Below, piece after piece: positions 1 through 64,000 of a stretch of 64,000 nucleotides of DNA (within the stretch, counting starts at the first letter, position 1; every line of letters starts with the position of its first letter). Origin of the DNA: a virus; the IMG/VR virus record IMGVR_UViG_3300035204_002571, positions 1 to 64,000 of that record, one strand, 5' to 3'. The position numbers were made by a program, and so were the translations under genes. Below the pieces are notes generated by a model. The model worked only from the letters and a program-made list of their open reading frames with translations, was not told the DNA's origin and searched no databases.

Positions 1-311
1 ACAAAAGAAGAGGCGACGGAAGAGTTATGGTTATGTTTGGAGATACCGTAGAAGATCTAAAGCTAGGTCCTCATGCGCATCTTGAGCAACAATATGAGCC
101 AGCCTGCTGGACCTTGCCTAATCCAGCAATTAGAGATAGAGATTTAATTGTAAGGTTTGATTTCAATGATGATGTAGAATATATTTACGAAGTCTTAGAT
201 GTAACAAAAGATAAGTTGTTTTATAGGCACTTTACAAGGCAGAGGTTAAGGTTAAAGAGATTAGACAAAACAGATATCGTTTATACTTATCCATATAGTT
301 TGAACGATTAG
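1..311 (+). CDS. Partial (5'-truncated) putative neck/head-closure protein
   Basis: Frame is open from the window edge (KRRGDGRVMVMF...). The beta-rich C-terminus 'WTLPNPAIRDRDLIVRF...YEVLDV...RQRLRL' resembles head-closure/neck proteins. It lies upstream of the tail genes. Confidence 0.4.
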   Translation, partial: KRRGDGRVMVMFGDTVEDLKLGPHAHLEQQYEPACWTLPNPAIRDRDLIVRFDFNDDVEYIYEVLDVTKDKLFYRHFTRQRLRLKRLDKTDIVYTYPYSLND

Positions 312-319
312 GAGGTATA

Positions 320-583
320 ATGTATTGGATTAAAAACACATCAGGAAAGCCAGACGCCATGTTAACATTCGCATTTCTGGCTTTCTCAGTGGTAACATTA
401 AATATTTTGTTATCCACTTTTGGTAGAATATCTTTTAAAGAGTTTGAAATAGGCTTTCAGTCTATGGAGGCTGCAGCTATGACTGCATATCTTGCAGCAA
501 CATTTACAGCATACGTGACCAGACGTTGGACGGACAGAAAATATACTGCTGACATGGAAGGCGGGGAAAACGAAAGTGAGTGA
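320..583 (+). CDS. Holin-like small membrane protein (2 predicted TM helices)
   Basis: 87 aa with two hydrophobic helices (LTFAFLAFSVVTLNILLS; AAAMTAYLAATFTAYV), a charged C-tail (RRWTDRK...ENESE) and a strong SD (AGGAGG). Confidence 0.5.
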   Translation: MYWIKNTSGKPDAMLTFAFLAFSVVTLNILLSTFGRISFKEFEIGFQSMEAAAMTAYLAATFTAYVTRRWTDRKYTADMEGGENESE

Positions 584-947
584 AGAAGAAACTGAAGATA
601 AAAAAACTTTTGGAAGTGCAGTTTGCGGCTTTTTCAAGGGTGTTGGATTAAAGGTAAAATTAATATTTGGAGCTATAGTAGGCATATTTGGATTTATATC
701 TATTTTTCTTTTAAGAAAAAAAATAAATTCTCGTGCAATTCTTGAATTAGAATTGAAAAAAGCAAGAGAAGAATTTGAAATAGAAAAGGCACAAGAGGAG
801 ATAGATAGAAATGATGGAAAGATTTTACTTTTAGAAGAGAGAATTAAAGATCTCAAAGAGGAGATAGAAAAGCTTGATGAGTTTGAGGCACGTAAAGAGG
901 TTTCAGAAGAAGAGCTTGATGAATTTTTTGATGAACGAGGATTTTAA
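576..947 (+). CDS. Membrane-anchored coiled-coil protein (i-spanin-like)
   Basis: N-proximal TM (LIFGAIVGIFGFISIFLL) followed by an E/K-rich coiled coil; overlaps the holin-like gene. Confidence 0.4.
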   Translation: MSEEETEDKKTFGSAVCGFFKGVGLKVKLIFGAIVGIFGFISIFLLRKKINSRAILELELKKAREEFEIEKAQEEIDRNDGKILLLEERIKDLKEEIEKLDEFEARKEVSEEELDEFFDERGF

Positions 948-1159
948 TGTTAAAGAAAATAAATAAACTTATACTTTTTTCTAAAAAAGAAAATAACGAA
1001 ATATATAATAAACTTGTATCTATTGCACAAAAGATTGAAAATAGACTTTCATCTGGAGAAAATTATCTTTCATTAAATACGAAAGTAATGGAAGGGCTGA
1101 TTGATGCAAGCAAGGTTGATGTAGAAAAAGGTTTAGGTCAGATAGGGGTAGAGGTATGA
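947..1159 (+). CDS. Hypothetical protein (70 aa)
   Basis: Translationally coupled on both sides (TAATG and ATGA overlaps). Confidence 0.6.
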   Translation: MLKKINKLILFSKKENNEIYNKLVSIAQKIENRLSSGENYLSLNTKVMEGLIDASKVDVEKGLGQIGVEV

Positions 1160-1626
1160 GGGTGATTTTGAATCAATTTATTTCGATGGCCGTGATAGTA
1201 TCGATTATATTTGCTCCAAGCATTAGTTGGGCCGGAGATGTCGTTCCTGCAGGAACAGAGCTTACAGAGGACTCCTACGTCTTTACGATAGAAGAGGCTA
1301 CAGCGCTCCTTACAAGAGTAGAAGAGCTAGAGGCAAAAGAGTTGGAGCTAAATAAATATAAAGAACTAGAAGCATTAAGGCTTCAGCAAATAGATTTATA
1401 TAAACTTAATCTAGATTATTCGCAATCTCAAATGGAAAGATATGCTCAATTAAATATAACAAATCAAGATCTTATTGATCGTTATAATAAAAGAGATAGA
1501 TTGCAAACTTGGGAGAATATAGGATTTTTAGCATTAGGTATGGCATTAACAGTAGGCGCCTTTGTGGCGGCAGATGCCATAACCGACCAGATGGAAGCAA
1601 GTAGTGCAACTTCAATTAGTTTCTAA
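1156..1626 (+). CDS. Exported coiled-coil protein with C-terminal TM (spanin-like candidate)
   Basis: SPI-type signal peptide ending SWA|G, central coiled coil, C-terminal hydrophobic helix GFLALGMALTVGAFVAA; no lipobox Cys. Confidence 0.4.
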   Translation: MRVILNQFISMAVIVSIIFAPSISWAGDVVPAGTELTEDSYVFTIEEATALLTRVEELEAKELELNKYKELEALRLQQIDLYKLNLDYSQSQMERYAQLNITNQDLIDRYNKRDRLQTWENIGFLALGMALTVGAFVAADAITDQMEASSATSISF

Positions 1627-1638
1627 TACTAATTATTT
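1627..1638 (+). promoter_or_regulatory. Candidate late-promoter motif TAYTAATWAT (copy 1)
   Basis: TACTAATTAT begins exactly 50 nt before the ATG at 1677; same spacing at 12099 and 51674. Confidence 0.5.
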
Positions 1639-1676
1639 TTTAATGAATATAGATATTAAAACTATAAGGAATATTA

Positions 1677-4600
1677 ATGGCAAAATCAAATTATCCAGAT
1701 AAGCTAGATACGTCTATCGAAATACCTGCAGTTAGAGATAATATTATTGAAGTTGGCTCAGATGTTCTCAATAGTGTGCGAACAGCTATATTTCAAATAG
1801 AAAGAACCTTGGGAATAAATCCTCAAGGCGCTGTGGGTAATACCGTTTCCGATAGGCTGAACAAAGCTTTGGATGGAAATGGAAATATTTTAAAAACAGC
1901 TCTTGACAGAGCAAATGTTCTTAGCGGTCCAATTACAGATAAAGATGTATCTAAAACGGCCGCCATCAATGAGAGCAAGCTAAGGTTAGACTATCCTACT
2001 CAGCTATTGCAAGACGAAGTATCTCAACTGATAAGTCAGCTAGATATGATCATGACAACCTTAGAAGAGCTTGCCGTGCTATTGAATGCCCATGTTCATC
2101 CTGATGCAACAAATAGACATTATGGCAAAGCAATCACAATAGAGTCAATCGACTCTACATCATCTTCAACAGGAATGGTGTCTACAGAAACAGTTACAGC
2201 TCAAGATCTTTTTGAAGGAATCTTTCAGTCTCATATAAATTATGATGGCAGTGACATATCAAAGTCTAATAGGTCGCATGAAGCAGATCAGGTATTTTTT
2301 GAAAACGAAGAAGTATCTGCATATACTAACGCAGAGGATGTCCAAGAGGCTATTGAGGATGTTTTTGGATACACTGTTGGTCAACTTGATATTCATCAGA
2401 ACAAACAGCATGACAACGGTATATTAAGAACCTCTATAATTGTTTCTGCAGAAGAAGATGATGAAGGATTTTTGCTGCTTGATGACCAATTGGTCGAGTA
2501 TGACGCGACAAGTCCTACAAACATATATCAATCGGTAGTTGTTCGATTCCCAACGCCACCAGATACGCCCGACACAGAAATAAGAAAATCAGATATATTA
2601 AAAATTACAGATAGTTCTGGATCAACTGAATACCAGGTATATAAAGTTAACTACTCACTTGATGGTTCTACCATAGAAAATATAGAAGTCTTTGGGCACT
2701 TTCCTGAGGCATCAGAGGTTGCAGCTCAGGCAAGAGTCTATAAGAATATAAATAGTGAAGCAAATCACGCCGGCCTATTAACTTGTTGCAGAGAATATCA
2801 GTCTACAACTGGAACCTCATATAGTAATGCAGACATAATACAGGTTGCAAATCCAGATTCAGCTACAATTATATCAAAAAATATAAATCCATCGGAAACT
2901 ACTTTGATATCAAACCGATATTTTAACATAACGGTCGACGATGGGAGCGAGATTGAGCTTGATATATATGAAAGCGCTGCACCTGCACAAAGCTTGGATA
3001 CTATAATAAAGAGTTTAAATGCTCAATTCGCAGAACATGGAGCAAGCGTTTCTGCCTACAGGGTAGACTTTGATGAAAATAGGCCTTCCGAATTAGCGCT
3101 TGTTCACTCGCTTCCCAGTGATTCATCTGCATCTAGAACGTTAACAGTGTCAAGAGGTGATGATGATGCACTGGACTCTTTGGGTTTAGCATCTTATGAA
3201 GACATAACTATAGATGCCGGCCTTGGAACGATATACTATATACAAGGAAAGGCTTATAATACTTTGGGCACAAAGCTGGAAGAAACAGGGCTAAACCTCT
3301 TGGAGGGAACCTCGTCTGTAACCTCTTCGTCTGTAGACTTTGTAGAGTCTGGGGTAAAAGAGGGTGATTTATTAATAATCTCTGGATCTGCAAGCGATGA
3401 TGGAACATATGTTGTTATATCTGTAACATCTAGCAGCATTACTTTGGACAACAATCAGCTATCTGGCGGAAGTTGGGCCGGAGCTTCTGATGATGATACG
3501 GCATTTTATATATATAACAATTCTATATCTTTAAGGCTTATGCAATTTGACACCTCCTCCTCAGGCGGTTCGAATGGAGCAATTGTAGATGTTTTTATGG
3601 ATTATAATAGGGATATATTTTACAATGTAAGATTGGAATACGGAATAGAGGCAAATTCAGGCGGAAATAGTCTTGTTTCTATTGTAAATTTCGAAGGAGA
3701 TCCATCTGTATACACAGAAGACGATGAAGGAGTTTTGTTTGTAGAAGAATCTGTCGATGGGCATCCTCTTTTATCTTTGGATGGCGGGCCAACAGTAGAG
3801 CTAAAGGGGTCAGAGAATACTTATATAGAATTGAAGTCTGGAAGATATGATTTAAAACTATTTATTTATATTGAAAATTCTGCTTTTATATCATTATTTT
3901 TGGCCACAAGCGATATAACAATGCGCCTGTATGGCTTTGAGGGCATTAATGAGGAAGAGAATCTGCTTCTTTCAAGAGCCTTATTTGAGTCTGGAACGTC
4001 CAGAGTGGCTGGAGCAGGCGCTGATTATCCCAGGTTATTTAGAAGACTGAGAAGGGGGAATCTATCCCAAAAAGATTTTGGAACTGATGCGATATATGCA
4101 AACCAGCAAAGGCCATTAAAAGAAACTAGATCAAACGGTGTAATATCAGGTCTTGAGGTAAGTCCATCAGATGAGCCTATAAATGATGAAAATCATTATG
4201 TATTAGATATAGTTCCTGGCGTTTGCTATGTAAAGGGAAAGAGGTTTGAGATTGGCTTAAAAGAAAATCTTGTAACAGGATTATCTTCAGATGATACAGA
4301 TAATATTTTTGTAGCAGTTGACGAATGGGGAAGCCTTGTTTTTGCATCAGCAGACGGCACGACCTGCGAATGTCCTTTTGATCCATATAATTACTGCATT
4401 TTAAGCTCTATAGAATATGATAGTGTAAATGTTGTCGCTGTAGATATGAGGCTTTTTATTGATAATCTTGACCTTACAGTCCTTAATTCGATTACAGTTA
4501 GTCCCCAGAAAGGCATGGGACATTTTTCTGATATCGGATCTGCTATAAAATATGCTAAAAGATTTTCAAAACTATACTCTAAGGCCGGAGTTCCGACTAT

Positions 4601-6845
4601 TCACTTGAAGTCTGGTGTTCATAAGGTTGTCATGAATACGGGCACTGATTTAGGAACTATTGATCAGAGTATAATAAGACAAATATCTTCAGATTATGGT
4701 TTTTATATAAACTTTCCTGTCAATATTACAGGGGAAGGCTATTCTACTGTTATAGATGCCATGAAGTTGTTTAACTCTCAAGATGAAAGCGATGACGACA
4801 GAGCAGTTGCTGGAAGTGCAGATAATGACGCTTGGCTGGTTATAGCCGGACCAAGCCTAACATCAACGCCAGACGGAAACTCTGATGTTATAAGCAATGG
4901 TTTTGTAAATTTAAGTAATTTCAGAATGAATTTGTGCGGAGTAAGGATATATGACGGAACAATAAAGGATCTATCTGGAAACAAGTTAAATTGGGGAGTT
5001 AATATCTCTGATGTTATATTTGACCATTCTGAAAAAGAAAATTTTGGGCAATATAATTGGGGAGTTGACATAAGAAAAGAGGATGCAGGTGCTGGTATAG
5101 ACTTTGGTAATGTAATTATTTCAAATTGTCAATTTTTAAATTCTATAATAAAAACAGTAGATATAAATGCAGAATATCATAAAAATATAAGTATTTTAAA
5201 CAATATATTTAGAGGATCTGGAGACGGGAATCTCGACGGCTCTGGAAATTATGCCTTTTACACAGGAGGCGCTGGTCATATTTTTGATTTTGATGCCACT
5301 CCTTCTGTAAATAATATAGAATTCAGAGGAAATATAATTGCAGATAATGATGGCGGAACAGAAGCTTATATTGATCCAAATAGTAACTTCCCATGGGGTG
5401 ATAGAATAAGCAGAAACTTGGTAGTGGGCGGCGGTGTTGGTATCGGAGTATCAAATCCATACAATACTGAGACCCTGGATAGCCCTGTCCTGCTTCATAT
5501 GAAGAGTAACGAAAATGAAGCAACAATTGTTATGGAAGAGCATATTAACGCTATAGGTGGCCCAGATGTTTTATTTCAGAAGTCACGCGATGGAGGTCTT
5601 GTTGCAGACGGGGATCGGATAGGAACTATTTTTGCATACGGCCATGATGGATCAAATTTTGAATTGGCTTGCGGTATTCGATTCCTAGTAGGAGGCGCCA
5701 CTGATACGAACGATATTCCTGGGGAGATTCGTTTTAAAACTAGATCAATAGGCGATACAAATCACAAAACCAGACTTACTATAAAAGAGGATGGAAACAT
5801 TGGGATTGGAGAAGAATTCACGGATCCTTTATACAAGCTGCATGTTATGGGAACATCTAATGATTCTACCATAACTATAGAACAAGACAATCCCGCAATC
5901 AGCGGTCCTGACCTTCGCTTCCTGAAGACCAAAGGAGGCGGGGCGGTTGAGGAGGACGATTATATAGGCAGTATACAATTTTACGGCCATGACGGAGTTT
6001 ATATTACTAATGGCAGGGCGGCCACAATATATGCGAGAGTAGACGAAGCAGATGCGTCTGCGAATGATGTACCGGGCCGTTTAGATTTTTGTACTAGACA
6101 AATTGGAGATCTCCAGGAGAGAGAGAGGCTTACTATAAAAAATGATGGAAAGATTGGAGTTGGCACCGGTCATCCATCTGCACTTTTGCATATATATGAC
6201 GGCGAATCCCAGCCGTGTATTTTAAGAATCGGAGAAAAAGGCACATTTACGCCTGGAGCATTCGATCACACTGAGTCTCTTGATAGTGCAAAGATTGAAT
6301 TTTTAGCAAATGCTGATCACAATTTCGGAGGAGCCTCTATTGAGTATGTAGCAGACGGGCTTGATAATGGTCTAAAAATAAAACCTCTTAATGCAGCCAA
6401 TTCAATCTTTATTGAAGGCGAGAATATTTATATGCCAGACCTATCAAATGGGGTTGAATGGGAGGTGCATTGGGACCAGACCGATGGGAAATTAGTTTAT
6501 TCTGCATCAACAGAGAGAATAAAAAAAGATATTAGGCCTCACAATATTGGGCTAAATGAAGTTTTAGAAATGAATCCAGTACTTTACAAGCTTAAAGGTG
6601 ATGATACAAATACTGATCGCGCAGGCCTGATAGCAGAGGAGTTATATGATGTAAACCCACTTTTAGCACTGCTTATGGATGACTATGAGTTTGATGATAA
6701 GGGCAAGAGGGGTGAGAAAAAATCTGATAATAAAGTTCCTGGAGGATGGAATTCTCAAACCGTTATTAGTGTTTTAATAAATGCTATAAAAGATTTAAAT
6801 GAAAAAGTTTTAAAATTAGAAGATGCATTGTACAATAAGGAATAA
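1677..6845 (+). CDS. Giant tail fibre/tailspike (1722 aa) with beta-helix region, duplicated C-terminal module and Peptidase_S74-type intramolecular chaperone
   Basis: Pectin-lyase-like strands (VNLSNFRM, VNISDVIF, VIISNCQF, ISILNNIF); two 'RLTIK.DG.IG.G'-ending repeats; C-terminal 'STERIKKDI...LEMNPVLY...AGLIAEEL...LINAIKDLNEKV' typical of S74 chaperones. Confidence 0.8.
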   Translation: MAKSNYPDKLDTSIEIPAVRDNIIEVGSDVLNSVRTAIFQIERTLGINPQGAVGNTVSDRLNKALDGNGNILKTALDRANVLSGPITDKDVSKTAAINESKLRLDYPTQLLQDEVSQLISQLDMIMTTLEELAVLLNAHVHPDATNRHYGKAITIESIDSTSSSTGMVSTETVTAQDLFEGIFQSHINYDGSDISKSNRSHEADQVFFENEEVSAYTNAEDVQEAIEDVFGYTVGQLDIHQNKQHDNGILRTSIIVSAEEDDEGFLLLDDQLVEYDATSPTNIYQSVVVRFPTPPDTPDTEIRKSDILKITDSSGSTEYQVYKVNYSLDGSTIENIEVFGHFPEASEVAAQARVYKNINSEANHAGLLTCCREYQSTTGTSYSNADIIQVANPDSATIISKNINPSETTLISNRYFNITVDDGSEIELDIYESAAPAQSLDTIIKSLNAQFAEHGASVSAYRVDFDENRPSELALVHSLPSDSSASRTLTVSRGDDDALDSLGLASYEDITIDAGLGTIYYIQGKAYNTLGTKLEETGLNLLEGTSSVTSSSVDFVESGVKEGDLLIISGSASDDGTYVVISVTSSSITLDNNQLSGGSWAGASDDDTAFYIYNNSISLRLMQFDTSSSGGSNGAIVDVFMDYNRDIFYNVRLEYGIEANSGGNSLVSIVNFEGDPSVYTEDDEGVLFVEESVDGHPLLSLDGGPTVELKGSENTYIELKSGRYDLKLFIYIENSAFISLFLATSDITMRLYGFEGINEEENLLLSRALFESGTSRVAGAGADYPRLFRRLRRGNLSQKDFGTDAIYANQQRPLKETRSNGVISGLEVSPSDEPINDENHYVLDIVPGVCYVKGKRFEIGLKENLVTGLSSDDTDNIFVAVDEWGSLVFASADGTTCECPFDPYNYCILSSIEYDSVNVVAVDMRLFIDNLDLTVLNSITVSPQKGMGHFSDIGSAIKYAKRFSKLYSKAGVPTIHLKSGVHKVVMNTGTDLGTIDQSIIRQISSDYGFYINFPVNITGEGYSTVIDAMKLFNSQDESDDDRAVAGSADNDAWLVIAGPSLTSTPDGNSDVISNGFVNLSNFRMNLCGVRIYDGTIKDLSGNKLNWGVNISDVIFDHSEKENFGQYNWGVDIRKEDAGAGIDFGNVIISNCQFLNSIIKTVDINAEYHKNISILNNIFRGSGDGNLDGSGNYAFYTGGAGHIFDFDATPSVNNIEFRGNIIADNDGGTEAYIDPNSNFPWGDRISRNLVVGGGVGIGVSNPYNTETLDSPVLLHMKSNENEATIVMEEHINAIGGPDVLFQKSRDGGLVADGDRIGTIFAYGHDGSNFELACGIRFLVGGATDTNDIPGEIRFKTRSIGDTNHKTRLTIKEDGNIGIGEEFTDPLYKLHVMGTSNDSTITIEQDNPAISGPDLRFLKTKGGGAVEEDDYIGSIQFYGHDGVYITNGRAATIYARVDEADASANDVPGRLDFCTRQIGDLQERERLTIKNDGKIGVGTGHPSALLHIYDGESQPCILRIGEKGTFTPGAFDHTESLDSAKIEFLANADHNFGGASIEYVADGLDNGLKIKPLNAANSIFIEGENIYMPDLSNGVEWEVHWDQTDGKLVYSASTERIKKDIRPHNIGLNEVLEMNPVLYKLKGDDTNTDRAGLIAEELYDVNPLLALLMDDYEFDDKGKRGEKKSDNKVPGGWNSQTVISVLINAIKDLNEKVLKLEDALYNKE

Positions 6846-6847
6846 TA

Positions 6848-9800
6848 ATGCCAAAGTCAAACTACCCAGATAAATTAGATACGTCAGTAGAGATTCCAGT
6901 AATCAGAGATAATATTACTGAGATAGGCTCTGATGTGCTTAATAGTCTTAGGTCTGCAATATTCAATATTGAAAGATCTCTTGGTATAAATCCACAAGGA
7001 GCAACTGGGAATACTGTTGCTGCAAGATTGTCGAATGCTTTGGACGAAAATGGAAACATTCTTAAAGAAGCCTTGGATCGCTCCAATGTTCTCTCGGGAC
7101 CAATTACAGATTCAGATGTTTCCAAGGTAGCAGCAGTTGACGAAAGTAAACTTCGTCTTAACTATCCAACTCAATTATTGCAAGATCAAATATCAATTCT
7201 GGATAATAAGATTGAGTTATTCATTAAAACTTTAGAGGAATTAAACGCCATAGTCTCTGCTCACGTTCATCCTGATGCAACCAATAGACATTATGCTCAA
7301 GCTATAACCGCTGTTGCTGCAGATGTTGAGGAATCATCCGTGGCAACGACAGCATTGGATGATGGAAATCTTCAAGAAGTTTTGGAAGAAATATATAATG
7401 CGCACATAAACTATACCGGTGAAGGTATTGAGTCGGAAAACAACTCTCACAAAGCATTGCAGCTTTACTATAACAACGAAGACACCTCTGACCTAATATC
7501 TTCATCAAGTGTTCAGGGAGCTATTGACGAATTAGCCTCAATGGAAGGAAAAAGTATAAGGGATGCCAATTTAAATTTTAATTCAAATGGAATAATAAGA
7601 ACCGGATCAGCTTATGATGGGTTTGAAAATGAAGAAGTGGGATCGCTCCTTGTTGAGTCAAGCACTATAACTTACAATTCGCCAGACGGATCAAGCAAGA
7701 GCTTTATATCTTTTGCATCAGGAACAACTCCGTTGGCCGAGGTTAAGCCTTTCGATATATTAACTATATTGGACTCTCCAAATGAAGATGATAATAAAGA
7801 ATATACAATATCAAAAGTTGTATTAACAACAGATGATAATATTGATTACGTAGAACTATTTGGAGGTCCAGCTTATGAGCTTACACCTGGAACCACAGCG
7901 GAAATAACCAAAAGTATATACACCAATTATAATGAGAATGGATTTAACTGTTCGGTTAGGCCAAGATACTTAAAGAGCAATACTCCAGACATACAGGTGG
8001 CGCTACCAAATGCTGCAACAATTATATCCTCAGGAATAAAGCCAAATAATCTTTTGGACGGCTCTGTTGATACAATTGCCTTGGAAATAGATGGTGGAGA
8101 TTCTGTAGAAATAACTCTTTATAATTCAAATTATGAAATACAAACTATTGACACTATAGTTGATGCAGTAAACGAATATGTGGTAGCAAACAAACTAAAT
8201 ATTTTTGCATACAAAATTCGTTCATTAAGATGCTTTGAGCTAGCAATAACTCATGTTCTTCCAAATTTTTCAGAAGATTTAAAAAATCGAACCATAAAAC
8301 TGGTAGAGGCATCATCCAATGATGCATCCGAAGTCCTTGGGATGTCTTATCTTTTAGACAGAGAGGTCGAAGGCTCTGTTGGAAATGCCTATCATATCAA
8401 TGGAAGGCTTTATGAAGATTTTGGACAAATAACGAAATATACGTCGGAATCTCTTTCTATAAACAGTGGAACAACAACCTTGGGGGCTATATCTGCTGAA
8501 TTCATTATCGAGGGAATAAGGGCTGGCGATCTCTGTGTAATAGAGGGTTCTTCTGATCCAGATGATGATGGAACATATAGAATACACTCTTTAACAGATG
8601 AGTTAATCACCCTTGATTCCGCCGGATCATCCTTGTCTGGAGAGCTTTCGGAAGAATCTGCTGTATTTATAATAAGATGTACAGCGCCAGTTGGTGAAAT
8701 GGAATTCGAAGAGATCGACGGACTCATCATGTTTGATGTCTTTGTAAATGAGAATAAAGATATTCATTACTCAAGAAAGATGAACATGGTAGGAAATCTT
8801 CAGGTAGATGAGTTTTACGCCGTAGTGTCTGATGCTTCTAGCGGATTTTTATTAGATGGAGAGGATTACACCCTGGCTATAGATACATCTGGGATGGCAA
8901 CACTAATTCAAAACCCAGGAGGAGCTACCGGAGAGGGAGTTTTCGTAGGTGCCACCGGCACTTATAAAATAATGACTTCGGATGGCATGGCGTTTGTTGT
9001 TCTTGATGTATATACCACGGAGGTTCCGACTGCAAATATAGAATGCAATTTATTGGGATTGAGTGAAGTGAACAGAACGGTACTACACCTTTGCAGAGGA
9101 GTATACTCTACTAAGCTAGGCTTTGTTCTGGGTGACTTGACGCCCGGTTCGGGCGGAGGCGTTCCCAAACTTATAGACAAAAGAATTACCGGAACTACTG
9201 ATGACACCATTATATCAGAACCATTCTTAGAGAGATACATACAGGGGCCGAGAAATGAATTGCGTGGAAGCGGAGTCATAAGGGCGGCAAGCGTAGATAG
9301 CGTTGAAGATAATGGTGATGGAACATGTACAGTAACAGTAAACGCAGGAGTCGTTGTTGTAAATGGTGTTAGATTTGAATATCTTGGAGCATATGATTTA
9401 TTATACAGATATGGCGAAGACGCTGCTGATTTAAACAACTTTTATATTGCATTAGACGGATTCGGATGCTTAGCAGTAGGCGCAGAGGTTGATCCGGCAG
9501 GAGGTACAGATTATATATCTCCATTCGCAGATCAAGTTGTTGCTAACCTTGGGTATGTAGAGCCTACAGGGGTTGCTGCAGAAAGTTTGTCTATAACTGA
9601 TCTCAGACTTTTTGTTGACCATTTAGATTATAAAGTTATAGCAGATATAACGGTTGCTAATGATCAAAGATTTGGACACTTTACGGATATTAAAACAGCT
9701 GTTGATTACGCAAGAATGTTTTCAAAAATGTTTCCCGATATGGGCATTCCGAGCATTTTTATAAAAGAGGGAACATATGAAGTAAGCGAAACAATAAAAA

Positions 9801-10441
9801 TTGATTATGATTTAAATATATCCGGCACAGGAGCGAATACTATAATAAAAAGAAGCGGAGATATGCTTATCGGCGGTGATGGGGTTGATTTCTGGCTATA
9901 CAATGTATTCATCATTGGTGACTTCGAAGATATAACAGATTCCGCTACATACACCTCTTCTGATGATATAATTTATGGAGTAACAATAAAAGATTTAACG
10001 TACAAGCAGGATGACGCATTTAGTGGCCAGGGCTGTGTATTTTTAATAACACAAGAATTAGATGCTGCAACATCGCCAGTTACATTTAGATTTTTAAATA
10101 TAAATTTTATAGGAGACGGAACACCTGCAGATCCAGCAGACTTCCAGGCCAATTCTGACAGTGACCCATGGGAGGTAGCCATAAGATCAGGCATAGGGAC
10201 CGGAACATTTGGAAATCTAATAATAAATGGATGTCACTTTAATTCTATGGGATTCGGAGATGGTCCGGTATATTTGGACGGAAGTTCTGATTTTTATAAT
10301 GTAATTATTACAAACAACATAGCCTTGAACGTTACCAGCGTGTCAGGCTCTTACGGTATAATATCAGACGTCTCTATATCAAGCATTCCTTCCTTAGTAG
10401 GATATGTGGAATCAAGCAATATATCAGATGATCAATATTAG
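6848..10441 (+). CDS. Second fibre/spike, paralog of 1677..6845 (1197 aa), ending in a beta-helix domain
   Basis: Highly similar N-terminus (MPKSNYPDKLDTSVEIP vs MAKSNYPDKLDTSIEIP), colinear to 'GHFTDIKTAVDYA...IFIKEGTY', then beta-helix strands (VTIKDLTY, LIINGCHF, VIITNNIA). Confidence 0.75.
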   Translation: MPKSNYPDKLDTSVEIPVIRDNITEIGSDVLNSLRSAIFNIERSLGINPQGATGNTVAARLSNALDENGNILKEALDRSNVLSGPITDSDVSKVAAVDESKLRLNYPTQLLQDQISILDNKIELFIKTLEELNAIVSAHVHPDATNRHYAQAITAVAADVEESSVATTALDDGNLQEVLEEIYNAHINYTGEGIESENNSHKALQLYYNNEDTSDLISSSSVQGAIDELASMEGKSIRDANLNFNSNGIIRTGSAYDGFENEEVGSLLVESSTITYNSPDGSSKSFISFASGTTPLAEVKPFDILTILDSPNEDDNKEYTISKVVLTTDDNIDYVELFGGPAYELTPGTTAEITKSIYTNYNENGFNCSVRPRYLKSNTPDIQVALPNAATIISSGIKPNNLLDGSVDTIALEIDGGDSVEITLYNSNYEIQTIDTIVDAVNEYVVANKLNIFAYKIRSLRCFELAITHVLPNFSEDLKNRTIKLVEASSNDASEVLGMSYLLDREVEGSVGNAYHINGRLYEDFGQITKYTSESLSINSGTTTLGAISAEFIIEGIRAGDLCVIEGSSDPDDDGTYRIHSLTDELITLDSAGSSLSGELSEESAVFIIRCTAPVGEMEFEEIDGLIMFDVFVNENKDIHYSRKMNMVGNLQVDEFYAVVSDASSGFLLDGEDYTLAIDTSGMATLIQNPGGATGEGVFVGATGTYKIMTSDGMAFVVLDVYTTEVPTANIECNLLGLSEVNRTVLHLCRGVYSTKLGFVLGDLTPGSGGGVPKLIDKRITGTTDDTIISEPFLERYIQGPRNELRGSGVIRAASVDSVEDNGDGTCTVTVNAGVVVVNGVRFEYLGAYDLLYRYGEDAADLNNFYIALDGFGCLAVGAEVDPAGGTDYISPFADQVVANLGYVEPTGVAAESLSITDLRLFVDHLDYKVIADITVANDQRFGHFTDIKTAVDYARMFSKMFPDMGIPSIFIKEGTYEVSETIKIDYDLNISGTGANTIIKRSGDMLIGGDGVDFWLYNVFIIGDFEDITDSATYTSSDDIIYGVTIKDLTYKQDDAFSGQGCVFLITQELDAATSPVTFRFLNINFIGDGTPADPADFQANSDSDPWEVAIRSGIGTGTFGNLIINGCHFNSMGFGDGPVYLDGSSDFYNVIITNNIALNVTSVSGSYGIISDVSISSIPSLVGYVESSNISDDQY

Positions 10442-10448
10442 AGGGATA

Positions 10449-10928
10449 ATGCCTAAATTAAAAGAACAATCAGCGATAGATACAATCTATACTCTACTAG
10501 AAAAAATAGAACTTCTTGACAAACGGGTCCAAGTTATAGATGATAATGTAAAAATCCTTAGCAATAAGGTGTCGAAGCTGAACAAGAATGCTGCAGTAGC
10601 TGCTGTTACTGCTCCGTCCTCTTTTGGTAAGAGTTTTACCGACCTGAGCCCTAAAAAGCAACAGAAAGTTGAGAAATTAGTTCTGGGCAATGTCAAGACC
10701 TACGGGTACATTGTTAACAAGGTTAAGGTACCTATAGAAGATGTTGTTGTAAACGTATATGATGCTAGTAATAAGTTGATTAAGAACTCCAAAACTAACG
10801 CAGAAGGATATTGGGAAGTTCGGTTGCCTTCCGGAAAATATGGAGTAGAATATATCCATAAAAGGTTCAAGCCAATTAATAGAGTGATTGAACTTTCTGA
10901 TGAACTCCGCGAGTATGAGGTGAGATAA
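10449..10928 (+). CDS. Coiled-coil plus carboxypeptidase-regulatory-like (transthyretin-like) domain protein
   Basis: Start moved to ATG 10449 (GAGGGA SD, no overlap with the upstream gene). C-half 'YGYIVN...PIEDVVVNVYD...KTNAEGYWEVRLPSGKYGVEY' matches the CarboxypepD_reg-type pattern. Confidence 0.6.
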   Translation: MPKLKEQSAIDTIYTLLEKIELLDKRVQVIDDNVKILSNKVSKLNKNAAVAAVTAPSSFGKSFTDLSPKKQQKVEKLVLGNVKTYGYIVNKVKVPIEDVVVNVYDASNKLIKNSKTNAEGYWEVRLPSGKYGVEYIHKRFKPINRVIELSDELREYEVR

Positions 10929-11278
10929 TGTTTGCTGTTAAAATTTTTAGTAAAAAAAGAAGAAAAAATAATATTTTGGAACGAACAATTCAAAATCTAT
11001 CTGATTTTCTTAAGAAAGAAATGAGCTGCGATGTTAATATGGTTTCCGATAATAATTCCATAGAAATGGTTTCTGGTAATTTAGATACTAATAATGGTGA
11101 GATAGTCACAGAACTAATGTTTAAAAAAACTATTGTTATTAGTGTTGAAGAATTGAATGATAGACAAAAATTAGATAAGTACGTTAAAGAGATTAAGCAT
11201 TTTTGTACACAGGCTTCTAGTATAGAAGAATTGAAGTATTTACCATTAAATTTCAGGGAACTAGAGAATGATAGATGA
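10928..11278 (+). CDS. Hypothetical protein (116 aa)
   Basis: Coupled to the upstream gene (TAATG) and overlaps the downstream gene. Confidence 0.55.
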   Translation: MFAVKIFSKKRRKNNILERTIQNLSDFLKKEMSCDVNMVSDNNSIEMVSGNLDTNNGEIVTELMFKKTIVISVEELNDRQKLDKYVKEIKHFCTQASSIEELKYLPLNFRELENDR

Positions 11279-12077
11279 ACAAAATTTGCCGGGACCAGGG
11301 TTTAACGCTGACCATATTGTTTATTCAAGTTTTTTTGTCGATAATCACATTGTTCAGCAGACTGCAATAGTTCATCCGAAAACACTATTGATTGATGGTC
11401 TCAGAAAAGTTTTTAGGAATGATTCTGTCTTTACATACAGGGATGATGAATATGGATACCCTCTTACTCCTGACCAAACAGGTTTGGATATAGATTCAGA
11501 GGATACTACAAAGATATTAATAAGTGATTCATATAGATATGAAGTTAAGTTTTTTCCGGCAATCATAATTAAGTCAAGCGGAGGCTCTTACAAGCCGTTG
11601 TCTTTTAATCAAAATATGACTTATAAATATAGAACAGATCTATTAGAAACAGATTATGGTTCTAGAAAAGTTATTAGTACGCCCACTCATAGGGTTTACG
11701 CTGGTCGTTGGGAGTTGGGATTTGATATAGGAATATATTCTGAAAGTCAAAGCGAATTAGAGGAGCTAACAGATATAGTGTCTATGGCGATACAATATGT
11801 TTTATGGAATGATCTTAGGGCCAATGGCTTATTTGTGAATATGGTAAGAATTGGAGCAGAATCTGCTGAGCCTTATGCTAATGACTATGTATATAATACA
11901 AGCATTAGTTTGAGTACTCTTTCAGAGTGGAGAGTGGAGATACCTATAGAGAATATTGTAGAAAAAATAGCTTTCAGCATCCAGCCTACTTGGCACCCCA
12001 TTCCGGGGCAAAGAACAGAGGCGGATTTGCTATCTAGTCGATTTGATGATATAATAGAATTAACAGAGATACCTTAA
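11268..12077 (+). CDS. Putative tail terminator/completion protein
   Basis: Directly upstream of the sheath. 'FPAIII...WELGFDIGIYSESQSELEELTDIVSMAI' fits the tail-terminator fold pattern. Confidence 0.6.
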   Translation: MIDEQNLPGPGFNADHIVYSSFFVDNHIVQQTAIVHPKTLLIDGLRKVFRNDSVFTYRDDEYGYPLTPDQTGLDIDSEDTTKILISDSYRYEVKFFPAIIIKSSGGSYKPLSFNQNMTYKYRTDLLETDYGSRKVISTPTHRVYAGRWELGFDIGIYSESQSELEELTDIVSMAIQYVLWNDLRANGLFVNMVRIGAESAEPYANDYVYNTSISLSTLSEWRVEIPIENIVEKIAFSIQPTWHPIPGQRTEADLLSSRFDDIIELTEIP

Positions 12078-12098
12078 GAGATTTATAAAAAATGAAAC

Positions 12099-12110
12099 TA
12101 CTAATAATAA
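12099..12110 (+). promoter_or_regulatory. Candidate late-promoter motif (copy 2)
   Basis: TACTAATAAT, 50 nt before the sheath ATG (12149), which has a GGAGG SD. Confidence 0.5.
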
Positions 12111-12148
12111 ATAATTTGATGAGTTATTGCAAACGCGGAGGATTTTAA

Positions 12149-15100
12149 ATGGCTAATATACCCGGAATTTCAGGTTTCATACAACCTGGGGCTTTTGCAA
12201 GAGACAGAGTTATTACTCGCGGTGTCTCTATTCCCGGCGGATTAAGAATAGTTTGCGTCATGGGCGAAGGTCATAGACTAGAAACTATTGTACAATCCGC
12301 TGCAGGCGGAGGTGCGGACGGAGATTCTGACTGCAGTCCAACAGGAAGTGGCGATGGACGGTTTTTTTCGCTTCAAAACTCTCCAGTTATAAGCGGCAGA
12401 ACAGAGCTTAGATTAAATGGAACACTTTTATTTGGAATAGAGGACGAGATTGATGCAGGAGGTTTTAGTTCAGCATTTGACTTTAGGCTGGACCCAGACA
12501 CAGGCTGTATCGAGCTACAAGGTGCATCAATTGGCGACCAGGATGGCAATGGTTATTCTGCAAGCAGCATGAATATAGGGACAGGAACCCTGATAGAGCA
12601 AGATTGCAGTCCGCATTCTACTTTAGACATTCTTGATAGCACGGCTCCTAATGAAAGATGGACAATAAGGTGCGTGAGCGTGGTAAGGGACTCGAATGGA
12701 GACCCTATACCAGGACTTGCTACATTTACAGCCACAGGGTCTACATCTGGACTATTGTATGATTCTGCTGGTAGCCCAATTACTTTTCATAGTTCATATT
12801 ATACATCTGGCAATGGTGCGGTATCTGGCTCTGCAAACGAGTGTGATGACGGATTTGTTGTTGCTTTTGGCGATGCAAGTGGAAATATGTTCGGAACAGG
12901 CTCTGTCGTATTGAGCGATGGAGACGCGACAGCTGGGACTTCGTCTAGATTTGATATTCTAGGTGCAGACTTGGTAGAGCATGGACAGGCACTAGCTGGC
13001 GACTTTTTATGTTTAGATGGATATGCAGGATACGAGATTGAAAGTATTGAGTCTGATGGGACAGATACCACAATAACCGTAACTACAGATAGTCTTGAGG
13101 GCGCTGGCGCTGGTGTTGGCGACTGGACTGACGTAGCTTGGGAGGTAAGGGCTGTTAATCTTCTTATTGACGACGAATCTGTTACGCATGATGTCAGTGG
13201 AAACGCGGTTCTTTTAGATAGCGAAGGAAGCTTCTCAAGTGCAGATATAGGAAAGACTGTAGTTATGTGTCCTGGCAATCTTTTTGCTGGAGGAAAGTAT
13301 ACAGTAGAGGCGGTTACATCGACAAGAAGATTGAGGCTTCATCAATTAGACGATGACTCTTCAGGGTTTCCTGACGCAGCAGAAGATGTGGCTACGTCAG
13401 GTCTTGCAGATACTGGTTTGACATTCCATATGTTAGAAAACAATGGCGTGTTACTGCTGGGGATTGAAGAAGGCTCTGTCGCATTCGAGGTTGGTGATAA
13501 ATTTTATGTAGATGTAAACTCAAGATCTTTAGCTGCAGGTGATGAGTTGGAGGCTGCATATATTTATGAAGCAGATCTTAATGATCCTCAATTTTTTACA
13601 GAAGCTATAGACTTGTTTCACAAGCATGGACTGCCAAGTGAAGATAATACTTTAGCGCTTGGATCCGTAATGGCTATGGAGAATGGTGCCCCAGGTGTCC
13701 TAGCCATACAGTGTAAACCTCCAGTTCCAAGAAGAACTACGGTTACGCTTGTAGAGGAAAGAGACTCCCTTGGTGTTGGAGGGTTTTCAAGCTGCTTCTC
13801 GATAGCTGCAGGAGAATCTGGAGACGCTTGCGAGGTTGATGACCTAAGGTTTGTTATCCCAAGGCCAATAACCGGCCTGCGAAACGGAAGACCTGATCCA
13901 GATACAAGGGTTAATATCTTTTTCGTAAGAGATGGTGAGGACATTCAGTTATTCCCAAACAAAGTTGATTTCTACAATTCTCAGTTAGAATCTGATATTC
14001 AACAAGGAAATTGGATAGAGAGTTCTGATAACTCATTTTCTTACACAATCGTTAATTCGGAAGTGGATATAATTGGCAATGGCGACGAAGGAGAGATTGA
14101 TGAAGACGAAACAGGTGTTTACTTTACAACATCAGAGTTTGATTTTGATGGATCGCATGTAAACTCCGTCATTGTTATTACAAGTCTTGAGGATGCCACT
14201 GAAGCTTGGGATTCCAGGTCAGCAACAACTCAGGAAGATGAAATAGCAGCAGAGCTTGGATTACTTAATAATGGCGTAGAGCTTGTAATTACAGCTATTG
14301 CGGATGACTCCAAGGTGTATGTGGCAGACAATAATAACGGAGAAAGCTTGACAGGATTACTGACCTCTTCTTATGAAGATGTTCAATATTTCATAAAAGA
14401 CTTAGAAAACAGTAGTGATGACGCTTCGCTGTTGCTTCATAAAGATCTAGTTACAAGCGGAGCATTAAAAGAGGGCGATGGCATTAAGATTTCTTACATA
14501 GATGAGAATGATGCAGACTACTTTGATACTAATTGGTTTAATGCGCTAGAGGCGCTAGAAGCTTCGGATGCTCAGATAATGGTTCCACTTCCTTCACAGG
14601 CTATTTCCTCTATCTTTAGAGCGACGGTAAATCACTGTGAGAACATGAGCTCTGTTGCAAACAGGAAAGAGCGAGTTGCGTTTATTGGAGCACAAATGGG
14701 CGTTACAGCCGAAGCTTTGATTGGCACAGAAGAGGTTGCAGTTGAAGACATAGGAATACTAGAGGGTGTTCAGGGCGATGATCCAGAAGAGGTTTTGGCC
14801 GGAAATGTAGAGGATCTTGTAAACTTTAAGCTTAGTGATAATTACACAAGCAATCGATGTGTTTACTTTTTCCCAGATTCAGTAGTGAGAAACGTAAATG
14901 GAACAAATATTGAGTTGCATGGATTTTACATGGCTGCAGCGGCAGCGGGATATTTATCTGCAAGACAGAATGTGGCTATCCCACTAACTCACAAGGCCTT
15001 GTCAGGCTTCTCTATAACAAGAGATAATGTTTTTAGGCAAATTACTTTGAATAGCCTTGGAAACGTCGGCGCTACAGTTGTTGAGCCTGTTACCGGAGGT

Positions 15101-15439
15101 GGCAAGGTTCTGGCCGGAAGAACTACGAGTAATTCAGGATATGTCGAAGATGAAGAGATCTCAATAATGTTTATCAGAGATCATGTCAAACGAGTCTTAA
15201 GAAGTTCGTTAAAAGGATATATAGGAGGGGTGCAAAGTGCTGATACAAATGTTCTTGTATCTGCAAGAACCAACTCTATTATGTCAGGTCTTATTTCGCA
15301 AGGTTTGATTACAAGTTATAAAAATATCTCGGTTGAACAAGATAAAGTTGATCCGAGGCAAATCAATGTATACCTGCAATTTACTCCAGCCTATCCTATA
15401 AATTACATATTTATAGATATAGAAGTTGGGGTCGTTTAA
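12149..15439 (+). CDS. Contractile tail sheath protein with large inserted domains (1096 aa)
   Basis: N-terminal 'FIQPGAFAR'; C-terminal sheath core 'NHCENMSSVANRKERVAFIG...AAAAAGY...PLTHK...EEISIMFIRD...DPRQINVYLQFTPAYPINYIFIDIEV'. Confidence 0.93.
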   Translation: MANIPGISGFIQPGAFARDRVITRGVSIPGGLRIVCVMGEGHRLETIVQSAAGGGADGDSDCSPTGSGDGRFFSLQNSPVISGRTELRLNGTLLFGIEDEIDAGGFSSAFDFRLDPDTGCIELQGASIGDQDGNGYSASSMNIGTGTLIEQDCSPHSTLDILDSTAPNERWTIRCVSVVRDSNGDPIPGLATFTATGSTSGLLYDSAGSPITFHSSYYTSGNGAVSGSANECDDGFVVAFGDASGNMFGTGSVVLSDGDATAGTSSRFDILGADLVEHGQALAGDFLCLDGYAGYEIESIESDGTDTTITVTTDSLEGAGAGVGDWTDVAWEVRAVNLLIDDESVTHDVSGNAVLLDSEGSFSSADIGKTVVMCPGNLFAGGKYTVEAVTSTRRLRLHQLDDDSSGFPDAAEDVATSGLADTGLTFHMLENNGVLLLGIEEGSVAFEVGDKFYVDVNSRSLAAGDELEAAYIYEADLNDPQFFTEAIDLFHKHGLPSEDNTLALGSVMAMENGAPGVLAIQCKPPVPRRTTVTLVEERDSLGVGGFSSCFSIAAGESGDACEVDDLRFVIPRPITGLRNGRPDPDTRVNIFFVRDGEDIQLFPNKVDFYNSQLESDIQQGNWIESSDNSFSYTIVNSEVDIIGNGDEGEIDEDETGVYFTTSEFDFDGSHVNSVIVITSLEDATEAWDSRSATTQEDEIAAELGLLNNGVELVITAIADDSKVYVADNNNGESLTGLLTSSYEDVQYFIKDLENSSDDASLLLHKDLVTSGALKEGDGIKISYIDENDADYFDTNWFNALEALEASDAQIMVPLPSQAISSIFRATVNHCENMSSVANRKERVAFIGAQMGVTAEALIGTEEVAVEDIGILEGVQGDDPEEVLAGNVEDLVNFKLSDNYTSNRCVYFFPDSVVRNVNGTNIELHGFYMAAAAAGYLSARQNVAIPLTHKALSGFSITRDNVFRQITLNSLGNVGATVVEPVTGGGKVLAGRTTSNSGYVEDEEISIMFIRDHVKRVLRSSLKGYIGGVQSADTNVLVSARTNSIMSGLISQGLITSYKNISVEQDKVDPRQINVYLQFTPAYPINYIFIDIEVGVV

Positions 15440-15453
15440 AATAGGAGAAAGAA

Positions 15454-16089
15454 ATGGCAAGTTATCCAAGCACAAAATCTATACTCGATAATCCAGATAA
15501 TGGCTCTAAGACAAGAACCGGTTTATCAACCCAGATTATCGTGTATGTTAATGGCGAACCTGTTGGCGCAATACAATCTTTTCAAGAGACCCAACAGAGA
15601 GCTAATAAGAGAATTTCAGAAGTAGGTACAGATGGTGTAATTGAAATCGTTCCTCAGTCACCAGCGCAGGTGACCATGACGGTTCAAAGAATTGTTTTCG
15701 ACGGTCTTTCTTTGCCGGAATCATTCTCAAGAGGGTTTAAGAACATTCATGCTCAAAGAATTCCTTTTGATATTATTGTTTTAGATAAGTTTACCGGCAC
15801 AGGTAATGATGCTGTAATGACGACTTATCACAACTGTTGGTTCAGCAATTTGTCAAAGACTTATCAGGTTTCTGATTATACTATCGTAGAGAATGCAAAT
15901 ATTGATGCAGAATTCGTATCCTCCTCAAGAGGCGGGCCCGAAAAGGCTGTTGCATTAAGTCAAGGCGTGGCTGGCTCTCGCGAGATAGCAGGAAGAGACA
16001 CGGACAGTGTCGAACAGGCTGCTGACGCAGGTGCATCAGGCAGACGAGGCGCTCTAGACTTCCCGGGGCTTATATCTGCAGCTTACTAA
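15454..16089 (+). CDS. Tail tube protein
   Basis: Follows the sheath; 'IIVYVNGEPVGAIQSF...EVGTDGVIEIVP...PFDIIVLDK...TYHNCWF...IVENANI' tube pattern. Confidence 0.88.
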   Translation: MASYPSTKSILDNPDNGSKTRTGLSTQIIVYVNGEPVGAIQSFQETQQRANKRISEVGTDGVIEIVPQSPAQVTMTVQRIVFDGLSLPESFSRGFKNIHAQRIPFDIIVLDKFTGTGNDAVMTTYHNCWFSNLSKTYQVSDYTIVENANIDAEFVSSSRGGPEKAVALSQGVAGSREIAGRDTDSVEQAADAGASGRRGALDFPGLISAAY

Positions 16090-16108
16090 ATATAAAAGTC
16101 TAATATTA

Positions 16109-16146
16109 AAAAACACCATCTTTTTCAAGATGGTGTTTTTATTTTT
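16109..16146 (+). terminator. Rho-independent (potentially bidirectional) terminator after sheath-tube
   Basis: Perfect inverted repeat AAAAACACCATCTT (16109-16122) / AAGATGGTGTTTTT (16127-16140), loop TTTC, followed by ATTTTT. Confidence 0.85.
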
Positions 16147-16167
16147 ATAAAAGAGTATAACAAATAT

Positions 16168-16175
16168 AGTACAAT
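16168..16175 (+). promoter_or_regulatory. AGTAYAAT (-10-like) motif upstream of the chaperone gene
   Basis: AGTACAAT 28 nt before ATG, just after the terminator; same motif at 20106, 27859 and 62933, and GGTATAAT at 56311. Confidence 0.4.
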
Positions 16176-16195
16176 CTAATGAAAAGGAGATTTGC

Positions 16196-16687
16196 ATGGC
16201 CAGAAGAACTGCAAAGATTACTCGCCCTGAAGAAAGTAATGAAGAAAATATAGAAATTGAGCGTGTCGAAGACGGTGATCTTCAGGGTGAGGACGATAGC
16301 GAAACACTGCTCAACTTGGGAAACTTAAGAGACCTGGTCTTTTTAGGCAGACTCAAGGAAGTGGTGGATATTGAGGGATTCAAGTTTGTGGTAACTACCC
16401 TATCTACTCAGCAACAGGTTGATATTATGCACCAAGTTATGAAGACTGATGCAACTGATAGAATTCTTGATATAAAGCCAATAACTGTATCTTATGTTAT
16501 TGATTCGATCAACGGAGTTCCGCTTGAGGAGATCTGTGATGATGATAGTATAACCAATGTGGAAGATAGGCGATTATCTGTAGTTTATGGCTTGCAGTCT
16601 CTTGTTGTAGAAAGACTATATCAAGTATACGAAAAACTTGTTGAAGCGTCTGGTGAAGAAGTTGGTTTAGACCTTTTAAAAGAATAG
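16196..16687 (+). CDS. Tail assembly chaperone (lambda gpG analogue)
   Basis: Between tube and tape measure; acidic 163 aa; ends in a slippery site. Confidence 0.8.
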   Translation: MARRTAKITRPEESNEENIEIERVEDGDLQGEDDSETLLNLGNLRDLVFLGRLKEVVDIEGFKFVVTTLSTQQQVDIMHQVMKTDATDRILDIKPITVSYVIDSINGVPLEEICDDDSITNVEDRRLSVVYGLQSLVVERLYQVYEKLVEASGEEVGLDLLKE

Positions 16688-16711
16688 CCGAGGAGCCAAT
16701 CAGCAGGCTCC
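16675..16711 (+). other. Programmed -1 ribosomal frameshift site (T TTA AAA plus downstream hairpin)
   Basis: X XXY YYZ heptamer at 16675-16681 in the correct phase, one codon before TAG. The -1 frame is open into the 16801..17127 ORF. GGAGCC/GGCTCC stem at 16692-16711. Confidence 0.85.
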
Positions 16712-17127
16712 GCTGGAAACTATGCAAGGCTTGGAAGTGTGCAGTTGATGATGAAAGATTCGACCATATAACCGACGCTCAATGGGGTTGGTACGCCCAA
16801 ATGTTTAAGATAGACGAAGAATACCAATATAAATATGATTTAGATTTTCATGAATATTTAGCATCATTTTGGAACTCCGAAGCAGTTCAGAGGCTAAGAA
16901 GTATGCGAGAAATGAAGGAAGATGAAAGATTTGCTTCTGATGAAGAATTTGAGAGACAAATTTTTGATGAAGACTTTAGAAAGAATGATGAACTTATCAA
17001 ATCTATTAAAGAAAAATATAAAAATACTAATTTAGCTGATACTAACAGAGGTAGGGCAAAGGGCGCTAGAGATACTAGAATGCCAAAAGATATGTCTAAA
17101 TTATTTAAGTTAACAGATAAGGAATAA
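16675..17127 (+). CDS. Frameshift-accessed C-terminal part of the tail chaperone (gpGT analogue, fusion about 310 aa)
   Basis: The -1 frame reads ...RIAEEPISRLRWKLCKAWKCAVDDERFDHITDAQWGWYAQ directly into MFKIDEEY; the ATG at 16801 has no good SD. Confidence 0.8.
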   Translation, partial: FKRIAEEPISRLRWKLCKAWKCAVDDERFDHITDAQWGWYAQMFKIDEEYQYKYDLDFHEYLASFWNSEAVQRLRSMREMKEDERFASDEEFERQIFDEDFRKNDELIKSIKEKYKNTNLADTNRGRAKGARDTRMPKDMSKLFKLTDKE

Positions 17128-17131
17128 ACAA

Positions 17132-19099
17132 GTGGCGGGACCTGATGAAATAGCCGGAAGTTTGGCTCAGCTGCCTCCGGGCGAAAGAGATAAGGTTTTA
17201 GAGTATTTAAGAGACCTTGAGACTCGTTTGGATAGGACGGCAGAAAGTTCTAATAGAGCAAATGATTCCTTAGGAAGATTCTTTTCTCTTGGGTCAAAGG
17301 CCTCTAGGATACGAGATGAATGGGGAACTGTTTCTACTGCTTTTGAAGACTTAACTGGCAAGGTAACTGCGACTAATAGTGCTATTACGGCATTAAGTGC
17401 TGCTGGAGCAAGCAAACTATTGAAGGGAATTCCCGGAGTTGGGGTTATGGCGGGTATGGTTAGCGGCATAATGAAAGCAAACCAGGGCTTGCAGCTGATG
17501 ACAAAGGGCTCGATGGCTTTAGCGAGAGAGCTAACAGACTTGTTCGATAAGCCATCTGAAGATATGCGAATGTTTGATAATCAAATGTATAATGTAGGAA
17601 GAAGGTTCGGCGGTGCTCACGAGGAGGCTGTAAAATTTGCAGACTCATTAAAAGAGGAGACAGCCAGTCAGTTTGCTAGAGGCATGCACATGACTAGGGA
17701 TGAAATGGGTCAGTTTATAGACGCCACAAGAAACACTAGCTTATCTTTGGAGCAATTAAATAAAAGTGTTGATACTGGTCTTGGGGTTACAAAATTATAT
17801 GCTGTTGCATCAGCTCAAGCTTCGGCTATGAATATAAGCCAGAGTCAAGCAGCTGGGATGCTAAACACTTTAATGAACAAACAGGGGAGAAGTGCGCAAG
17901 ACGCCACAGAGATGATGGGAGCTTACAGTAGTATAGCAGAAAAAACAGGCATAACTACAACAAATGTTGCAAATACATTAAATAGCGCTATAGCAGGGTT
18001 TGAGCAGCTTGGTTTGGCAGCAGATTTTGGTAGGCCAATTCTAGAAGGCTTTGGGAATGTTATGGATGATATGGGTCTTGGTATTGAAAACGCAACACAA
18101 TTGACAACAACTTTAACTCAAGCTTTGGCTGGATTAACAACGAATTATGCAAATGCCTACATAATGATGCAAAAGGGCGGACTGGATATGGGGGCAGGCG
18201 GAGGTGTTTTGGGCGCATCCATTGGCATGCAGGCGGCGATGCTAGATGCAGAAAAGACTGGGGATCAAGCAGCTATTGGTGAGCAGTTAGTTTCTGGATT
18301 AAAAGGAACTTTGGAATCATTTACCGGAGGTGATATAGTAACGGTGCAACAGGCAGCAGAGTCTCCAGAGCTTCAGAATCAATTTTATGTTCAGCAGCAG
18401 ATGCTTTCGAAGCAATTTGGCATAAGTGATCCAAAGCAAGCAACGCGTGTACTTGATCTGCTAGCAGGGCTGGATGAGGCTACAAAGGCTGGAGATGCTG
18501 ATTCAAAGGCAGAATTGCAAAAACAGTTAGCAAATGAGATGGACGGCAGAGATAAAACACTAGGAGAGTGGGATAAGGCCAATAGACAGTTAGAGATTCA
18601 GTCTAATCTTTTGGCAGTAATAGCAAGGCCAACTCTAACTCAGGCTAAAAAATTTGCTGCTGCTGGAATTGAAAAAACCGTTAGTCCCGCCATTGAGGCT
18701 GCAGGCGGGCAGGTGCAAGAGTATGCTGCATCAGGTCAACAGAGCTTGTTTAATTTTCTCAAAGCTCGCGGGCTTATTGATGAGGATGATTCTATATATC
18801 AGACTTTAGCAGCACAAGACAACCCTCCTCCATCGGGCGCTACAGGTGCCGTTACTGAGTTGGATGAACGACAACAACGTCGACGAGCACTTAGGAGTAC
18901 TGCAGTAACTCGGGCGGCGAGGTTTATACCAGAAGTAGAAGGCGAGAGGTCCCCAGGGGCTGCCAACCAAGAATCTGGGCGAGATAGTGATTCGCAAGGT
19001 AGGCCTGTTCATATTACAATAGATCTTACTTCCGAGGCTAGTGAGGTTGTTAGGCTTTCTCAAGATACTCAAAATAGACTATCCGGAGGAGCGGGATAG
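17132..19099 (+). CDS. Tape measure protein (655 aa)
   Basis: Ala/Gly/Gln/Met-rich helical protein right after the G/GT chaperone; C-terminal 'VHITIDL' strand. Confidence 0.8.
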   Translation: MAGPDEIAGSLAQLPPGERDKVLEYLRDLETRLDRTAESSNRANDSLGRFFSLGSKASRIRDEWGTVSTAFEDLTGKVTATNSAITALSAAGASKLLKGIPGVGVMAGMVSGIMKANQGLQLMTKGSMALARELTDLFDKPSEDMRMFDNQMYNVGRRFGGAHEEAVKFADSLKEETASQFARGMHMTRDEMGQFIDATRNTSLSLEQLNKSVDTGLGVTKLYAVASAQASAMNISQSQAAGMLNTLMNKQGRSAQDATEMMGAYSSIAEKTGITTTNVANTLNSAIAGFEQLGLAADFGRPILEGFGNVMDDMGLGIENATQLTTTLTQALAGLTTNYANAYIMMQKGGLDMGAGGGVLGASIGMQAAMLDAEKTGDQAAIGEQLVSGLKGTLESFTGGDIVTVQQAAESPELQNQFYVQQQMLSKQFGISDPKQATRVLDLLAGLDEATKAGDADSKAELQKQLANEMDGRDKTLGEWDKANRQLEIQSNLLAVIARPTLTQAKKFAAAGIEKTVSPAIEAAGGQVQEYAASGQQSLFNFLKARGLIDEDDSIYQTLAAQDNPPPSGATGAVTELDERQQRRRALRSTAVTRAARFIPEVEGERSPGAANQESGRDSDSQGRPVHITIDLTSEASEVVRLSQDTQNRLSGGAG

Positions 19100-19102
19100 A
19101 AG

Positions 19103-20095
19103 ATGGATTTAATTCAAAGACAAACTATAATATTTTTTCTTCCAATTAGTATTGATGCCTTAACAGATGATCAGAGTCCATATACTGCGTCAAAAGATGG
19201 TAGTGCATTTTGGGATAAAAGACAGTTATATATAAACCCACAATCTATAAGCATTAGAGATGCAAAGCTTGTAAAGCCAGACCTCACAAAGGGAGGCTTC
19301 GTTGTTCAGTACTGGGGAGAGCAGCTTCCTGTTATGGAGGTGCAAGGGGTTACGGGTTCAGCAGGTATAGCTGGAATAAATGTTCTTAAAGATATTTATA
19401 GACATGAGCAAATTCAATATAGACAAGTTTTGGCAGATCGCCAAGCTGAGTTAGCTACAGCTGCATTAGCAGCGGCCGAAGCTGCAGCTTCAGAGTTATC
19501 ATCGCCATCAAATGTTGGCGAAAGCTTAACTCTTGCGGCAGATGTACTGACTGGCGGAGCTTTTTCAAGTGCAGTATCTGGCGTAAGTAACGCAATAGAT
19601 ATAATAACAGATCCGTTCTCTGGAGGTACAAGCTTTGGAGATACATATGGTGGTTCAGGAACATTTACAACGATTCCAACGCTTGCTTCGTTTGCTACAA
19701 ATGTAGACCTGTATCATCAAGGAGAATTTTTTAGAGGATTCTTTACAGGATTTAATGTTACTGAGACAGCAAATGAGCCTGGACATTTTAGTTATACTTT
19801 TTCTTTTACGGTAACCAGAAGGACGGGTAAGAGAGAGAACTTTATGCCATGGCATAGAGAGCCGACAGACGCTGCAGGAGAAACTATTATGAGTCAAAAG
19901 ACTACAGAGGAGAAAGGAGCTTATCCTGGAAATACTAATTTATCTTTTGAGACTGAAATTACAAGACGAGGCCAATTATTTGATGAACCAAATATAGGCT
20001 ATGTTAGCAGCGAATTCGTAGAGCCGATTGTAGACGTAGAAGACCTCTTAAATGAGACACCTGTAAGCAGAAGGAGTCAGGCTAAGGGTGAATAA
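19103..20095 (+). CDS. Tail tube initiator / baseplate tube-like protein
   Basis: 'LYINPQSISI...TKGGFVVQYWGE...VQGVTG' and 'FRGFFTGFNVTE...FSYTFSFTV'; position after the TMP. Confidence 0.75.
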   Translation: MDLIQRQTIIFFLPISIDALTDDQSPYTASKDGSAFWDKRQLYINPQSISIRDAKLVKPDLTKGGFVVQYWGEQLPVMEVQGVTGSAGIAGINVLKDIYRHEQIQYRQVLADRQAELATAALAAAEAAASELSSPSNVGESLTLAADVLTGGAFSSAVSGVSNAIDIITDPFSGGTSFGDTYGGSGTFTTIPTLASFATNVDLYHQGEFFRGFFTGFNVTETANEPGHFSYTFSFTVTRRTGKRENFMPWHREPTDAAGETIMSQKTTEEKGAYPGNTNLSFETEITRRGQLFDEPNIGYVSSEFVEPIVDVEDLLNETPVSRRSQAKGE

Positions 20096-20105
20096 TTTTA
20101 AAAGT

Positions 20106-20113
20106 AGTATAAT
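20106..20113 (+). promoter_or_regulatory. AGTATAAT motif upstream of the hub gene
   Basis: Intergenic, 30 nt before ATG 20136. Confidence 0.4.
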
Positions 20114-20135
20114 AGTTTAGCAAAGGCGGTTCTGT

Positions 20136-23100
20136 ATGAGTTCTTCTTCAGATTTAAATATTCATAAACAAATGTCTGCAACATTTCAAAGGGTTAGACG
20201 AAATATTGTAGAAGGAAGAGATCCATTCCACGTTTCTTTAGTTGGAACTGGAGCGTCTGTATTTTTGGATCAAAATCATGCAAACTCTATAACTCCAGAT
20301 ACCAGAAACATTGTAGCCATGTCTCCCGAAGCTACTATTCTGGTTAAGAAGAAGGTCTTTTCTTCGTTAAGAAGCGCAAATGACTTAAGATATATAGATA
20401 AGACTGAAAAAATGCTACTATGGGCAACAAAGGCATTGTTTGCATACAAAGTTCAGCAGATAAGGGCTTATGAGAGCCTTACAAAATTCGAAAATTTTTA
20501 TGCTGAAAATCAAATGTATAGCATGAATCTTCTGTCATCGTTTATAAAAGAAGGATCTCTTTTAAATATAGATAAATTGGCATACACTGCTAGTGAATAT
20601 GCTCAGAAGAAGCTAGAAGAGTGGCTTGATGAAACCATAGATAAATGGGTGGATGATGATTACGGAACACCATTTACATATGATATTTCTACAGGATCAT
20701 TTATTGGCAAAGATGAGCCCGTCATACCAACCTCGCCAAGCATTCTAGATCCCGACTCTCTTAGGAGAAATATGCCCAGCTTAAGAGCTACGGTTACCAA
20801 CAGAGAGTATATTCAAACATTATCATCTTCTCAGGCTAATGCTATTTTGGAAAACAAGAAGAATGAATTTAAAGTAGAGTACGAAGGGGTTGATGGAAAT
20901 GCAGCTCTTTTGGGAGAAGCGGAAGAAAACTTATCTATAGAGCTAGATACCTTTCTTAGTGATGTTGCAGATATCGTGGGAATTGGAGCTTCTGCCGAAA
21001 CTTATGAGGCTATGAACGATGATATAGAGGCCACTCTTAGAAGAAATGCATTTTCTGTGGATAATCAGTTGACAACATGGGTTGTTGACCCAGAGAGTGA
21101 GGAGAATTATATAATAGGACCAGGAACTGGGGTTATTGAGGTTGCAATATTCAACAACTTTAATACAACCACCAATTATAATTCGTCGCCATCTTCTGCA
21201 AGCTTCTCTATGACATATCCCTACAGAATTGGAACAGTCTTGGAGGACGATATAGAGCTTGCTATAGAAGAGGCGCTTTACGGGACTGTAGGCGTGCTTA
21301 GCAGCTTGATAGATGGAGAATTTAGGTCAGAGGGCATGGGCTCAATCGCTGGGCCACAGGATAGCACGGCGCCTCCGCTAGACGCATCCTCGGTGTTGTC
21401 TGCAGCTCTTGAGTTGGGCGGAATAGGGTCTATGGATTCGTCTTTAGATACAGATTATATCAGAGATAGGCTTAGAACCTTTTATCTTGGAAAGCCGTTT
21501 ATAAACCCTCCAGACCCTGTGCATTTTTATATACGTGGAAATAGAACTTTTACTGATTACACGTCATCTGGTTCTTCTTATCCAGAAGAAACTAGTGACG
21601 CGCCTTTTGATACAGGGTTCTTAGAGATTGATGACGTAATTTTAAAAGCAGAGTATCAGCTTTATACGACTCAATCTATAAGTTATGAGCAATACAAGGA
21701 GATGAGAAGGTTTCAAGACACTTCTTTTGGAATGATTCATGTATTCGGAGGCTTGGTTCAAAATACATCCGAGACATTTAATGGTGGATTTTGGAATTTA
21801 AATGTTTCATGCATTGATAATATGGAATGGTTAAGGTGGAGCAGGTTTTCTATTAAGCCATCTTTATCTGATCCTAAGAATATACTGGAAGACCCCTTGA
21901 CTCCGTTTGAGTTAGTTAAGGATGAGCTTGGACAGGTTGTTGCTTCGGAGAAGGATTTATTATATGAAAATAAATTATTGCTAGACACCGGTCTTTTAAG
22001 TTTTGATTCTGGACTTTTCGCTGGACAAAATGCTACAGAGGGTAATTTGCTCCAGGGACAATACAATGGGGCAGGCTCTTCAGATGGTAAGAAAATTCTT
22101 CAGCATCCTAATGGGTTTGTTTATAGATGGAAGACTGGAGTGATAACAGCGACTGGAGGGTTCCAGGTCGTTGATGCTACAGGGGAAAATCAAGCTGCTA
22201 CAACACAATTTTCTCAAAGATATTCTGTTACAGCAGCAAATGATGTATTAAACAACTTGGATATTCCAAATATCTTAAGCATCTTAATCGTTGGGCAGCC
22301 ATATAACATAGAGACTTTTATAGAGCAATCTTTTGCGGCACATAATAAAAAAGATACTTCTGTAAATATGTCTCCAGACGATCCATTAACCGGAGTTGTA
22401 GAGGCAGTTAGAAAGCAGAATGAGTATTATGGAAACTTCCATCCATATAGGATGTTAAGTGTAAGTTCATCATCTGCAGAACAGATGATGAGCCAAGCGG
22501 GAGTACGCGAAACTGCAAATAATAATGTAAAAAATCTGCAAAAAAGAAAAGTTAAGATTAGAAAAAAAATAAGAGATTTAAAGAAGAGCATAAAAGTAGG
22601 CGCTAATACAGGAATTCCTGCCTCAGCCCTTGTATCAACATTAGAGGCTGAGATAGCAACTATTGACGCCGCCATATATCAGCAGGTAAAGACTGGCATG
22701 CAAGCAGATGGCGCTTTAACGGCGGCTGATGAGGTTGGCATTCAAATAAGTCTATCCGGATTAGCTCAGATGGGAGAGAGTCTAGTTTCTGGCGATGAGG
22801 ATGAGAATCATGATATAACAAGAGGAATGATGCTTGTTGGCGCTCAAAGAAGAATAGAGGACGTTAGGCTTAATAGGGATAGAAATTTATTTATAGTGTC
22901 GGATCAATATGACATGGCAGACATTAGACCCTTCATTCTTAGTTTAAACGAATCTGGGTGGAACTTGTTCAACAGTGAGTATGTTGACGTTTTTGACAGG
23001 TGCAAGGCTGCTACAGGTCATTTGAAATTAGAATTTTTCTGCAATACACAAGGGCACTTGGAATTTAGACCTCCTCTTTGGAACAGAACTCCTATATCAG

Positions 23101-25379
23101 TTTTGAAAGAATCTATAAGACTACAGGAAGAGTCCAATGTGACTATTATGCCTTCCTTTATAACGGATTTGTTTCAAACAAGGATAGAGGGATTATATTT
23201 AGAAATACACACTTTAAATGTTAAGATTGTATTGCTATCATTAATGTTAGGAAAGTATCCTGACCTATACTTAATACCAAACATGAAGCTTTCAGGCCCA
23301 GCTTCATTGGAATTTTTCGGAGTAAAGGCTCCTGCGGCTGGAGATAGCGCCGGTAGCGGCTTCCTGGGGGGACTAGGGTCATTTTTAACGGGTGGGGGAT
23401 CTTCTCAGAGTGGCGCATTGCAACTAGATATGATGGAGTATGAGAATTCTACAGGAGATTTGGTTGAGCAAAACAATTCATTATTTGGAGAGGGATTAAG
23501 GATCACGGCATCCTTTCAAGACAAGGGTGATATATTAGGTGGAGACACCGAATCTTTGCTTGGAACATTTGATCCAATTTTTCAAGAAGATGTTGGAGCA
23601 TTCAATGATGTGCTTAATGTGGCTGAATCATCAGGATCAAGATCAAATGTTCGGCCGCCTGCGCAGCATTTGGCTAATGCAGAGAACTTGAATTATATAA
23701 GAAACACCTTTAAGAAACAGTTCGGACGAGATCCGGGCAGTGGCCTCGGGCTTGATGCAGCAAGCGGGTTTGTCGATAAAAGCGGCGGATCTGATAAGTC
23801 TAGTTTTATATTTGAAATGGGCGAAGATGATATAGATAATGCTCTTATGAGTAGCAATGGTCTTTTTGCAAAACTTAAAAAAGCTATTTCAAAAAGAGAT
23901 AGCTATGTATCTATGCTTCAGGCTAATTTGGCAAAACAAGAGGAGTTAGAAGAGATTGAGGCCTTTTTAGGAACAGGAACGGAGACAGATGATATAAGCG
24001 TTTCAGATGGTGGTCAGTACGGAATCCCTACGGGAGAGGGAACCGCTGTAGACTTTTTAGAAAAGTTAGCAACAAGCATTGAGAATACTGTAGAGATTAT
24101 AACGGGGAAAGTTGCGGAGGGTACAGTTTATGACCACTTGCTTGAAGATGACTCTAGAAACCTTTTGGGATATGGGTCTGGGAAAAGATATATATTAAAA
24201 GATGAGTATATCATGAACGCTACATTTACAGAGACTCCTCCTGATTTTACAAGAGTAGATATCAAGGGCGATGCACCACTGGGTATGGGCCAAGGCCTTA
24301 ATGCCGGTGTCGATGGCCTGTATTTTTGGGCAGGAGCAACAGACTTTGACCTATGGAGGCAATATGGATACAAATCTGGTGGAGAGATAAAGCTTCCTTT
24401 TGTAAGCGATGTAGAGGGTCAGGCTAGGCCATATGCTATTTTGGAATTAATTTTACAAAAATTAAATATAAACAGAGCAGATATGACGGTTGTAGGTAAT
24501 GAATTTTACCAACCAGGAGACACAATTTATGTGCCATCTAAAGGGCTGCTGTATTATGTTCAATCTGTCTCTCACAACTTTTCATATGGAAGCAGCTTTA
24601 CAACAAAGCTTTCTTTGATATATGGCCATCCACCAGGTCAGTATGTTCCAAGTCCTTTGGATATTATTGGACAGAATCTTGTATCAAATTTCCTTGAAGA
24701 TCCAGCTTTGATATATAGAACCCAAGGAAGCGATGATAACTATAGAGTATTAAAGCCAGATTCAACGCTTGTTTTCTCGGGAAATATAAGCATGGAAGGC
24801 TTGTTAAGCAGTAAGGATAACCAAAGAAGATTTACAAATATGATGATAGATATGACAGGATCTTTGTCTGGATCAAAATATGTTTTAATAAGAGGCTTTG
24901 CCAAAGATGAAAATGATACAGATGGAATTAGGAAGGCAAATGAGAAGCTGGCAGTAGTAAGGGCTTTGCTTGAAAATCCGGCTCAAATCTCTCAAAATAA
25001 TGAACTTAAAAGTATGCGTTTGCCAAATAATATGCCTGTAATATCAGTAAACTCTACAAAGATTATAGAGCAGGTCTCTTACTTAGAGAGAAGTGATGAT
25101 ACAAATCCTATAGGTGAAATAAAATGTATGGACAGAAAGCTTTCTTCTATTTTTAAGTCATCAGTAGATCAGTCCTATACTAATTCTGAAGGAGGAACTG
25201 TGCTAAAGAAAGGTACTGACTTAGGAGTTTTCCCCAAAGGCGGGCCTCTTCAGTCTAGCTGGCTTGATATACGAGAAGATCTTATGAGTGATAAGAGGGG
25301 CGAAATAAAAATTGTCGAAGTTGGAGTTGTAAATATACCAAACAGCCTATTAGATACAACCCTAGAGACTGCCGAGTAG
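20136..25379 (+). CDS. Baseplate hub protein (T4 gp27/P2 gpD-like) with large insertions (1747 aa)
   Basis: 'HVFGGLVQN...LNVSCIDNMEWL', 'LEFFCNTQGHLEFRPP', 'ADMTVVGNEFYQPGDTIYV...YYVQSVSHNFSYGSSFTTKLSL'. Confidence 0.8.
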   Translation: MSSSSDLNIHKQMSATFQRVRRNIVEGRDPFHVSLVGTGASVFLDQNHANSITPDTRNIVAMSPEATILVKKKVFSSLRSANDLRYIDKTEKMLLWATKALFAYKVQQIRAYESLTKFENFYAENQMYSMNLLSSFIKEGSLLNIDKLAYTASEYAQKKLEEWLDETIDKWVDDDYGTPFTYDISTGSFIGKDEPVIPTSPSILDPDSLRRNMPSLRATVTNREYIQTLSSSQANAILENKKNEFKVEYEGVDGNAALLGEAEENLSIELDTFLSDVADIVGIGASAETYEAMNDDIEATLRRNAFSVDNQLTTWVVDPESEENYIIGPGTGVIEVAIFNNFNTTTNYNSSPSSASFSMTYPYRIGTVLEDDIELAIEEALYGTVGVLSSLIDGEFRSEGMGSIAGPQDSTAPPLDASSVLSAALELGGIGSMDSSLDTDYIRDRLRTFYLGKPFINPPDPVHFYIRGNRTFTDYTSSGSSYPEETSDAPFDTGFLEIDDVILKAEYQLYTTQSISYEQYKEMRRFQDTSFGMIHVFGGLVQNTSETFNGGFWNLNVSCIDNMEWLRWSRFSIKPSLSDPKNILEDPLTPFELVKDELGQVVASEKDLLYENKLLLDTGLLSFDSGLFAGQNATEGNLLQGQYNGAGSSDGKKILQHPNGFVYRWKTGVITATGGFQVVDATGENQAATTQFSQRYSVTAANDVLNNLDIPNILSILIVGQPYNIETFIEQSFAAHNKKDTSVNMSPDDPLTGVVEAVRKQNEYYGNFHPYRMLSVSSSSAEQMMSQAGVRETANNNVKNLQKRKVKIRKKIRDLKKSIKVGANTGIPASALVSTLEAEIATIDAAIYQQVKTGMQADGALTAADEVGIQISLSGLAQMGESLVSGDEDENHDITRGMMLVGAQRRIEDVRLNRDRNLFIVSDQYDMADIRPFILSLNESGWNLFNSEYVDVFDRCKAATGHLKLEFFCNTQGHLEFRPPLWNRTPISVLKESIRLQEESNVTIMPSFITDLFQTRIEGLYLEIHTLNVKIVLLSLMLGKYPDLYLIPNMKLSGPASLEFFGVKAPAAGDSAGSGFLGGLGSFLTGGGSSQSGALQLDMMEYENSTGDLVEQNNSLFGEGLRITASFQDKGDILGGDTESLLGTFDPIFQEDVGAFNDVLNVAESSGSRSNVRPPAQHLANAENLNYIRNTFKKQFGRDPGSGLGLDAASGFVDKSGGSDKSSFIFEMGEDDIDNALMSSNGLFAKLKKAISKRDSYVSMLQANLAKQEELEEIEAFLGTGTETDDISVSDGGQYGIPTGEGTAVDFLEKLATSIENTVEIITGKVAEGTVYDHLLEDDSRNLLGYGSGKRYILKDEYIMNATFTETPPDFTRVDIKGDAPLGMGQGLNAGVDGLYFWAGATDFDLWRQYGYKSGGEIKLPFVSDVEGQARPYAILELILQKLNINRADMTVVGNEFYQPGDTIYVPSKGLLYYVQSVSHNFSYGSSFTTKLSLIYGHPPGQYVPSPLDIIGQNLVSNFLEDPALIYRTQGSDDNYRVLKPDSTLVFSGNISMEGLLSSKDNQRRFTNMMIDMTGSLSGSKYVLIRGFAKDENDTDGIRKANEKLAVVRALLENPAQISQNNELKSMRLPNNMPVISVNSTKIIEQVSYLERSDDTNPIGEIKCMDRKLSSIFKSSVDQSYTNSEGGTVLKKGTDLGVFPKGGPLQSSWLDIREDLMSDKRGEIKIVEVGVVNIPNSLLDTTLETAE

Positions 25380-25386
25380 AGGATAC

Positions 25387-27783
25387 ATGGCTACAGCAAC
25401 AAATCAAATACTGACCTTAGCAATCTATGAAGGCGATGTTGTAGATGTTAAGAGTGACGGAACAATGCTTTGCACAAGCTCTATTCAGGGGATGGATTCA
25501 CCCATAGAGGTGCCCGGTCTATATGGTGGATGCAGTGATGCAGGAATGTATTCTGGGCAGGGAGGCTCAGGTGTTCAGCCGGGAGACAAGGTGTTGTTAT
25601 GCAGGGTGCATCCCGGAAGTATGGGGGTAACACAGGCTCTTAGAGTTATTCCTGGGAAAAATAGAACAAAAAATACGAAAGAAGTTAGCCCTGGTCCCGG
25701 CCAGCCATCCGGAAGAACCAACTATCCAGTAAGAACATTAAAAGATGGAGACATTATGATCTCCGGCTCTGGCGGAGGCTTTCTTTCGCTGAGTGGAAAC
25801 ATCATAAAAAATGAAGTTTTTGTAGGGAATGTTTTAAAGAGCGGACTGTATGTGGGATGCTCTGGCAAAAAGACGGGTCTAGCAACAGTATCTCACACTA
25901 TTCAGAGTGCTAGCTCTGGGCACAGGCTTTACTGCGGAGATGTAAACAGGGTAGCTGGCGGTTCGAATGGTCCCGCAAGTACATCTGGTTCGGGGCATGA
26001 GATAGGGGCTGTATCGACAGAGACGGTCGGCAGGACAAAAGGTCTTTTGTCTGATTCGGACGCCGCAGAGACATCTTTTCTTGGAGGAGTAAGAAACCCT
26101 GCTATATCACAATATAGATTGGTTATAAATGAAGTTTCTGAACATAGTAAGTTTAAGGGTTGGGATTTAGAGGCCGTATTAAGGTCAAAGCCAGGGATTG
26201 GATCGTTTTCTGGATCGAAAGAAAATAGGGCTCTTGGGGCTGACAATGTACTGCATCTGCAGCCACATCAGTTGATTGAAATAATAGGTGGAAATGTTGT
26301 AAATAATAGCGGCGATATGTTAGATCCAAATTATGGAGTGCTGGATACTGGAGTTTCAGAAGAGTCTGAGGTTAGCTATGAGGAAGCTAGGCTCAATAGT
26401 AGGCGAGGAATTGGTTATCATTTTCAGATGTCTACAAACTCTTTGTCAACAGAAACATCAAATGATGTAAATAATTTTGTTTACGCCATTGACAAAGAAG
26501 GATCTTTGAAAGTTAGCGTTCCAAGGTCTTCTAAGACTGGAAATATTCTATATCCAACTAGTGCCAACTTTTATGATGAGGGCGGCACAGTAAGTTCTGG
26601 GCCAGATAGTCAAGGGATAAATCCTGAAGAGAAAATACCTGTTTTATTAAGAACAAAGGGCAATGAGGCTGCTTTACCCCCGTCAACTGTAGTGACAACA
26701 TCTCCAAGTCAAAGGGCTGTTACAGATACTGCTAGAAAAACTGGAATTAGATTTAAAAATGATAACAATTATTTTCAGGGAGTTAGAGAGGTTATTGGTG
26801 GAGACGGCAAGAATGTTAGAATAAATCCAACGAAATATCATAATATGTATGCTGCGGCTGAAATGTTAATTGCAAATATGGCAGACGGCATCATGGTTCC
26901 AACGGATACATCTGAATGCCCAGGCATAGAGATGGGCAACTCTATAGGCGAACCTTTCGAAAGATATTCAGTAAGCAATGATGGTGATGGAACAGATTCA
27001 AATACCGAGACAAAATTCATGACAGTTATAAAGGTTGCACCAGGTCAGCCTGCCATAGACACTGGAGGCGGAGTAATAGTTGCAGGGACAGATGGGTCTG
27101 CAAGCACAGTGCAAGGAGATGATGATGCTAGAATCAATGTTCCTTATGCAAATGCTTTTACGGTAGGATCAGAGGGCGGAACCGACCTGGAGGAGGGTGC
27201 GAAAAGTCCAGGAGGTAAAAGTGCCAATATAAACTTTGAAGGCTCCATAGAAATGTCGGTAGGAAAAGACGATAACGATCAGAAAAGTATACTTCTAGAT
27301 ACCGCCGGAGCCTTGGTGGCATGGTTTGGAAAAGATAAGAATGATAGAAGCTTAATAGTTCAAACAGATGGAGGGGTTCTTTTGAATGTGGGAGGAGTAA
27401 ATGGAGATGTTTTTAACAAAGGAAGGCTCGATCTAAGGGTTAACGTGACTAACAAGGGGTGGCTTGGAGATGACGACTTTACGCCTCAAGGCGGACCACA
27501 TGCTTCGGATTATTTGATATCAATAAGTGAAAATGGATTGGTAATAGCAGGCATGAAGCCAGACACTCCAATGATAATAAGAAATGATGGAAATTTATCT
27601 ATTGAAAGTACGGCCAAGTTAATTCTAGCAGGACAATCGGTAGAGATGAGAGAGGGGAATCGACCTCCAAGCAAAACGCATAAAGCTCCGGTCTCTCAAG
27701 ATCAAGAGACTCCAACTGCAGAGTCAGTGGCAGATGACGTTGGGTGTCTTATAACGCTTCTTAGTGAAATAACTGGTGATTAA
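25387..27783 (+). CDS. Central spike protein (gp5/gpV-like; OB-fold plus beta-strand repeats, 798 aa)
   Basis: N-terminal OB-like 'EGDVVDV...QPGDKVLL'; C-terminal short beta repeats (SILLDTAG, SLIVQTDG, LISISENG, IIRNDGNLSIES); follows the hub. Confidence 0.65.
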   Translation: MATATNQILTLAIYEGDVVDVKSDGTMLCTSSIQGMDSPIEVPGLYGGCSDAGMYSGQGGSGVQPGDKVLLCRVHPGSMGVTQALRVIPGKNRTKNTKEVSPGPGQPSGRTNYPVRTLKDGDIMISGSGGGFLSLSGNIIKNEVFVGNVLKSGLYVGCSGKKTGLATVSHTIQSASSGHRLYCGDVNRVAGGSNGPASTSGSGHEIGAVSTETVGRTKGLLSDSDAAETSFLGGVRNPAISQYRLVINEVSEHSKFKGWDLEAVLRSKPGIGSFSGSKENRALGADNVLHLQPHQLIEIIGGNVVNNSGDMLDPNYGVLDTGVSEESEVSYEEARLNSRRGIGYHFQMSTNSLSTETSNDVNNFVYAIDKEGSLKVSVPRSSKTGNILYPTSANFYDEGGTVSSGPDSQGINPEEKIPVLLRTKGNEAALPPSTVVTTSPSQRAVTDTARKTGIRFKNDNNYFQGVREVIGGDGKNVRINPTKYHNMYAAAEMLIANMADGIMVPTDTSECPGIEMGNSIGEPFERYSVSNDGDGTDSNTETKFMTVIKVAPGQPAIDTGGGVIVAGTDGSASTVQGDDDARINVPYANAFTVGSEGGTDLEEGAKSPGGKSANINFEGSIEMSVGKDDNDQKSILLDTAGALVAWFGKDKNDRSLIVQTDGGVLLNVGGVNGDVFNKGRLDLRVNVTNKGWLGDDDFTPQGGPHASDYLISISENGLVIAGMKPDTPMIIRNDGNLSIESTAKLILAGQSVEMREGNRPPSKTHKAPVSQDQETPTAESVADDVGCLITLLSEITGD

Positions 27784-27858
27784 CAAAGCCAGCAAGTATA
27801 AGTGGAAGCATTGTGATTAATAATCAACTAATTTATTCATAATTTATATAGATAAATT

Positions 27859-27866
27859 AGTACAAT
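27859..27866 (+). promoter_or_regulatory. AGTACAAT motif upstream of the 2664-aa gene
   Basis: In the AT-rich intergenic gap 27784-27891, 33 nt before ATG. Confidence 0.4.
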
Positions 27867-27891
27867 ACTAGTTAGTTTAGAGAGAAGTTTA

Positions 27892-30800
27892 ATGGCAAGT
27901 AGTTCAGATTATACAGGCATATTGCCGCCTATTGTTGGCAGCATAGTCACCGAAGAAGAATACTCTACTATATATGTAAATTGTAATCCCGAGGCTCAGG
28001 GGTCAAGCACTGCTACGTCTGGAAGAAGCACTCTTGAAAGTCCAGAGTTAGGCGTTATATTTCCTGATAAAGCCAAGACTGATACGGTAGTCCCTCTTAT
28101 AGGCGGCTCCATCGTTACCTTGAAGCTTAATAATGCAGAATTTAACACCTCTAGAGGTAAAAGCGATAATAATGATAAAAATCTAACGAAATATAGAACT
28201 AGAAATTTAAACAAAAAAATAAAAAAAATTCCAGGCATAAGTGCTGCCTCTACAGGGGAGGGCTCAGAGTCTACAGAGGAGAGTACAGCGGCTGAATTTG
28301 TTGAAATTTCCAATCTTGTAGATGCAAGGCTAGAGATAAACAAGGCCTTGTCATCAATGCCTTCTCTCTCTCAGCAGTGGTATAATGCCGGAATCCCAAG
28401 TCTTGTCCTTTCTAGGTTTAAGTCTACAACAATTGATAATGCAGCAGATTTACAAAAAGAGATAGATAAAAAGGCAAAAGACAAGATAAGACTCTCTGGC
28501 TTAAGACCTATCGGAACACTGAAATTTATACCTATAGAAGTTTTGAAAACAATATTGGATATTTTGGCCAATACGGAAAAGGAAGACTTTGGGTTGGCCA
28601 ACTATATTGGTATATCTGGAATAACATTTGCAGAGTTGGCAAAGTATTTAGATGGCTATAAAGAGGACGGCAGAACGTATAGCGGTCTTGGCACAGGGTC
28701 GGACCAGGAAGATAAGTTAATACAGATTTTATTGGAAATATTTCCAATTTTTCACATAGACGAAGACTACATTGATGGAGAAGATGTAAAGGCTGACATA
28801 GGGTATTTTACAGCACATGATGATACGCTTTATGTAAAGATGCCAGACCTGTCTGGCAGGGATAGCTCAGGTTACTCTTCAAACCTATATGGCATCGAAG
28901 AGGATGATGCTGATGAGCATATAACCTTTTGTTTTGAAATGGCAAAGTTTACAGAGTATTCTGCAGTAGCCTTTGATCACGTAGCTCCACCGGTTCTTAC
29001 CTTATCAAGTGGAGACGAAGAATACCCGACCGATGAAAGTGATATCGCCATAACAGTAGAGAAAGAAGGATTGGATCCAGAATCTGGGATTAGTTATTAC
29101 TTGTCTCCTATTGTAGATACTAAAGCTTCGACAAAGGTCAGAGGTTTCAAGGAGTCTTCTGATGCAGTTGAAATGTTTACAGCTCCTGTTCTTACGAAGC
29201 CTTATCTAAAGGATACTAAGCCGATAATTTCTGTCGAAGATGCTTCTTCTGAGTTTGTAGAGATATATGAAAAATTACTAAAACATCTTCAGGATGACGT
29301 TAGTGTGTTCAATCCAGATGATATGGAGAGAAACTCTCTCATATATAATGATGAAAGACTTGTTTTGAGCCCAGAAGCTAATCATTTTGTTTTTGAAGAT
29401 TTAGGATTGCCATTAACCGTGTCTCTGTCAGACGTAGGAATAAGTAATTTATCAGAATTATTAGGAGAGTTAAATCGCCCTGAGATTTTGCTAGGAATGC
29501 GAGGATCAGAGTCTTCGAATGATAAAAGTGATGAAAAGTTTTTTAAGCCAAAAACAGCTTCTGCAAGAGATATTATGGCATCAAATAGGCCGAATATTAT
29601 CCTGGATATTGACGAACAGATTCCTTCTAATTGGATAAAGTTATCTTCTCCAAAGTCTGCAGAAGAAGATGATGAATGGGAATTGGAGATTCCTTATAAA
29701 TCAAAGGCAACGAATGAAGGGACTACGGATGCCGGGTTGGATATTTATAATGATGCGGCCACAGTTGAGTTCGTTCTTTATGCTGTAGATGAATATGGAC
29801 AGATAGTTAGAGCTCCAGGGCAAAATGTAAAAATAAGACCAAAATCATCCATGGTGACGATACTTGACCCCAATGGGTTTGGAAGAAATAATGCCATTAA
29901 CCTATCAGACCCATTGGGGTCAGCCTCTGTTACTGGAGAGGGGCTAGAAGGAATTACAGTTGCAACCTTTTCCTCTGATGAGTTAGGAGAGAATATAGTT
30001 GCAACCCTAGAGGACGGTGTAGATGGGGTTACTATAAAGAGTACTTCAGATAGTTCTGTAAAAATAAAATCAGATGAAACAGTTGCATCCATTGTTGGTG
30101 CTGCGGTTGGCACGTTTTTTATGAGACTTGTATCCTCAAACGGAATATCTTCAAACCCGAAGGCTATTTATGTTTCAGAAGATGGAACCCGTGACGGCCC
30201 GGATGAAGAGGCTGCAAAAATAACTTTTGATGATCCGTTTGGCTTTTCTGTTAAAAAGTTTGGAAAGGCCGTTCACTCTATACCTATAATAATGGATGGC
30301 ACAAATAGTGCAAGTATAACTTTAGAGTATAAGAAAAAAATCTTTACAAGCGATAGCGCTACTCTTTATGCATATATAGCCGTAAGTGATAATGATAATA
30401 ATTTAGCCATCTTAAAAGAGGACGTTGGATGGACCGAGGAAGACGGAGAAGAAAAGGCTCCAATTAAAAAGATATCTATAGAAACAGAGAAATCAACAAG
30501 CAATTTTTATATCCCAACAGCTTTGGAATATGAATTTGGATCATCTGATTTTGAAAGAAAGAATAAACGAAAAGCCGTATTAAAGTTTCTTGGGAGCACC
30601 GGACAGTTTCTTAATCTTAGCAGATTCACTGAGCTTGAGGCTCCGGCCAGTGGTTCGGCATCCAACGAGTATCCTGCCTATATTCTGTTAACAAATAATA
30701 AGTTGAGCGACACATCTGTTAGCACATTAGATACCAAAGGTAATGAGTATGCCGTTATCCCTATAGGGTCCTCTTCGGATGATGATAAATCTTATTCTCC

Positions 30801-33800
30801 GTTTATTTCCGCACCGCATGTTTTGGGACTTGTAACACAAGTTGATGGAAACTCTGGCTCTATGTCTATAGAGTCAAGCATTAGCCGTGAGGCTCTAACC
30901 GCATCGACTAATGAGTTGGATAAAAAGATTAGGCGACTAGATGTTACAAAGATAAAGTCGGGCAAGGAGCAAAACTATAGACTGGTTGCATGCGATAGCT
31001 TGACTAGGCTGGCGGTAGTATTTCGCGGCCCAGATGAGCCAAAGCTGAAAAAGCTTTATAGCGCAAAGCTTGGAACTAAATCTTTAAAGGGTTATAAAGC
31101 CGGCAATGTTAAGTATGCTGGAGATAATTTGCTTGTTGTAAATTATAAAAGCATAAGTGATGTAACCGATGAGGGCTGGGTTGATATAACTATAACAAAA
31201 AAGGATAAAAGGTTTAACGTTACATATGATTCAACCTTATATAATAGGACTACGGTTACATTCTCTGATAGTTCTGAGATATCAGAAGGTTCTTTCACGG
31301 TTGAGGCAAGCGAGGATACAAACGTATTATTATCTGGAGAAGACAGAATAATACCTTTGGTAGAAGACGGAGAGAGTACATCTAAATTTGTTGATTCGCT
31401 TGGGAATGAAAATGCATCTTCAGTTATATTTCCAATGGGGAAAGGCACTCCTCCCTTTTCTCCGTTTCCATTGATACCTGCGGAAAGTTATAAAGATAGT
31501 GCAACTAATTCGGAAGCTTATTTTCTATTTAGCAATCCGATTAAAGTGTATCCCAGTGTGGATCTTGTGTTTGGAGCTATAGACAATAGCATTGTTTATG
31601 GTATGGCCCTGTCCGACTCACCTGTAGACGAAAATGGAAAACCTGGTGTTGAAGTAATAAGCATAAGTACAAGCGGAAATACTTCGGTAGCGATGAGTCT
31701 GGAAGACATAAAGGGAGCTCTGGAAGCTATGGGGGCAGAGGCCGCTGCGGCTCTTGATGCCGCTAAGCAGGGTGCTGAAGATATAGCCGGAGAGGTAACA
31801 GACTTAAAGAAGACTCTAGAAACTACAGAAAATGAGGATGAAAGGGCTGCTCTAGAGAGCCAAATCGCGGACAAAGAAGAAGAGGCTGCTGCAATCAATC
31901 AAACGATAGATGAGTATGAGGCAAACGAGGAAGCAGCTGCGGCTGCTCTTGCAGAGGCAGAGCAGCAAGCCTTAGATGCTAGTTCTGCTGGCTCTGTAGA
32001 CGTTGCAGGCGGCTTTGCAGAGGGCGTCGATGCCGTCACAGAGGGCGTCGATGCCGTTATGGGGGCTGTGGGTGACGCATTGGGTGCGTTGAACGATGCC
32101 CTGTCTCTATTGCAGACGATATCTGACACATTGTCAAGCTTGGCAAATATGGCAAATCAAATTGCTGATGCGGCAGAAGCAGGGTTGGCGTCTGTTTCGA
32201 ATAGACCTTCTGATTTTATCAAGGTAAATATTAAACATGTTTATATAGATAAAGATGCAAATATATCAAATTCTTATGTTTCTATAAAATCAGACCAAAC
32301 AGTGGGCAAATTAGTTGTTTCTACGAAGTTTACGCAAGTAGCTGCAATCAGATTTAATGTTCCAGAAATTATTGAGCTTAGAGTTAAGGACAAAAGCAGC
32401 GAGCCCTACAGGCTCACTCCTCCAAGGCAATTTTCATCTGCAGTGATAAACAGTGGCGACAAGCTTTTTCTTAAGACGATTTGTGCAACGCCAAATACAA
32501 AGGTTGAAATTGGCGGTTTTAGAGTAAAGACCAATAAGGGCAGCCCATTTGAGGAGGGGGAGTATAGAAACTTTGTAACAACAGTTCCAGACTTGAGTCA
32601 GTTTTCATTATTTGGCAGCAGTGATTGTTTGAAGATCACAATGACCAATTCTAATGAAAATAGAATGAGGCTTGTAAGTGTGTCTGGAAACGATATTGCC
32701 TTAAATCTAGATAAGAAGTGGGGCAAAAATATACTTGGAGGAAAGAGAAATAAGTCAGGCCCAGCCACAGATCTTCAAGATGCTCTTGGTGACTTTTATT
32801 TAAGATTTACATCCGTTAAGCTGGAGAAGGCAAACATTGCAAAAGAGTTTTTGCAAAGCTTCTGCGATATGTCGTTCCACTTGACTGCAGAACTATCACT
32901 TCAGCTTAGAAACTTTAAAGTTCTTCTTGTGCCTATTAAGGTCATCTTCTGCATTATTGACGTTATATGTGCCCTTCTTCATCCAATAAGGCTTGTTTTC
33001 GCTATAATTAGATTATTCTTATGCCTATATGATTTGATATTATTATTGCCACAGCTGTCTGTTCCTGCTATGTATTTGGCAATATTGCTTCATATTCTTG
33101 AGTTACTGCTTTGCGTCATCCTGAAGATACTCGGAATTCTAAATGCTATAAACGAAATTATTGCTGCTCTTGAAGTTGCTATAGAGCAGAAGAATTATGC
33201 TTCTATAATGGCCCTTGAGGAAACCTTGAACGAACACTTGTTCAGCCTTGAGGCCGACCTGTCTGTTCTGGAGCCGATTTTAACAATTCTGGCCCTATTC
33301 CTTGAGCTGTTAGGCTTGTTGTTCGCATTTCCTTGTCAGATAGGGGCTGACGAAGATGACGATGCCTGTATTGATCCATCACAACTTGCAGGCTTAATCA
33401 TAGGAAAGGTGGCTCCATTTGGGCGAATAGAGCCCGACGCCTTGCTTCCATTGGCTCAGACTTATACAACACTACCTGTTGATGAGGTCGGAACAAAGGG
33501 TAACACGCCTCCGGAGTCTGCTGACGATGGGGGTACCGTAGAAACAAGTACTGGAACTAATCCTACCAATATCCTGAAAGAGGTTATCGAGTATGGTGGC
33601 GGAAACGTTACAACAGGTGCAGATTACGAAGGAAATACTCTTCCTGGCCTTGTTGATAATATGACGGGTGAAAACAAAACTGTAGAAGAGGGAGGCTTTT
33701 TCTCAGGAGATACAACCGATAGTGGACAGATAGATAATGTTAACTATCAGAATTTACGTTTTAATGAATTTGAGACAGATCAACCAGGGTTTAATGGAAC

Positions 33801-35886
33801 ATTCTCATTATCATTCACTAAGAGTGTAAAAGAATTTGCAATTTTCACAGGGCCAGATCCAAGGATGGTTAGATTTAAGTTTAAAGAAAAGGGCTTAACA
33901 AATGCTTTAGCGTTTATTCCATTTTGGTTTATTTCTATATTCTTTAGAAAGAAGACTATAGATAACCTGCAAACTATGGACTCTCCCCCTGGATTTTTAA
34001 TCCCCAACTCTTCAGGCACAGGTCTTAAAATAGCCGAAACCGGAGATGACATAGGCTTAACAAGCCCTATAGATGGAGAGACCGGAATCTTCTTGGAGAC
34101 AAATGATGGCGGAGCGTCTTATCAGCCTCTTCCGTTGACTGCAACAATAGAATTACAGGAGCCAGGGGTCGACGAGGATACCAACTTGGCCGTTTTTACT
34201 CCCACAACTGTTACAAAGACATTTGGCAACATTCCTATGATAGCTTTAGTTGATGATCAGTTTAATGTATATTTTGTTGAAGAGACAGATGACGGAGGAG
34301 GGATAGTTGTAGAAGATATTGATGGAGTTCCATGCATTACGTCTATTCATGCCAAGATGATCAATCATCCTTCTGCTCCCAAGAAAAAATTTGCAAGAGA
34401 AGATAGAGAGGTTTACAGAGGCAAGGACGATATGCCGGCAAAAAGCGACAGAGCAACCAGCATGTCGGATAGCCCCATTCCTGCTGGTCAAAAGATTATT
34501 TATGAGCAAGCAAATGCAAATTGGGCATTGGGAATTGACGAAGTTATTGAGTCCTATACAACGGATCCATCGGGCAACTATGGCGGCCCCTTTACTAAGT
34601 ATGATGATTTTAATAGTGAAGCAGGAGGCTTTCCTGATGCTCAGACATATTTAGATGACTATGTTGTCGACATCCTGGCGGCAGCCGACCCAGGAGAACC
34701 TCCTTTTCCAGACTATGGTGTATATGATTGGTCAAATGGATCTAAAAAAGAGTTAAAAGATCTTGGAAACTCTATAGATACAGTTAAGGTCTTTGACTTT
34801 CCAAATCTCTACATTGTTGATGTTAGGCAGGTAGCTGACGATATTGCGGCAGCCTGTGGAGCCTCCGGTCCAATGGAACTTCTGCTTGACCTTCCGGGGT
34901 TTGAGAATCCAGATGAGCTTGAAGATAGCATTAAAAGAATGAAGGAATGTACAGAGGAGTTTATAAAGCACTTTAAGGATACAGAGGAAGACGAGGATGG
35001 TATTCCTAAGGGTGTTGCACCACGGATTAAGTACAAGTTGGCCAACGGAATGATTCCGGACAAAACCTCAATACCAGATGCTATTGGGAAGTTTAGAGAT
35101 TTACAGAAATGTTGCGAAGACGAGATAGACGTTATGTGCAAGTTTGTTATAAACCCGCTTAATACATCTTTCAAATTATTGAATGATGATGACGAAACGC
35201 CATTAACAGACTATATAAATCCGGAGCAGAAAGAGCTTAAAGACTTAATTAAATATGATATAATTGATGAATTAGATACAGAAGGAGAGCTTGAAGGTTT
35301 CCCCACGATTACAGGCGCAATGGAATATGCGTCAGGAATTGGTGACCTTGCAGTTGTAGAGGTTGGAGAAAAAGCTCTTATTAAGATTATTCCAAGAGAT
35401 TGTTATGATGAGCCCCTGCATGCAACCCTAGATCTTACAGAGAAGATTAAGATAGATTTCTTAGAGGACGAAACAGGTTCCGCTGAGTTGGTTGAGGTTA
35501 CAGAGGGCAGCGGCGAATTGATAGAGAAGGATGATACAGAATACTCCTTGGCGATAAGCGCTAAAACGAAAGGGAAAGTGGTTATAAAGGCTACGGTTTG
35601 CTCTATGGTAATACAAGCGGTTACAGATAGGGGAATATTAGGTGGGTCATCAGATGAGACAGATGGAGTAGATTGTATAGATGATGTTGAGACAGAGGAT
35701 TCAGATGGTGATGATATTTTTGCTCCAGGATCACTAATGAAAGTAGACAGAACTCTTACAATCTTGTTTGTCCCCGCCGCTGCAGACGGCCCAGGTGCAG
35801 GAAGATATGGTGATGCAGATAGGGAGGAGAGCGCTCGCTCGGCTAAGCCAGGGCCGCAGAAATTTGGTACAAAACTGGAGAATTAA
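27892..35886 (+). CDS. Giant virion-associated protein (2664 aa): Ig-like domains, Ala/Glu coiled coil and long hydrophobic helical block
   Basis: IPT/TIG-like segment near 29850-30175; coiled coil near 31690-32190; hydrophobic block 32914-33336; filamin/Big-like segment near 35353-35605. Confidence 0.6.
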   Translation: MASSSDYTGILPPIVGSIVTEEEYSTIYVNCNPEAQGSSTATSGRSTLESPELGVIFPDKAKTDTVVPLIGGSIVTLKLNNAEFNTSRGKSDNNDKNLTKYRTRNLNKKIKKIPGISAASTGEGSESTEESTAAEFVEISNLVDARLEINKALSSMPSLSQQWYNAGIPSLVLSRFKSTTIDNAADLQKEIDKKAKDKIRLSGLRPIGTLKFIPIEVLKTILDILANTEKEDFGLANYIGISGITFAELAKYLDGYKEDGRTYSGLGTGSDQEDKLIQILLEIFPIFHIDEDYIDGEDVKADIGYFTAHDDTLYVKMPDLSGRDSSGYSSNLYGIEEDDADEHITFCFEMAKFTEYSAVAFDHVAPPVLTLSSGDEEYPTDESDIAITVEKEGLDPESGISYYLSPIVDTKASTKVRGFKESSDAVEMFTAPVLTKPYLKDTKPIISVEDASSEFVEIYEKLLKHLQDDVSVFNPDDMERNSLIYNDERLVLSPEANHFVFEDLGLPLTVSLSDVGISNLSELLGELNRPEILLGMRGSESSNDKSDEKFFKPKTASARDIMASNRPNIILDIDEQIPSNWIKLSSPKSAEEDDEWELEIPYKSKATNEGTTDAGLDIYNDAATVEFVLYAVDEYGQIVRAPGQNVKIRPKSSMVTILDPNGFGRNNAINLSDPLGSASVTGEGLEGITVATFSSDELGENIVATLEDGVDGVTIKSTSDSSVKIKSDETVASIVGAAVGTFFMRLVSSNGISSNPKAIYVSEDGTRDGPDEEAAKITFDDPFGFSVKKFGKAVHSIPIIMDGTNSASITLEYKKKIFTSDSATLYAYIAVSDNDNNLAILKEDVGWTEEDGEEKAPIKKISIETEKSTSNFYIPTALEYEFGSSDFERKNKRKAVLKFLGSTGQFLNLSRFTELEAPASGSASNEYPAYILLTNNKLSDTSVSTLDTKGNEYAVIPIGSSSDDDKSYSPFISAPHVLGLVTQVDGNSGSMSIESSISREALTASTNELDKKIRRLDVTKIKSGKEQNYRLVACDSLTRLAVVFRGPDEPKLKKLYSAKLGTKSLKGYKAGNVKYAGDNLLVVNYKSISDVTDEGWVDITITKKDKRFNVTYDSTLYNRTTVTFSDSSEISEGSFTVEASEDTNVLLSGEDRIIPLVEDGESTSKFVDSLGNENASSVIFPMGKGTPPFSPFPLIPAESYKDSATNSEAYFLFSNPIKVYPSVDLVFGAIDNSIVYGMALSDSPVDENGKPGVEVISISTSGNTSVAMSLEDIKGALEAMGAEAAAALDAAKQGAEDIAGEVTDLKKTLETTENEDERAALESQIADKEEEAAAINQTIDEYEANEEAAAAALAEAEQQALDASSAGSVDVAGGFAEGVDAVTEGVDAVMGAVGDALGALNDALSLLQTISDTLSSLANMANQIADAAEAGLASVSNRPSDFIKVNIKHVYIDKDANISNSYVSIKSDQTVGKLVVSTKFTQVAAIRFNVPEIIELRVKDKSSEPYRLTPPRQFSSAVINSGDKLFLKTICATPNTKVEIGGFRVKTNKGSPFEEGEYRNFVTTVPDLSQFSLFGSSDCLKITMTNSNENRMRLVSVSGNDIALNLDKKWGKNILGGKRNKSGPATDLQDALGDFYLRFTSVKLEKANIAKEFLQSFCDMSFHLTAELSLQLRNFKVLLVPIKVIFCIIDVICALLHPIRLVFAIIRLFLCLYDLILLLPQLSVPAMYLAILLHILELLLCVILKILGILNAINEIIAALEVAIEQKNYASIMALEETLNEHLFSLEADLSVLEPILTILALFLELLGLLFAFPCQIGADEDDDACIDPSQLAGLIIGKVAPFGRIEPDALLPLAQTYTTLPVDEVGTKGNTPPESADDGGTVETSTGTNPTNILKEVIEYGGGNVTTGADYEGNTLPGLVDNMTGENKTVEEGGFFSGDTTDSGQIDNVNYQNLRFNEFETDQPGFNGTFSLSFTKSVKEFAIFTGPDPRMVRFKFKEKGLTNALAFIPFWFISIFFRKKTIDNLQTMDSPPGFLIPNSSGTGLKIAETGDDIGLTSPIDGETGIFLETNDGGASYQPLPLTATIELQEPGVDEDTNLAVFTPTTVTKTFGNIPMIALVDDQFNVYFVEETDDGGGIVVEDIDGVPCITSIHAKMINHPSAPKKKFAREDREVYRGKDDMPAKSDRATSMSDSPIPAGQKIIYEQANANWALGIDEVIESYTTDPSGNYGGPFTKYDDFNSEAGGFPDAQTYLDDYVVDILAAADPGEPPFPDYGVYDWSNGSKKELKDLGNSIDTVKVFDFPNLYIVDVRQVADDIAAACGASGPMELLLDLPGFENPDELEDSIKRMKECTEEFIKHFKDTEEDEDGIPKGVAPRIKYKLANGMIPDKTSIPDAIGKFRDLQKCCEDEIDVMCKFVINPLNTSFKLLNDDDETPLTDYINPEQKELKDLIKYDIIDELDTEGELEGFPTITGAMEYASGIGDLAVVEVGEKALIKIIPRDCYDEPLHATLDLTEKIKIDFLEDETGSAELVEVTEGSGELIEKDDTEYSLAISAKTKGKVVIKATVCSMVIQAVTDRGILGGSSDETDGVDCIDDVETEDSDGDDIFAPGSLMKVDRTLTILFVPAAADGPGAGRYGDADREESARSAKPGPQKFGTKLEN
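32018..32057 (+). repeat. 21-bp tandem duplication (EGVDAVT heptad x2)
   Basis: CAGAGGGCGTCGATGCCGT repeated at 32018 and 32039. Confidence 0.9.
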
Positions 35887-35889
35887 TAT

Positions 35890-37893
35890 ATGATTGAAAT
35901 ATCGGAATTGCTTACAAGCTACGAAAAGACAAAAGAGGGCAAAGATGGTGTTCCTCCGGATCATTTGAAAACTGCATTTGACGCAGCCATAACGTCTTTG
36001 ACCACAGGCTTTGGGGTTACAGACCTCCATGGTGCTCTCGGTCAAGGCGCAGGAGGTCTATCAGATGAATATGCCAAAATGTTTGAAGGAGTTGCGGAAA
36101 ATTTTAGTACTCTTTTTGCAGAGCTGAACAAGATGAGATCGTCTTATCTTCCGATAGAGTTGATCGAAGGATTGGATAGTGAGGGGGTTCCCAAAACTAT
36201 AGAGGAAGTTGTAGATACACAGTCTATTCTGGAATCGTATGAAAACACATTCTTTAGAATGCTTGGGATGCCATCAACAGCAGATCTCGACGATAATATG
36301 AAATTAACAACTGTCGATGAGACTGGAAAATATGTTAGTGATCAATTCAAGAGTAAGTACGAACCTATATTAGACAAGAGGCAAATAAAAAGATCAGAAA
36401 GACCAGGCGCTCCAACCAATAGTATTTATGATTTTGTATCTGGCTCACAAAGCGCAATACAGCTGCTAGAGAGTGAGGGGTTTACAAAGTCTGAAGAATT
36501 AAAGGCTGTTTTGGCTTCGTTAAAGTTTTTATATGATGCGGATGAGTATGATGCAGCAGGAGTTTCTACGTTAACAGGTCTTATAGGAAACATTGGAGAT
36601 GAAACGGTTGGCTCTACATACTCTGATCTGATAACGGCAGATCTTGAAACATACAAGAAAGGATATGCTTCTGAGGATGGCGAGGAAGCCACGGCATCTC
36701 CTGAGCTTATACAGGTAGCTATATTTAGTATATTAAAAAATTCTTTAATGCATATAGATCCAACTCGAACATATTCTATAAGTACACTGAATTCGTTATT
36801 TAATGAGTTTATAACTTTAAAGCCGGATGTAAACCTTATGCATCTGAATAAAGCTGAGGTTTTTTGGGAATTTTCACATTTATTATTTCCGCCTGTTCAA
36901 GATGGCAGGATAGCAAAATGTATTAATGAGCCAGCGAAGATGGTTGCAGAGCCGTTTACTCCAAACATTTTAAGAACTATAAATGGTCACAAGATGAAGT
37001 CAACGTTGCTGGAGGCGGTTATAAGGATAAGGTTGGATATAATTAGCGGCACGCAAATTGCATCTCCCAATACAGAGCCTGGATCTGTCCGTCCCCCGAT
37101 TACTGCAGGAAATTTTTCAGTACCAGTATCTCATGAGTCTGTTATAGAAAGAATGGGACTTATAGAGTCTTTGATTATAGTGAGATTGTTTACAGCGGTT
37201 CAAGGATTTGCTTTTGATGTTTATAACAGAATAGGAGATATGGTAAGCCTTCAGCATCAAAATGGCAATGTTCCTGGAGGCGAGATGGCTGAGGACAATC
37301 AGGCTACGGCTATTGAAAAAAAGAAATTTTGCGAAACAAACGACCAAAGATGTCAGTTAGAATCTATGAAGCTTATTGAAGACTCTATGTTATTGATATT
37401 GGGAGATAGCGATGTCCCTGAGGTGCTGGACATGCAGGTTGGAGTGGCCCGAAGCTCCGGAATGAAGAATGCACACCTGATGAGCGCTGTTTTGTCAATT
37501 ATGGACGTACCAAGAAGGTTTGTTGAGAGTCGGCTGGCATCTTTGGATGAAGAGCAGGAGCGAGCAGCAGAGAAGGCTGGTGATGCTGCAAGGTCTGCTG
37601 TTGCAAATAAAATTGGAATCTCAAAGGGAGTTGGAGCAATTGATGTTTTGGCTTTTCTGATAGCACTTTTTACAATGAAGGAGAGCGAGCTTTTATGCTT
37701 GCTTACTCCAGAGCAGTTTGAAAATCTTGAGGCAGAATATCCAGATGGATTTTTCAGCAGCTTTACGAGAGAATTGACTATAGATAATGCAGTAAATAGG
37801 GTTACAGATAGGGCTTATGATGCTTATCAGTTATTTAGGCACGCTCTAAGTAAACAAGGAGGCTCCAATACCGTACCTGTTTCTACAGAATGA
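35890..37893 (+). CDS. Hypothetical alpha-helical baseplate-region protein (667 aa)
   Basis: Long ORF between the giant gene and the gp25-like gene; hydrophobic 'GVGAIDVLAFLIALFTM' near the C-terminus. Confidence 0.6.
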   Translation: MIEISELLTSYEKTKEGKDGVPPDHLKTAFDAAITSLTTGFGVTDLHGALGQGAGGLSDEYAKMFEGVAENFSTLFAELNKMRSSYLPIELIEGLDSEGVPKTIEEVVDTQSILESYENTFFRMLGMPSTADLDDNMKLTTVDETGKYVSDQFKSKYEPILDKRQIKRSERPGAPTNSIYDFVSGSQSAIQLLESEGFTKSEELKAVLASLKFLYDADEYDAAGVSTLTGLIGNIGDETVGSTYSDLITADLETYKKGYASEDGEEATASPELIQVAIFSILKNSLMHIDPTRTYSISTLNSLFNEFITLKPDVNLMHLNKAEVFWEFSHLLFPPVQDGRIAKCINEPAKMVAEPFTPNILRTINGHKMKSTLLEAVIRIRLDIISGTQIASPNTEPGSVRPPITAGNFSVPVSHESVIERMGLIESLIIVRLFTAVQGFAFDVYNRIGDMVSLQHQNGNVPGGEMAEDNQATAIEKKKFCETNDQRCQLESMKLIEDSMLLILGDSDVPEVLDMQVGVARSSGMKNAHLMSAVLSIMDVPRRFVESRLASLDEEQERAAEKAGDAARSAVANKIGISKGVGAIDVLAFLIALFTMKESELLCLLTPEQFENLEAEYPDGFFSSFTRELTIDNAVNRVTDRAYDAYQLFRHALSKQGGSNTVPVSTE

Positions 37894-37946
37894 GAATAAT
37901 ATTTCTATTATTTTTAAGGTAAAAAACAGAGTTAGGGGAATATAAT

Positions 37947-38378
37947 ATGTCTTTCGATTTAACCTTGGAAAGAGGTGATATCAAAATAAGTGCAGATGGA
38001 ACCATTGATACGGTTAGTGGCAATTCAAAGTTGCGACAAGATATTATAAAAATATTATTAACCGAGATTGGTGATAATAGGTTTCATCCGAAATATGGAA
38101 GTTATATTGGCGCTTTACAGATAGGTCATTATGCTGATGGAAAGTTGGTGTCTTTAGATCTTGAGGGGTCTGCCAGAAAGGCTATCAGGAACCTTATGGC
38201 ACTTCAGAGAGCACAGGGTAAGAGGCAAAAATTAACGCCGGGAGAGATTATTATAGATATATTGAAAGTTTCAGTTTCTAGAGACGAAGTTGATCCCAGA
38301 CTTTATAATATATTTGTTTCTGTATTGACGAAGAGAATGACAGAAGTTAGAAGCAACGTTACAGTAAGAATAGCTTAG
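37947..38378 (+). CDS. Baseplate wedge/sheath initiator (T4 gp25/P2 gpW-like)
   Basis: 'KLRQDIIKILLTEIGDNRFHPKYGS...DPRLYNIFVSV' gp25-family signature. Confidence 0.88.
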   Translation: MSFDLTLERGDIKISADGTIDTVSGNSKLRQDIIKILLTEIGDNRFHPKYGSYIGALQIGHYADGKLVSLDLEGSARKAIRNLMALQRAQGKRQKLTPGEIIIDILKVSVSRDEVDPRLYNIFVSVLTKRMTEVRSNVTVRIA

Positions 38379-38386
38379 GAGAGAAG

Positions 38387-41300
38387 ATGGCAAGATTTAG
38401 ATCATTTAGTGAGATTGTTTCTACGATGATAGATAGACTGAAACTTTCTCAGCCAAATCTTGATACAAAACCCGGAACTGTTTCTAGGGATTTGTTTGTA
38501 GATTTGCCTGCAGATCAAATAGCAAGGCTGTATTCTTCAATAAACTTGGTGTCAGAAAAGCAATCTCTGGCAACGACTGTAGGAAGAGACTTGGATCGAT
38601 TAGCTTCAAACTTTGGAACCTCAAGAAATACTGGATCATCCGCAAGTGGAATTGTTGTATTTTGCACAAATAGCTTAATGACAGATATATCTATTCCAAC
38701 CGGAACCGTTGTTACTTCGAAAAATGGATCAAAATTTAAAACAATTGGAAACTTTGTAATGTCTTCTGCTGATAAAAATAGATTGGCAGCAAATGCCAAT
38801 CGTATACGGCGTGCGCTGAATATTGCCGGAATCAGCAGCTCATATGCTTTGGAGGTGCCTGTTCAGTCTGTTCGTCCTGGAACTACAGGGAATGTAGGAT
38901 CTCTACAAATAATTAATACAGATCTTGCTTTTCCGGTTTCTGTAACAAATCTGACAGCAATGGTCGGAGGAGCCAACAAGGAGACAGATAACTCTTTTAG
39001 ATCTAGAATTTTGTCTGTTTTTAGCGGAGCAAATATAGGGACATCCTCTGGATATAGAAACTCTATTCTTGGGGTCAATGGTGTGCTTGATGCATTGGTA
39101 GTAGAGCCGGGAAGTTCATTAATGTTAAGAGATGGCACAGAGACGATAGAGACGGGTGACGGGTCAGATAGAATTATAAGCTCTGGAACAGGTGGCAAGG
39201 TAGATATATATGTATTAGGAAGAAAGGTTCAAGAGGTATCTGAATCTTTTATCTTTACAGACTTATCTGGTTCTGGAAATATTTCTGATGAAAGAAATGA
39301 CTATACCTTGGGGCAGGCCGGCCAGGACCCGACCAGAACATCTGAGGAAAGAAGGGTTTTGGCATTTAAAAATGGATCACTACCAGTGCAACCTGTTGAT
39401 TCAATGGTTTCTGTGACCGGCAGCTCTTCGGGTCTTTTTACAGAGTCTTACGAAGATAGCGACGGAGTTGTCTATGGAAACTTTGAGCTGGAAAAGGATT
39501 TAAATCCGGAAACTGGAGGCAGTCCGTTTGGTTTTGACAAAATACATTTTATATCTAATACGAAGATCGTAGAAGGAGAAGGGCTCACGAAGATTGGATC
39601 TTTTAGCTCAGAAGCCCTTTCTTTTAATGATATCAATGAAATAAATCAAGTATATAGAGATATCAATGAAACAGGAGAGAATTCTGAAGTGAGTTCTGCA
39701 GGGAATGAGTTTATAAGTTTAATACACACCCCTATAATTAGAGTTAGTCAGGTTCAAAATAAGACAACTGGAGAGGTATATTCGGTTGTAGATCAAAATC
39801 TGGATTCAGATGGATTAAATACTTCTGGAGTGATAGAGATTTCAGGAAGATCTCTTCCTACTGCTGCAGATATCTTAAGTGTAAATTATACATGGAGGCA
39901 GGTATATGATCCATATGTAGACTACGCCGGATCATCAAGCTTATCCCAGTTTAGAGACTCATCTTTGACTGATTCTATAGACTGGTCCTCTACCGGTGGG
40001 ATTTTCGAAGAAGAGTCCGTAGTAACAAAATCAGAAGATGATTTGATGTTTCAAGTAAAGCTTGCTTATGACATCTCCAAGGTTATCTCTGTATATAAAA
40101 GAGAAGAGGTTGAGTCAACAATTAGCGTGGTTGACACGTCAGGCACAACGGACTTAGTCGGGATTGAGCTTGACTCTGCAGATGAGGCTATAGACAATAT
40201 AGTGTCTATTCGAAGAGCTAGTGATAATTTGGAGCTTTATAATACATTAGCAGCAGATGGAACGTTTGACGCAAGAATTATATATTTGCCATCCGATTCC
40301 GTAGGGTCTATTGATGATGAAGTTGTTGTTTATTATAATAAGGTAGAATTATTTGATATAAACAAAACAGATGGATCATTCTACAATAACGTTGTGGCCC
40401 TACCATCCGAGGGGGTGTTGGACGCAGAAGAGGTTTTTGACACAGTTGAAGACCTGTATTTATCTGGAGATGAAGTTTATGCAACTTATGTTGCAGATAT
40501 AAGCATTGTGCATCCAAGCACAAGCTTGAGCAATCTTCCAATCACAGGAGGAGAGGCTTCGAATACTCTTCTTGGATTAGAGGGTTCTGGGTCTTCTACG
40601 AATCAACCAGTATTTTTCGAATATGATTCAGGGGGAGATCCTCATTCTATTATCAAATTCGGGCCGGCTAATTTGGATATTAAAGTATCGGGAATTTCTA
40701 AACCAGGCAAGATAAAGGTTTCTGGAGTAACTCTGAATAGATATACTGTAGATGTAACTGCCGGGACAGCAATGAGTGGATTTGTGTTTGATATAGAATC
40801 TGAGTTAAAAACAGCATTAGATCTAACCTCTATACCTAGCAATATGGGGATAGCGAGGGTGGATAAGGTATGTTTGCTAGATTCTTATGGTGAAATAGAT
40901 AAAGAGTTTAATATTCTTGGATACTATCTAAATGACATAACATATGATATAGGCTCTGCTCAAGCTGATTCAGACCTAGATAATTCTCACTTTACTTTGC
41001 CATCTACTTCAACTAATAGCGCTATATCTATTAGTTCTGGAGATACGATAAGGGTAGAGCTGCTAGTATATAATACAGAGGGTTATGAAGAATTATATTA
41101 TTCCTCCTCTGAGCTAAGAACTACGAGCAATAGGTTTGCCAGAATCGATAGGGTTTCTGTGTCGTCTGGTTTTAGGTCTGTAACTGGGAACCTAATAGGA
41201 AGTGTTGAGATAATGATGTCAAGCCAGCCGAAGTCTGGCTCTACGTATTATGTTGATTATGACTTTTTGGCGCCAAAAGAGGGCGAGAGAATAACTGTAT

Positions 41301-41710
41301 CTTACAATGTTAACAAACTTATAGCTGACGCTACAGTCGAAATAGAGAGAGTTAGGCCTGTTACCGCAGATATTCTTGTGAAAGAAGCAGAAGACCTAAC
41401 GGTTGACGTAGAGGGCATGCTTCTTATAAATGAAGAAGCCTTGGGAGAGGCAGATAAGATTGTGGAGAATGTAATAAATTCTGTTACGAATATAATAAAT
41501 ACATCAAGCCTTGGTTCTATTGTAGACTATTCAGATATAATAGCCGTAGCCGCTGGAGAGAGCGGGGTAGATTCAGTTAATATTTCCCTATTTAATGAGT
41601 CTGGCAAGACTGGAAGAAAAGCTTTTATAAAGGCATTAGACAATCAAACGATATCTCCTGGAACGGTTATATTCGAAGCAACATCTAGAAATAAATTTAG
41701 AATCAATTAG
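38387..41710 (+). CDS. Baseplate J-like wedge protein with large central insertion (1107 aa)
   Basis: 'LDRLASNFGTSR...ASGIVVF...IPTGTVV', 'GTTGNV', 'GGANKETDNSFRSRI', 'GKVDIYV'; C-terminal 'RPVTADILVK...SDIIAVAAGESGVDSV'. Confidence 0.9.
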   Translation: MARFRSFSEIVSTMIDRLKLSQPNLDTKPGTVSRDLFVDLPADQIARLYSSINLVSEKQSLATTVGRDLDRLASNFGTSRNTGSSASGIVVFCTNSLMTDISIPTGTVVTSKNGSKFKTIGNFVMSSADKNRLAANANRIRRALNIAGISSSYALEVPVQSVRPGTTGNVGSLQIINTDLAFPVSVTNLTAMVGGANKETDNSFRSRILSVFSGANIGTSSGYRNSILGVNGVLDALVVEPGSSLMLRDGTETIETGDGSDRIISSGTGGKVDIYVLGRKVQEVSESFIFTDLSGSGNISDERNDYTLGQAGQDPTRTSEERRVLAFKNGSLPVQPVDSMVSVTGSSSGLFTESYEDSDGVVYGNFELEKDLNPETGGSPFGFDKIHFISNTKIVEGEGLTKIGSFSSEALSFNDINEINQVYRDINETGENSEVSSAGNEFISLIHTPIIRVSQVQNKTTGEVYSVVDQNLDSDGLNTSGVIEISGRSLPTAADILSVNYTWRQVYDPYVDYAGSSSLSQFRDSSLTDSIDWSSTGGIFEEESVVTKSEDDLMFQVKLAYDISKVISVYKREEVESTISVVDTSGTTDLVGIELDSADEAIDNIVSIRRASDNLELYNTLAADGTFDARIIYLPSDSVGSIDDEVVVYYNKVELFDINKTDGSFYNNVVALPSEGVLDAEEVFDTVEDLYLSGDEVYATYVADISIVHPSTSLSNLPITGGEASNTLLGLEGSGSSTNQPVFFEYDSGGDPHSIIKFGPANLDIKVSGISKPGKIKVSGVTLNRYTVDVTAGTAMSGFVFDIESELKTALDLTSIPSNMGIARVDKVCLLDSYGEIDKEFNILGYYLNDITYDIGSAQADSDLDNSHFTLPSTSTNSAISISSGDTIRVELLVYNTEGYEELYYSSSELRTTSNRFARIDRVSVSSGFRSVTGNLIGSVEIMMSSQPKSGSTYYVDYDFLAPKEGERITVSYNVNKLIADATVEIERVRPVTADILVKEAEDLTVDVEGMLLINEEALGEADKIVENVINSVTNIINTSSLGSIVDYSDIIAVAAGESGVDSVNISLFNESGKTGRKAFIKALDNQTISPGTVIFEATSRNKFRIN

Positions 41711-41718
41711 GGAAAAGC

Positions 41719-44700
41719 ATGTTAAGACCAGTTTCTTTTTCAATACCATCCAGTACTGAACTTAGAGTAAAATTTAATGATGAACCAAATGAATTATTAA
41801 GTAAAGATAATTTCTTAGTCGAATCAGTAAGTGGAAATATTGATGATCTCGAAGTAACAAAAGTTGCAATCGATGGGCGTGCCGTAATTGTAACTACAAG
41901 GCCCCAAGTCGTTGGGAACTTTTATGTCTTAAAGCTTTTAGATTCAGATGAAGTTTTGTTTACATCTGCCAAAGGAACCCCCTTAGTAAATGATGATGTA
42001 AGCAGAGAACTATTCTTTATAGGGCTAAAGAATCATAATCCAATTAGAGATCGAATGGTCTCAAAGGTTCCTAAGCTTTATAATCTAGAAAATTCAAATG
42101 TTAATAAGATTATTGAGGCTCAAGCGGAGGAGTTGTTTCAAGCTCAAAAACATATTGGAGAATTATTAAGTGATAACTACATCTCCGTCGATGTTGTTGA
42201 TGAGCAGAGAACTAGAAGTTCAGGCGCAACAGATAGGCTGATTAATGAGAATGCATATTTAGTAAAAAGAGTTTCCGAAAAGCTTACAAATGCCAGCTTG
42301 ACATTTGATACAATTAATTATACTGAAGACTCTGGTATAGATGGACATTTTTCTATACCAAATTATCCAATATCTTTACAAGAGGTTTACGAAGAAGATG
42401 AGGAGATATCTCTTTCTTCTGAGAACAATAGCTTTAAAGGATTTTTGATATCGTTAACAAACAAAAACGTAATAAAACTAACTAACTTAAAACTTATAAA
42501 ATCTACTGATGAAGAGGATTGCAACGAAGAGACTGGAACAGAATATAATATTTCATTATACAAATATTCGATTAATAACAACAGATATGATCCGACATAT
42601 GCTTTTAGCAATATTGACTTGGAGTCAAATCAGGTATTGCTTTCTGAGTTTGGAAATATAGATGAGCCAACGGTTGGTGATACAATTATGGTGTCATATC
42701 TTTATAAAGACGTTGGAAGAAAGGTTAATGAGGCTTCAATAGAAATATATAATTTACAAGAAGTTGAGTCCGAGTCTGTTCCGACTAATATAACTAGATT
42801 TTTTCTGGATAATGCGCCTATAGTTGACTCTAATAATGATGTTCCAGAGAGGGGCGGCGTGACGTTTAGAACGGGAGAGAACCTGTCAGATGTGCCGGAT
42901 GAATTTCAAAGAGAGCTTGTATTTAACGCCTCAAAGCTGCCATCGAAGCTTGGAGAATATGCAATAGATTATTCGACAGGAGAAGTTATAGTCGTAGGGG
43001 CAGAGGAGATTGGCGATGGGACTGGGGCAAACAATAATATTGCATCATATTTGTATAGAAATGTTTTTTCTAAAAACTTAGATTATTATATAAAAGATGA
43101 TGAGTTTGTTGCATCAAGCAATAGAAGTATCGTCAATGAAGAGGTGTCTATAGACTTTAATTATGATAAAGTTTATGTAGAAGGAGTCGATTATCGAGCA
43201 CCCTGTCATACAGAGGTTTTTAATGAATATGTTGAAAATAACTTTGAATCCTCATTTGTTATTAAGCCTAAAAATACTCCCATAACAAACGTATTTAGAA
43301 TTTTTAATCAGACAACAGGTGAGGTCTATCCGCTGTTGTATCACACAAGAGATGAGGTTGTATTCTCTGGAGTGAGATCTCCAGAATTTAGGACCGAAAT
43401 CAGTGAGTTGGCAGACTTTAACTTGGTTGAACTAGAAAAGTTGAGTCCAATAGGGGAGTTTGTTTGCCCTGCTTTCTCTGTGACAATATCGGCCAATGCA
43501 TCGAATAGTAATATTCAGTTTTATCCGGGAATTCCCGCAGAATTAATTGATTATAATTCTCAAGATTATTTTATAAGAAGCACTGGCCTGGACGGTTCTG
43601 ATGATCTTGAAGACTTGCAAATAAGATTCTTTGGAGAGCCCGATTCTGATAACTTAATACAATCTGTTGCAATAAGCTCTACGGCTACTGCGCCAAGTCT
43701 AAAGGAAGTTGTAACAATTGGAACAAAAGGTTTGGTGTTTAGTCTGGATAACTCTTATATTATAAACAACTCTAGAGATGCAATAGGGTCACATGTGAAT
43801 ACATCTGCAGAGTTTTCTAGATATGATCTTTTTCTTGTAGAAAAGTATTTTAACGAACTCTCTTCAAACCCCGGAACAGAGAGAGTGGGAGATGACAGCC
43901 TGGCATCCTCTATTTTGTCTTCAAAGGGAGACGATTTTTATGAAAACCTATCAAGACTAAGGAGGGTTGGAGATTACTGTATAGACTATAAGCATGGGCA
44001 GGTATATCTTGCGATGTCATATGATCAAGATTACGAACTAGGCAGCGTTAATTACAGGCATGGAGCTATAACGACATTTAATAGAAATATAATCGGAGTT
44101 ACAGAGGCTACTAAAAAGCTCATATCCTCAGACTCTTTGGAGGACTCAACCATAATATATGATAAGGTTTCCAATACCAGCGAAGAAGCAAGCATTCTTG
44201 ATTTAGAAAACACTATTTTGCTGCCAGATGGAGAAACTATGGCGCTAAACTCTGATGGCGAATTAGACGATATATGTATCATCTTGGATGACTATACGGT
44301 TGTTCTTCCGAACAAGGCTTCAGATGTAAACGGAATTTATACGCTAAGCTCATTAGAGGGCGATAACTTATCTTCTTCGGTCAGAGAAATTAGAGAGGAA
44401 GATCTTGGATCAGACCTTATAAACGAGTTGGTCAAAAATGGTGGAGGAAATCTTTATGATTCTACATTTATGACATTTGAAGATAATGTTATAGATCTAA
44501 AGAAGACATATAGTACAAGAGTCGCGGAAAGTGGGGATGACTATACTATTATAATTAATGATTCAGAATTTGGAGAAATTTATAAAATTATACATACGTC
44601 ATCTGGTGCTGAAATATTTGATGAAAAATTAAACGTTATAAAGTTGGATGATTTAGAGGTAGTTTATGCAGAGCAAGATGAAGATGAGGTGATTATAGAT

Positions 44701-47700
44701 ATAAAATCAGGCCCTATATTGGACTCTTTAGACGTAAATGGAGACTTTCTGCTAGATAGCAGAGGCAGCAGATTTAGGATAGTTGACTTTGATCCTGAAA
44801 CATCTCAGGTTGTGGTTTTGACGCCAGCAGAGAATAATGTAGAGGCGGAATTGCCTGAGCTTGGAGGGGCCCAAGTTATTGTTAAAGCTTCGGTAACCTC
44901 GTCCGACACTGGTGTTGTAATAGTTATTCCTTCTGATTCATATATAAACGATAGAGACCCAATAGATGTTATATATACAACGTCTAATACGCCGAGCGCA
45001 GGAACCAAGGTTGGAGTCGATCTTCGTTCTGGAAGGCTTTATTTAAATTACCTGTACTCATATGATGATGTTTATGTATCATATGAATATGGAGATAACG
45101 AGATAGATTGGTCAATTGGAAGCTCTATTTTAGAGGGTCAATCTTATCATGTTACATATAAATATGGAGCATTGAGAGATGCTCTTAAAAAGAATTTTGG
45201 CATATTAACAAAGATTCCATTTTTTCAAAGATTTTCTATAAATACAGATAGAGAGCTATATAGAAGCGCTTTAGAGGGAACGATGCAGGCGTTTACAAAG
45301 GGTCCGACCATTCCGGCCTTTGAAGCTCTTGTTGAATCGTTTACTGATATTTCTCCAGAGATTACTGAGTCAGTTTTTGGTAACTGGATTTTAGGCAGGG
45401 ACTTTCTATCTCCAGAGGAGCTAAAGGCAGATGGTACGTTAGAGTTTAAAACATGTAAATTTGGCGAAGGAGTGATGATAAATAATGATACAGCAATTTA
45501 TATGCCAGCTGTTTCAAATATTAATTTAGACGAAGGAACTATATCTGCATGGATATGCCCAGAGTGGGCCGGAGTAGATAATGATGCTACATTAACGATA
45601 GATATAGATAATATTGGAACAAAAAATTATATTTATAGAATTGGAAGCAATCCCTTTGATTACGATAATCATTTTAATATCCTTGCCTCTGAGCATGCCG
45701 TGGGAGGTTCAGATTATTCATCTCCCAGCATAACTTTACATAACTTTACAAGCTCATGGAAAGATGGAGTTGAAGGTGGAGAGGAAGAGGAATTTATTGG
45801 AGCGTTCGCCCTAACCAAGGAGGAGCCATCTATAGATAGATCTGTAAAGACAGAGCTTGATCTATCTCTTAAGGTATCAAGCTTTTCTGCTCCTGAGGCA
45901 ATAAATCCCCCAAGAAGAAGGCCTTCTGAAGATTTACCTTTCAATAGGGCTAATTTGGGCATTCTGGGCCTTGGAAAGTCGCTTTCTGATGCTTCTAGAG
46001 GTCTGATTGTAGCGGGAAGCGAAGAGGATCTGTATCGCTTCTGTAGCCCAGCCTTTGTGTCTATAGGAGATAAGGAAAAGCTGTTATTTATGATGTTTTC
46101 TTTAAGGCCATTATTTAACCCTGAAAGTGGAAGGATATATACTTTTAGAGTTGGGTATGAGCACATTGAGGCTAATGAAATACCGGATTATAACAGGCTT
46201 CATGTTACTCAAAACTGTGTATGTTCAGTTGATGATACGTTAGAAGAGCTGTCAAAGTTTAGAGATAAAGATTTTCAATCAATCAAGGTTGATTTGGATT
46301 TCAATATAGACTTTGGATATATAAAAGATGTAGATGTTCCATTTGACAATGTTCCATCATCATTCAGGATTCTTGATACGAGAGGGGCCGTGTATGAGGT
46401 GTATGCCTTTTTGGATGAAGATGATAATGTTATATTGGATGAAATTCCGAATACTGTATCTGGGTTTATAGTAAATAGAATTCCGGAAAATCAACAATAT
46501 ATTACGGCACAAGGCGCGGAAGCTATAAACGATCTTCTCCCAACCGGTGAGATAACAGTGCTTTATCAGACAATGTCTGTCTTGACCAACGTTGATCCAG
46601 ATGCAAAAAAATATATTGGATATGAAGGTAAAAGCTACATAGTTGATTGGATGTCAGATTTTGTAAACTTTAATATACTAAGAGATCCAATGAATAATAA
46701 CGTAGAAATAACAGTAAAAAGCTCTGTTGATTCTAGCAAGAAAAATATAAAACTTTTTTATACAGACCTTATCGACGTTGAGATGGAAGAAGCTATTTAT
46801 GAGGGTTTAAATTTTGATAAATGGTTTAATATCGTTGGAGACGTAACCTCTGTGAATAATTCAAGCAGTCTATCTAACAAGATAGCCGTTGGGACGTTAG
46901 ACAGAACTACAAAATCTGTTATTGACATAGGAAGACTAAAGTACTCTGTTCACAACAGGTTTAGTGAGGAGGATGTTTATATAGGAGCAAGCGCCCGTAA
47001 TCCGTTAAGAATACCGTTTGATGTTAATAAATATGATTTTCCAGACACATCAGTTGGGCTGCCATATAATGCAGATTCCGATGAAGGTTTGTTTATATGT
47101 TTTGACGAGCTATGCTTATCTCCGCTGGCAGAAGACGCTGGACAATGGGTATTTAGATCTCGGGCTGGAAATTCTATTTATGCGCCAACTAGTGTATATC
47201 CAACTGAAGATGGGCATGAATTTGGATACTCTTATGTTCCCCTTTCTCATGTATTCTCTGGAACTATAAATACAGACGGTGAATTCTCGTCTGTAGTGAG
47301 GGCTCATAGGGATGAGGATGGAACGGGGTGTCCCACTGGGTTGGTTTGCTCTTCTGAGTACAGATATTGTGGAGATGGCCTGCTAGAGGGTACGGAGAAG
47401 GGCAGTGGATGGAGGCGTATAAACGAAACAAGCTCAGAGCTTATAAATATTTTAATCGGCGGATCTCAAGGCGAGTCTTCCGCATGGATGAAGTTTGGGC
47501 ACTTTAATACGAGCGCTATTGGCGGGGTTTATAGAGCCGGCCCTTCTGAACCGCACGCTGATAACTGCAATCATGACGTAACTGACCCTGCAGGTGGTAA
47601 CCACTTATATACAAAGCTGCCATGTTATGGCGGAGATTACTCCGCTACAGTATCGTTTAAGGTATCGGAAGTAGATCACAAGATTGTAAATTCATCGGCA

Positions 47701-50700
47701 GGAAGGTTCCAGGGGGCAACGTCTGGAGTTATGACCGGAATTACTCCAATCCATATTTATGATGACTCAATAAGCATAAAAGTTTCATTGGCAATAAGCA
47801 ACTCTGGTCAGCCACTGATATTGGTCATCGACGGCTTCTCAGAGGAGATAATTGACATATCGTATTTTAATTGGGACGATGGATTCTTTAACGTTCTTTC
47901 ATTGATTAAGGATATGGAAAATGAAACAATCACAATTACATCCGAGGGCCAAATATTAAGCAAGCTTAATATTAATGATTTTGAAGAGGGCGATACTGAG
48001 GCGTGTGGAAAAGATCTCCGTGATAAATCACCATTTTTTGCAATACACCTATTTGATGCATCGTTGCTAAATATAGTTGATTTTCATAATAAATATTCTG
48101 GAAATATTATAGATATAGGCTTAATAGAGTATAGCGCAAGATTAGAGGATGGTGTTAATGCTTTCGAAGATGAGGATATCTTTATAAGCACAGACTCCAA
48201 GATTGAGTTTGAATTCAATGTAGTTGCTGCCGAAGATGGATATTTAGATGGATATTTAGATGGATATTTTGAAGGTTACGGGTACTCTTCGGATCAAGAG
48301 TTTGATGTAGATGAGGTTTATTTTACATCAGATAAGCTTAGGTATGTTTTTGATAGCGGTGAGGGTGGTTCGGAAAATAGAATCTCTATTTTTAAGGATG
48401 GCAAAGGATTCATGAATTTTAGAATTTATGACAACTCTCTGTCTGCAAGGGGCGATGTTAACATGTATAATATTGCAACAAACATAAAAGACTTTAAACC
48501 AGGAGAGCTTCATCATGTGGCAGCCAGTTGGAGATTGAATACTATTTATGAAAAAGACGAGATGCACCTGTTTATAGATGGTCTTGAAGCTCCAAATATT
48601 TATAAATTCGGCGGACCAGTTCTGGTAAGGATTAATGATAAATTTTCAGATATAAGCAAGGAGGTCTTGCAAGACTTTTTGGTAGATGGCATTGATTTTT
48701 GCAATACTTTTTCAGACGGAACAACCCTGGCGGGATCATCTACTTTTTCGTCAAATCAGGCAGGGTTCACATCAGATATGGTTGGAAGGTCTGTAATATT
48801 CTTAGAGTCCAGTATAGCTCCAACATATGTCGGCAAAGAGTATATTATAAACAGTGTAGATGGAAACAGTGTAACATTTGTTAGGGGTAGTGATTTAGAT
48901 ATAGTTTCTTTTGATACCTCGGCTTCTGATATAATCTTCATGCTTCCTCCGACCGCCGGAATCAAGATGCCGATTGCAACAGATCTGAGAAATAGTGAGT
49001 TTGCGATATTTAAAACAAATTGCGAAGGAGAAGAAGAGGAGCTAGGCGGCGTATTGTATACGGTTGAGGATGGGTCGATAAATGTTCTTAATGGAGAAAA
49101 TGTAATAAATCCACAATATCGAGCTAATATAGATACGAAAATAGTTGAGTTTATAGGGAAAGATGATGAATGCAATTTTACAGGAACTATTGATTTTTCG
49201 GATTTAGATATTCATATAAAAACATTTGGATTGATTTATGCAAATTGCAATGACATAATAAATTTGTCGAGTTCGTCATATTATGTATTAGACAAGAAGG
49301 AATATGATGTTAATAGCGGAAAGAGTGTTATTTTGTCGCATGCGGCAGAGCCTGTATCTCTTGAGGATGTGACAATAAAAAGAATAGTGCTGCCAAGAGT
49401 GATTCCAAGCTTTGAAGATATTAGCGAAGAGTGGGATTACCCATTTGCCAAGATAGAGTTTGAGATGCCTTTGGAGAGTAACGATGGAAGCACGCTGTTA
49501 AGCTGTCAGCCAGGCCAGGTCTATAAAAAGAATGCCGGCAGATATTTGACGTTAAATTTTGATTCTGATAATGTCGTTTTTTGCGGCGAGCTTGACGGGT
49601 ATGTAGATGGGTATGAAGAGGCTGATGCGTATCCAAATATCATAAAGATCGTAGGAGAGACTGTTGACGGAACTAATTATGAAGAATTTACTGTAACAGG
49701 GAATGGAGACATTCATGGCAAAAAGTTGTTTAAATCTGTACAAGAGGTGAAGGGCAGGCTCTACCTGGCCGATTCGGACTACGAGCCATGTGTGATTAGC
49801 ATTTCTGAAACCAACTCTATAACGGTTTCCAATAATGATGGAGAATATGCAGAGGTATTTAAGTATACAAATGGAAGTCTTGTCTTGACATCGGTTGGGT
49901 CGAATGGAGTTTACCCCTTTGAACTGCACCCAGGCAGCTATCATCTGAGCTATCCTGCATTTTTAAAGATAGCCATACCAAATGTTGGAGATAAGGCATA
50001 TATCGGATGCGATATGAATAGCCAGAATCAATTTGGAGGTACAATAGATGAGTTTAGAGTCATAACAGAGATGTCAAGCGACACAAGGCCTACCGAGAGC
50101 GACACAAATGGCACAAGAAGCATTACAGAGGATTATCTGAATCCTAATCCGCATTGTGCAGATGATCAAACGCTTGTATTGGCACACTTTGATGACCCCA
50201 TAGACCTTCAGGCTAGAAAGCTAAGACAGAAGGAGTTTTTAAATACGGAGAGCAACTTTAAGTTCAAGCTGGACTTGGAGGATAGGGAGACACTATTGTC
50301 TTATATAAATAATAAGGATTTATTTGTATCAAAGATGATCCGTATGGGCTATGAGAGGGATGCCGCAATAGAAACGTATATTGAGTGTCACCATGCAATG
50401 GGCGGCCCGCTGTTTAATGAGGCAAAGTTTGTACGAAGCGATGAGATGTTAGTCAGCTCAAGCAGTGTTAATGATGAGTTTGGGCTATCTGCCAAATTCT
50501 TTAATACCCCACCTCTGGTTATGAATAACAGACTTTCTTACTTCAGAAGAAACGAGGGAACGATTGAGTTTTGGGTAAGTCCGCTTATGGATACAGTTGG
50601 AGATGAAGAAGATAGGTATTATGTAGATATTTATTCAATTACAAGAAAAAGAGTTAAATCTTTTTCTCCCACGATAATAGATCTTCCATCTTCTGCTAGA

Positions 50701-51666
50701 GAAATTGTTGGGATACAGCTTATGGAAAATACGCAAGAGTTTTCAGAGTTCTTTTCGCAAGATGAAGTGGATCATGTTTTGTTTGATGATATTTATAGAA
50801 GCGAAATAACCGGCAGACTAACAGGGGGCACTGGCGTTAAAAAGGATTTCTCAATAGGCAGCCGACTTAGTGCTGATGGAAGAAGGGTTTTTCTGGCAGA
50901 AGCTCTTCCGGGAGCGAATGTAGATGTTATAGTTTCATATGCATCTATTGATTCTTCTGGAGACAGGGTATCTGTTTATAAAAACAAGAATAGCCAAATT
51001 GTTTTTTCAATTACTGCAAATGGCGCGGTTAATTCGTTAGTGAAAGATGTTGACTGGGGTAGGAATACTTGGCACAGGATTATGTGTACATATAAAACAA
51101 ATTCTAGCGCTGATACTATGAGGTTGTTTGTCGATGGCGATGAAAGTGGGTTTGTAACATACGGTGAGAATGGGGTTGTATATGGATCCGGGTTTGTATA
51201 TGGCCAAACCACGCAGGAACTCGGAGCATCAAAGCAGGTTGGTTACAATATATCTTTAAAAGATGACTTCAGATTGGTTTGCATTGGATCTGATGTTTTT
51301 GAAAAACAATCAGCATTGTCTAGAATAGATAATATAAGATTTAGTAGAATAATGAGAAACGCGGCAAAAGGGCCGTCTGGAGAATATATAGATACAAATT
51401 ACTCGTCTAATACAGATACTGTGCTTCCTGTGGTTAAAGATAATTCTACAACTATAATTTTAGATTTTGAAGAGGAGAGTTATGAAGATAAATATGCAAC
51501 AGTTATTGATCCGGCAAGTGGGATATTCAACTTTGACATAGAAGTATTAGATAATTTTAGTAATATTAATAGTGATGAAGTTGAAGATTTGATTGTAGAC
51601 TTGGTTAATAGATTAAAGCCGGCGCACACAAATGCATTAGTAAAATTTCCAAGAGAATCATGTTAA
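41719..51666 (+). CDS. Giant baseplate wedge protein (P2 gpI/T4 gp7-like core) carrying two LamG/ConA-like domains (3315 aa)
   Basis: Follows J. 'YRSALEGTMQAFTKGPTIPAFEALVESFT' and terminal 'LVNRLKPAHT'. LamG motifs: EGTISAW/EGTIEFW, HHVAASW/WHRIMCTY, LFIDG/LFVDG, GTIDEFRV/IDNIRFS. Confidence 0.75.
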   Translation: MLRPVSFSIPSSTELRVKFNDEPNELLSKDNFLVESVSGNIDDLEVTKVAIDGRAVIVTTRPQVVGNFYVLKLLDSDEVLFTSAKGTPLVNDDVSRELFFIGLKNHNPIRDRMVSKVPKLYNLENSNVNKIIEAQAEELFQAQKHIGELLSDNYISVDVVDEQRTRSSGATDRLINENAYLVKRVSEKLTNASLTFDTINYTEDSGIDGHFSIPNYPISLQEVYEEDEEISLSSENNSFKGFLISLTNKNVIKLTNLKLIKSTDEEDCNEETGTEYNISLYKYSINNNRYDPTYAFSNIDLESNQVLLSEFGNIDEPTVGDTIMVSYLYKDVGRKVNEASIEIYNLQEVESESVPTNITRFFLDNAPIVDSNNDVPERGGVTFRTGENLSDVPDEFQRELVFNASKLPSKLGEYAIDYSTGEVIVVGAEEIGDGTGANNNIASYLYRNVFSKNLDYYIKDDEFVASSNRSIVNEEVSIDFNYDKVYVEGVDYRAPCHTEVFNEYVENNFESSFVIKPKNTPITNVFRIFNQTTGEVYPLLYHTRDEVVFSGVRSPEFRTEISELADFNLVELEKLSPIGEFVCPAFSVTISANASNSNIQFYPGIPAELIDYNSQDYFIRSTGLDGSDDLEDLQIRFFGEPDSDNLIQSVAISSTATAPSLKEVVTIGTKGLVFSLDNSYIINNSRDAIGSHVNTSAEFSRYDLFLVEKYFNELSSNPGTERVGDDSLASSILSSKGDDFYENLSRLRRVGDYCIDYKHGQVYLAMSYDQDYELGSVNYRHGAITTFNRNIIGVTEATKKLISSDSLEDSTIIYDKVSNTSEEASILDLENTILLPDGETMALNSDGELDDICIILDDYTVVLPNKASDVNGIYTLSSLEGDNLSSSVREIREEDLGSDLINELVKNGGGNLYDSTFMTFEDNVIDLKKTYSTRVAESGDDYTIIINDSEFGEIYKIIHTSSGAEIFDEKLNVIKLDDLEVVYAEQDEDEVIIDIKSGPILDSLDVNGDFLLDSRGSRFRIVDFDPETSQVVVLTPAENNVEAELPELGGAQVIVKASVTSSDTGVVIVIPSDSYINDRDPIDVIYTTSNTPSAGTKVGVDLRSGRLYLNYLYSYDDVYVSYEYGDNEIDWSIGSSILEGQSYHVTYKYGALRDALKKNFGILTKIPFFQRFSINTDRELYRSALEGTMQAFTKGPTIPAFEALVESFTDISPEITESVFGNWILGRDFLSPEELKADGTLEFKTCKFGEGVMINNDTAIYMPAVSNINLDEGTISAWICPEWAGVDNDATLTIDIDNIGTKNYIYRIGSNPFDYDNHFNILASEHAVGGSDYSSPSITLHNFTSSWKDGVEGGEEEEFIGAFALTKEEPSIDRSVKTELDLSLKVSSFSAPEAINPPRRRPSEDLPFNRANLGILGLGKSLSDASRGLIVAGSEEDLYRFCSPAFVSIGDKEKLLFMMFSLRPLFNPESGRIYTFRVGYEHIEANEIPDYNRLHVTQNCVCSVDDTLEELSKFRDKDFQSIKVDLDFNIDFGYIKDVDVPFDNVPSSFRILDTRGAVYEVYAFLDEDDNVILDEIPNTVSGFIVNRIPENQQYITAQGAEAINDLLPTGEITVLYQTMSVLTNVDPDAKKYIGYEGKSYIVDWMSDFVNFNILRDPMNNNVEITVKSSVDSSKKNIKLFYTDLIDVEMEEAIYEGLNFDKWFNIVGDVTSVNNSSSLSNKIAVGTLDRTTKSVIDIGRLKYSVHNRFSEEDVYIGASARNPLRIPFDVNKYDFPDTSVGLPYNADSDEGLFICFDELCLSPLAEDAGQWVFRSRAGNSIYAPTSVYPTEDGHEFGYSYVPLSHVFSGTINTDGEFSSVVRAHRDEDGTGCPTGLVCSSEYRYCGDGLLEGTEKGSGWRRINETSSELINILIGGSQGESSAWMKFGHFNTSAIGGVYRAGPSEPHADNCNHDVTDPAGGNHLYTKLPCYGGDYSATVSFKVSEVDHKIVNSSAGRFQGATSGVMTGITPIHIYDDSISIKVSLAISNSGQPLILVIDGFSEEIIDISYFNWDDGFFNVLSLIKDMENETITITSEGQILSKLNINDFEEGDTEACGKDLRDKSPFFAIHLFDASLLNIVDFHNKYSGNIIDIGLIEYSARLEDGVNAFEDEDIFISTDSKIEFEFNVVAAEDGYLDGYLDGYFEGYGYSSDQEFDVDEVYFTSDKLRYVFDSGEGGSENRISIFKDGKGFMNFRIYDNSLSARGDVNMYNIATNIKDFKPGELHHVAASWRLNTIYEKDEMHLFIDGLEAPNIYKFGGPVLVRINDKFSDISKEVLQDFLVDGIDFCNTFSDGTTLAGSSTFSSNQAGFTSDMVGRSVIFLESSIAPTYVGKEYIINSVDGNSVTFVRGSDLDIVSFDTSASDIIFMLPPTAGIKMPIATDLRNSEFAIFKTNCEGEEEELGGVLYTVEDGSINVLNGENVINPQYRANIDTKIVEFIGKDDECNFTGTIDFSDLDIHIKTFGLIYANCNDIINLSSSSYYVLDKKEYDVNSGKSVILSHAAEPVSLEDVTIKRIVLPRVIPSFEDISEEWDYPFAKIEFEMPLESNDGSTLLSCQPGQVYKKNAGRYLTLNFDSDNVVFCGELDGYVDGYEEADAYPNIIKIVGETVDGTNYEEFTVTGNGDIHGKKLFKSVQEVKGRLYLADSDYEPCVISISETNSITVSNNDGEYAEVFKYTNGSLVLTSVGSNGVYPFELHPGSYHLSYPAFLKIAIPNVGDKAYIGCDMNSQNQFGGTIDEFRVITEMSSDTRPTESDTNGTRSITEDYLNPNPHCADDQTLVLAHFDDPIDLQARKLRQKEFLNTESNFKFKLDLEDRETLLSYINNKDLFVSKMIRMGYERDAAIETYIECHHAMGGPLFNEAKFVRSDEMLVSSSSVNDEFGLSAKFFNTPPLVMNNRLSYFRRNEGTIEFWVSPLMDTVGDEEDRYYVDIYSITRKRVKSFSPTIIDLPSSAREIVGIQLMENTQEFSEFFSQDEVDHVLFDDIYRSEITGRLTGGTGVKKDFSIGSRLSADGRRVFLAEALPGANVDVIVSYASIDSSGDRVSVYKNKNSQIVFSITANGAVNSLVKDVDWGRNTWHRIMCTYKTNSSADTMRLFVDGDESGFVTYGENGVVYGSGFVYGQTTQELGASKQVGYNISLKDDFRLVCIGSDVFEKQSALSRIDNIRFSRIMRNAAKGPSGEYIDTNYSSNTDTVLPVVKDNSTTIILDFEEESYEDKYATVIDPASGIFNFDIEVLDNFSNINSDEVEDLIVDLVNRLKPAHTNALVKFPRESC
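48235..48270 (+). repeat. 12-bp tandem repeat x3 encoding DGYL-DGYL-DGYF
   Basis: GATGGATATTTA GATGGATATTTA GATGGATATTTT. Confidence 0.9.
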
Positions 51667-51673
51667 TAGCCTC

Positions 51674-51685
51674 TATTAATAATCT
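51674..51685 (+). promoter_or_regulatory. Candidate late-promoter motif (copy 3)
   Basis: TATTAATAAT, 50 nt before the SD-supported ATG at 51724. Confidence 0.5.
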
Positions 51686-51723
51686 TGGATGTATCGATAA
51701 GTGTTAAAGCTAGGAGATGTTTG

Positions 51724-54700
51724 ATGGCAAAGGCTAATAGAGAAAAGCTTTCGAGAGTAAACTTTTTTGACGGCCAAAGAGTAACGGAGGCAGATTTAGA
51801 TGATGAGCAAATTCATCATCGTGGTCTAGTCTCTAGTTTAACTAAGGACTTTCATGGAAGCGGTATTGTAAGAGACCGTCTTTTTGAAAGCTATGTTTTA
51901 TTGGATACTGGCGATCCTGGAGCCTATTTAGGCGATAATGAAGAAAATGAATCAGAATTTGTAATCAACTCAGGGACTTATGATGGTAGGGCGATTTTTT
52001 TGGATCGTCAGCCGAGCGATACTGTATATGGAAACAGACTTGAGATTGAGGCTTCAGGGCTTGATGTCGGAGGAAGGCTCACCACAAAGGTTCTGATTAT
52101 TGGGGCTGCTTTTAGCAGCCTGAGTGATACTGGGGAACTTGTATCTGAAGTTATAGAATTTAATGAAAATGTTACAAAGGTTACAGAAAATTATTATACA
52201 CGAGTTGTAGCTGTATTTTTTAATAACTTTTCCGGAGGAACGGGCAGGACCGAGAATAGTTTAAGCGAACAAAGCTTGAATCTATTGACAGATGATGGAA
52301 AAATTGTAATAAGAGAAGCTGAACCATTTAAGGTTTTCGCAAGAACTCAGACCTCTTTTCAGACCAGCTCTCCCAGTATAGAGCTTGCCAACTTTATAAC
52401 ATCTAGCGAAGAATTATCTATAGAGGACGAGATAAAAGAAGGCCTTGGCTCTGTATATAACTTTAATGATCTATATTTTGAATTAGAGGCCCAAGAGGAA
52501 GTAACTTTCAGTGTCGATGGGGACCAGACCACTTCTTATGGACAAAAGTTTTTAGCAAAAGCAGACAATATTCAAAAAATTGATCTTTTATTTTCAGTCG
52601 AAAGAGATGAAGATGCACATTCTGGAGAGGAATATTTCTTCTCCGGAGATATCGTTATATCGATACATAAGTTATCAACAGATATACAATGTGTAACAGA
52701 TCCTCATCCAGATAATTTAATAGACTTTGATCCAGAGCCCTCTCCTATTATGGAGATGTCATACTCCCAAGAGGACCTTGAAGCTCTAGGATATAAGCTG
52801 GATGACACGCCTAAGGTTGTTAGCTTTGATTTCTCTGGAACGTTAATTGCAGATCCGGGGATAGAGCCTTCGCTTGAGGTTGGCGAATATTACGCAGTTC
52901 TAATTAGTCGCCGTGGTGACAATAGAACTGGAACCATTGTTATGCAAAAGGGATACGATAAAGCCTCAAGAAAAATTGGCAATGGCCAAACGCTAAATGT
53001 AATTGAAAGCTTTGGCAAGCAAACAACAAGGTTTATAGAATTTGATCCAAATAATTTGGTATACGTTGATGACATGGATTCATCGTTATGGTTTGTTGTT
53101 CATTCTGATACAGTTGAAGTTACAGACGGAATAGCGTACACCGATGACGGCTTCTTGGTCGTATTGCCAAAAACAGAAGAATATGTTGGCAGCACAGAGA
53201 TCTCTTCCTTTATGAGGGATGTGGCGCTTGCCGATGTATCTGAGGGAACAGACAATTTAGTTGTTCTTCAGCGGCAAGATAACTTTGAAACGCCAGGAAT
53301 ACACCCTAGAACTGGAAACTTTGTAAACACAAGAGTGCAAGACTCACCATCTATTTCGGTTATGTCAACCGATGAGTGGGAGAGTGTAGATGCAGATTAT
53401 CCCCCTATTTTACTTGCAAGGGTTCAGGATAATAATGTAAGAGAAGCTCAAGATATAACGGGAACATTTGATCTGCCTGGATTGGTAGCAAGCAGTGAGA
53501 TCATATTTGTAGACCCTGATTCGGATATGATTAATGAAAACCTGATAAACAGGGTAATAACTCCGGATTTGGATTGCGAGTGTAATGCCAGATATAGAAT
53601 CGTAGGAGTAACATGTGAAAAAGCATATGCTGGAGATCTAAATGGCGATGAGGAAATAACAACTAGTGATATAGTTGATTTGTTAAATGTTGTCGGGAAT
53701 ACTATAAATACAGAAACGACAGAAAGAAGAATTCTCGGCGGTGAGCTAGACCTTGTAGACTTTATAAAGTCAGACCTAAACGAAGACGGGACAGTCGACG
53801 GTTTTGACATAGAGCTAATAGAAGACGCCGTAGATGGATATACCAATTTTACTGTCGAAGAGTCCTTTAATGTATTAACCTTAAAGTTAGAAAATATATT
53901 GGAAGAAGATGATTACCCAGTCTTGTTTGAGGATACGTCATCATCTGGAACTACAGAGAGCCAGGAAGACATTGTTAATTTTGTAACTGATGAGGAAAAT
54001 CAGGCATTAGCAATCAGAATAGGGGATCAGGTCGTTATACCATCAGATTCGTCTGATGCCGGTGTGTACCTGGTTTATTCCAAAACTGTAGACGAAACAG
54101 GTGTAGGAGTCACCCTTTCTGTTACAGATACAGATGGAGAAGAGGTAAGTTTTTCAGGGTCCAGCGCAGGGTTTGATGTTATAATTACAAGCGGAACAAG
54201 GGTCAATCTTTTTGCAGATAACTTAAAGCTTTTGAACGTCCCGTTTGAAGAGAAGAATTGGGCAATATCGTATATTGGAGCACCACATCAGAGTGAGTTT
54301 GTTGATGTATGCGACTTAAGAAGATATGTAGAAACAAACTTTATAGAAGAGTTTGAAGAAGTATGCGTTTGCGATGAAGACCCGTGTATAGAGACTGGCG
54401 ATTGTACTCCTCAGTATAAAAATCAAAAAGTCTTAGCAGATGATTTGTTTATTCCAAGCGGAGAAATTTACAAAGAGCCTGGAGTTCCTTATCATGGCGA
54501 TATAGAGTATTCTACAATAACTATTCCCCTGCCTCCTGGCACTATTGATGACTGCGAAATTGATTTATATACAAACTTTATAAAAGCAGGTTCGGGAAAG
54601 TGCAAAACAGAGTCTGGCTATCCTGCTATGAAGTATTCGGACGGCACGTATGTCGGATGTGAAGATTCAGGGGCAGAAACAGATATAACAAAAGGAAAGG

Positions 54701-56286
54701 TAAAGATAACTCAGTGTATTGCAAGTCTTTATGTAGATGCTTTTGTAGATGGGTATGCTGTAGATGGGTATGCTGATGAAGAAGACGTATCAACATCCGC
54801 AGAAGTTATTGCCGAAAACTTTACAGATCATACTTATCCAAATACGTCTGGATTTTCCGAATGGGCTCCATCTCCCCCTCTTAGCTACCTGGTGGCCTCT
54901 GCCGCCTCGGGATCGAATGAGCCAGTATTTTTTGATTTAGAAACGATTAATGCCGGAGAGAGATACGCAAGAATAAGCCAGCCTTCTGCTTCGGATAACA
55001 TCTCTGGAGATTTTGTTATAGACATAAGAATGTCAAGAACGATTTGGGATGAGAATGAATTAAAGTTTGGAAAAGTTGGATTTTTTACATCATTGGTTAT
55101 AACGAATGATGATGGGACGGAGTCGACTCTCAAGCTTGGGTGGAGACAAACTGCGTATCAAAATGTAGAATTATTTTATAGCGGAGAGATCGTTGACACA
55201 ACGGCTGGAACCGTTGTAAGTGATTTTGATTTCTCCGTAGAAGCGGGAGATGACTTAGGAGACGAAATAAGGTTTAGGCTAAGAAGGGTCAATGAGGCTG
55301 TTTTTGCCATGTATTTTGACGATACTCTTTTGGATTTTTCCGAAAACTTTACTGGCCAACTTGTAAGAATAGGTACAGCACCAGATGTGCAGCCTGGAGC
55401 CGGAGATGCTAGAGCGCATGTTGAAATGGCGCAATATGATAACCCAAATGTTGGAGTTATATACGCAACAACTCTTCATGATATGGTGATTAGATATGAT
55501 TACTCTTCGGTATCTTCAGCAGAAGAGGAATCGGTTGTGCTGAGCAGGGATTCAGACGGCTTAATTGACAGAACTACGGTGACATTCCCAATGCTATTAA
55601 CGCAAAGGACAAATATTGTATCAGCAACATTAAGCATGACTGTTGCCGATGAGGTCGATGCGGCTTCCGCAGTAGAAAGCTTTAATATTATACCTTATGA
55701 TATATTAAATGCAGATAATCTTGGAACCTTGATTGATTATCCGTTAGAAGAAAATGACTCATTCATAGTTACGTTTGAGCCTGGAGAGGCTGTGACCGGT
55801 TCAACAATAGACGTTGACGTAACCTCTCTCGCAATATATTATCTATCACAATCAGGGCATCTGCCAGGATTTTATAAGGCATTAATTATAGAGCCAAGCG
55901 CTACAGCTGAGGCTAGTTTAACAATTTTGCCCAGCATAACCTTGACAGTAGAATATGAAGATATAACCACAGGGGTTGTATTCAAGGTTGGTACAAACTT
56001 GGATCCTAGCACTGGGATAGTATCCTTGCAAACAAAGAATATTTTGTATGATTCATTAAATGAGGCAAATAGAACGGTTTTGAAATTTGGAGTTCATCTT
56101 AAAAAATCAGGATTTATGAATGATGACGTAATTATAGGCATTAAAGATCTTGCAAGAATAGGCATAGGTACATGTATTGATGAAACAGATTTCGAAGAAG
56201 ACGAGCTTTGTTTCTTTATCGCAGGCAGCACTGCAACCGGAACCTTTGTCGAAGGTCCGTTCCCCTGCTATTTCCATCTACCATAA
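51724..56286 (+). CDS. Baseplate-attached fibre-like protein with a dockerin-type duplicated Ca2+-binding domain (1520 aa)
   Basis: Start moved to ATG 51724 (AGGAG SD). N-terminal 'RVNFFDGQRVTEADLDDEQ...HGSGIV' resembles fibre-attachment N-termini of contractile tails. 'GDLNGDEEITTSDIVDLLNVV...SDLNEDGTVDGFDIELIEDAV' dockerin repeats. Confidence 0.7.
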   Translation: MAKANREKLSRVNFFDGQRVTEADLDDEQIHHRGLVSSLTKDFHGSGIVRDRLFESYVLLDTGDPGAYLGDNEENESEFVINSGTYDGRAIFLDRQPSDTVYGNRLEIEASGLDVGGRLTTKVLIIGAAFSSLSDTGELVSEVIEFNENVTKVTENYYTRVVAVFFNNFSGGTGRTENSLSEQSLNLLTDDGKIVIREAEPFKVFARTQTSFQTSSPSIELANFITSSEELSIEDEIKEGLGSVYNFNDLYFELEAQEEVTFSVDGDQTTSYGQKFLAKADNIQKIDLLFSVERDEDAHSGEEYFFSGDIVISIHKLSTDIQCVTDPHPDNLIDFDPEPSPIMEMSYSQEDLEALGYKLDDTPKVVSFDFSGTLIADPGIEPSLEVGEYYAVLISRRGDNRTGTIVMQKGYDKASRKIGNGQTLNVIESFGKQTTRFIEFDPNNLVYVDDMDSSLWFVVHSDTVEVTDGIAYTDDGFLVVLPKTEEYVGSTEISSFMRDVALADVSEGTDNLVVLQRQDNFETPGIHPRTGNFVNTRVQDSPSISVMSTDEWESVDADYPPILLARVQDNNVREAQDITGTFDLPGLVASSEIIFVDPDSDMINENLINRVITPDLDCECNARYRIVGVTCEKAYAGDLNGDEEITTSDIVDLLNVVGNTINTETTERRILGGELDLVDFIKSDLNEDGTVDGFDIELIEDAVDGYTNFTVEESFNVLTLKLENILEEDDYPVLFEDTSSSGTTESQEDIVNFVTDEENQALAIRIGDQVVIPSDSSDAGVYLVYSKTVDETGVGVTLSVTDTDGEEVSFSGSSAGFDVIITSGTRVNLFADNLKLLNVPFEEKNWAISYIGAPHQSEFVDVCDLRRYVETNFIEEFEEVCVCDEDPCIETGDCTPQYKNQKVLADDLFIPSGEIYKEPGVPYHGDIEYSTITIPLPPGTIDDCEIDLYTNFIKAGSGKCKTESGYPAMKYSDGTYVGCEDSGAETDITKGKVKITQCIASLYVDAFVDGYAVDGYADEEDVSTSAEVIAENFTDHTYPNTSGFSEWAPSPPLSYLVASAASGSNEPVFFDLETINAGERYARISQPSASDNISGDFVIDIRMSRTIWDENELKFGKVGFFTSLVITNDDGTESTLKLGWRQTAYQNVELFYSGEIVDTTAGTVVSDFDFSVEAGDDLGDEIRFRLRRVNEAVFAMYFDDTLLDFSENFTGQLVRIGTAPDVQPGAGDARAHVEMAQYDNPNVGVIYATTLHDMVIRYDYSSVSSAEEESVVLSRDSDGLIDRTTVTFPMLLTQRTNIVSATLSMTVADEVDAASAVESFNIIPYDILNADNLGTLIDYPLEENDSFIVTFEPGEAVTGSTIDVDVTSLAIYYLSQSGHLPGFYKALIIEPSATAEASLTILPSITLTVEYEDITTGVVFKVGTNLDPSTGIVSLQTKNILYDSLNEANRTVLKFGVHLKKSGFMNDDVIIGIKDLARIGIGTCIDETDFEEDELCFFIAGSTATGTFVEGPFPCYFHLP
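54745..54774 (+). repeat. 15-bp tandem repeat x2 encoding VDGYA-VDGYA
   Basis: GTAGATGGGTATGCT twice, preceded by degenerate GTAGATGCTTTT. Confidence 0.88.
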
Positions 56287-56309
56287 TTTCTAAAAAAATA
56301 GGCATGTTT

Positions 56310-56318
56310 TGGTATAAT
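56310..56318 (+). promoter_or_regulatory. Extended -10 promoter (TGnTATAAT), probably yielding leaderless mRNA for the GT array
   Basis: TGGTATAAT ends 8 nt before ATG 56327; no SD in between. Confidence 0.55.
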
Positions 56319-56326
56319 TATATACC

Positions 56327-57412
56327 ATGAGTGCATTAAAAATTAGATCGCAGGCGATGCTTGGCACAACTCATAGTTGGGCCGTTACCATAAGAAGTCT
56401 TCTTAGAGAGTTCCGAGCAATGGGGCATGGCCTATATTTGAATAGTATAAATGGTTATGATTTATATCCAAAGCAGTGGAATAAATTTAAGAGGGAATGT
56501 GGAGATGCAGATATAGACTTAACCTACACATTGCCAAGAAACTTTCCGCATAGATTTAACAGAAATTCCAAATTAAAATTAGCAATATATAATTATGAAA
56601 CTAGTATTTTGCCTCAAGTTTGGTCTGATAAAATAAAGCATATAGATTATGCCTTGCCATCAAGCAGATTTTCAAAAGAAGTTTTTGTTAACTCGGGCTG
56701 GCCAGAGGAAAAGTGCATCGTAATTCCTCATGGCGTTAACTTAAAAGACTTTCAGGATAAATCCAAAGTAAATAATCTTAAGACAAGAAAGAAATTTAAA
56801 TTTTTAAACGTTTCTATTCCTCATTATAGAAAAAATATAGATGTTTTGGTCGATGCATATTATAGCGCATTTACAGACAGTGATGATGTTTGTCTTTTGT
56901 TAAAAGTTAAGCTTGAAAAGCCAAAATATAAGTTTGAATGCGATGTAATTAAGCAGATTCTAAAGGCTCAAAAAAAGCACAAGGGGAAAAGGCTGCCGCA
57001 AGTAGAGGTTGTGCAGCATAAGTATGATAGTATGGTTCCCTTATATAATACGTGTCATAGTCTAGTTAGCGCATCTTCCGCAGAAGGCTTCGGATTACCC
57101 TTGCTGGAGGCTTTGGCAGCAGGGATGGTGGTTATAGCGCCGAACTGCACAGGTCAGCTTGATTTTTTAAATAGAAGAAATTCCTTATTAGTTGATGTTA
57201 AGGAGATAAAGGCAACAGCTAAGTATCAGTACTGGAGGCCCTCTCCTGGTGCGAAAACTTTTCTTCCAGAGGTTGAATCGTTAGCAGAAAATATGAAAAA
57301 TACTTATGAAAATCATAAAAAATTAAAGAAAAAATTTAAAACAGAAGCTAAAAAAACAGTAGAAAAATTTACTTGGGAAAATGCTGCAAAACAAATATTG
57401 GATATTTCATGA
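56327..57412 (+). CDS. GT-B glycosyltransferase, GT4-like (1)
   Basis: 'VIPHGV', 'RKNIDVLVDAY', 'EGFGLPLLEALAAG', 'FTWENAA'. Confidence 0.92.
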   Translation: MSALKIRSQAMLGTTHSWAVTIRSLLREFRAMGHGLYLNSINGYDLYPKQWNKFKRECGDADIDLTYTLPRNFPHRFNRNSKLKLAIYNYETSILPQVWSDKIKHIDYALPSSRFSKEVFVNSGWPEEKCIVIPHGVNLKDFQDKSKVNNLKTRKKFKFLNVSIPHYRKNIDVLVDAYYSAFTDSDDVCLLLKVKLEKPKYKFECDVIKQILKAQKKHKGKRLPQVEVVQHKYDSMVPLYNTCHSLVSASSAEGFGLPLLEALAAGMVVIAPNCTGQLDFLNRRNSLLVDVKEIKATAKYQYWRPSPGAKTFLPEVESLAENMKNTYENHKKLKKKFKTEAKKTVEKFTWENAAKQILDIS

Positions 57413-58929
57413 ATATATTAGATTCTTATAAAAAGAATAATTGGAAAACAAAGGGCGTAATGTTTTCTGATAAAAATATTATAATGAACTCAAAGTCTAA
57501 ATTATCCTCAGAATTATCTAATTTTAACTCTGTATCTATAAAGATAATTGGCAAAAAGATATCCGGAAATGGTCATCTAATTTTATCTATAAAAAATAAA
57601 AAGAATGAAATATTATTTTCTAAAAATGTAAATTTTACGAAAACATCTTGGTCGGAGCATTCTTTTAAATTTAAAAATAAAGTTGAAAATGGAGTATTAG
57701 AGCTGTCAAGGGGCAAGACATCTTTCGGCAGAGTAGAGATAGGCAGAATCGTTTTAGATGATAATAGGCCAAAGGTTATGCCGAAGAAGAGAAGAGGCAA
57801 TGATAGCCATTTTGATAATTATTTAAATCTTTTAAGTCAATTTTCTTTAAAGAAGAAGGTTGCCGTAATTATTCCTTATGGAATATACGGAGGTGGAGAG
57901 GTATATTTGAAGAATATTTTTGCAAATACTAAAGATATTTTTAATATTGATTTTTTATATTTGTCAAAAAATACACTTAAGTTTGAAATGTCAAATACAA
58001 ACATAAAACATAAAGACATTGGAAATTTAAATCGTCTATCTGCAACACTAGTCAACAATAGGTACGATACAGTTATTTTTTATAATAGCGCAAGAGTTTA
58101 TAATGTAGTCTCAAAGCTGAAGGTGGAAGATAAAATAAATTCAAACATCATTGAAATATATCATAGTGATTTTCTTTGGCAGGATGCAGTCGCCAAGCTG
58201 AGAGAAAGGGTGGGTGTTGACTTTATATTTAGAGTTAGTCAAAATTTAGCTGTTGATATCTTGGGCGTACCAGATGAAAGAAAGATGTTTGTTCCGGTAG
58301 GGATTGATACTAAGCTTTTTATAAGAAAAGAAAATACAGAATTGAGAAGCAAGCTGGGGATTGATAAAAATAAAACTATATTTGGAATGGTGGCCAGATT
58401 GTCTCCTGAGAAAAATATAGAATATGCATTAAGGTTGGTTAAGGGATCAAGAGACATACATTTGCTAATTATAGGCTCAGGGCCATTATCCGGAGCGTTG
58501 CAAAGACTTGTTAAGGAAGATAAGATAGATAATGTATCATTTTTGGGATATAAAAATAATGTTCAAGAATTTTATAATATTTTTGATGCATTTTTATTAA
58601 CCTCAAAAATAGAGGGAACCCCAATATCAATTCTTGAAGCGATGTCATGCTCTTTGCCTATTTACTCAACAGATGCAGGGCAGATAAAGAATGATTTCGG
58701 TCATCTAGATAATTTTCATATATTGAGTGGCTCCCCAGATGATGACAAAGAGTTCATAAAAAGACAAATAAATATGCCTAATTACTGTCAAAACCTAAGA
58801 GAGTATATAGTTGAAAATCATAATATTGATATAGTCTCAAATAAGTTTTTTACAAATATTTTAAATGGTTCATTAAACTTTATAGAAAAAGATAAAGATA
58901 CAGTTATAGTTTCTGGAGAATATATATAA
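57409..58929 (+). CDS. GT4-like glycosyltransferase (2) with an extra N-terminal beta-rich domain
   Basis: Start at the ATGA overlap (57409); 'YGGGEVY', 'ARLSPEKN', 'FLGY', 'EGTPISILEAMSC'. Confidence 0.9.
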   Translation: MNILDSYKKNNWKTKGVMFSDKNIIMNSKSKLSSELSNFNSVSIKIIGKKISGNGHLILSIKNKKNEILFSKNVNFTKTSWSEHSFKFKNKVENGVLELSRGKTSFGRVEIGRIVLDDNRPKVMPKKRRGNDSHFDNYLNLLSQFSLKKKVAVIIPYGIYGGGEVYLKNIFANTKDIFNIDFLYLSKNTLKFEMSNTNIKHKDIGNLNRLSATLVNNRYDTVIFYNSARVYNVVSKLKVEDKINSNIIEIYHSDFLWQDAVAKLRERVGVDFIFRVSQNLAVDILGVPDERKMFVPVGIDTKLFIRKENTELRSKLGIDKNKTIFGMVARLSPEKNIEYALRLVKGSRDIHLLIIGSGPLSGALQRLVKEDKIDNVSFLGYKNNVQEFYNIFDAFLLTSKIEGTPISILEAMSCSLPIYSTDAGQIKNDFGHLDNFHILSGSPDDDKEFIKRQINMPNYCQNLREYIVENHNIDIVSNKFFTNILNGSLNFIEKDKDTVIVSGEYI

Positions 58930-60050
58930 TGAGTAATGACTTTCCATCTATAAGATTTTTTGGACGGCCCCATGGGAAGGGAGGATATGGAAATGCCACG
59001 AGAAATATTTGCCTGGCCTTTTCCAGATCCGCTGTAAATACGAGGTTTGAACTAAAGGGTGACAAAAAATTTGTTGATAAAAACTTAAATAATTTTGATG
59101 GAACGCCAAAGGTTGACCTCTATCTTCATACTCCTCCGTTTTCAAGGCATAGATCAAATAATTATAAAATTGGATATTTTTATTGGGAGACAAGTATATT
59201 GCCGAAAAGTTGGGCAAAAGATATTTGCAAGAATGTTAATGAACTCTGGGTGCCTTGCAACTTGACAAAGACGGCGTGTTTAAGAAGCGGCTTTAGTGGC
59301 CCTATAGAGATTCTTCATACACCATGTGATACTGATGTTTCTTTTTCCAATGTAGCGATACCATCTCCTATGACGGAAGAATTGATCTTGTCCGATAATA
59401 CTTTTAAATTTTATTCTATTTTCCAATGGGGAGAGAGAAAGGGTTATACAGAGCTTTTAAAGTCTTACTATAAAGAATTTGATGGTGATGATAATGTTAT
59501 TTTGATATTAAAAGTAAACCCAATAAGAAGTGATAAGAATAATATTGCAAAAATTAAATCAGATATTTTAAAGATTAAAAAGATGGTAAACAAAAAGAAT
59601 TCTCCAAAAATATATCTGATTACAGACCATCTGAACAAACAGGCTCTTATGGGCCTTCACAGGGCTTGTGACGCCTTTGTGCTCCCTCATCATGGCGAGG
59701 GCTGGGGGATGCCTATACATGACGCTATGATGTGTGACAGTCACATTATAACTACATCATTTGGCGGCATAACAGAATTTTTAAATAATGACAATGCATT
59801 TGTAATAGATCACACTCTTGGGGCTGTAAAGCCGGTTAGCTGGAGTCCATGGTATCAGCCGTATCAGAAGTGGGCATACCCAAAGGTTCAGCACCTCAGA
59901 GTGCTTATGAGGAATCTTTATGAAAACAAAGATAAGTACTCAAGCAAACTAGAGAGCGCAAGGGTTTTGGCAGCATCTTTGGATATAAAATCTTGCTCCG
60001 AAAGAATTGAGCAAATATTATTACAAAAAAGATTTAAAAGGTTTTTATAA
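58929..60050 (+). CDS. GT4-like glycosyltransferase (3)
   Basis: 'GGYGNATR', 'ERKGYTELLKSY', 'EGWGMPIHDAMMC'. Confidence 0.9.
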   Translation: MSNDFPSIRFFGRPHGKGGYGNATRNICLAFSRSAVNTRFELKGDKKFVDKNLNNFDGTPKVDLYLHTPPFSRHRSNNYKIGYFYWETSILPKSWAKDICKNVNELWVPCNLTKTACLRSGFSGPIEILHTPCDTDVSFSNVAIPSPMTEELILSDNTFKFYSIFQWGERKGYTELLKSYYKEFDGDDNVILILKVNPIRSDKNNIAKIKSDILKIKKMVNKKNSPKIYLITDHLNKQALMGLHRACDAFVLPHHGEGWGMPIHDAMMCDSHIITTSFGGITEFLNNDNAFVIDHTLGAVKPVSWSPWYQPYQKWAYPKVQHLRVLMRNLYENKDKYSSKLESARVLAASLDIKSCSERIEQILLQKRFKRFL

Positions 60051-60982
60051 TGGCGAAAATATTAAAAATAGCAGACTGGCTGGTTCATGGCGGCCATCAA
60101 TATGAGTTTTTTAAAACTAATCATGTATTTTTCTGTACAAAGCCAAGCGGCTTCGCCCCAACTCCGCAAGATTTGGGTAGACCAAGAAATAAGAATGTAA
60201 ATTATGTTACAGAAGCTAGGTTATCAAATGAGGCTTATGACATACTCATGGTAAGAACTGGCGTTAATCCTCATAAGTATAAAACACTTAGGTATAAAAG
60301 AGGAAATACCCCAGGGATTGCCGTTGTTCAGACGCACACTCCATCGTCATCTGTGCCGAAATGGGTAAGGTGTATGGTTTGGAATTCTAAAGATACAATG
60401 GTCAAATATATGCAAAAATTCCCGGGTAAAAAACATTTCTATATTCCACATGGATTTGATCCAAATGAGTTTGCAGATTTAAATGTAGAAAGAAACAATA
60501 GGGTTCTCAGCGCGGTAAGTGTTTTTGAAAAAAGAGGGAGCCTTTTGGGGTTTAATGAGTGGAGGTGGGTATCTAATAGGATTGGGAAGTGCGATTTGCT
60601 GGGTCACGGCAATGAAGATCTTAAAGAATCTATAGGATCATTTTCTTTGACCAAATTGGTTAGAAAATATAATAAATATGGTGTTTTTTTAAATACAACA
60701 ACAAAAAGCGCCATGCCAAGAACTAGAGCTGAGGCTTTAATGTGCGGAACGCCATTAGTCACAACGAATAATTTTGGTATAAACAAGTATTTGACTCATG
60801 GCAAAAACTGCCTTTTTGCCAACACCAAAGAGGATATGCTTAAGTGTGTAAAAAAGGTCTTGGCATCAAAGAGCTTGCAGGAAGACTTGGGGGCTGCAGG
60901 TAGGGAGGCGGCAATTAAACATTTTCATATTAATTTGTATATTAAAAGATGGAATGAAGTATTCAAAGAGGCTCTTAGATGA
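60050..60982 (+). CDS. GT4-like glycosyltransferase (4)
   Basis: 'YIPHGFD', 'SAMPRTRAEALMCGTPLVTT', 'LGAAGREAA'. Confidence 0.85.
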   Translation: MAKILKIADWLVHGGHQYEFFKTNHVFFCTKPSGFAPTPQDLGRPRNKNVNYVTEARLSNEAYDILMVRTGVNPHKYKTLRYKRGNTPGIAVVQTHTPSSSVPKWVRCMVWNSKDTMVKYMQKFPGKKHFYIPHGFDPNEFADLNVERNNRVLSAVSVFEKRGSLLGFNEWRWVSNRIGKCDLLGHGNEDLKESIGSFSLTKLVRKYNKYGVFLNTTTKSAMPRTRAEALMCGTPLVTTNNFGINKYLTHGKNCLFANTKEDMLKCVKKVLASKSLQEDLGAAGREAAIKHFHINLYIKRWNEVFKEALR

Positions 60983-61845
60983 AAAAGGTGCTTGCTATAA
61001 CAGACTCCTATAATTGGGCCACTTATTTTAGAGCAAAAAATTTAAAGGAGAATTTAAAAAAATATAATTTTCGAATTATATCATTTCATGATATAAAAAA
61101 AGTAAATTTTAATGATTTTGACATTGTTTATGTTCTTAATTGGCCTATTTATGGCTATATAAGACATAAGATATCAAAAAATAGAAAATATAGACTTGTA
61201 ACGGGCATATCTAGTCATATTGGCAGGAAAAATGCAAAAGAAATGAAAACATTTTTTTCTATTTTTGATTCAATTGGGGTTTCAAACAAGTTTTTGTTTA
61301 AAGAGTTTAAAAACGCAAATATAAAAAATATTGTCTATACTCCGTTTGGCGTAAATCATAATATTTTCAAAAAAACAACAAATCCAAATGATTATAAGTT
61401 TATATTTGGTTGGGTCGGAAACGATAAGAGGCCGGTTAAGAGATATGGCGAAATATGCAAAGTTTTTAAGCAATTAGGGCCAAAATATAAACTATTAACA
61501 GTCACTCAAGGGTCAGGGTTTTCGAGAGAAAAGATGGCGAAGTTTTACAATTCTATTAGCGCTATAATTTGTTATAGCGAATCAGAGGGGACTCCAAATC
61601 CTGTTTTAGAGGCGGCTATGTGTGGCAGGCCTGTTATCTCCACGCTTGTTGGAAATGTGCCTGAGCTCATGGAGGGTGTTAAAGGCTTTCGTCCTGTTAA
61701 TTCTTATAAATCATTGCTGTCTGCTGTAGAGAGGTATGGGGATAGAGTTGATTTGAATAATATTGGATCACGAGTCGGCGCGGCAGCCCAAGACGACTGG
61801 ACCTGGAAGATCAAGTCTAAAAACTTTGTAAGGCTTTTGGGATAA
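60979..61845 (+). CDS. GT4-like glycosyltransferase (5)
   Basis: 'TPFGVN', 'FGWVGN', 'SESEGTPNPVLEAAMCGRPVIST'. Confidence 0.9.
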   Translation: MKKVLAITDSYNWATYFRAKNLKENLKKYNFRIISFHDIKKVNFNDFDIVYVLNWPIYGYIRHKISKNRKYRLVTGISSHIGRKNAKEMKTFFSIFDSIGVSNKFLFKEFKNANIKNIVYTPFGVNHNIFKKTTNPNDYKFIFGWVGNDKRPVKRYGEICKVFKQLGPKYKLLTVTQGSGFSREKMAKFYNSISAIICYSESEGTPNPVLEAAMCGRPVISTLVGNVPELMEGVKGFRPVNSYKSLLSAVERYGDRVDLNNIGSRVGAAAQDDWTWKIKSKNFVRLLG

Positions 61846-61847
61846 GT

Positions 61848-62933
61848 ATGAAGATTTTAATAGCATGTACCCAATACCCTTATCATGGTGGAGCTGCAAC
61901 AAATTCATACGCCCTTGTGAAGGGTTTGAGAAAAAGAAAACATAGAGTATGTGGTCTATTTTTTGAAGATAGTCGGGCCAATTGTGATCCAGACAATATT
62001 GGAAAGATTATAAAATCAAGCTCTAAAATTGGAAGCTATAACCAATTGCGTAAAAAAATAATAAGAATGCTAGGCGGAAGTCCAGATATTATATTGGCTA
62101 AAAATTATGTTGCACCTATATATTGCAGAAAGTTATTTCCGAATTCAAAAATAATTTATTTAGTATCTGGGGCTCCTATTATGATGCCTTTGTCTAAGGA
62201 TAATATATCTGCGATTAGATATCTATCTATGGATAATTCAAAAATAAGGAAAAAGTATAGTAAAAACCTTCTTTCTCTAGAGAAGGGGGCTATAAGGGCT
62301 TGTGATGCAGTTATCTTGAATAGCGGAATATCTAGAAAAGTTTTTTTAAAAACAAATGCTAAAAGCTTGCAAAATAGAAAAGTTTTTAAACCTTTAAATA
62401 CCTCTATAGTTATAAACAGAAGAGGGAGGGGTACGAAGGCTAAAGATTTTAATAAGCGAGAGGTAGATATAGCCTTTATTTGTTCTAATTTTTCCAGAAC
62501 AGTTAAGAACGCAGGATTTGCCAAGAAGCTTCTTCTTAACAAAAGGCTTGCCGGAAAAACCAAGCTTGTAGTTGGGCAAAACAGTAAAATGTTTGCAAAT
62601 GTTCCAAATATTATAACTAAAGGTAAAGTGGGCAATAGTACAATTTTTAGTTACTTGAATAAAACAAAGCTAGTCATTTGTACGTCTTATTTTGATGCCT
62701 CGCCAAACATAATTAATGAAGCGCGAGCATCAGGCTGCAATGTTCTTGTGTCTAGAAACTGCGGCTGGCACAGAAGGTATGGAGCCAAAAGCGTGTGCAA
62801 AGATGTATATGGATTAAATGAGTGGATTAATAAAATTTTGTCATCATGCAAAGGGGAGATTGAATATCCAATCATACAGTCAGATAAAGATATTCTTATA
62901 GCATTGGAAAGCATGATCAAGGAGCTGCTATGA
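61848..62933 (+). CDS. GT4-like glycosyltransferase (6)
   Basis: 'YPYHGGAAT', 'SYFDASPNIINEARASGCNVLVS'. Confidence 0.85.
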   Translation: MKILIACTQYPYHGGAATNSYALVKGLRKRKHRVCGLFFEDSRANCDPDNIGKIIKSSSKIGSYNQLRKKIIRMLGGSPDIILAKNYVAPIYCRKLFPNSKIIYLVSGAPIMMPLSKDNISAIRYLSMDNSKIRKKYSKNLLSLEKGAIRACDAVILNSGISRKVFLKTNAKSLQNRKVFKPLNTSIVINRRGRGTKAKDFNKREVDIAFICSNFSRTVKNAGFAKKLLLNKRLAGKTKLVVGQNSKMFANVPNIITKGKVGNSTIFSYLNKTKLVICTSYFDASPNIINEARASGCNVLVSRNCGWHRRYGAKSVCKDVYGLNEWINKILSSCKGEIEYPIIQSDKDILIALESMIKELL

Positions 62934-63001
62934 GTATAATTATAGGATGGCTGACCGGGCAAGCGGGTTTGAAAATTATGCCTGAAAGGTTGTGAGAAAC
63001 T

Positions 63002-64000
63002 ATGTTTGGTACTAAATTTTGGTATAAAAAGAAAAAAATATTATTTGTAGTAGATGTTCAAGGATGGGCATATGACGATAGAGCAAAAACATGGAAATCT
63101 TTGCTTAAAGATGAGTTTGAAATTGATATACTTAGATTGTCAGAGTTTCCAGTTGGAAGTTATAGTTCAGAGTTTTCAATTATAAATAGAAAAATTATAA
63201 ATGCTGCCAATGAAGGGGTGCCCTTAAATTGTTCAAGAATTGTTACAGATCCTAGTTCTGTTAATTATTCTTTTTCAGATTTAGGTAAAATAAAAAAATT
63301 AAAACCAGTATTTGATCATAAAAAATATGATGGGATTGTTTTTTTCTATCATAAGGCGATTGCAGACAGAAGGCTTTTGGCAACTCCCTTTCCAATGAAT
63401 AAGGTAGCGGTATGTATTAATAATGAAAAGTGGAAAGAAGAAGGTGCAGAGTATTTTGCAAAAACTTTTTATTCAGAAGTAAAGATTTTGGTTGGATGTA
63501 ATAAATATATAGTTGATTCTTTTTCTGGGCTTCATCCTAACGTAATGCGCGCTTCCCAATGTGTAGATAGTTCTGTCTTTTTTAAAGATAAAAATCTTAA
63601 TACTAAGCCTAAAAGGAGATTTACAGTTGGGTGGTCTGGCAACCATAGTAATCCGCTCAAAAGAGTTGAGTTAATAAAAAAGGCTTGTAACAAAGCAGGT
63701 GTAACATTATCTATAAAAAAAGATCTTAGTAGGAAGGATCTTAATGTTTGGTATAACAGTATTGATATAGTAATTTGTGCTAGTGAGTCTGAAGGAGGCC
63801 CTATGTTGTTGCTGGAGGCTGGCGCTGTTGGGGTGCCGGCCATTACAGCTAATGTGGGGCTCGCAAGAGAGATGGTGAGTCATGAAAAAAATGGTTTAAT
63901 CTTGAAAGAAGGCAGCGTCAAAAACATAAAAGAACTTATTTTAAAATTAAAAAACAAACCAGATCTCGTAAAAGCTTATGGAAGAAGAGTTCATCAAGAG
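63002..64000 (+). CDS. GT4-like glycosyltransferase (7), truncated by the window end and absent from the ORF track
   Basis: Manual translation from ATG 63002: MFGTKFWYKKKKILFVVDVQGWAYDDRA...FTVGWSGN...SESEGGPMLLLEAGAVGVPAIT...YGRRVHQE, no stop before the edge. Confidence 0.88.
   Translation, partial: MFGTKFWYKKKKILFVVDVQGWAYDDRAKTWKSLLKDEFEIDILRLSEFPVGSYSSEFSIINRKIINAANEGVPLNCSRIVTDPSSVNYSFSDLGKIKKLKPVFDHKKYDGIVFFYHKAIADRRLLATPFPMNKVAVCINNEKWKEEGAEYFAKTFYSEVKILVGCNKYIVDSFSGLHPNVMRASQCVDSSVFFKDKNLNTKPKRRFTVGWSGNHSNPLKRVELIKKACNKAGVTLSIKKDLSRKDLNVWYNSIDIVICASESEGGPMLLLEAGAVGVPAITANVGLAREMVSHEKNGLILKEGSVKNIKELILKLKNKPDLVKAYGRRVHQE

What the first reader, a model, noticed from the sequence alone, without database searches (positions are those of the whole stretch)
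13013..54774. Recurrent, tandemly amplified [LV]-D-G-Y motif across unrelated tail proteins: candidate modification or docking tag
Seen: at least ten DGY occurrences in four non-homologous virion proteins, nine preceded by L or V. They are sheath LDGYAGY (13013), 2664-aa LDGY (28648), 3315-aa EDGYLDGYLDGYFEGYGY (48232-48285) and LDGYVDGY (49591-49614), and dockerin protein VDGY (53830) and VDGYAVDGYA (54745-54774). The motif was expanded independently three times with different codons and unit lengths (12, 12 and 15 bp), each time in acidic linker-like sequence. That pattern suggests selection on peptide copy number rather than one DNA slippage event. Inference: a sequon for post-translational modification (for example Tyr O-glycosylation, known from some Gram-positive S-layers, by the adjacent GT array), a protease site, or a binding site for a decoration protein. 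I know of no described function for it in phage tails.
Basis: partly seen in the sequence, partly recalled or inferred. Interest (0 to 1): 0.8.

Follow-up and report, generated by a model that had tools for sequence, protein, structure and literature searches.

The report
Conserved Asp-Gly-Tyr repeats in phage baseplate
Two giant baseplate proteins and the sheath of this uncultured marine huge phage carry a strictly conserved Asp-Gly-Tyr motif, in the two baseplate proteins as short repeats whose number varies between relatives in one of them, which looks like a surface tag read by some other factor (perhaps the phage's own sugar-adding enzymes), although no modification has been shown.

Summary
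All ten DGY occurrences are at the stated coordinates. Within this window alone they do not exceed chance. With tandem copies collapsed there are 6 sites against 4.4 expected (P=0.27), and [LV]DGY ranks only 67th among equivalent patterns.

Homologues change the picture:
- The 2664-aa protein's LDGY is a chance hit; it is not conserved in 17 homologues.
- The sheath site and the site next to the dockerin-like module are conserved single copies.
- The three tandem arrays, two in the 3315-aa protein and one in the 1533-aa protein, persist in over 100 homologues each, down to about 40% identity.

The real motif is (D-[G/A]-Y plus 0-2 spacer residues)n, not [LV]DGY. Copy number runs from 0 to 9. 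Unit codons follow background synonymous usage, Tyr is almost never replaced by Phe (1 DGF against 368 DGY), and spacers are never basic, Pro or Asn. AlphaFold places the arrays in low-confidence loops or linkers, one directly before a lectin-like jelly roll.

A GT4 glycosyltransferase gene follows the 1533-aa gene in 22 of 22 related loci. My best reading (about 0.4) is an exposed short linear tag read in trans, most plausibly a Tyr acceptor for the adjacent glycan enzymes. This is unproven. A plain hinge, metal binding and partner docking remain open.

The scan has noted DGY enrichment before on other huge-phage genomes.

The parts
12149..15439 (+). Tail sheath gene (1096 aa). The conserved sheath core is at the C-terminal end (Pfam and PHROG matches within about aa 790-1094); about 750 aa of extra domains lie before it.
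   Evidence: PHROG tail sheath 1e-17 and Pfam Phage_sheath_1C, sub-threshold; 858 homologues
13013..13024 (+). Single LDGY (aa 289-292) in the sheath's N-terminal extra-domain region, within the conserved context G-D-x-L-C-[LVI]-D-G-Y.
   Evidence: Conserved in 6 of 6 homologues that cover it, down to 30% identity. 51 of 68 distinct close sheaths have at least one DGY: 65 against 15.9 expected.
28648..28659 (+). LDGY (aa 253-256) in the 2664-aa protein: a chance occurrence, not part of the feature.
   Evidence: Present only in the 81%-identical homologue and absent in 16 others. Family DGY is 0.73x expectation.
41719..51666 (+). Gene for the 3315-aa giant baseplate or peripheral tail protein with ConA/LamG-like domains.
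   Evidence: Pfam Laminin_G_3 at aa 3073-3158, E 3.5e-11; more than 100 full-length homologues of 3100-3470 aa on contigs up to 437 kb
48232..48285 (+). Array 1 (aa 2172-2189): three DGY units with spacer L, then EGY and GY. It is a perfect 12-nt x3 DNA repeat. It is followed by a sub-threshold LamG-like segment at 48349-48594.
   Evidence: TRF. The site holds 0-9 D[GA]Y units in 102 homologues and at least one in 99 of them. Low pLDDT. LamG_3 E 0.0037. One contig from an independent marine run lacks exactly one 12-nt unit at 48234.
49591..49614 (+). Array 2 (aa 2625-2632): LDGYVDGY in a loop after the conserved F-D-S-D-N-x-x-F-C strand.
   Evidence: 0-4 units in homologues; the loop is deleted in part of the distant clade. 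pLDDT is below 50 at model residues 625-637, between strands with pLDDT of about 90.
51685..56286 (+). Gene for the 1533-aa baseplate or fibre protein (database form 1520 aa), with a dockerin-like module and a lectin-like jelly roll.
   Evidence: 133 homologues with E <= 0.001, the best 120 listed; Dockerin_1 at 22.3 bits against a cut-off of 22.9, at 53629-53823
53830..53841 (+). Single VDGY (aa 716-719) directly after the second dockerin-like helix, in the conserved context E-D-A-[VI]-D-G-Y-[VI]-N-F.
   Evidence: Conserved in most of the 120 aligned sequences (query and homologues); a minority have DGS, DGN, EGS or EGF.
54745..54774 (+). Array 3 (aa 1021-1030): VDGYA x2, a perfect 15-nt x2.1 DNA repeat, in the conserved context V-D-A-[FL]-[VI]-DGY-A-x-DGY-A-D-E.
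   Evidence: Two copies in 88 of 91 arrays and three copies in 3. The distant clade keeps only the second DGY. pLDDT is below 50 at model residues 220-226.
54799..55581 (+). ConA / legume-lectin-like jelly-roll domain (aa 1039-1299) immediately after array 3.
   Evidence: AF2 pLDDT mostly 96-98. Foldseek hits to the Tenebrio amylase-inhibitor complex (a bean lectin-like inhibitor), peanut lectin, ERGIC-53, VIP36 and the phage J-1 Dit CBM2, E about 1e-6.
56327..57412 (+). First GT4 glycosyltransferase of the downstream glycan-synthesis cluster (candidate reader or modifier; inferred only).
   Evidence: Pfam Glycos_transf_1 7.7e-11. An orthologue lies directly downstream of the 1533-aa gene in 22 of 22 related loci. 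Weak PDB sequence hit to chlorovirus glycosyltransferase B736L, E 0.001.

Best explanation
The ten DGY hits are a mixture. One, in the 2664-aa protein, is chance. The other five sites belong to a real, selected short linear motif: Asp, then a small residue (Gly, sometimes Ala), then Tyr. It sits in exposed, flexible loops or linkers of outward-facing tail parts: the sheath's extra domain, the 3315-aa protein and the 1533-aa protein.

In the two giant baseplate proteins the motif is arrayed in tandem, with 0-2 non-basic spacer residues between units. Replication slippage keeps changing the number of units. Purifying selection keeps each unit exactly D-[G/A]-Y.

Neither spacing nor number is fixed, yet the Asp carboxylate and the Tyr hydroxyl are indispensable. 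So the units behave as independent recognition sites rather than as a periodic fold.

Inferred, not shown: the units are read in trans. The most plausible reading is that they are Tyr acceptor sites for the soluble glycan-building enzymes encoded directly downstream (GT4 array, GT29, nucleotide-sugar and sulfo/methyl/acetyl tailoring enzymes). That would give the lectin-bearing periphery of the baseplate a sugar coat.
For: Shown:
- The arrays are conserved at the same alignment positions in 102 homologues of the 3315-aa protein and 119 of the 1533-aa protein, down to about 40% identity, while the flanks diverge.
- The distant clade retains a single DGY at site 1.
- Unit codons match background synonymous usage (GAT/GAC 0.68/0.32, four Gly codons, TAT/TAC 0.79/0.21). 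Adjacent units are identical in 26 of 85 cases against 13% expected. This means selection on the peptide plus ongoing slippage.
- Inside the inserts the counts are DGY 368, DAY 43, EGY 11, DSY 9, DGF 1 and NGY not seen.
- None of the 139 spacer residues is K, R, H, N, P, W, C or M. Basic residues are depleted at +1.
- Spacing of 0, 1 or 2 residues is mixed within single arrays.
- pLDDT is below 50 at arrays 2 and 3, which are flanked by confident domains. Array 3 sits directly before a lectin-like jelly roll.
- Family-level enrichment is 3.7-8.9x in the sheath, 3315-aa and 1533-aa families. It is 0.73x in the 2664-aa family and 1.1x in the downstream enzymes. EGY and NGY are not enriched.
- In sheath representatives DGY occurs at many different positions, which points to independent gains.
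- The GT4a orthologue is adjacent in 22 of 22 loci. The cluster also holds further GT4 genes, GT29 x2, a KdsA-like enzyme, a CMP-transferase, two sulfotransferases, methyltransferases and a GNAT.
- A one-unit (12-nt) deletion appears in a contig from an independent marine run.
Against: - No modification, binding or cleavage has been observed.
- The window by itself shows no enrichment once tandem copies are collapsed.
- GT adjacency is universal in this family, so it cannot be correlated with DGY load. L021 has only single DGYs and still has GT4a.
- The GT cluster could equally serve host-surface or DNA modification.
- Array 3 has a fixed copy number and fixed flanks, which looks more like a folded or partner-bound segment than a generic sequon.
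- AF2 monomer disorder does not prove exposure in the assembled baseplate.
- Family counts are not phylogenetically independent.
- DGF is also 3.2x enriched in sheath representatives.
Confidence: 0.4

Rival explanations
1. The arrays are plain flexible hinges. They are acidic, Gly-containing interdomain linkers whose length drifts by slippage and sets the reach of the lectin-like domains. DGY persists because the ancestral unit (a turn plus an aromatic anchor at a domain boundary) is what slippage copies. Nothing reads it.
For: - Perfect DNA repeats in the window.
- Copy number differs between 91%-identical relatives and between runs.
- The loops have low pLDDT.
- The site-2 loop is dispensable in a distant clade.
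- The distant clade has just one DGY in a fixed context at the start of the next domain.
Against: - Synonymous sites in the units are randomised, yet D, G/A and Y are retained. Tyr to Phe occurs once against 368 DGY. A mere hinge should tolerate F, E, N, S or T.
- The same tripeptide is enriched at many non-homologous positions of sheath outer domains.
- Generic turn tripeptides such as NGY are not enriched.
Confidence: 0.25
2. The units are a docking or assembly segment. They fold on binding to another virion protein, either between subunits in the baseplate or with a decoration or cohesin-like partner. They then act as multivalent contacts.
For: - Array 3 is conserved in sequence, length and flanks, yet the monomer prediction leaves it disordered. 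This is typical of segments that order only in a complex.
- The two array-bearing genes are adjacent and always syntenic.
- A dockerin-like module lies 300 aa upstream.
- Copy numbers at sites 1 and 2 correlate (Spearman 0.40, not phylogenetically corrected).
Against: - Copy number of 0-9 and spacing of 0-2 in the 3315-aa protein are hard to reconcile with a defined interface.
- No partner has been identified.
- No multimer prediction was possible.
Confidence: 0.15
3. The units are hard-cation binding sites (Ca2+, or Fe3+ in sea water). Asp carboxylate and Tyr phenolate at positions i and i+2 would act as ligands, in the same geometry as the His-x-His iron sites of the T4 long-tail-fibre tip. 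The ions would stiffen the linker.
For: - Strict need for Asp and for the Tyr hydroxyl.
- A small residue between them, and no basic residues nearby.
- Marine origin.
- Neighbouring Ca-type modules (dockerin-like, lectin-like) and strong DGT enrichment.
- The T4 analogy rests on my own knowledge of the gp37 structure and was not tested here.
Against: - The oligomeric state is unknown.
- Irregular spacing argues against a regular metal-ion ladder.
- A single D/Y pair is a weak site.
- No known metal-binding family matched.
Confidence: 0.12
4. The pattern is a chance or composition artefact: DGY recurs only because the proteins are rich in D, G and Y and contain slippage-prone DNA.
For: Within the window, 6 collapsed sites against 4.4 expected (P=0.27). 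[LV]DGY ranks 67th among equivalent patterns. The 2664-aa site is indeed chance.
Against: Positional conservation in more than 100 homologues of each of the two baseplate proteins, and in the sheath homologues that cover the site. Synonymous variation with residue retention. Specific enrichment against EGY and NGY, and in the two baseplate families also against DGF. No enrichment in neighbouring enzymes.
Confidence: 0.03

Closest known systems
Virion glycosylation of mycobacteriophages by phage-encoded glycosyltransferases (Freeman et al. 2023, Cell Host Microbe; as summarised in PMC12619734)
   Same: The phage carries its own glycosyltransferase genes next to structural genes. The proposed targets are exposed parts of virion proteins, with glycans built in the cytoplasm.
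   Different: In mycobacteriophages the glycans sit on the C-terminal tails of the capsid and tail-tube subunits. Here the candidate sites are internal D-G-Y units in the sheath and in giant baseplate proteins. The acceptor would be Tyr. The gene cluster is far larger (GT4 array, GT29, sulfotransferases). No glycan has been shown.
Tyrosine O-glycosylation of Gram-positive S-layer proteins (Paenibacillus, Thermoanaerobacter; reviewed in PMC2943079)
   Same: A glycan linked to a Tyr hydroxyl on a self-assembling surface protein.
   Different: S-layer glycans are assembled on a lipid carrier and transferred outside the membrane by an oligosaccharyltransferase. No DGY sequon is described for them (none was found in my searches). 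No lipid-linked machinery was identified among the cluster ORFs I scanned; membrane topology was not examined.
Slippage-generated coding tandem repeats and low-complexity interdomain linkers (for example the Pro/Thr linkers of cellulosomal proteins)
   Same: In-frame 9-15-nt units, perfect DNA copies, copy-number polymorphism between close strains, location between folded carbohydrate-binding-type domains, and predicted disorder.
   Different: Ordinary linkers tolerate wide residue substitution. Here a three-residue core is held exactly (Tyr to Phe once against 368 DGY) over deep divergence, and it recurs in non-homologous proteins.
Tyrosine-sulfation sites (acidic, turn-rich, free of basic residues, often clustered)
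   Same: Clustered Tyr in a strongly acidic context with Gly and Asp neighbours and no basic residues. Two sulfotransferase genes lie in the adjacent cluster.
   Different: The sulfotransferases found belong to Pfam Sulfotransfer_2 and Sulfotransfer_4, not the TPST/RaxST-type Sulfotransfer_3. Typical sulfation sites have the acidic residue at -1, not Gly.
His-x-His iron sites of the T4 long-tail-fibre tip (gp37); comparison from my own knowledge
   Same: Two ligand-capable side chains at i and i+2, repeated along a phage tail appendage.
   Different: O-ligands instead of N-ligands, irregular spacing, unknown oligomeric state, and no metal shown.

Membership tests
Slippage-driven coding tandem repeat (micro/minisatellite-encoded peptide repeat) | Head-to-tail, in-frame DNA units with high identity | tested here: met
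   TRF: 12 nt x3.0 at 100%, 12 nt x1.9 at 90%, 15 nt x2.1 at 100%. L011 has six identical 9-nt units.
Slippage-driven coding tandem repeat (micro/minisatellite-encoded peptide repeat) | Copy-number variation between close relatives or strains | tested here: met
   Three units here against two in the 91%-identical homologue. One contig of an independent marine run lacks one 12-nt unit, at depth 3 only.
Selected short linear motif (SLiM) in a disordered region | Core residues conserved while flanks, spacing and number vary, with synonymous change but little replacement | tested here: met
   DGY 368 against DGF 1; codon usage equals background; spacers of 0-2 residues.
Selected short linear motif (SLiM) in a disordered region | Lies in an exposed or disordered segment | tested here: inconclusive
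   pLDDT is below 50 at arrays 2 and 3 in AF2 monomer models. Array 1 lies in a long low-confidence stretch. The assembled state is unknown.
Phage virion glycosylation system | Phage-encoded glycosyltransferases linked to structural genes | tested here: met
   At least six Pfam-supported GT4-type genes begin 40 nt after the 1533-aa gene. GT4a is adjacent in 22 of 22 loci.
Phage virion glycosylation system | Glycan demonstrated on virion proteins | not testable with these tools
   Needs mass spectrometry or glycan staining of virions or co-expressed proteins.
Phage virion glycosylation system | Acceptor in C-terminal tails of capsid or tail-tube subunits (mycobacteriophage type) | tested here: not met
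   The candidate sites are internal loops of the sheath and baseplate proteins.
Collagen-like Gly-X-Y triple-helix repeat | Gly at every third residue over a run of triplets | tested here: not met
   Spacer lengths of 0, 1 and 2 are mixed (73/127/6 in the 3315-aa family). The window's units have periods of 4 and 5.
Tyrosine sulfation site | TPST/RaxST-type (Pfam Sulfotransfer_3) enzyme present | tested here: not met
   Only Sulfotransfer_2/_1 and Sulfotransfer_4 matches among 27 downstream ORFs scanned. Three terminal ORFs of the contig were not scanned.
Dockerin type I module (context of the aa-717 site) | Pfam Dockerin_1 above the gathering score | tested here: inconclusive
   22.3 bits against a cut-off of 22.9 in this protein. 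Several homologues carry a precomputed PF00404 hit.
ConA-like lectin / LamG jelly roll (domain after the arrays) | Fold match to lectin-type beta-sandwiches | tested here: met
   1533-aa protein: pLDDT 96-98 and Foldseek E about 1e-6 to legume lectins, ERGIC-53 and the phage J-1 Dit CBM2. 3315-aa protein after array 1: only a sub-threshold LamG_3 match, E 0.0037.

The most novel reading that the evidence does not exclude
D-G-Y is the sequon of an undescribed cytoplasmic protein-modification system of marine huge phages. The glycosyltransferase array encoded next to the baseplate genes, possibly with the sulfo-, methyl- and acetyl-transferases, would build a glycan on the Tyr hydroxyl of exposed DGY units. 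This would coat the sheath surface and the lectin-bearing baseplate periphery. Slippage would tune the number of attachment sites.
Probability: 0.27. Interest if true: 0.85.

Novelty: new variant of a known kind. Interest (0 to 1): 0.58.

Why it matters
If the DGY units are acceptor or recognition sites, this would be the first defined sequon for virion modification in tailed phages. It would also be a rare case of Tyr-directed modification. It would give a function to the very large glycan-gene clusters that huge marine phages carry beside their tail genes.

The motif is short, exact and conserved in hundreds of metagenomic relatives, so the idea is directly testable. Routes include peptide or fragment co-expression with the first GT4, or open-modification searches of marine viral metaproteomes.

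Even if nothing reads the motif, the arrays are a clear example of a coding repeat in which slippage changes the number of units while selection holds a three-residue core. That is useful for annotating these giant, otherwise featureless baseplate proteins.

Tried and rejected
- **Single-protein scan of viral contigs with the 1533-aa protein:** no relatives found. The alignment-based scan worked.
- **The look-up of encoding contigs:** Whole-contig context of homologues could not be fetched. No contrast between GT-lacking and DGY-lacking genomes could be built.
- **Sheath-based locus scan:** returned only close relatives, at 50% identity or more, so it gave no such contrast either.
- **Size limits:** They were repeated with fewer rows.
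- **Foldseek on the multi-domain 3315-aa fragment:** uninformative, TM 0.12 or less.
- **NCBIfam:** no meaningful hits for the giant proteins.
- **Literature:** no paper combines DGY with phage and tail fiber. DGY-array strings occur only in unrelated contexts, including an engineered mussel-inspired coacervate peptide.
- **Homology of the array flanks in the two proteins:** rejected (hhalign probability 3.9%).
- **Collagen-like repeat:** rejected, because the period is variable.
- **Generic beta-turn preference:** rejected. NGY and EGY are not enriched in any family, and DGF is not enriched in the two baseplate families, although it is 3.2x in sheath representatives.
- **DNA- or RNA-level motif:** rejected, because the codons vary synonymously.
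- **Membership in the 'moraphage' lineage (PMC12619734):** not tested.

Full report
**What the window is**

All large ORFs lie on the + strand of an 81,920-bp contig. The 1096-aa protein is a tail sheath. Downstream lie several giant proteins of 1747, 798, 2664, 667, 1107, 3315 and 1533 aa. From 56.3 kb onward there is a dense glycan-synthesis cluster. It holds at least six Pfam-supported GT4-type transferases, two GT29, a KdsA-like enzyme, a cytidylyltransferase and two sulfotransferases (Sulfotransfer_2 and Sulfotransfer_4). It also holds methyltransferases, a GNAT, WbqC, a DegT-type aminotransferase and a GDP-mannose-dehydratase-like enzyme.

Near-identical DNA occurs in seawater and marine-plankton metagenomes. 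Homologues sit on contigs of up to 437 kb. The element is therefore an uncultured marine huge myovirus.

**Check of the observation**

All ten DGY tripeptides, nine of them preceded by L or V, are at the stated places. The three arrays are true DNA tandem repeats:
- 48234-48269: 12 nt x3.0, 100%.
- 49597-49619: 12 nt x1.9, 90%.
- 54744-54775: 15 nt x2.1, 100%.

The four proteins are not detectably related. A profile-profile comparison of the two array regions returns only the DGY site itself, at 3.9% probability.

The statistical claim does not hold inside the window. Per-protein shuffles expect 4.4 DGY. With tandem copies counted once there are 6 sites (P=0.27). [LV]DGY is nominally enriched, with 6 sites against 0.68 expected. 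However, it ranks 67th among all patterns of the same form in the same proteins. The other large virion proteins of the window have none.

**What homologues show**

I collected 102 homologues of the 3315-aa protein and 119 of the 1533-aa protein. I also collected 17 homologues of the 2664-aa protein and 150 sheath representatives. In addition I fetched 30 viral loci spanning the two baseplate genes plus downstream DNA, and 80 sheath loci.

- **2664-aa protein.** The LDGY is present only in the 81%-identical relative. Family DGY is 0.73x expectation. This site is chance.
- **Sheath.** The context G-D-x-L-C-[LVI]-D-G-Y is kept in 6 of 6 homologues that cover it, down to 30% identity. Among 68 distinct close sheaths, 51 have at least one DGY: 65 against 15.9 expected. 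Nineteen representatives at 50% identity or less carry 29 DGY sites against 3.3 expected. These lie at many different positions in the variable N-terminal domains.
- **1533-aa protein, aa 717.** E-D-A-[VI]-D-G-Y-[VI]-N-F is conserved directly after the dockerin-like module.
- **1533-aa protein, aa 1022.** V-D-A-[FL]-[VI]-DGY-A-x-DGY-A-D-E is conserved, with two copies in 88 of 91 arrays. A distant clade keeps only the second unit.
- **3315-aa protein.** Both sites hold arrays in relatives down to about 40% identity. Site 1 has 0-9 units and site 2 has 0-4. The most distant clade keeps one DGY at site 1, as [IV]-DGY-[IV]-x-E-S-D-[IV]-D-E-I. At site 2 it has lost or reduced the loop.

**Anatomy of the motif**

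The unit is D-[G/A]-Y: 282 DGY and 36 DAY in 112 arrays of the 3315-aa family. Spacers are 0 (73), 1 (127) or 2 (6) residues. Spacers are S, L, Q, V, I, E, A, G, T, D, Y or F. None of the 139 spacer residues is K, R, H, N, P, W, C or M, although those residues make up about 23% of the proteins.

The [LV] prefix is not part of the motif. L/V/I precede 28% of DGY in the 3315-aa family (background 23%) and 30% in sheaths. The figure is 77% only in the two fixed sites of the 1533-aa family. The +1 position is almost never basic.

Within the two variable inserts the counts are DGY 368, DAY 43, EGY 11, DSY 9 and DGF 1, and NGY was not seen. The Tyr hydroxyl and the Asp carboxylate are therefore required, and the middle residue must be small.

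Codon usage in 133 units from 48 distinct arrays equals the background synonymous usage. Adjacent units are identical in 26 of 85 pairs against 13% expected. The peptide is thus under purifying selection, while slippage continues to add and remove units.

Slippage is visible at short range too. The 91%-identical homologue has two units where this window has three. One contig of an independent marine-plankton run lacks exactly 12 nt at 48234, though at depth 3 only.

**Specificity**

Across 26 non-identical loci, DGY is 7.8-8.2x expectation raw, or 3.6-5.5x collapsed, in the two baseplate proteins. In the roughly 40,000 aa of downstream enzymes it is 1.1x. In the structural proteins DAY, DSY, EGY, NGY, DGF, SGY, GGY and TGY are at 0.2-1.0x. 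These counts are not phylogenetically independent. Even so, the contrast with conservative variants of the motif, and with the neighbouring genes, is clear.

**Structural context**

- An AF2 model of aa 800-1300 of the 1533-aa protein (109-row alignment, mean pLDDT 80) gives pLDDT below 50 at the array. A beta-sandwich follows immediately, with pLDDT mostly 96-98. It matches legume lectins, ERGIC-53/VIP36 and the CBM2 of phage J-1 Dit.
- A model of aa 2000-2760 of the 3315-aa protein (mean pLDDT 68) puts array 2 in a loop with pLDDT below 50, between confident strands. Array 1 lies in a long low-confidence stretch.
- Sequence after array 1 gives a sub-threshold LamG_3 match to profile positions 38-103 (E 0.0037). 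Sequence after array 2 gives a very weak match to positions 115-142 (E 0.11). This is compatible with a split lectin-like domain, but it is not proof.

**Mechanism**

Shown: a selected three-residue motif with free spacing and number, in flexible segments of outward-facing tail parts of at least three non-homologous proteins. It is absent from the 2664-aa protein and from the enzymes.

Free spacing within one array (periods 3, 4 and 5) rules out a collagen-like or other periodic fold. It points instead to units that act independently.

Inferred: a trans-acting reader. The nearest candidate is the glycan cluster. Its first GT4 gene follows the 1533-aa gene in 22 of 22 loci that have downstream sequence. 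That gene has a weak PDB sequence match to a chlorovirus glycosyltransferase (E 0.001).

Universal co-occurrence cannot discriminate, however. The one distant locus I examined (L021) has only single DGYs and still has GT4a, though only GT4a and GT4c of the array.

A plain hinge is at 0.25, partner docking at 0.15, metal binding at 0.12 and artefact at 0.03.

**Comparison with what is known**

Phage-encoded virion glycosylation is established for mycobacteriophages, where it is found on the C-terminal tails of capsid and tail-tube subunits (Freeman et al. 2023, as described in PMC12619734). Tyr-linked glycans are known from Gram-positive S-layers (PMC2943079). Neither system uses a DGY sequon as far as my searches show.

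The acidic, base-free context resembles tyrosine-sulfation sites. The sulfotransferases here, though, are not of the TPST/RaxST Pfam family.

**Earlier scan notes**

The same motif was noted in an overlapping window of this genome. It was also noted in the homologous pair of proteins of another genome. Follow-up agents on several other huge-phage genomes reported 10-25-fold DGY enrichment in outer tail proteins and reached the same unproven sugar-tag reading.

I reproduced independently the family-level enrichment and the conservation. I did not test their claim that DGY and GT genes are gained and lost together.

**Verdict**

This window adds a dissection of the tandem arrays, covering unit definition, spacer rules, intolerance of Tyr-to-Phe exchange and codon evidence. 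It also adds copy-number dynamics, position before lectin-like domains, and invariant synteny with GT4a.

Noticed in passing
window, all ORFs; e.g. 49630-49660 (G-E-T-V-D-G-T) and the dockerin-like loops at 53629-53823: DGT is the most over-represented tripeptide in the window's proteins: 23 against 7.8 expected, p 7e-6. It is 3.0x expectation in the two baseplate families but 1.6x in the downstream enzymes. It may mark Ca-binding or turn motifs of the T-x-D-G-[ST] type.
   Followed up: partly
window 49602-49615, 54744-54757, 54759-54772: The same 14-mer (TGTAGATGGGTATG, encoding V-D-G-Y with the rare GGG glycine codon) occurs in array 2 of the 3315-aa gene and twice in the array of the 1533-aa gene. 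That is 3 matches against 0 in nucleotide shuffles. It could reflect gene conversion between arrays, or codon chance.
   Followed up: partly
window 56327-64000 and L031 (contig 62921-81920): A large soluble glycan-synthesis cluster lies directly after the baseplate genes. It contains a GT4 array, two GT29 (sialyl/Kdo-type) transferases, a KdsA-like enzyme, a DHDPS-like aldolase and a CMP-transferase. It also contains Sulfotransfer_2 and Sulfotransfer_4, two methyltransferases, a GNAT, WbqC, DegT, a GDP-mannose-dehydratase-like enzyme and a GSCFA protein. The order GT4a-b-c-d is conserved in most related loci.
   Followed up: partly
window 1677-6845 and 6848-10441: The adjacent 1722-aa and 1197-aa proteins are paralogues: 35% identity over about 1000 residues, E 4e-149.
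   Followed up: no
window 32018-32057: A perfect 21-nt tandem repeat (x1.9) lies inside the 2664-aa gene, in its coiled-coil region.
   Followed up: no
window 48286-49158 and 49615-50400: LamG_3 profile positions 38-103 match just after array 1. Positions 115-142 match about 125 aa after array 2 (both sub-threshold). This suggests a lectin-like domain split by a large insertion.
   Followed up: partly
homologues P0115 and P0235: Close homologues (82% and 62% identity) are filed in NCBI under a 'Candidatus Pacearchaeota archaeon' bin (locus tags CMI47_03215 and CMI47_03190). This is probably a phage contig mis-binned into an archaeal MAG.
   Followed up: no
3315-aa family consensus near the C-terminal LamG domain (alignments A2/A3; roughly window 51200-51350): A second Tyr/Gly-rich conserved stretch (Y-G-x-G-x-x-Y-G-x-G-x-x-Y-G-Q) follows the C-terminal LamG domain in the family consensus.
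   Followed up: no
3315-aa family, sites 1 and 2: Unit numbers at the two array sites correlate across 102 homologues (Spearman 0.40, p 3e-5, not corrected for phylogeny).
   Followed up: partly

Follow-up and report, generated by a model that had tools for sequence, protein, structure and literature searches.

A conserved hydrophobic helical module in a putative baseplate-core protein of huge contractile-tailed phages, with a possible role in genome entry

The window analysed here (64,000 nucleotides of DNA from an uncultured marine jumbo phage) encodes a 2664-aa tail protein with a block of hydrophobic helices that is the best-conserved part of the protein and the only membrane-grade stretch in the ~17,000 aa of tail ORFs (17 large tail-module ORFs in the window). 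Hundreds of huge phages, on contigs of up to 480 kb, were found to carry the module around this block in the same baseplate gene slot. Judged by sequence and gene order, the block proteins form a previously undescribed family of baseplate-core proteins of huge contractile-tailed phages. Their most likely function would be insertion into the host membrane to aid DNA entry.

Results

Layout of the 2664-aa protein

The protein is strongly acidic (net charge −197) and a signal-like hydrophobic stretch was not found at its N-terminus. Searches with the whole protein gave 0 Pfam families at E ≤ 0.1 and no PHROG match. Seventy giant homologues were obtained from metagenomes. The family sets comprised giant proteins (P0002–P0071), short proteins (P0121–P0204) and IMG/VR loci (L001–L096). 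The gene and its main parts are as follows.

27892..35886, + strand: whole gene, acidic tail/baseplate protein carrying the hydrophobic module (2664 aa, uninterrupted ORF)
27892..32751, + strand: lineage-specific N-terminal extension (aa 1–1620; coiled coil and beta domains), missing from the ~700-aa positional orthologues, 11–49% identity to the query
31693..32211, + strand: Ala/Glu coiled coil (aa 1268–1440, end approximate), from composition and AlphaFold2 (AF2) helices at aa 1270–1435
32278..32646, + strand: beta-rich Ig-like spacer (aa 1463–1585), from AF2 strands (pLDDT ~75–88) and weak Foldseek matches to IPT/TIG and NEAT beta sandwiches
32752..33402, + strand: conserved core module (aa 1621–1837), common to the short orthologues, from hhalign, profile search and AF2 (pLDDT 80)
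33403..35886, + strand: C-terminal part (aa 1838–2664), of moderate conservation (20–65% identity to the query) and with an invariant C-terminal tail

A reading of the sequence alone had described a coiled coil, a beta spacer and hydrophobic helices with Cys and Pro in a very acidic protein lacking a signal peptide, and all of these were confirmed by sequence, hydropathy and AF2 modelling. Four long helices were predicted for aa 1270–1435, with pLDDT values up to 94. Conservation of the giant protein is lowest in the coiled coil (14–23% identity to the query), which is reduced to 12–70 aa or missing in distant giants and which the ~700-aa positional orthologues lack. Ig-like domains had been proposed on both sides of the hydrophobic segment. 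Upstream, a beta domain is predicted by AF2; two homologues match the IPT/TIG family, and the C-terminal part of the short orthologues gives a weak match to invasin/intimin Ig domains. A Pfam scan of 18 family members yielded TIG/Ig matches only, plus one weak match to OmpH. The N-terminal extension of ~1650 aa was probably gained in the marine lineage and is probably exposed on the baseplate surface.

Sequence and predicted structure of the hydrophobic block

The hydrophobic block spans aa 1674–1819 (nt 32911–33348), and its mean Kyte-Doolittle hydropathy over 19-aa windows (KD19) reaches 2.7. With a position-independent Hessa-type scale (approximate values), three 19-aa windows of the block have a predicted insertion energy ≤ 0, as against a median of +20 for the protein. 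The following elements were distinguished.

32914..32982, + strand: hydrophobic helix 1 (aa 1675–1697), motif C-I-I-[DE]-V-[IL]-C, KD19 up to 2.7
32983..33048, + strand: helix 2 (aa 1698–1719), N-terminal half basic with conserved R/K1707 and C1711, C-terminal half hydrophobic
33049..33186, + strand: long helix 3 (aa 1720–1765), first half membrane-grade, second half an amphipathic heptad, from the AF2 model and insertion energy
33196..33330, + strand: amphipathic helix 4 (aa 1769–1791) and helix 5 (aa 1794–1813), from the AF2 model
33331..33369, + strand: Pro-Cys ... Cys cap closing the module (P1814, C1815, C1826), from conservation

Helices 1–3 have no polar face (mean KD 1.9–2.3, low hydrophobic moment). 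The predicted insertion energy of helix 3 is −1.1 at aa 1726–1744, and most of its core positions are hydrophobic in at least 95% of the sequences across the giant and short families. Helix 5 is membrane-grade in the giants and amphipathic in the wider family, where helix 2 is half basic, so that only about two membrane-grade segments are retained family-wide. In the AF2 model the core module folds into helical hairpins with good confidence (pLDDT 80). Four family profiles searched against PDB sequences gave no significant match; the best for the block, to the transmembrane helices of an RND efflux pump (E 0.055), was read as compositional. Foldseek and VIA-align, run with both AF2 models, returned generic helical hairpins and beta sandwiches only.

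Conservation

The sequence-only reading had asked whether conservation among homologues peaks in this block, and it does: identity to the query is 70–82% in the block versus about 11–58% elsewhere. Within the giant family seven cysteines (1658, 1687, 1693, 1711, 1741, 1815 and 1826) and five prolines (1698, 1720, 1725, 1795 and 1814) are invariant. In 83 sequences drawn from both families C1693 and C1815 are present without exception (83/83), C1687 and the acidic character of position 1690 are almost as constant, and C1826 occurs in at least 90%. The module motif, C-I-I-[DE]-V-[IL]-C ... N-P ... [RK]-L-F-x-C ... P ... P-C, is invariant or nearly so throughout this set. The intrahelical charges [DE]1690, [RK]1707 and, largely, [DE]1714 are kept in both families, as are the cysteines. 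Extreme sequence conservation of this kind fits a permanently buried, tightly packed protein core as well as it fits a membrane-inserting module.

A short orthologue family at the same gene position

A profile search with the block retrieved 227 cluster representatives. The short family consists of ~700-aa proteins in which the block lies near the N-terminus. Aligned with hhalign, the giant and ~700-aa families match with 99.8% probability (E 2e-27), aa 1621–1837 of the former corresponding to aa 33–249 of the latter, and the detected homology is confined to this region. By these alignments the block is the conserved core, and the coiled coil and the ~1650-aa N-terminal part are additions specific to the lineage.

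The gene order in the short family is putative spike, block protein, a protein of roughly 540–620 aa, gp25-like and gpJ-like, that is, the same slot as in the giants. This slot, which immediately follows a ~700–800-aa gene and lies two genes before the gp25-like one, is occupied in the window and in loci L005, L015, L019 and L045. The neighbouring genes are pairwise homologous between giant and short loci, except for the downstream 667-aa gene, which is alignable only. In 51 short-family loci the median maximum KD19 of the block protein is 3.36, and only 1 upstream ORF reaches 1.9. Short-family proteins contain a run of ~29 residues that are nearly all hydrophobic (KD19 up to 3.68).

No match was found by tblastn in 50,697 cultured or deposited phages when the 2664-aa protein and two short orthologues were used as queries; the ESM Atlas gave no model or match for one orthologue, and literature searches on jumbo and huge phages found no description of such a protein. 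An equivalent in phage G, which by its gpJ-like protein is the nearest cultured relative, was considered and rejected, as gp183–gp189 contain no hydrophobic segment.

Tail-module context

The block gene lies in the hub/baseplate part of a contractile-tail module, among sheath, tape measure, gp25-like and gpJ-like phage tail genes. The genes relevant here are listed below.

17132..19099, + strand: probable tape measure protein, 655 aa (weak TMP_3 match, tape-measure-type composition, canonical position)
25387..27783, + strand: 798-aa upstream gene, putative central spike (from conserved position and homologues in both clades)
35890..37893, + strand: downstream gene, 667 aa, with a single helix of moderate hydrophobicity close to the C-terminus (KD19 1.93 at aa 575–593)
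37947..38378, + strand: gp25-like sheath initiator (PHROG/Pfam matches)
38387..41710, + strand: gp6/gpJ-like wedge protein (PHROG/Pfam matches)

The gp25-like and gp6/gpJ-like genes were assigned from phrog_2669 (E 2.4e-13), phrog_6 (E 3.2e-42) and Baseplate_J (E 1.3e-21). The gene at 19103–20095 was taken as the tube initiator. The 798-aa gene gave no family or PDB match, and a phospholipase A2 identity suggested by a weak match (E 0.064) was rejected, no catalytic-type motif being visible in the sequence.

The 655-aa gene occupies the tape measure slot, after the tail chaperone pair and upstream of the hub genes, and the block gene lies four genes further on. Identification of the 2664-aa protein itself as the tape measure protein was rejected, since the module already has a classical one of 655 aa and the 2664-aa protein is largely beta-rich. 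The 655-aa protein has nothing as hydrophobic as the block; its KD19 peaks at 1.49, in a Gly-rich stretch that could still be its own membrane segment. Among the 17 ORFs, the 667-aa downstream gene is the sole other one with hydrophobic segments, and these are modest (KD19 1.68–1.93). In the short-family loci the downstream gene has a comparable segment, and the 667-aa protein is a possible partner of the block protein.

Proposed role in genome entry

On the basis of membrane-grade, extremely conserved helices and the hub/baseplate context in a contractile tail, an insertion role at genome entry is the best available reading. These same observations support the part of the sequence-only reading that saw a tail-delivered, membrane-inserting channel or anchor; its argument from the architecture of type III secretion system (T3SS) translocators and alpha pore-forming toxins does not stand. 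We propose, tentatively but as a plausible account of the sequences and models, that the protein carrying the block is a dedicated component of the baseplate core, with a hairpin that stays shielded in the particle until contraction and then enters the inner membrane of the host. In the particle, oligomerisation or a cavity of the hub or tube would keep this hydrophobic hairpin (helices 1–3) from water, and the conserved cysteines may lock it via disulfides or a metal. Once the sheath has contracted and the spike has been lost, the hairpin would be exposed at the tip of the tube, from where it could insert into the host cytoplasmic membrane and form or anchor a conduit for DNA passage. The KD19 of the block is 2.7 versus 2.2 for the transmembrane segment of T4 gp29. 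A point against this proposal is that large beta domains, once folded, cannot pass through the tail tube.

A more far-reaching version is possible, though somewhat less likely: huge contractile phages may use a dedicated protein, and not the tape measure, as a membrane 'translocon', in which a Cys-locked, dual-state hairpin is stored in the baseplate core, released on contraction and builds a DNA channel in the inner membrane, perhaps with the adjacent single-helix protein as a partner. If this were true, the block proteins would make up a new family of phage proteins for membrane penetration, conserved across hundreds of phages 200–480 kb in size.

Alternative explanations

The block could instead be purely structural: its helices would make up the buried interior of a homo-oligomeric bundle of 3- or 6-fold symmetry that holds hub and wedges together, and it would never leave the baseplate or touch a membrane. 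The extreme conservation of almost every position is what tight protein-protein packing would produce, the heptad-like amphipathic helices 3b, 4 and 5 would suit an oligomeric coiled coil, the conserved cysteines could be structural, and AF2 packs the helices as hairpins with good confidence. We nevertheless consider this explanation rather unlikely: the lack of a polar face on helices 1–3 and their high mean hydropathy argue against it, as does the ~29-residue hydrophobic run of the short family, which is rare in soluble assemblies and typical of membrane spans, and conserved acid-base pairs in a buried position are rather a feature of membrane or dual-state proteins. If the block did prove to be a buried core, it would be an unusual case of membrane-like sequence inside a soluble assembly. 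The membrane-grade segments would also be compatible with an anchor in the producer cell, which would keep the growing hub or baseplate at the inner membrane while it is assembled, or place it ready for release, and would play no role in entry; the basic stretch between the hydrophobic segments would suit the positive-inside rule and insertion by Sec/YidC. This is quite improbable, however, as there is no signal peptide, the giants place a ~1650-aa acidic N-terminal domain before the first span, simple anchors are usually poorly conserved while the block is the most conserved part, and the protein would have to be re-extracted from the membrane to join the virion.

Two further explanations concern kinship. 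The sequence-only reading had taken the coiled coil plus hydrophobic hairpins for the architecture of T3SS translocators and alpha pore-forming toxins, an argument that fails on the variable and dispensable coiled coil. True relationship to the T3SS major translocators or the toxins is very improbable, and membership of these families can be regarded as effectively refuted. The N-terminal domain of SipB (3tul_A) was the best VIA-align match for the coiled coil (Z 10.8, rmsd 3.1, 133 aligned residues) and IpaB was among the matches for the block (Z 8.8, rmsd 7.2), but both score on a par with BAR domains, trypanosome receptors and designed bundles, under the noise level stated for the tool (~13 for helical proteins). 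Comparison of the block with pore-forming domains in VIA-align gave generic hairpins with Z ≤ 9.8, and a Foldseek search, which had been suggested as a check for pore formers, likewise returned generic helical hairpins only (best E for the block ~2). No sequence match to translocator, colicin or ClyA families was found with Pfam or in PDB sequence searches with the family profiles, and the genetic context is that of a phage tail, not of a secretion system. The other explanation is that the block is a distant homologue of the tape measure hydrophobic region that was moved to a separate gene. It would account for the lack of a comparably hydrophobic segment in the window's own tape measure protein, and the weak matches of 32 short-family members fall almost exclusively on four tape measure PHROGs, namely phrog_4200 (4 members), phrog_305 (4), phrog_5493 (2) and phrog_1272 (2). 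All of these matches are weak, however (E 1.6e-4 at best), and composition might be enough to explain them; the 2664-aa protein itself has no tape measure PHROG match, and hhalign of the 83-sequence alignment against T4 gp29 gave a probability of 0.5% (E 0.13), that is, no detectable homology. We regard such a displacement as unlikely. It concerns the origin of the block and is compatible with a role of the hairpin in entry.

Should the module form an entry channel, as in the role proposed above, then the compact ~220-aa module or the natural ~700-aa proteins would be open to expression and testing, the gene could serve as a marker for the huge-phage clade, and the protein would be a likely target of superinfection-exclusion proteins.

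Comparison with known systems

SipB and IpaB resemble the 2664-aa protein in layout, an intramolecular antiparallel coiled coil (predicted in the phage protein) being followed by hydrophobic hairpins, and they are delivered by a needle-like machine, as the phage protein would be. The 2664-aa protein differs from them in having no sequence relation, a fold similarity that is generic, a coiled coil that is dispensable and another gene context.

T7 gp14/15/16, phiX174 H and T5 pb2 are virion proteins with hydrophobic helices, believed to exit the particle and to cross host membranes so that DNA can pass. These belong to other virion types and are encoded at other gene positions, and no similarity to them was found in PHROG or PDB sequence searches.

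The closest analogue of the block appears to be the transmembrane region of tape measure proteins (T4 gp29, P2 gpT). The T4 tape measure protein contains coiled-coil, transmembrane and helical-bundle domains and has been proposed to form an inner-membrane conduit (bioRxiv 10.64898/2026.03.06.709160), as has that of P2 (bioRxiv 10.64898/2026.09.14.750843). Like T4 gp29, in its TMP_TM and TMP_HBD domains, and P2 gpT, the 2664-aa protein is putatively tail-borne, lacks a signal peptide and combines membrane-grade with amphipathic helices; its membrane-grade segment is followed by the amphipathic helices 3b–5, a tape-measure-like trait. Shielding in the virion and formation of an inner-membrane conduit after contraction have been proposed for the tape measure proteins and would, by our reading, apply to the block as well. 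The 2664-aa protein is unlike the tape measures in that its gene follows a putative spike gene, it is largely beta-rich outside the module, and it has several hydrophobic helices with fixed Cys, Pro, Asp and Arg residues. The recent work on T4 and P2 points to the tape measure; here a large clade of uncultured huge phages appears to keep its sole strongly membrane-grade helices in a separate, very conserved protein encoded in the baseplate slot.

Hydrophobic block of the 2664-aa tail protein

The 2664-aa tail or baseplate protein is encoded by ORF 27892-35886 (+). An Ala/Glu helical region starts at aa 1268 (nt 31693), and the hydrophobic helical stretch, termed the block, spans aa 1674-1819 (nt 32911-33348), where the Kyte-Doolittle mean over a 19-aa window (KD19) has its maximum of 2.7. 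Predicted insertion energies, calculated over 19-residue windows with a position-independent Hessa-type scale, were at or below 0 for aa 1701-1719, 1726-1744 and 1795-1813; across the whole protein, the median window scored +20. Among the 17 large tail-module ORFs compared, none of the others contains a stretch like the block, and modest ones (KD19 1.68-1.93) occur only in the next gene. The coiled coil and hydrophobic helices described in the sequence-only reading are therefore real at their coordinates and not due to chance. The protein is also very acidic (net charge −197) and has no hydrophobic N-terminus, in line with the claimed absence of a signal peptide.

Conservation in giant and short families

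A search with aa 1250-1850 yielded 70 giant metagenome proteins of ~1500-3000 aa (most >2000), encoded on contigs as long as 348 kb. When 53 of these were aligned, identity to the 2664-aa protein was 70-82% over aa 1651-1850 versus 11-58% elsewhere, a contrast that may be somewhat inflated, since the query contained the block, but that is still large inside the query region itself. The block is thus the best-conserved part. The coiled coil had the lowest identity (14-23%) and is reduced to 12-70 residues in distant giants. Cys 1658, 1687, 1693, 1711, 1741, 1815 and 1826 are invariant in the giants, as are several Pro, D1690, R1707, D1714 and H1734. One giant homologue (P0003; 70% identity in the queried region) was deposited in a 'Candidatus Pacearchaeota archaeon' bin; most probably, a phage contig was grouped into the bin of an archaeal genome.

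Scoring 1.8 billion representative proteins with a profile restricted to the block gave 227 matches. Beyond the giants, these comprise a large family of ~620-850-aa proteins with the block at ~residues 60-250, and a few intermediates (~1500-1630 aa). The giant and short families were matched by hhalign with 99.8% probability (E 2e-27), confined to aa 1621-1837 of the giant and aa 33-249 of the short proteins. In IMG/VR, 122 stretches that code for short-family proteins were confirmed by tblastn, on contigs as long as 480 kb; 80 loci were retained.

Gene context

The window is a one-strand run of very large phage structural genes, and those around the block gene form a contractile-tail module.

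Genes of the tail module, in order
12149-15439, sheath
15454-16089, tube-like protein, after the sheath gene
17132-19099, 655-aa probable tape measure protein (tape measure composition, weak TMP_3 match)
19103-20095, 330-aa protein, after the tape measure gene; orthologues weakly match the tail tube initiator family
between the 330-aa and 798-aa genes, 1747-aa protein
25387-27783, 798-aa putative spike, directly before the block gene (from position and motif pattern only)
27892-35886 (+), 2664-aa block protein
35890-37893, 667-aa protein, directly after the block gene
after the 667-aa gene, gp25-like sheath initiator (phrog_2669, E 2.4e-13)
after the gp25-like gene, gp6/gpJ-like wedge protein (phrog_6, E 3.2e-42)

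In the short-family locus L045 the order is 596 aa, 318 aa, 1687 aa, 698 aa, block protein (729 aa), 620 aa, 155-aa gp25-like and 1364-aa gpJ-like. Locus L019 has the same order and both agree with the window, as do the giant-family loci L005 and L015. Each neighbour gene in the short-family loci is homologous to its counterpart in the window, except for the gene in the tape measure position and the downstream 667-aa gene; for the latter BLASTP found nothing, though the two proteins align. Together, the gene order, the homologous neighbours and the hhalign match indicate that the short proteins are positional orthologues of the 2664-aa protein and that the block is the conserved core of the family. 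By the same comparison, the 1650-aa N-terminal part, coiled coil included, is a lineage-specific addition.

The 330-aa gene is homologous to L045 1803-2759 and L019 1412-2299, which weakly match Pfam PF23980 (E 0.002-0.008, under the cut-off). For the putative spike, neither a family nor a PDB match was found; a phospholipase A2 match (E 0.064, aa 49-124) was judged to be chance, no catalytic-type motif being visible. Near its C-terminus the 667-aa protein contains a single helix of moderate hydrophobicity (aa 575-593, KD19 1.93). In short-family loci the gene downstream of the block protein encodes a similar segment, Gly-x-Gly ... Asp ... Ala-Leu (KD19 1.9-2.2). The 667-aa protein is a possible partner for the block protein.

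Upstream of the sheath, the C-terminal 470 aa of a 1722-aa ORF (1677-6845) match tail fibre families (phrog_9942, E 1.8e-22). The genome contig is a single 81.9-kb piece; directly past the tail module, from 56327 to the contig end (81920), lie ~25 ORFs of 160-400 aa in an unbroken series on the same strand, at least 6 of which match the glycosyltransferase family phrog_2170. Going by the gpJ-like protein, Bacillus phage G is the closest cultured relative; no hydrophobic segment occurs in any of its tail-module proteins gp183-gp189.

Architecture, predicted structure and possible function

In both families helix 1 carries the motif C-I-I-[DE]-V-[IL]-C-A-L-x-N-P and is followed by a basic amphipathic stretch with a conserved [RK]-L-F-x-C. 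Then come a long segment that is hydrophobic at most positions (aa 1715-1743, including the invariant P1720), a heptad-like amphipathic pattern (aa 1746-1811) and a terminal P-C ... C. This residue pattern points to about two membrane-grade segments family-wide, separated by a basic linker and followed by an amphipathic hairpin and a Cys cap.

An AF2 model of aa 1250-1900 (30 sequences, pLDDT 66.5) contained long helices (aa 1270-1435), a beta domain (aa 1463-1585) and the helical block. The model of aa 1640-1860 (83 sequences from both families, pLDDT 80) had helices at aa 1657-1696, 1698-1717, 1720-1765, 1769-1791, 1794-1810 and 1829-1840. Foldseek gave no significant match for either model, and VIA-align (48,161 chains) returned nothing beyond generic antiparallel hairpins, with Z at most 9.8 for the block, so that no known fold relative was found with either tool. 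The coiled coil matched the SipB N-terminal domain at Z 10.8, level with BAR domains and other unrelated helical proteins; all these scores are under the tool's stated noise level for helical proteins. The proposed resemblance to T3SS translocators is generic only, and it is very improbable that the protein is truly related to translocators or pore-forming toxins.

We tentatively favour a reading in which the hairpin would be concealed within the baseplate core, become exposed upon sheath contraction and spike loss, and enter the inner membrane of the host, there forming or anchoring a DNA conduit, which the product of the next gene (667 aa, with its single hydrophobic helix) may join. That the block is instead a permanently buried oligomeric core seems somewhat unlikely, and a role as assembly anchor in the producer cell is distinctly improbable. 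Descent of the block from a tape measure protein, a question of origin that is compatible with insertion on contraction, is unlikely; weak PHROG matches of short-family members, almost exclusively to four tape measure families, speak for it, and a negative hhalign comparison of the block family with T4 gp29 speaks against it.

Comparison with tape measure proteins

T4 gp29 has been divided into a coiled coil, a segment predicted to span the membrane (aa 207-246), a sheltering helical-bundle domain and a C-terminal loop, and has been proposed as the inner-membrane conduit (bioRxiv 10.64898/2026.03.06.709160); the same role has been proposed for the P2 tape measure protein (bioRxiv 10.64898/2026.09.14.750843). 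The KD19 is 2.2 for the gp29 segment, compared with 2.7 for the 2664-aa protein and a median of 3.36 for the short family. The window's own probable tape measure protein tops out at 1.49, in a Gly-rich stretch, and across 51 loci of the short family a single upstream ORF reached 1.9 (the 10-kb flank may sometimes miss the tape measure gene). Overall, the hydropathy, the PHROG matches and the hhalign result argue for functional likeness without family membership: by sequence the module is not classifiable as a tape measure family member, and on the available evidence it would behave like a tape measure transmembrane region.
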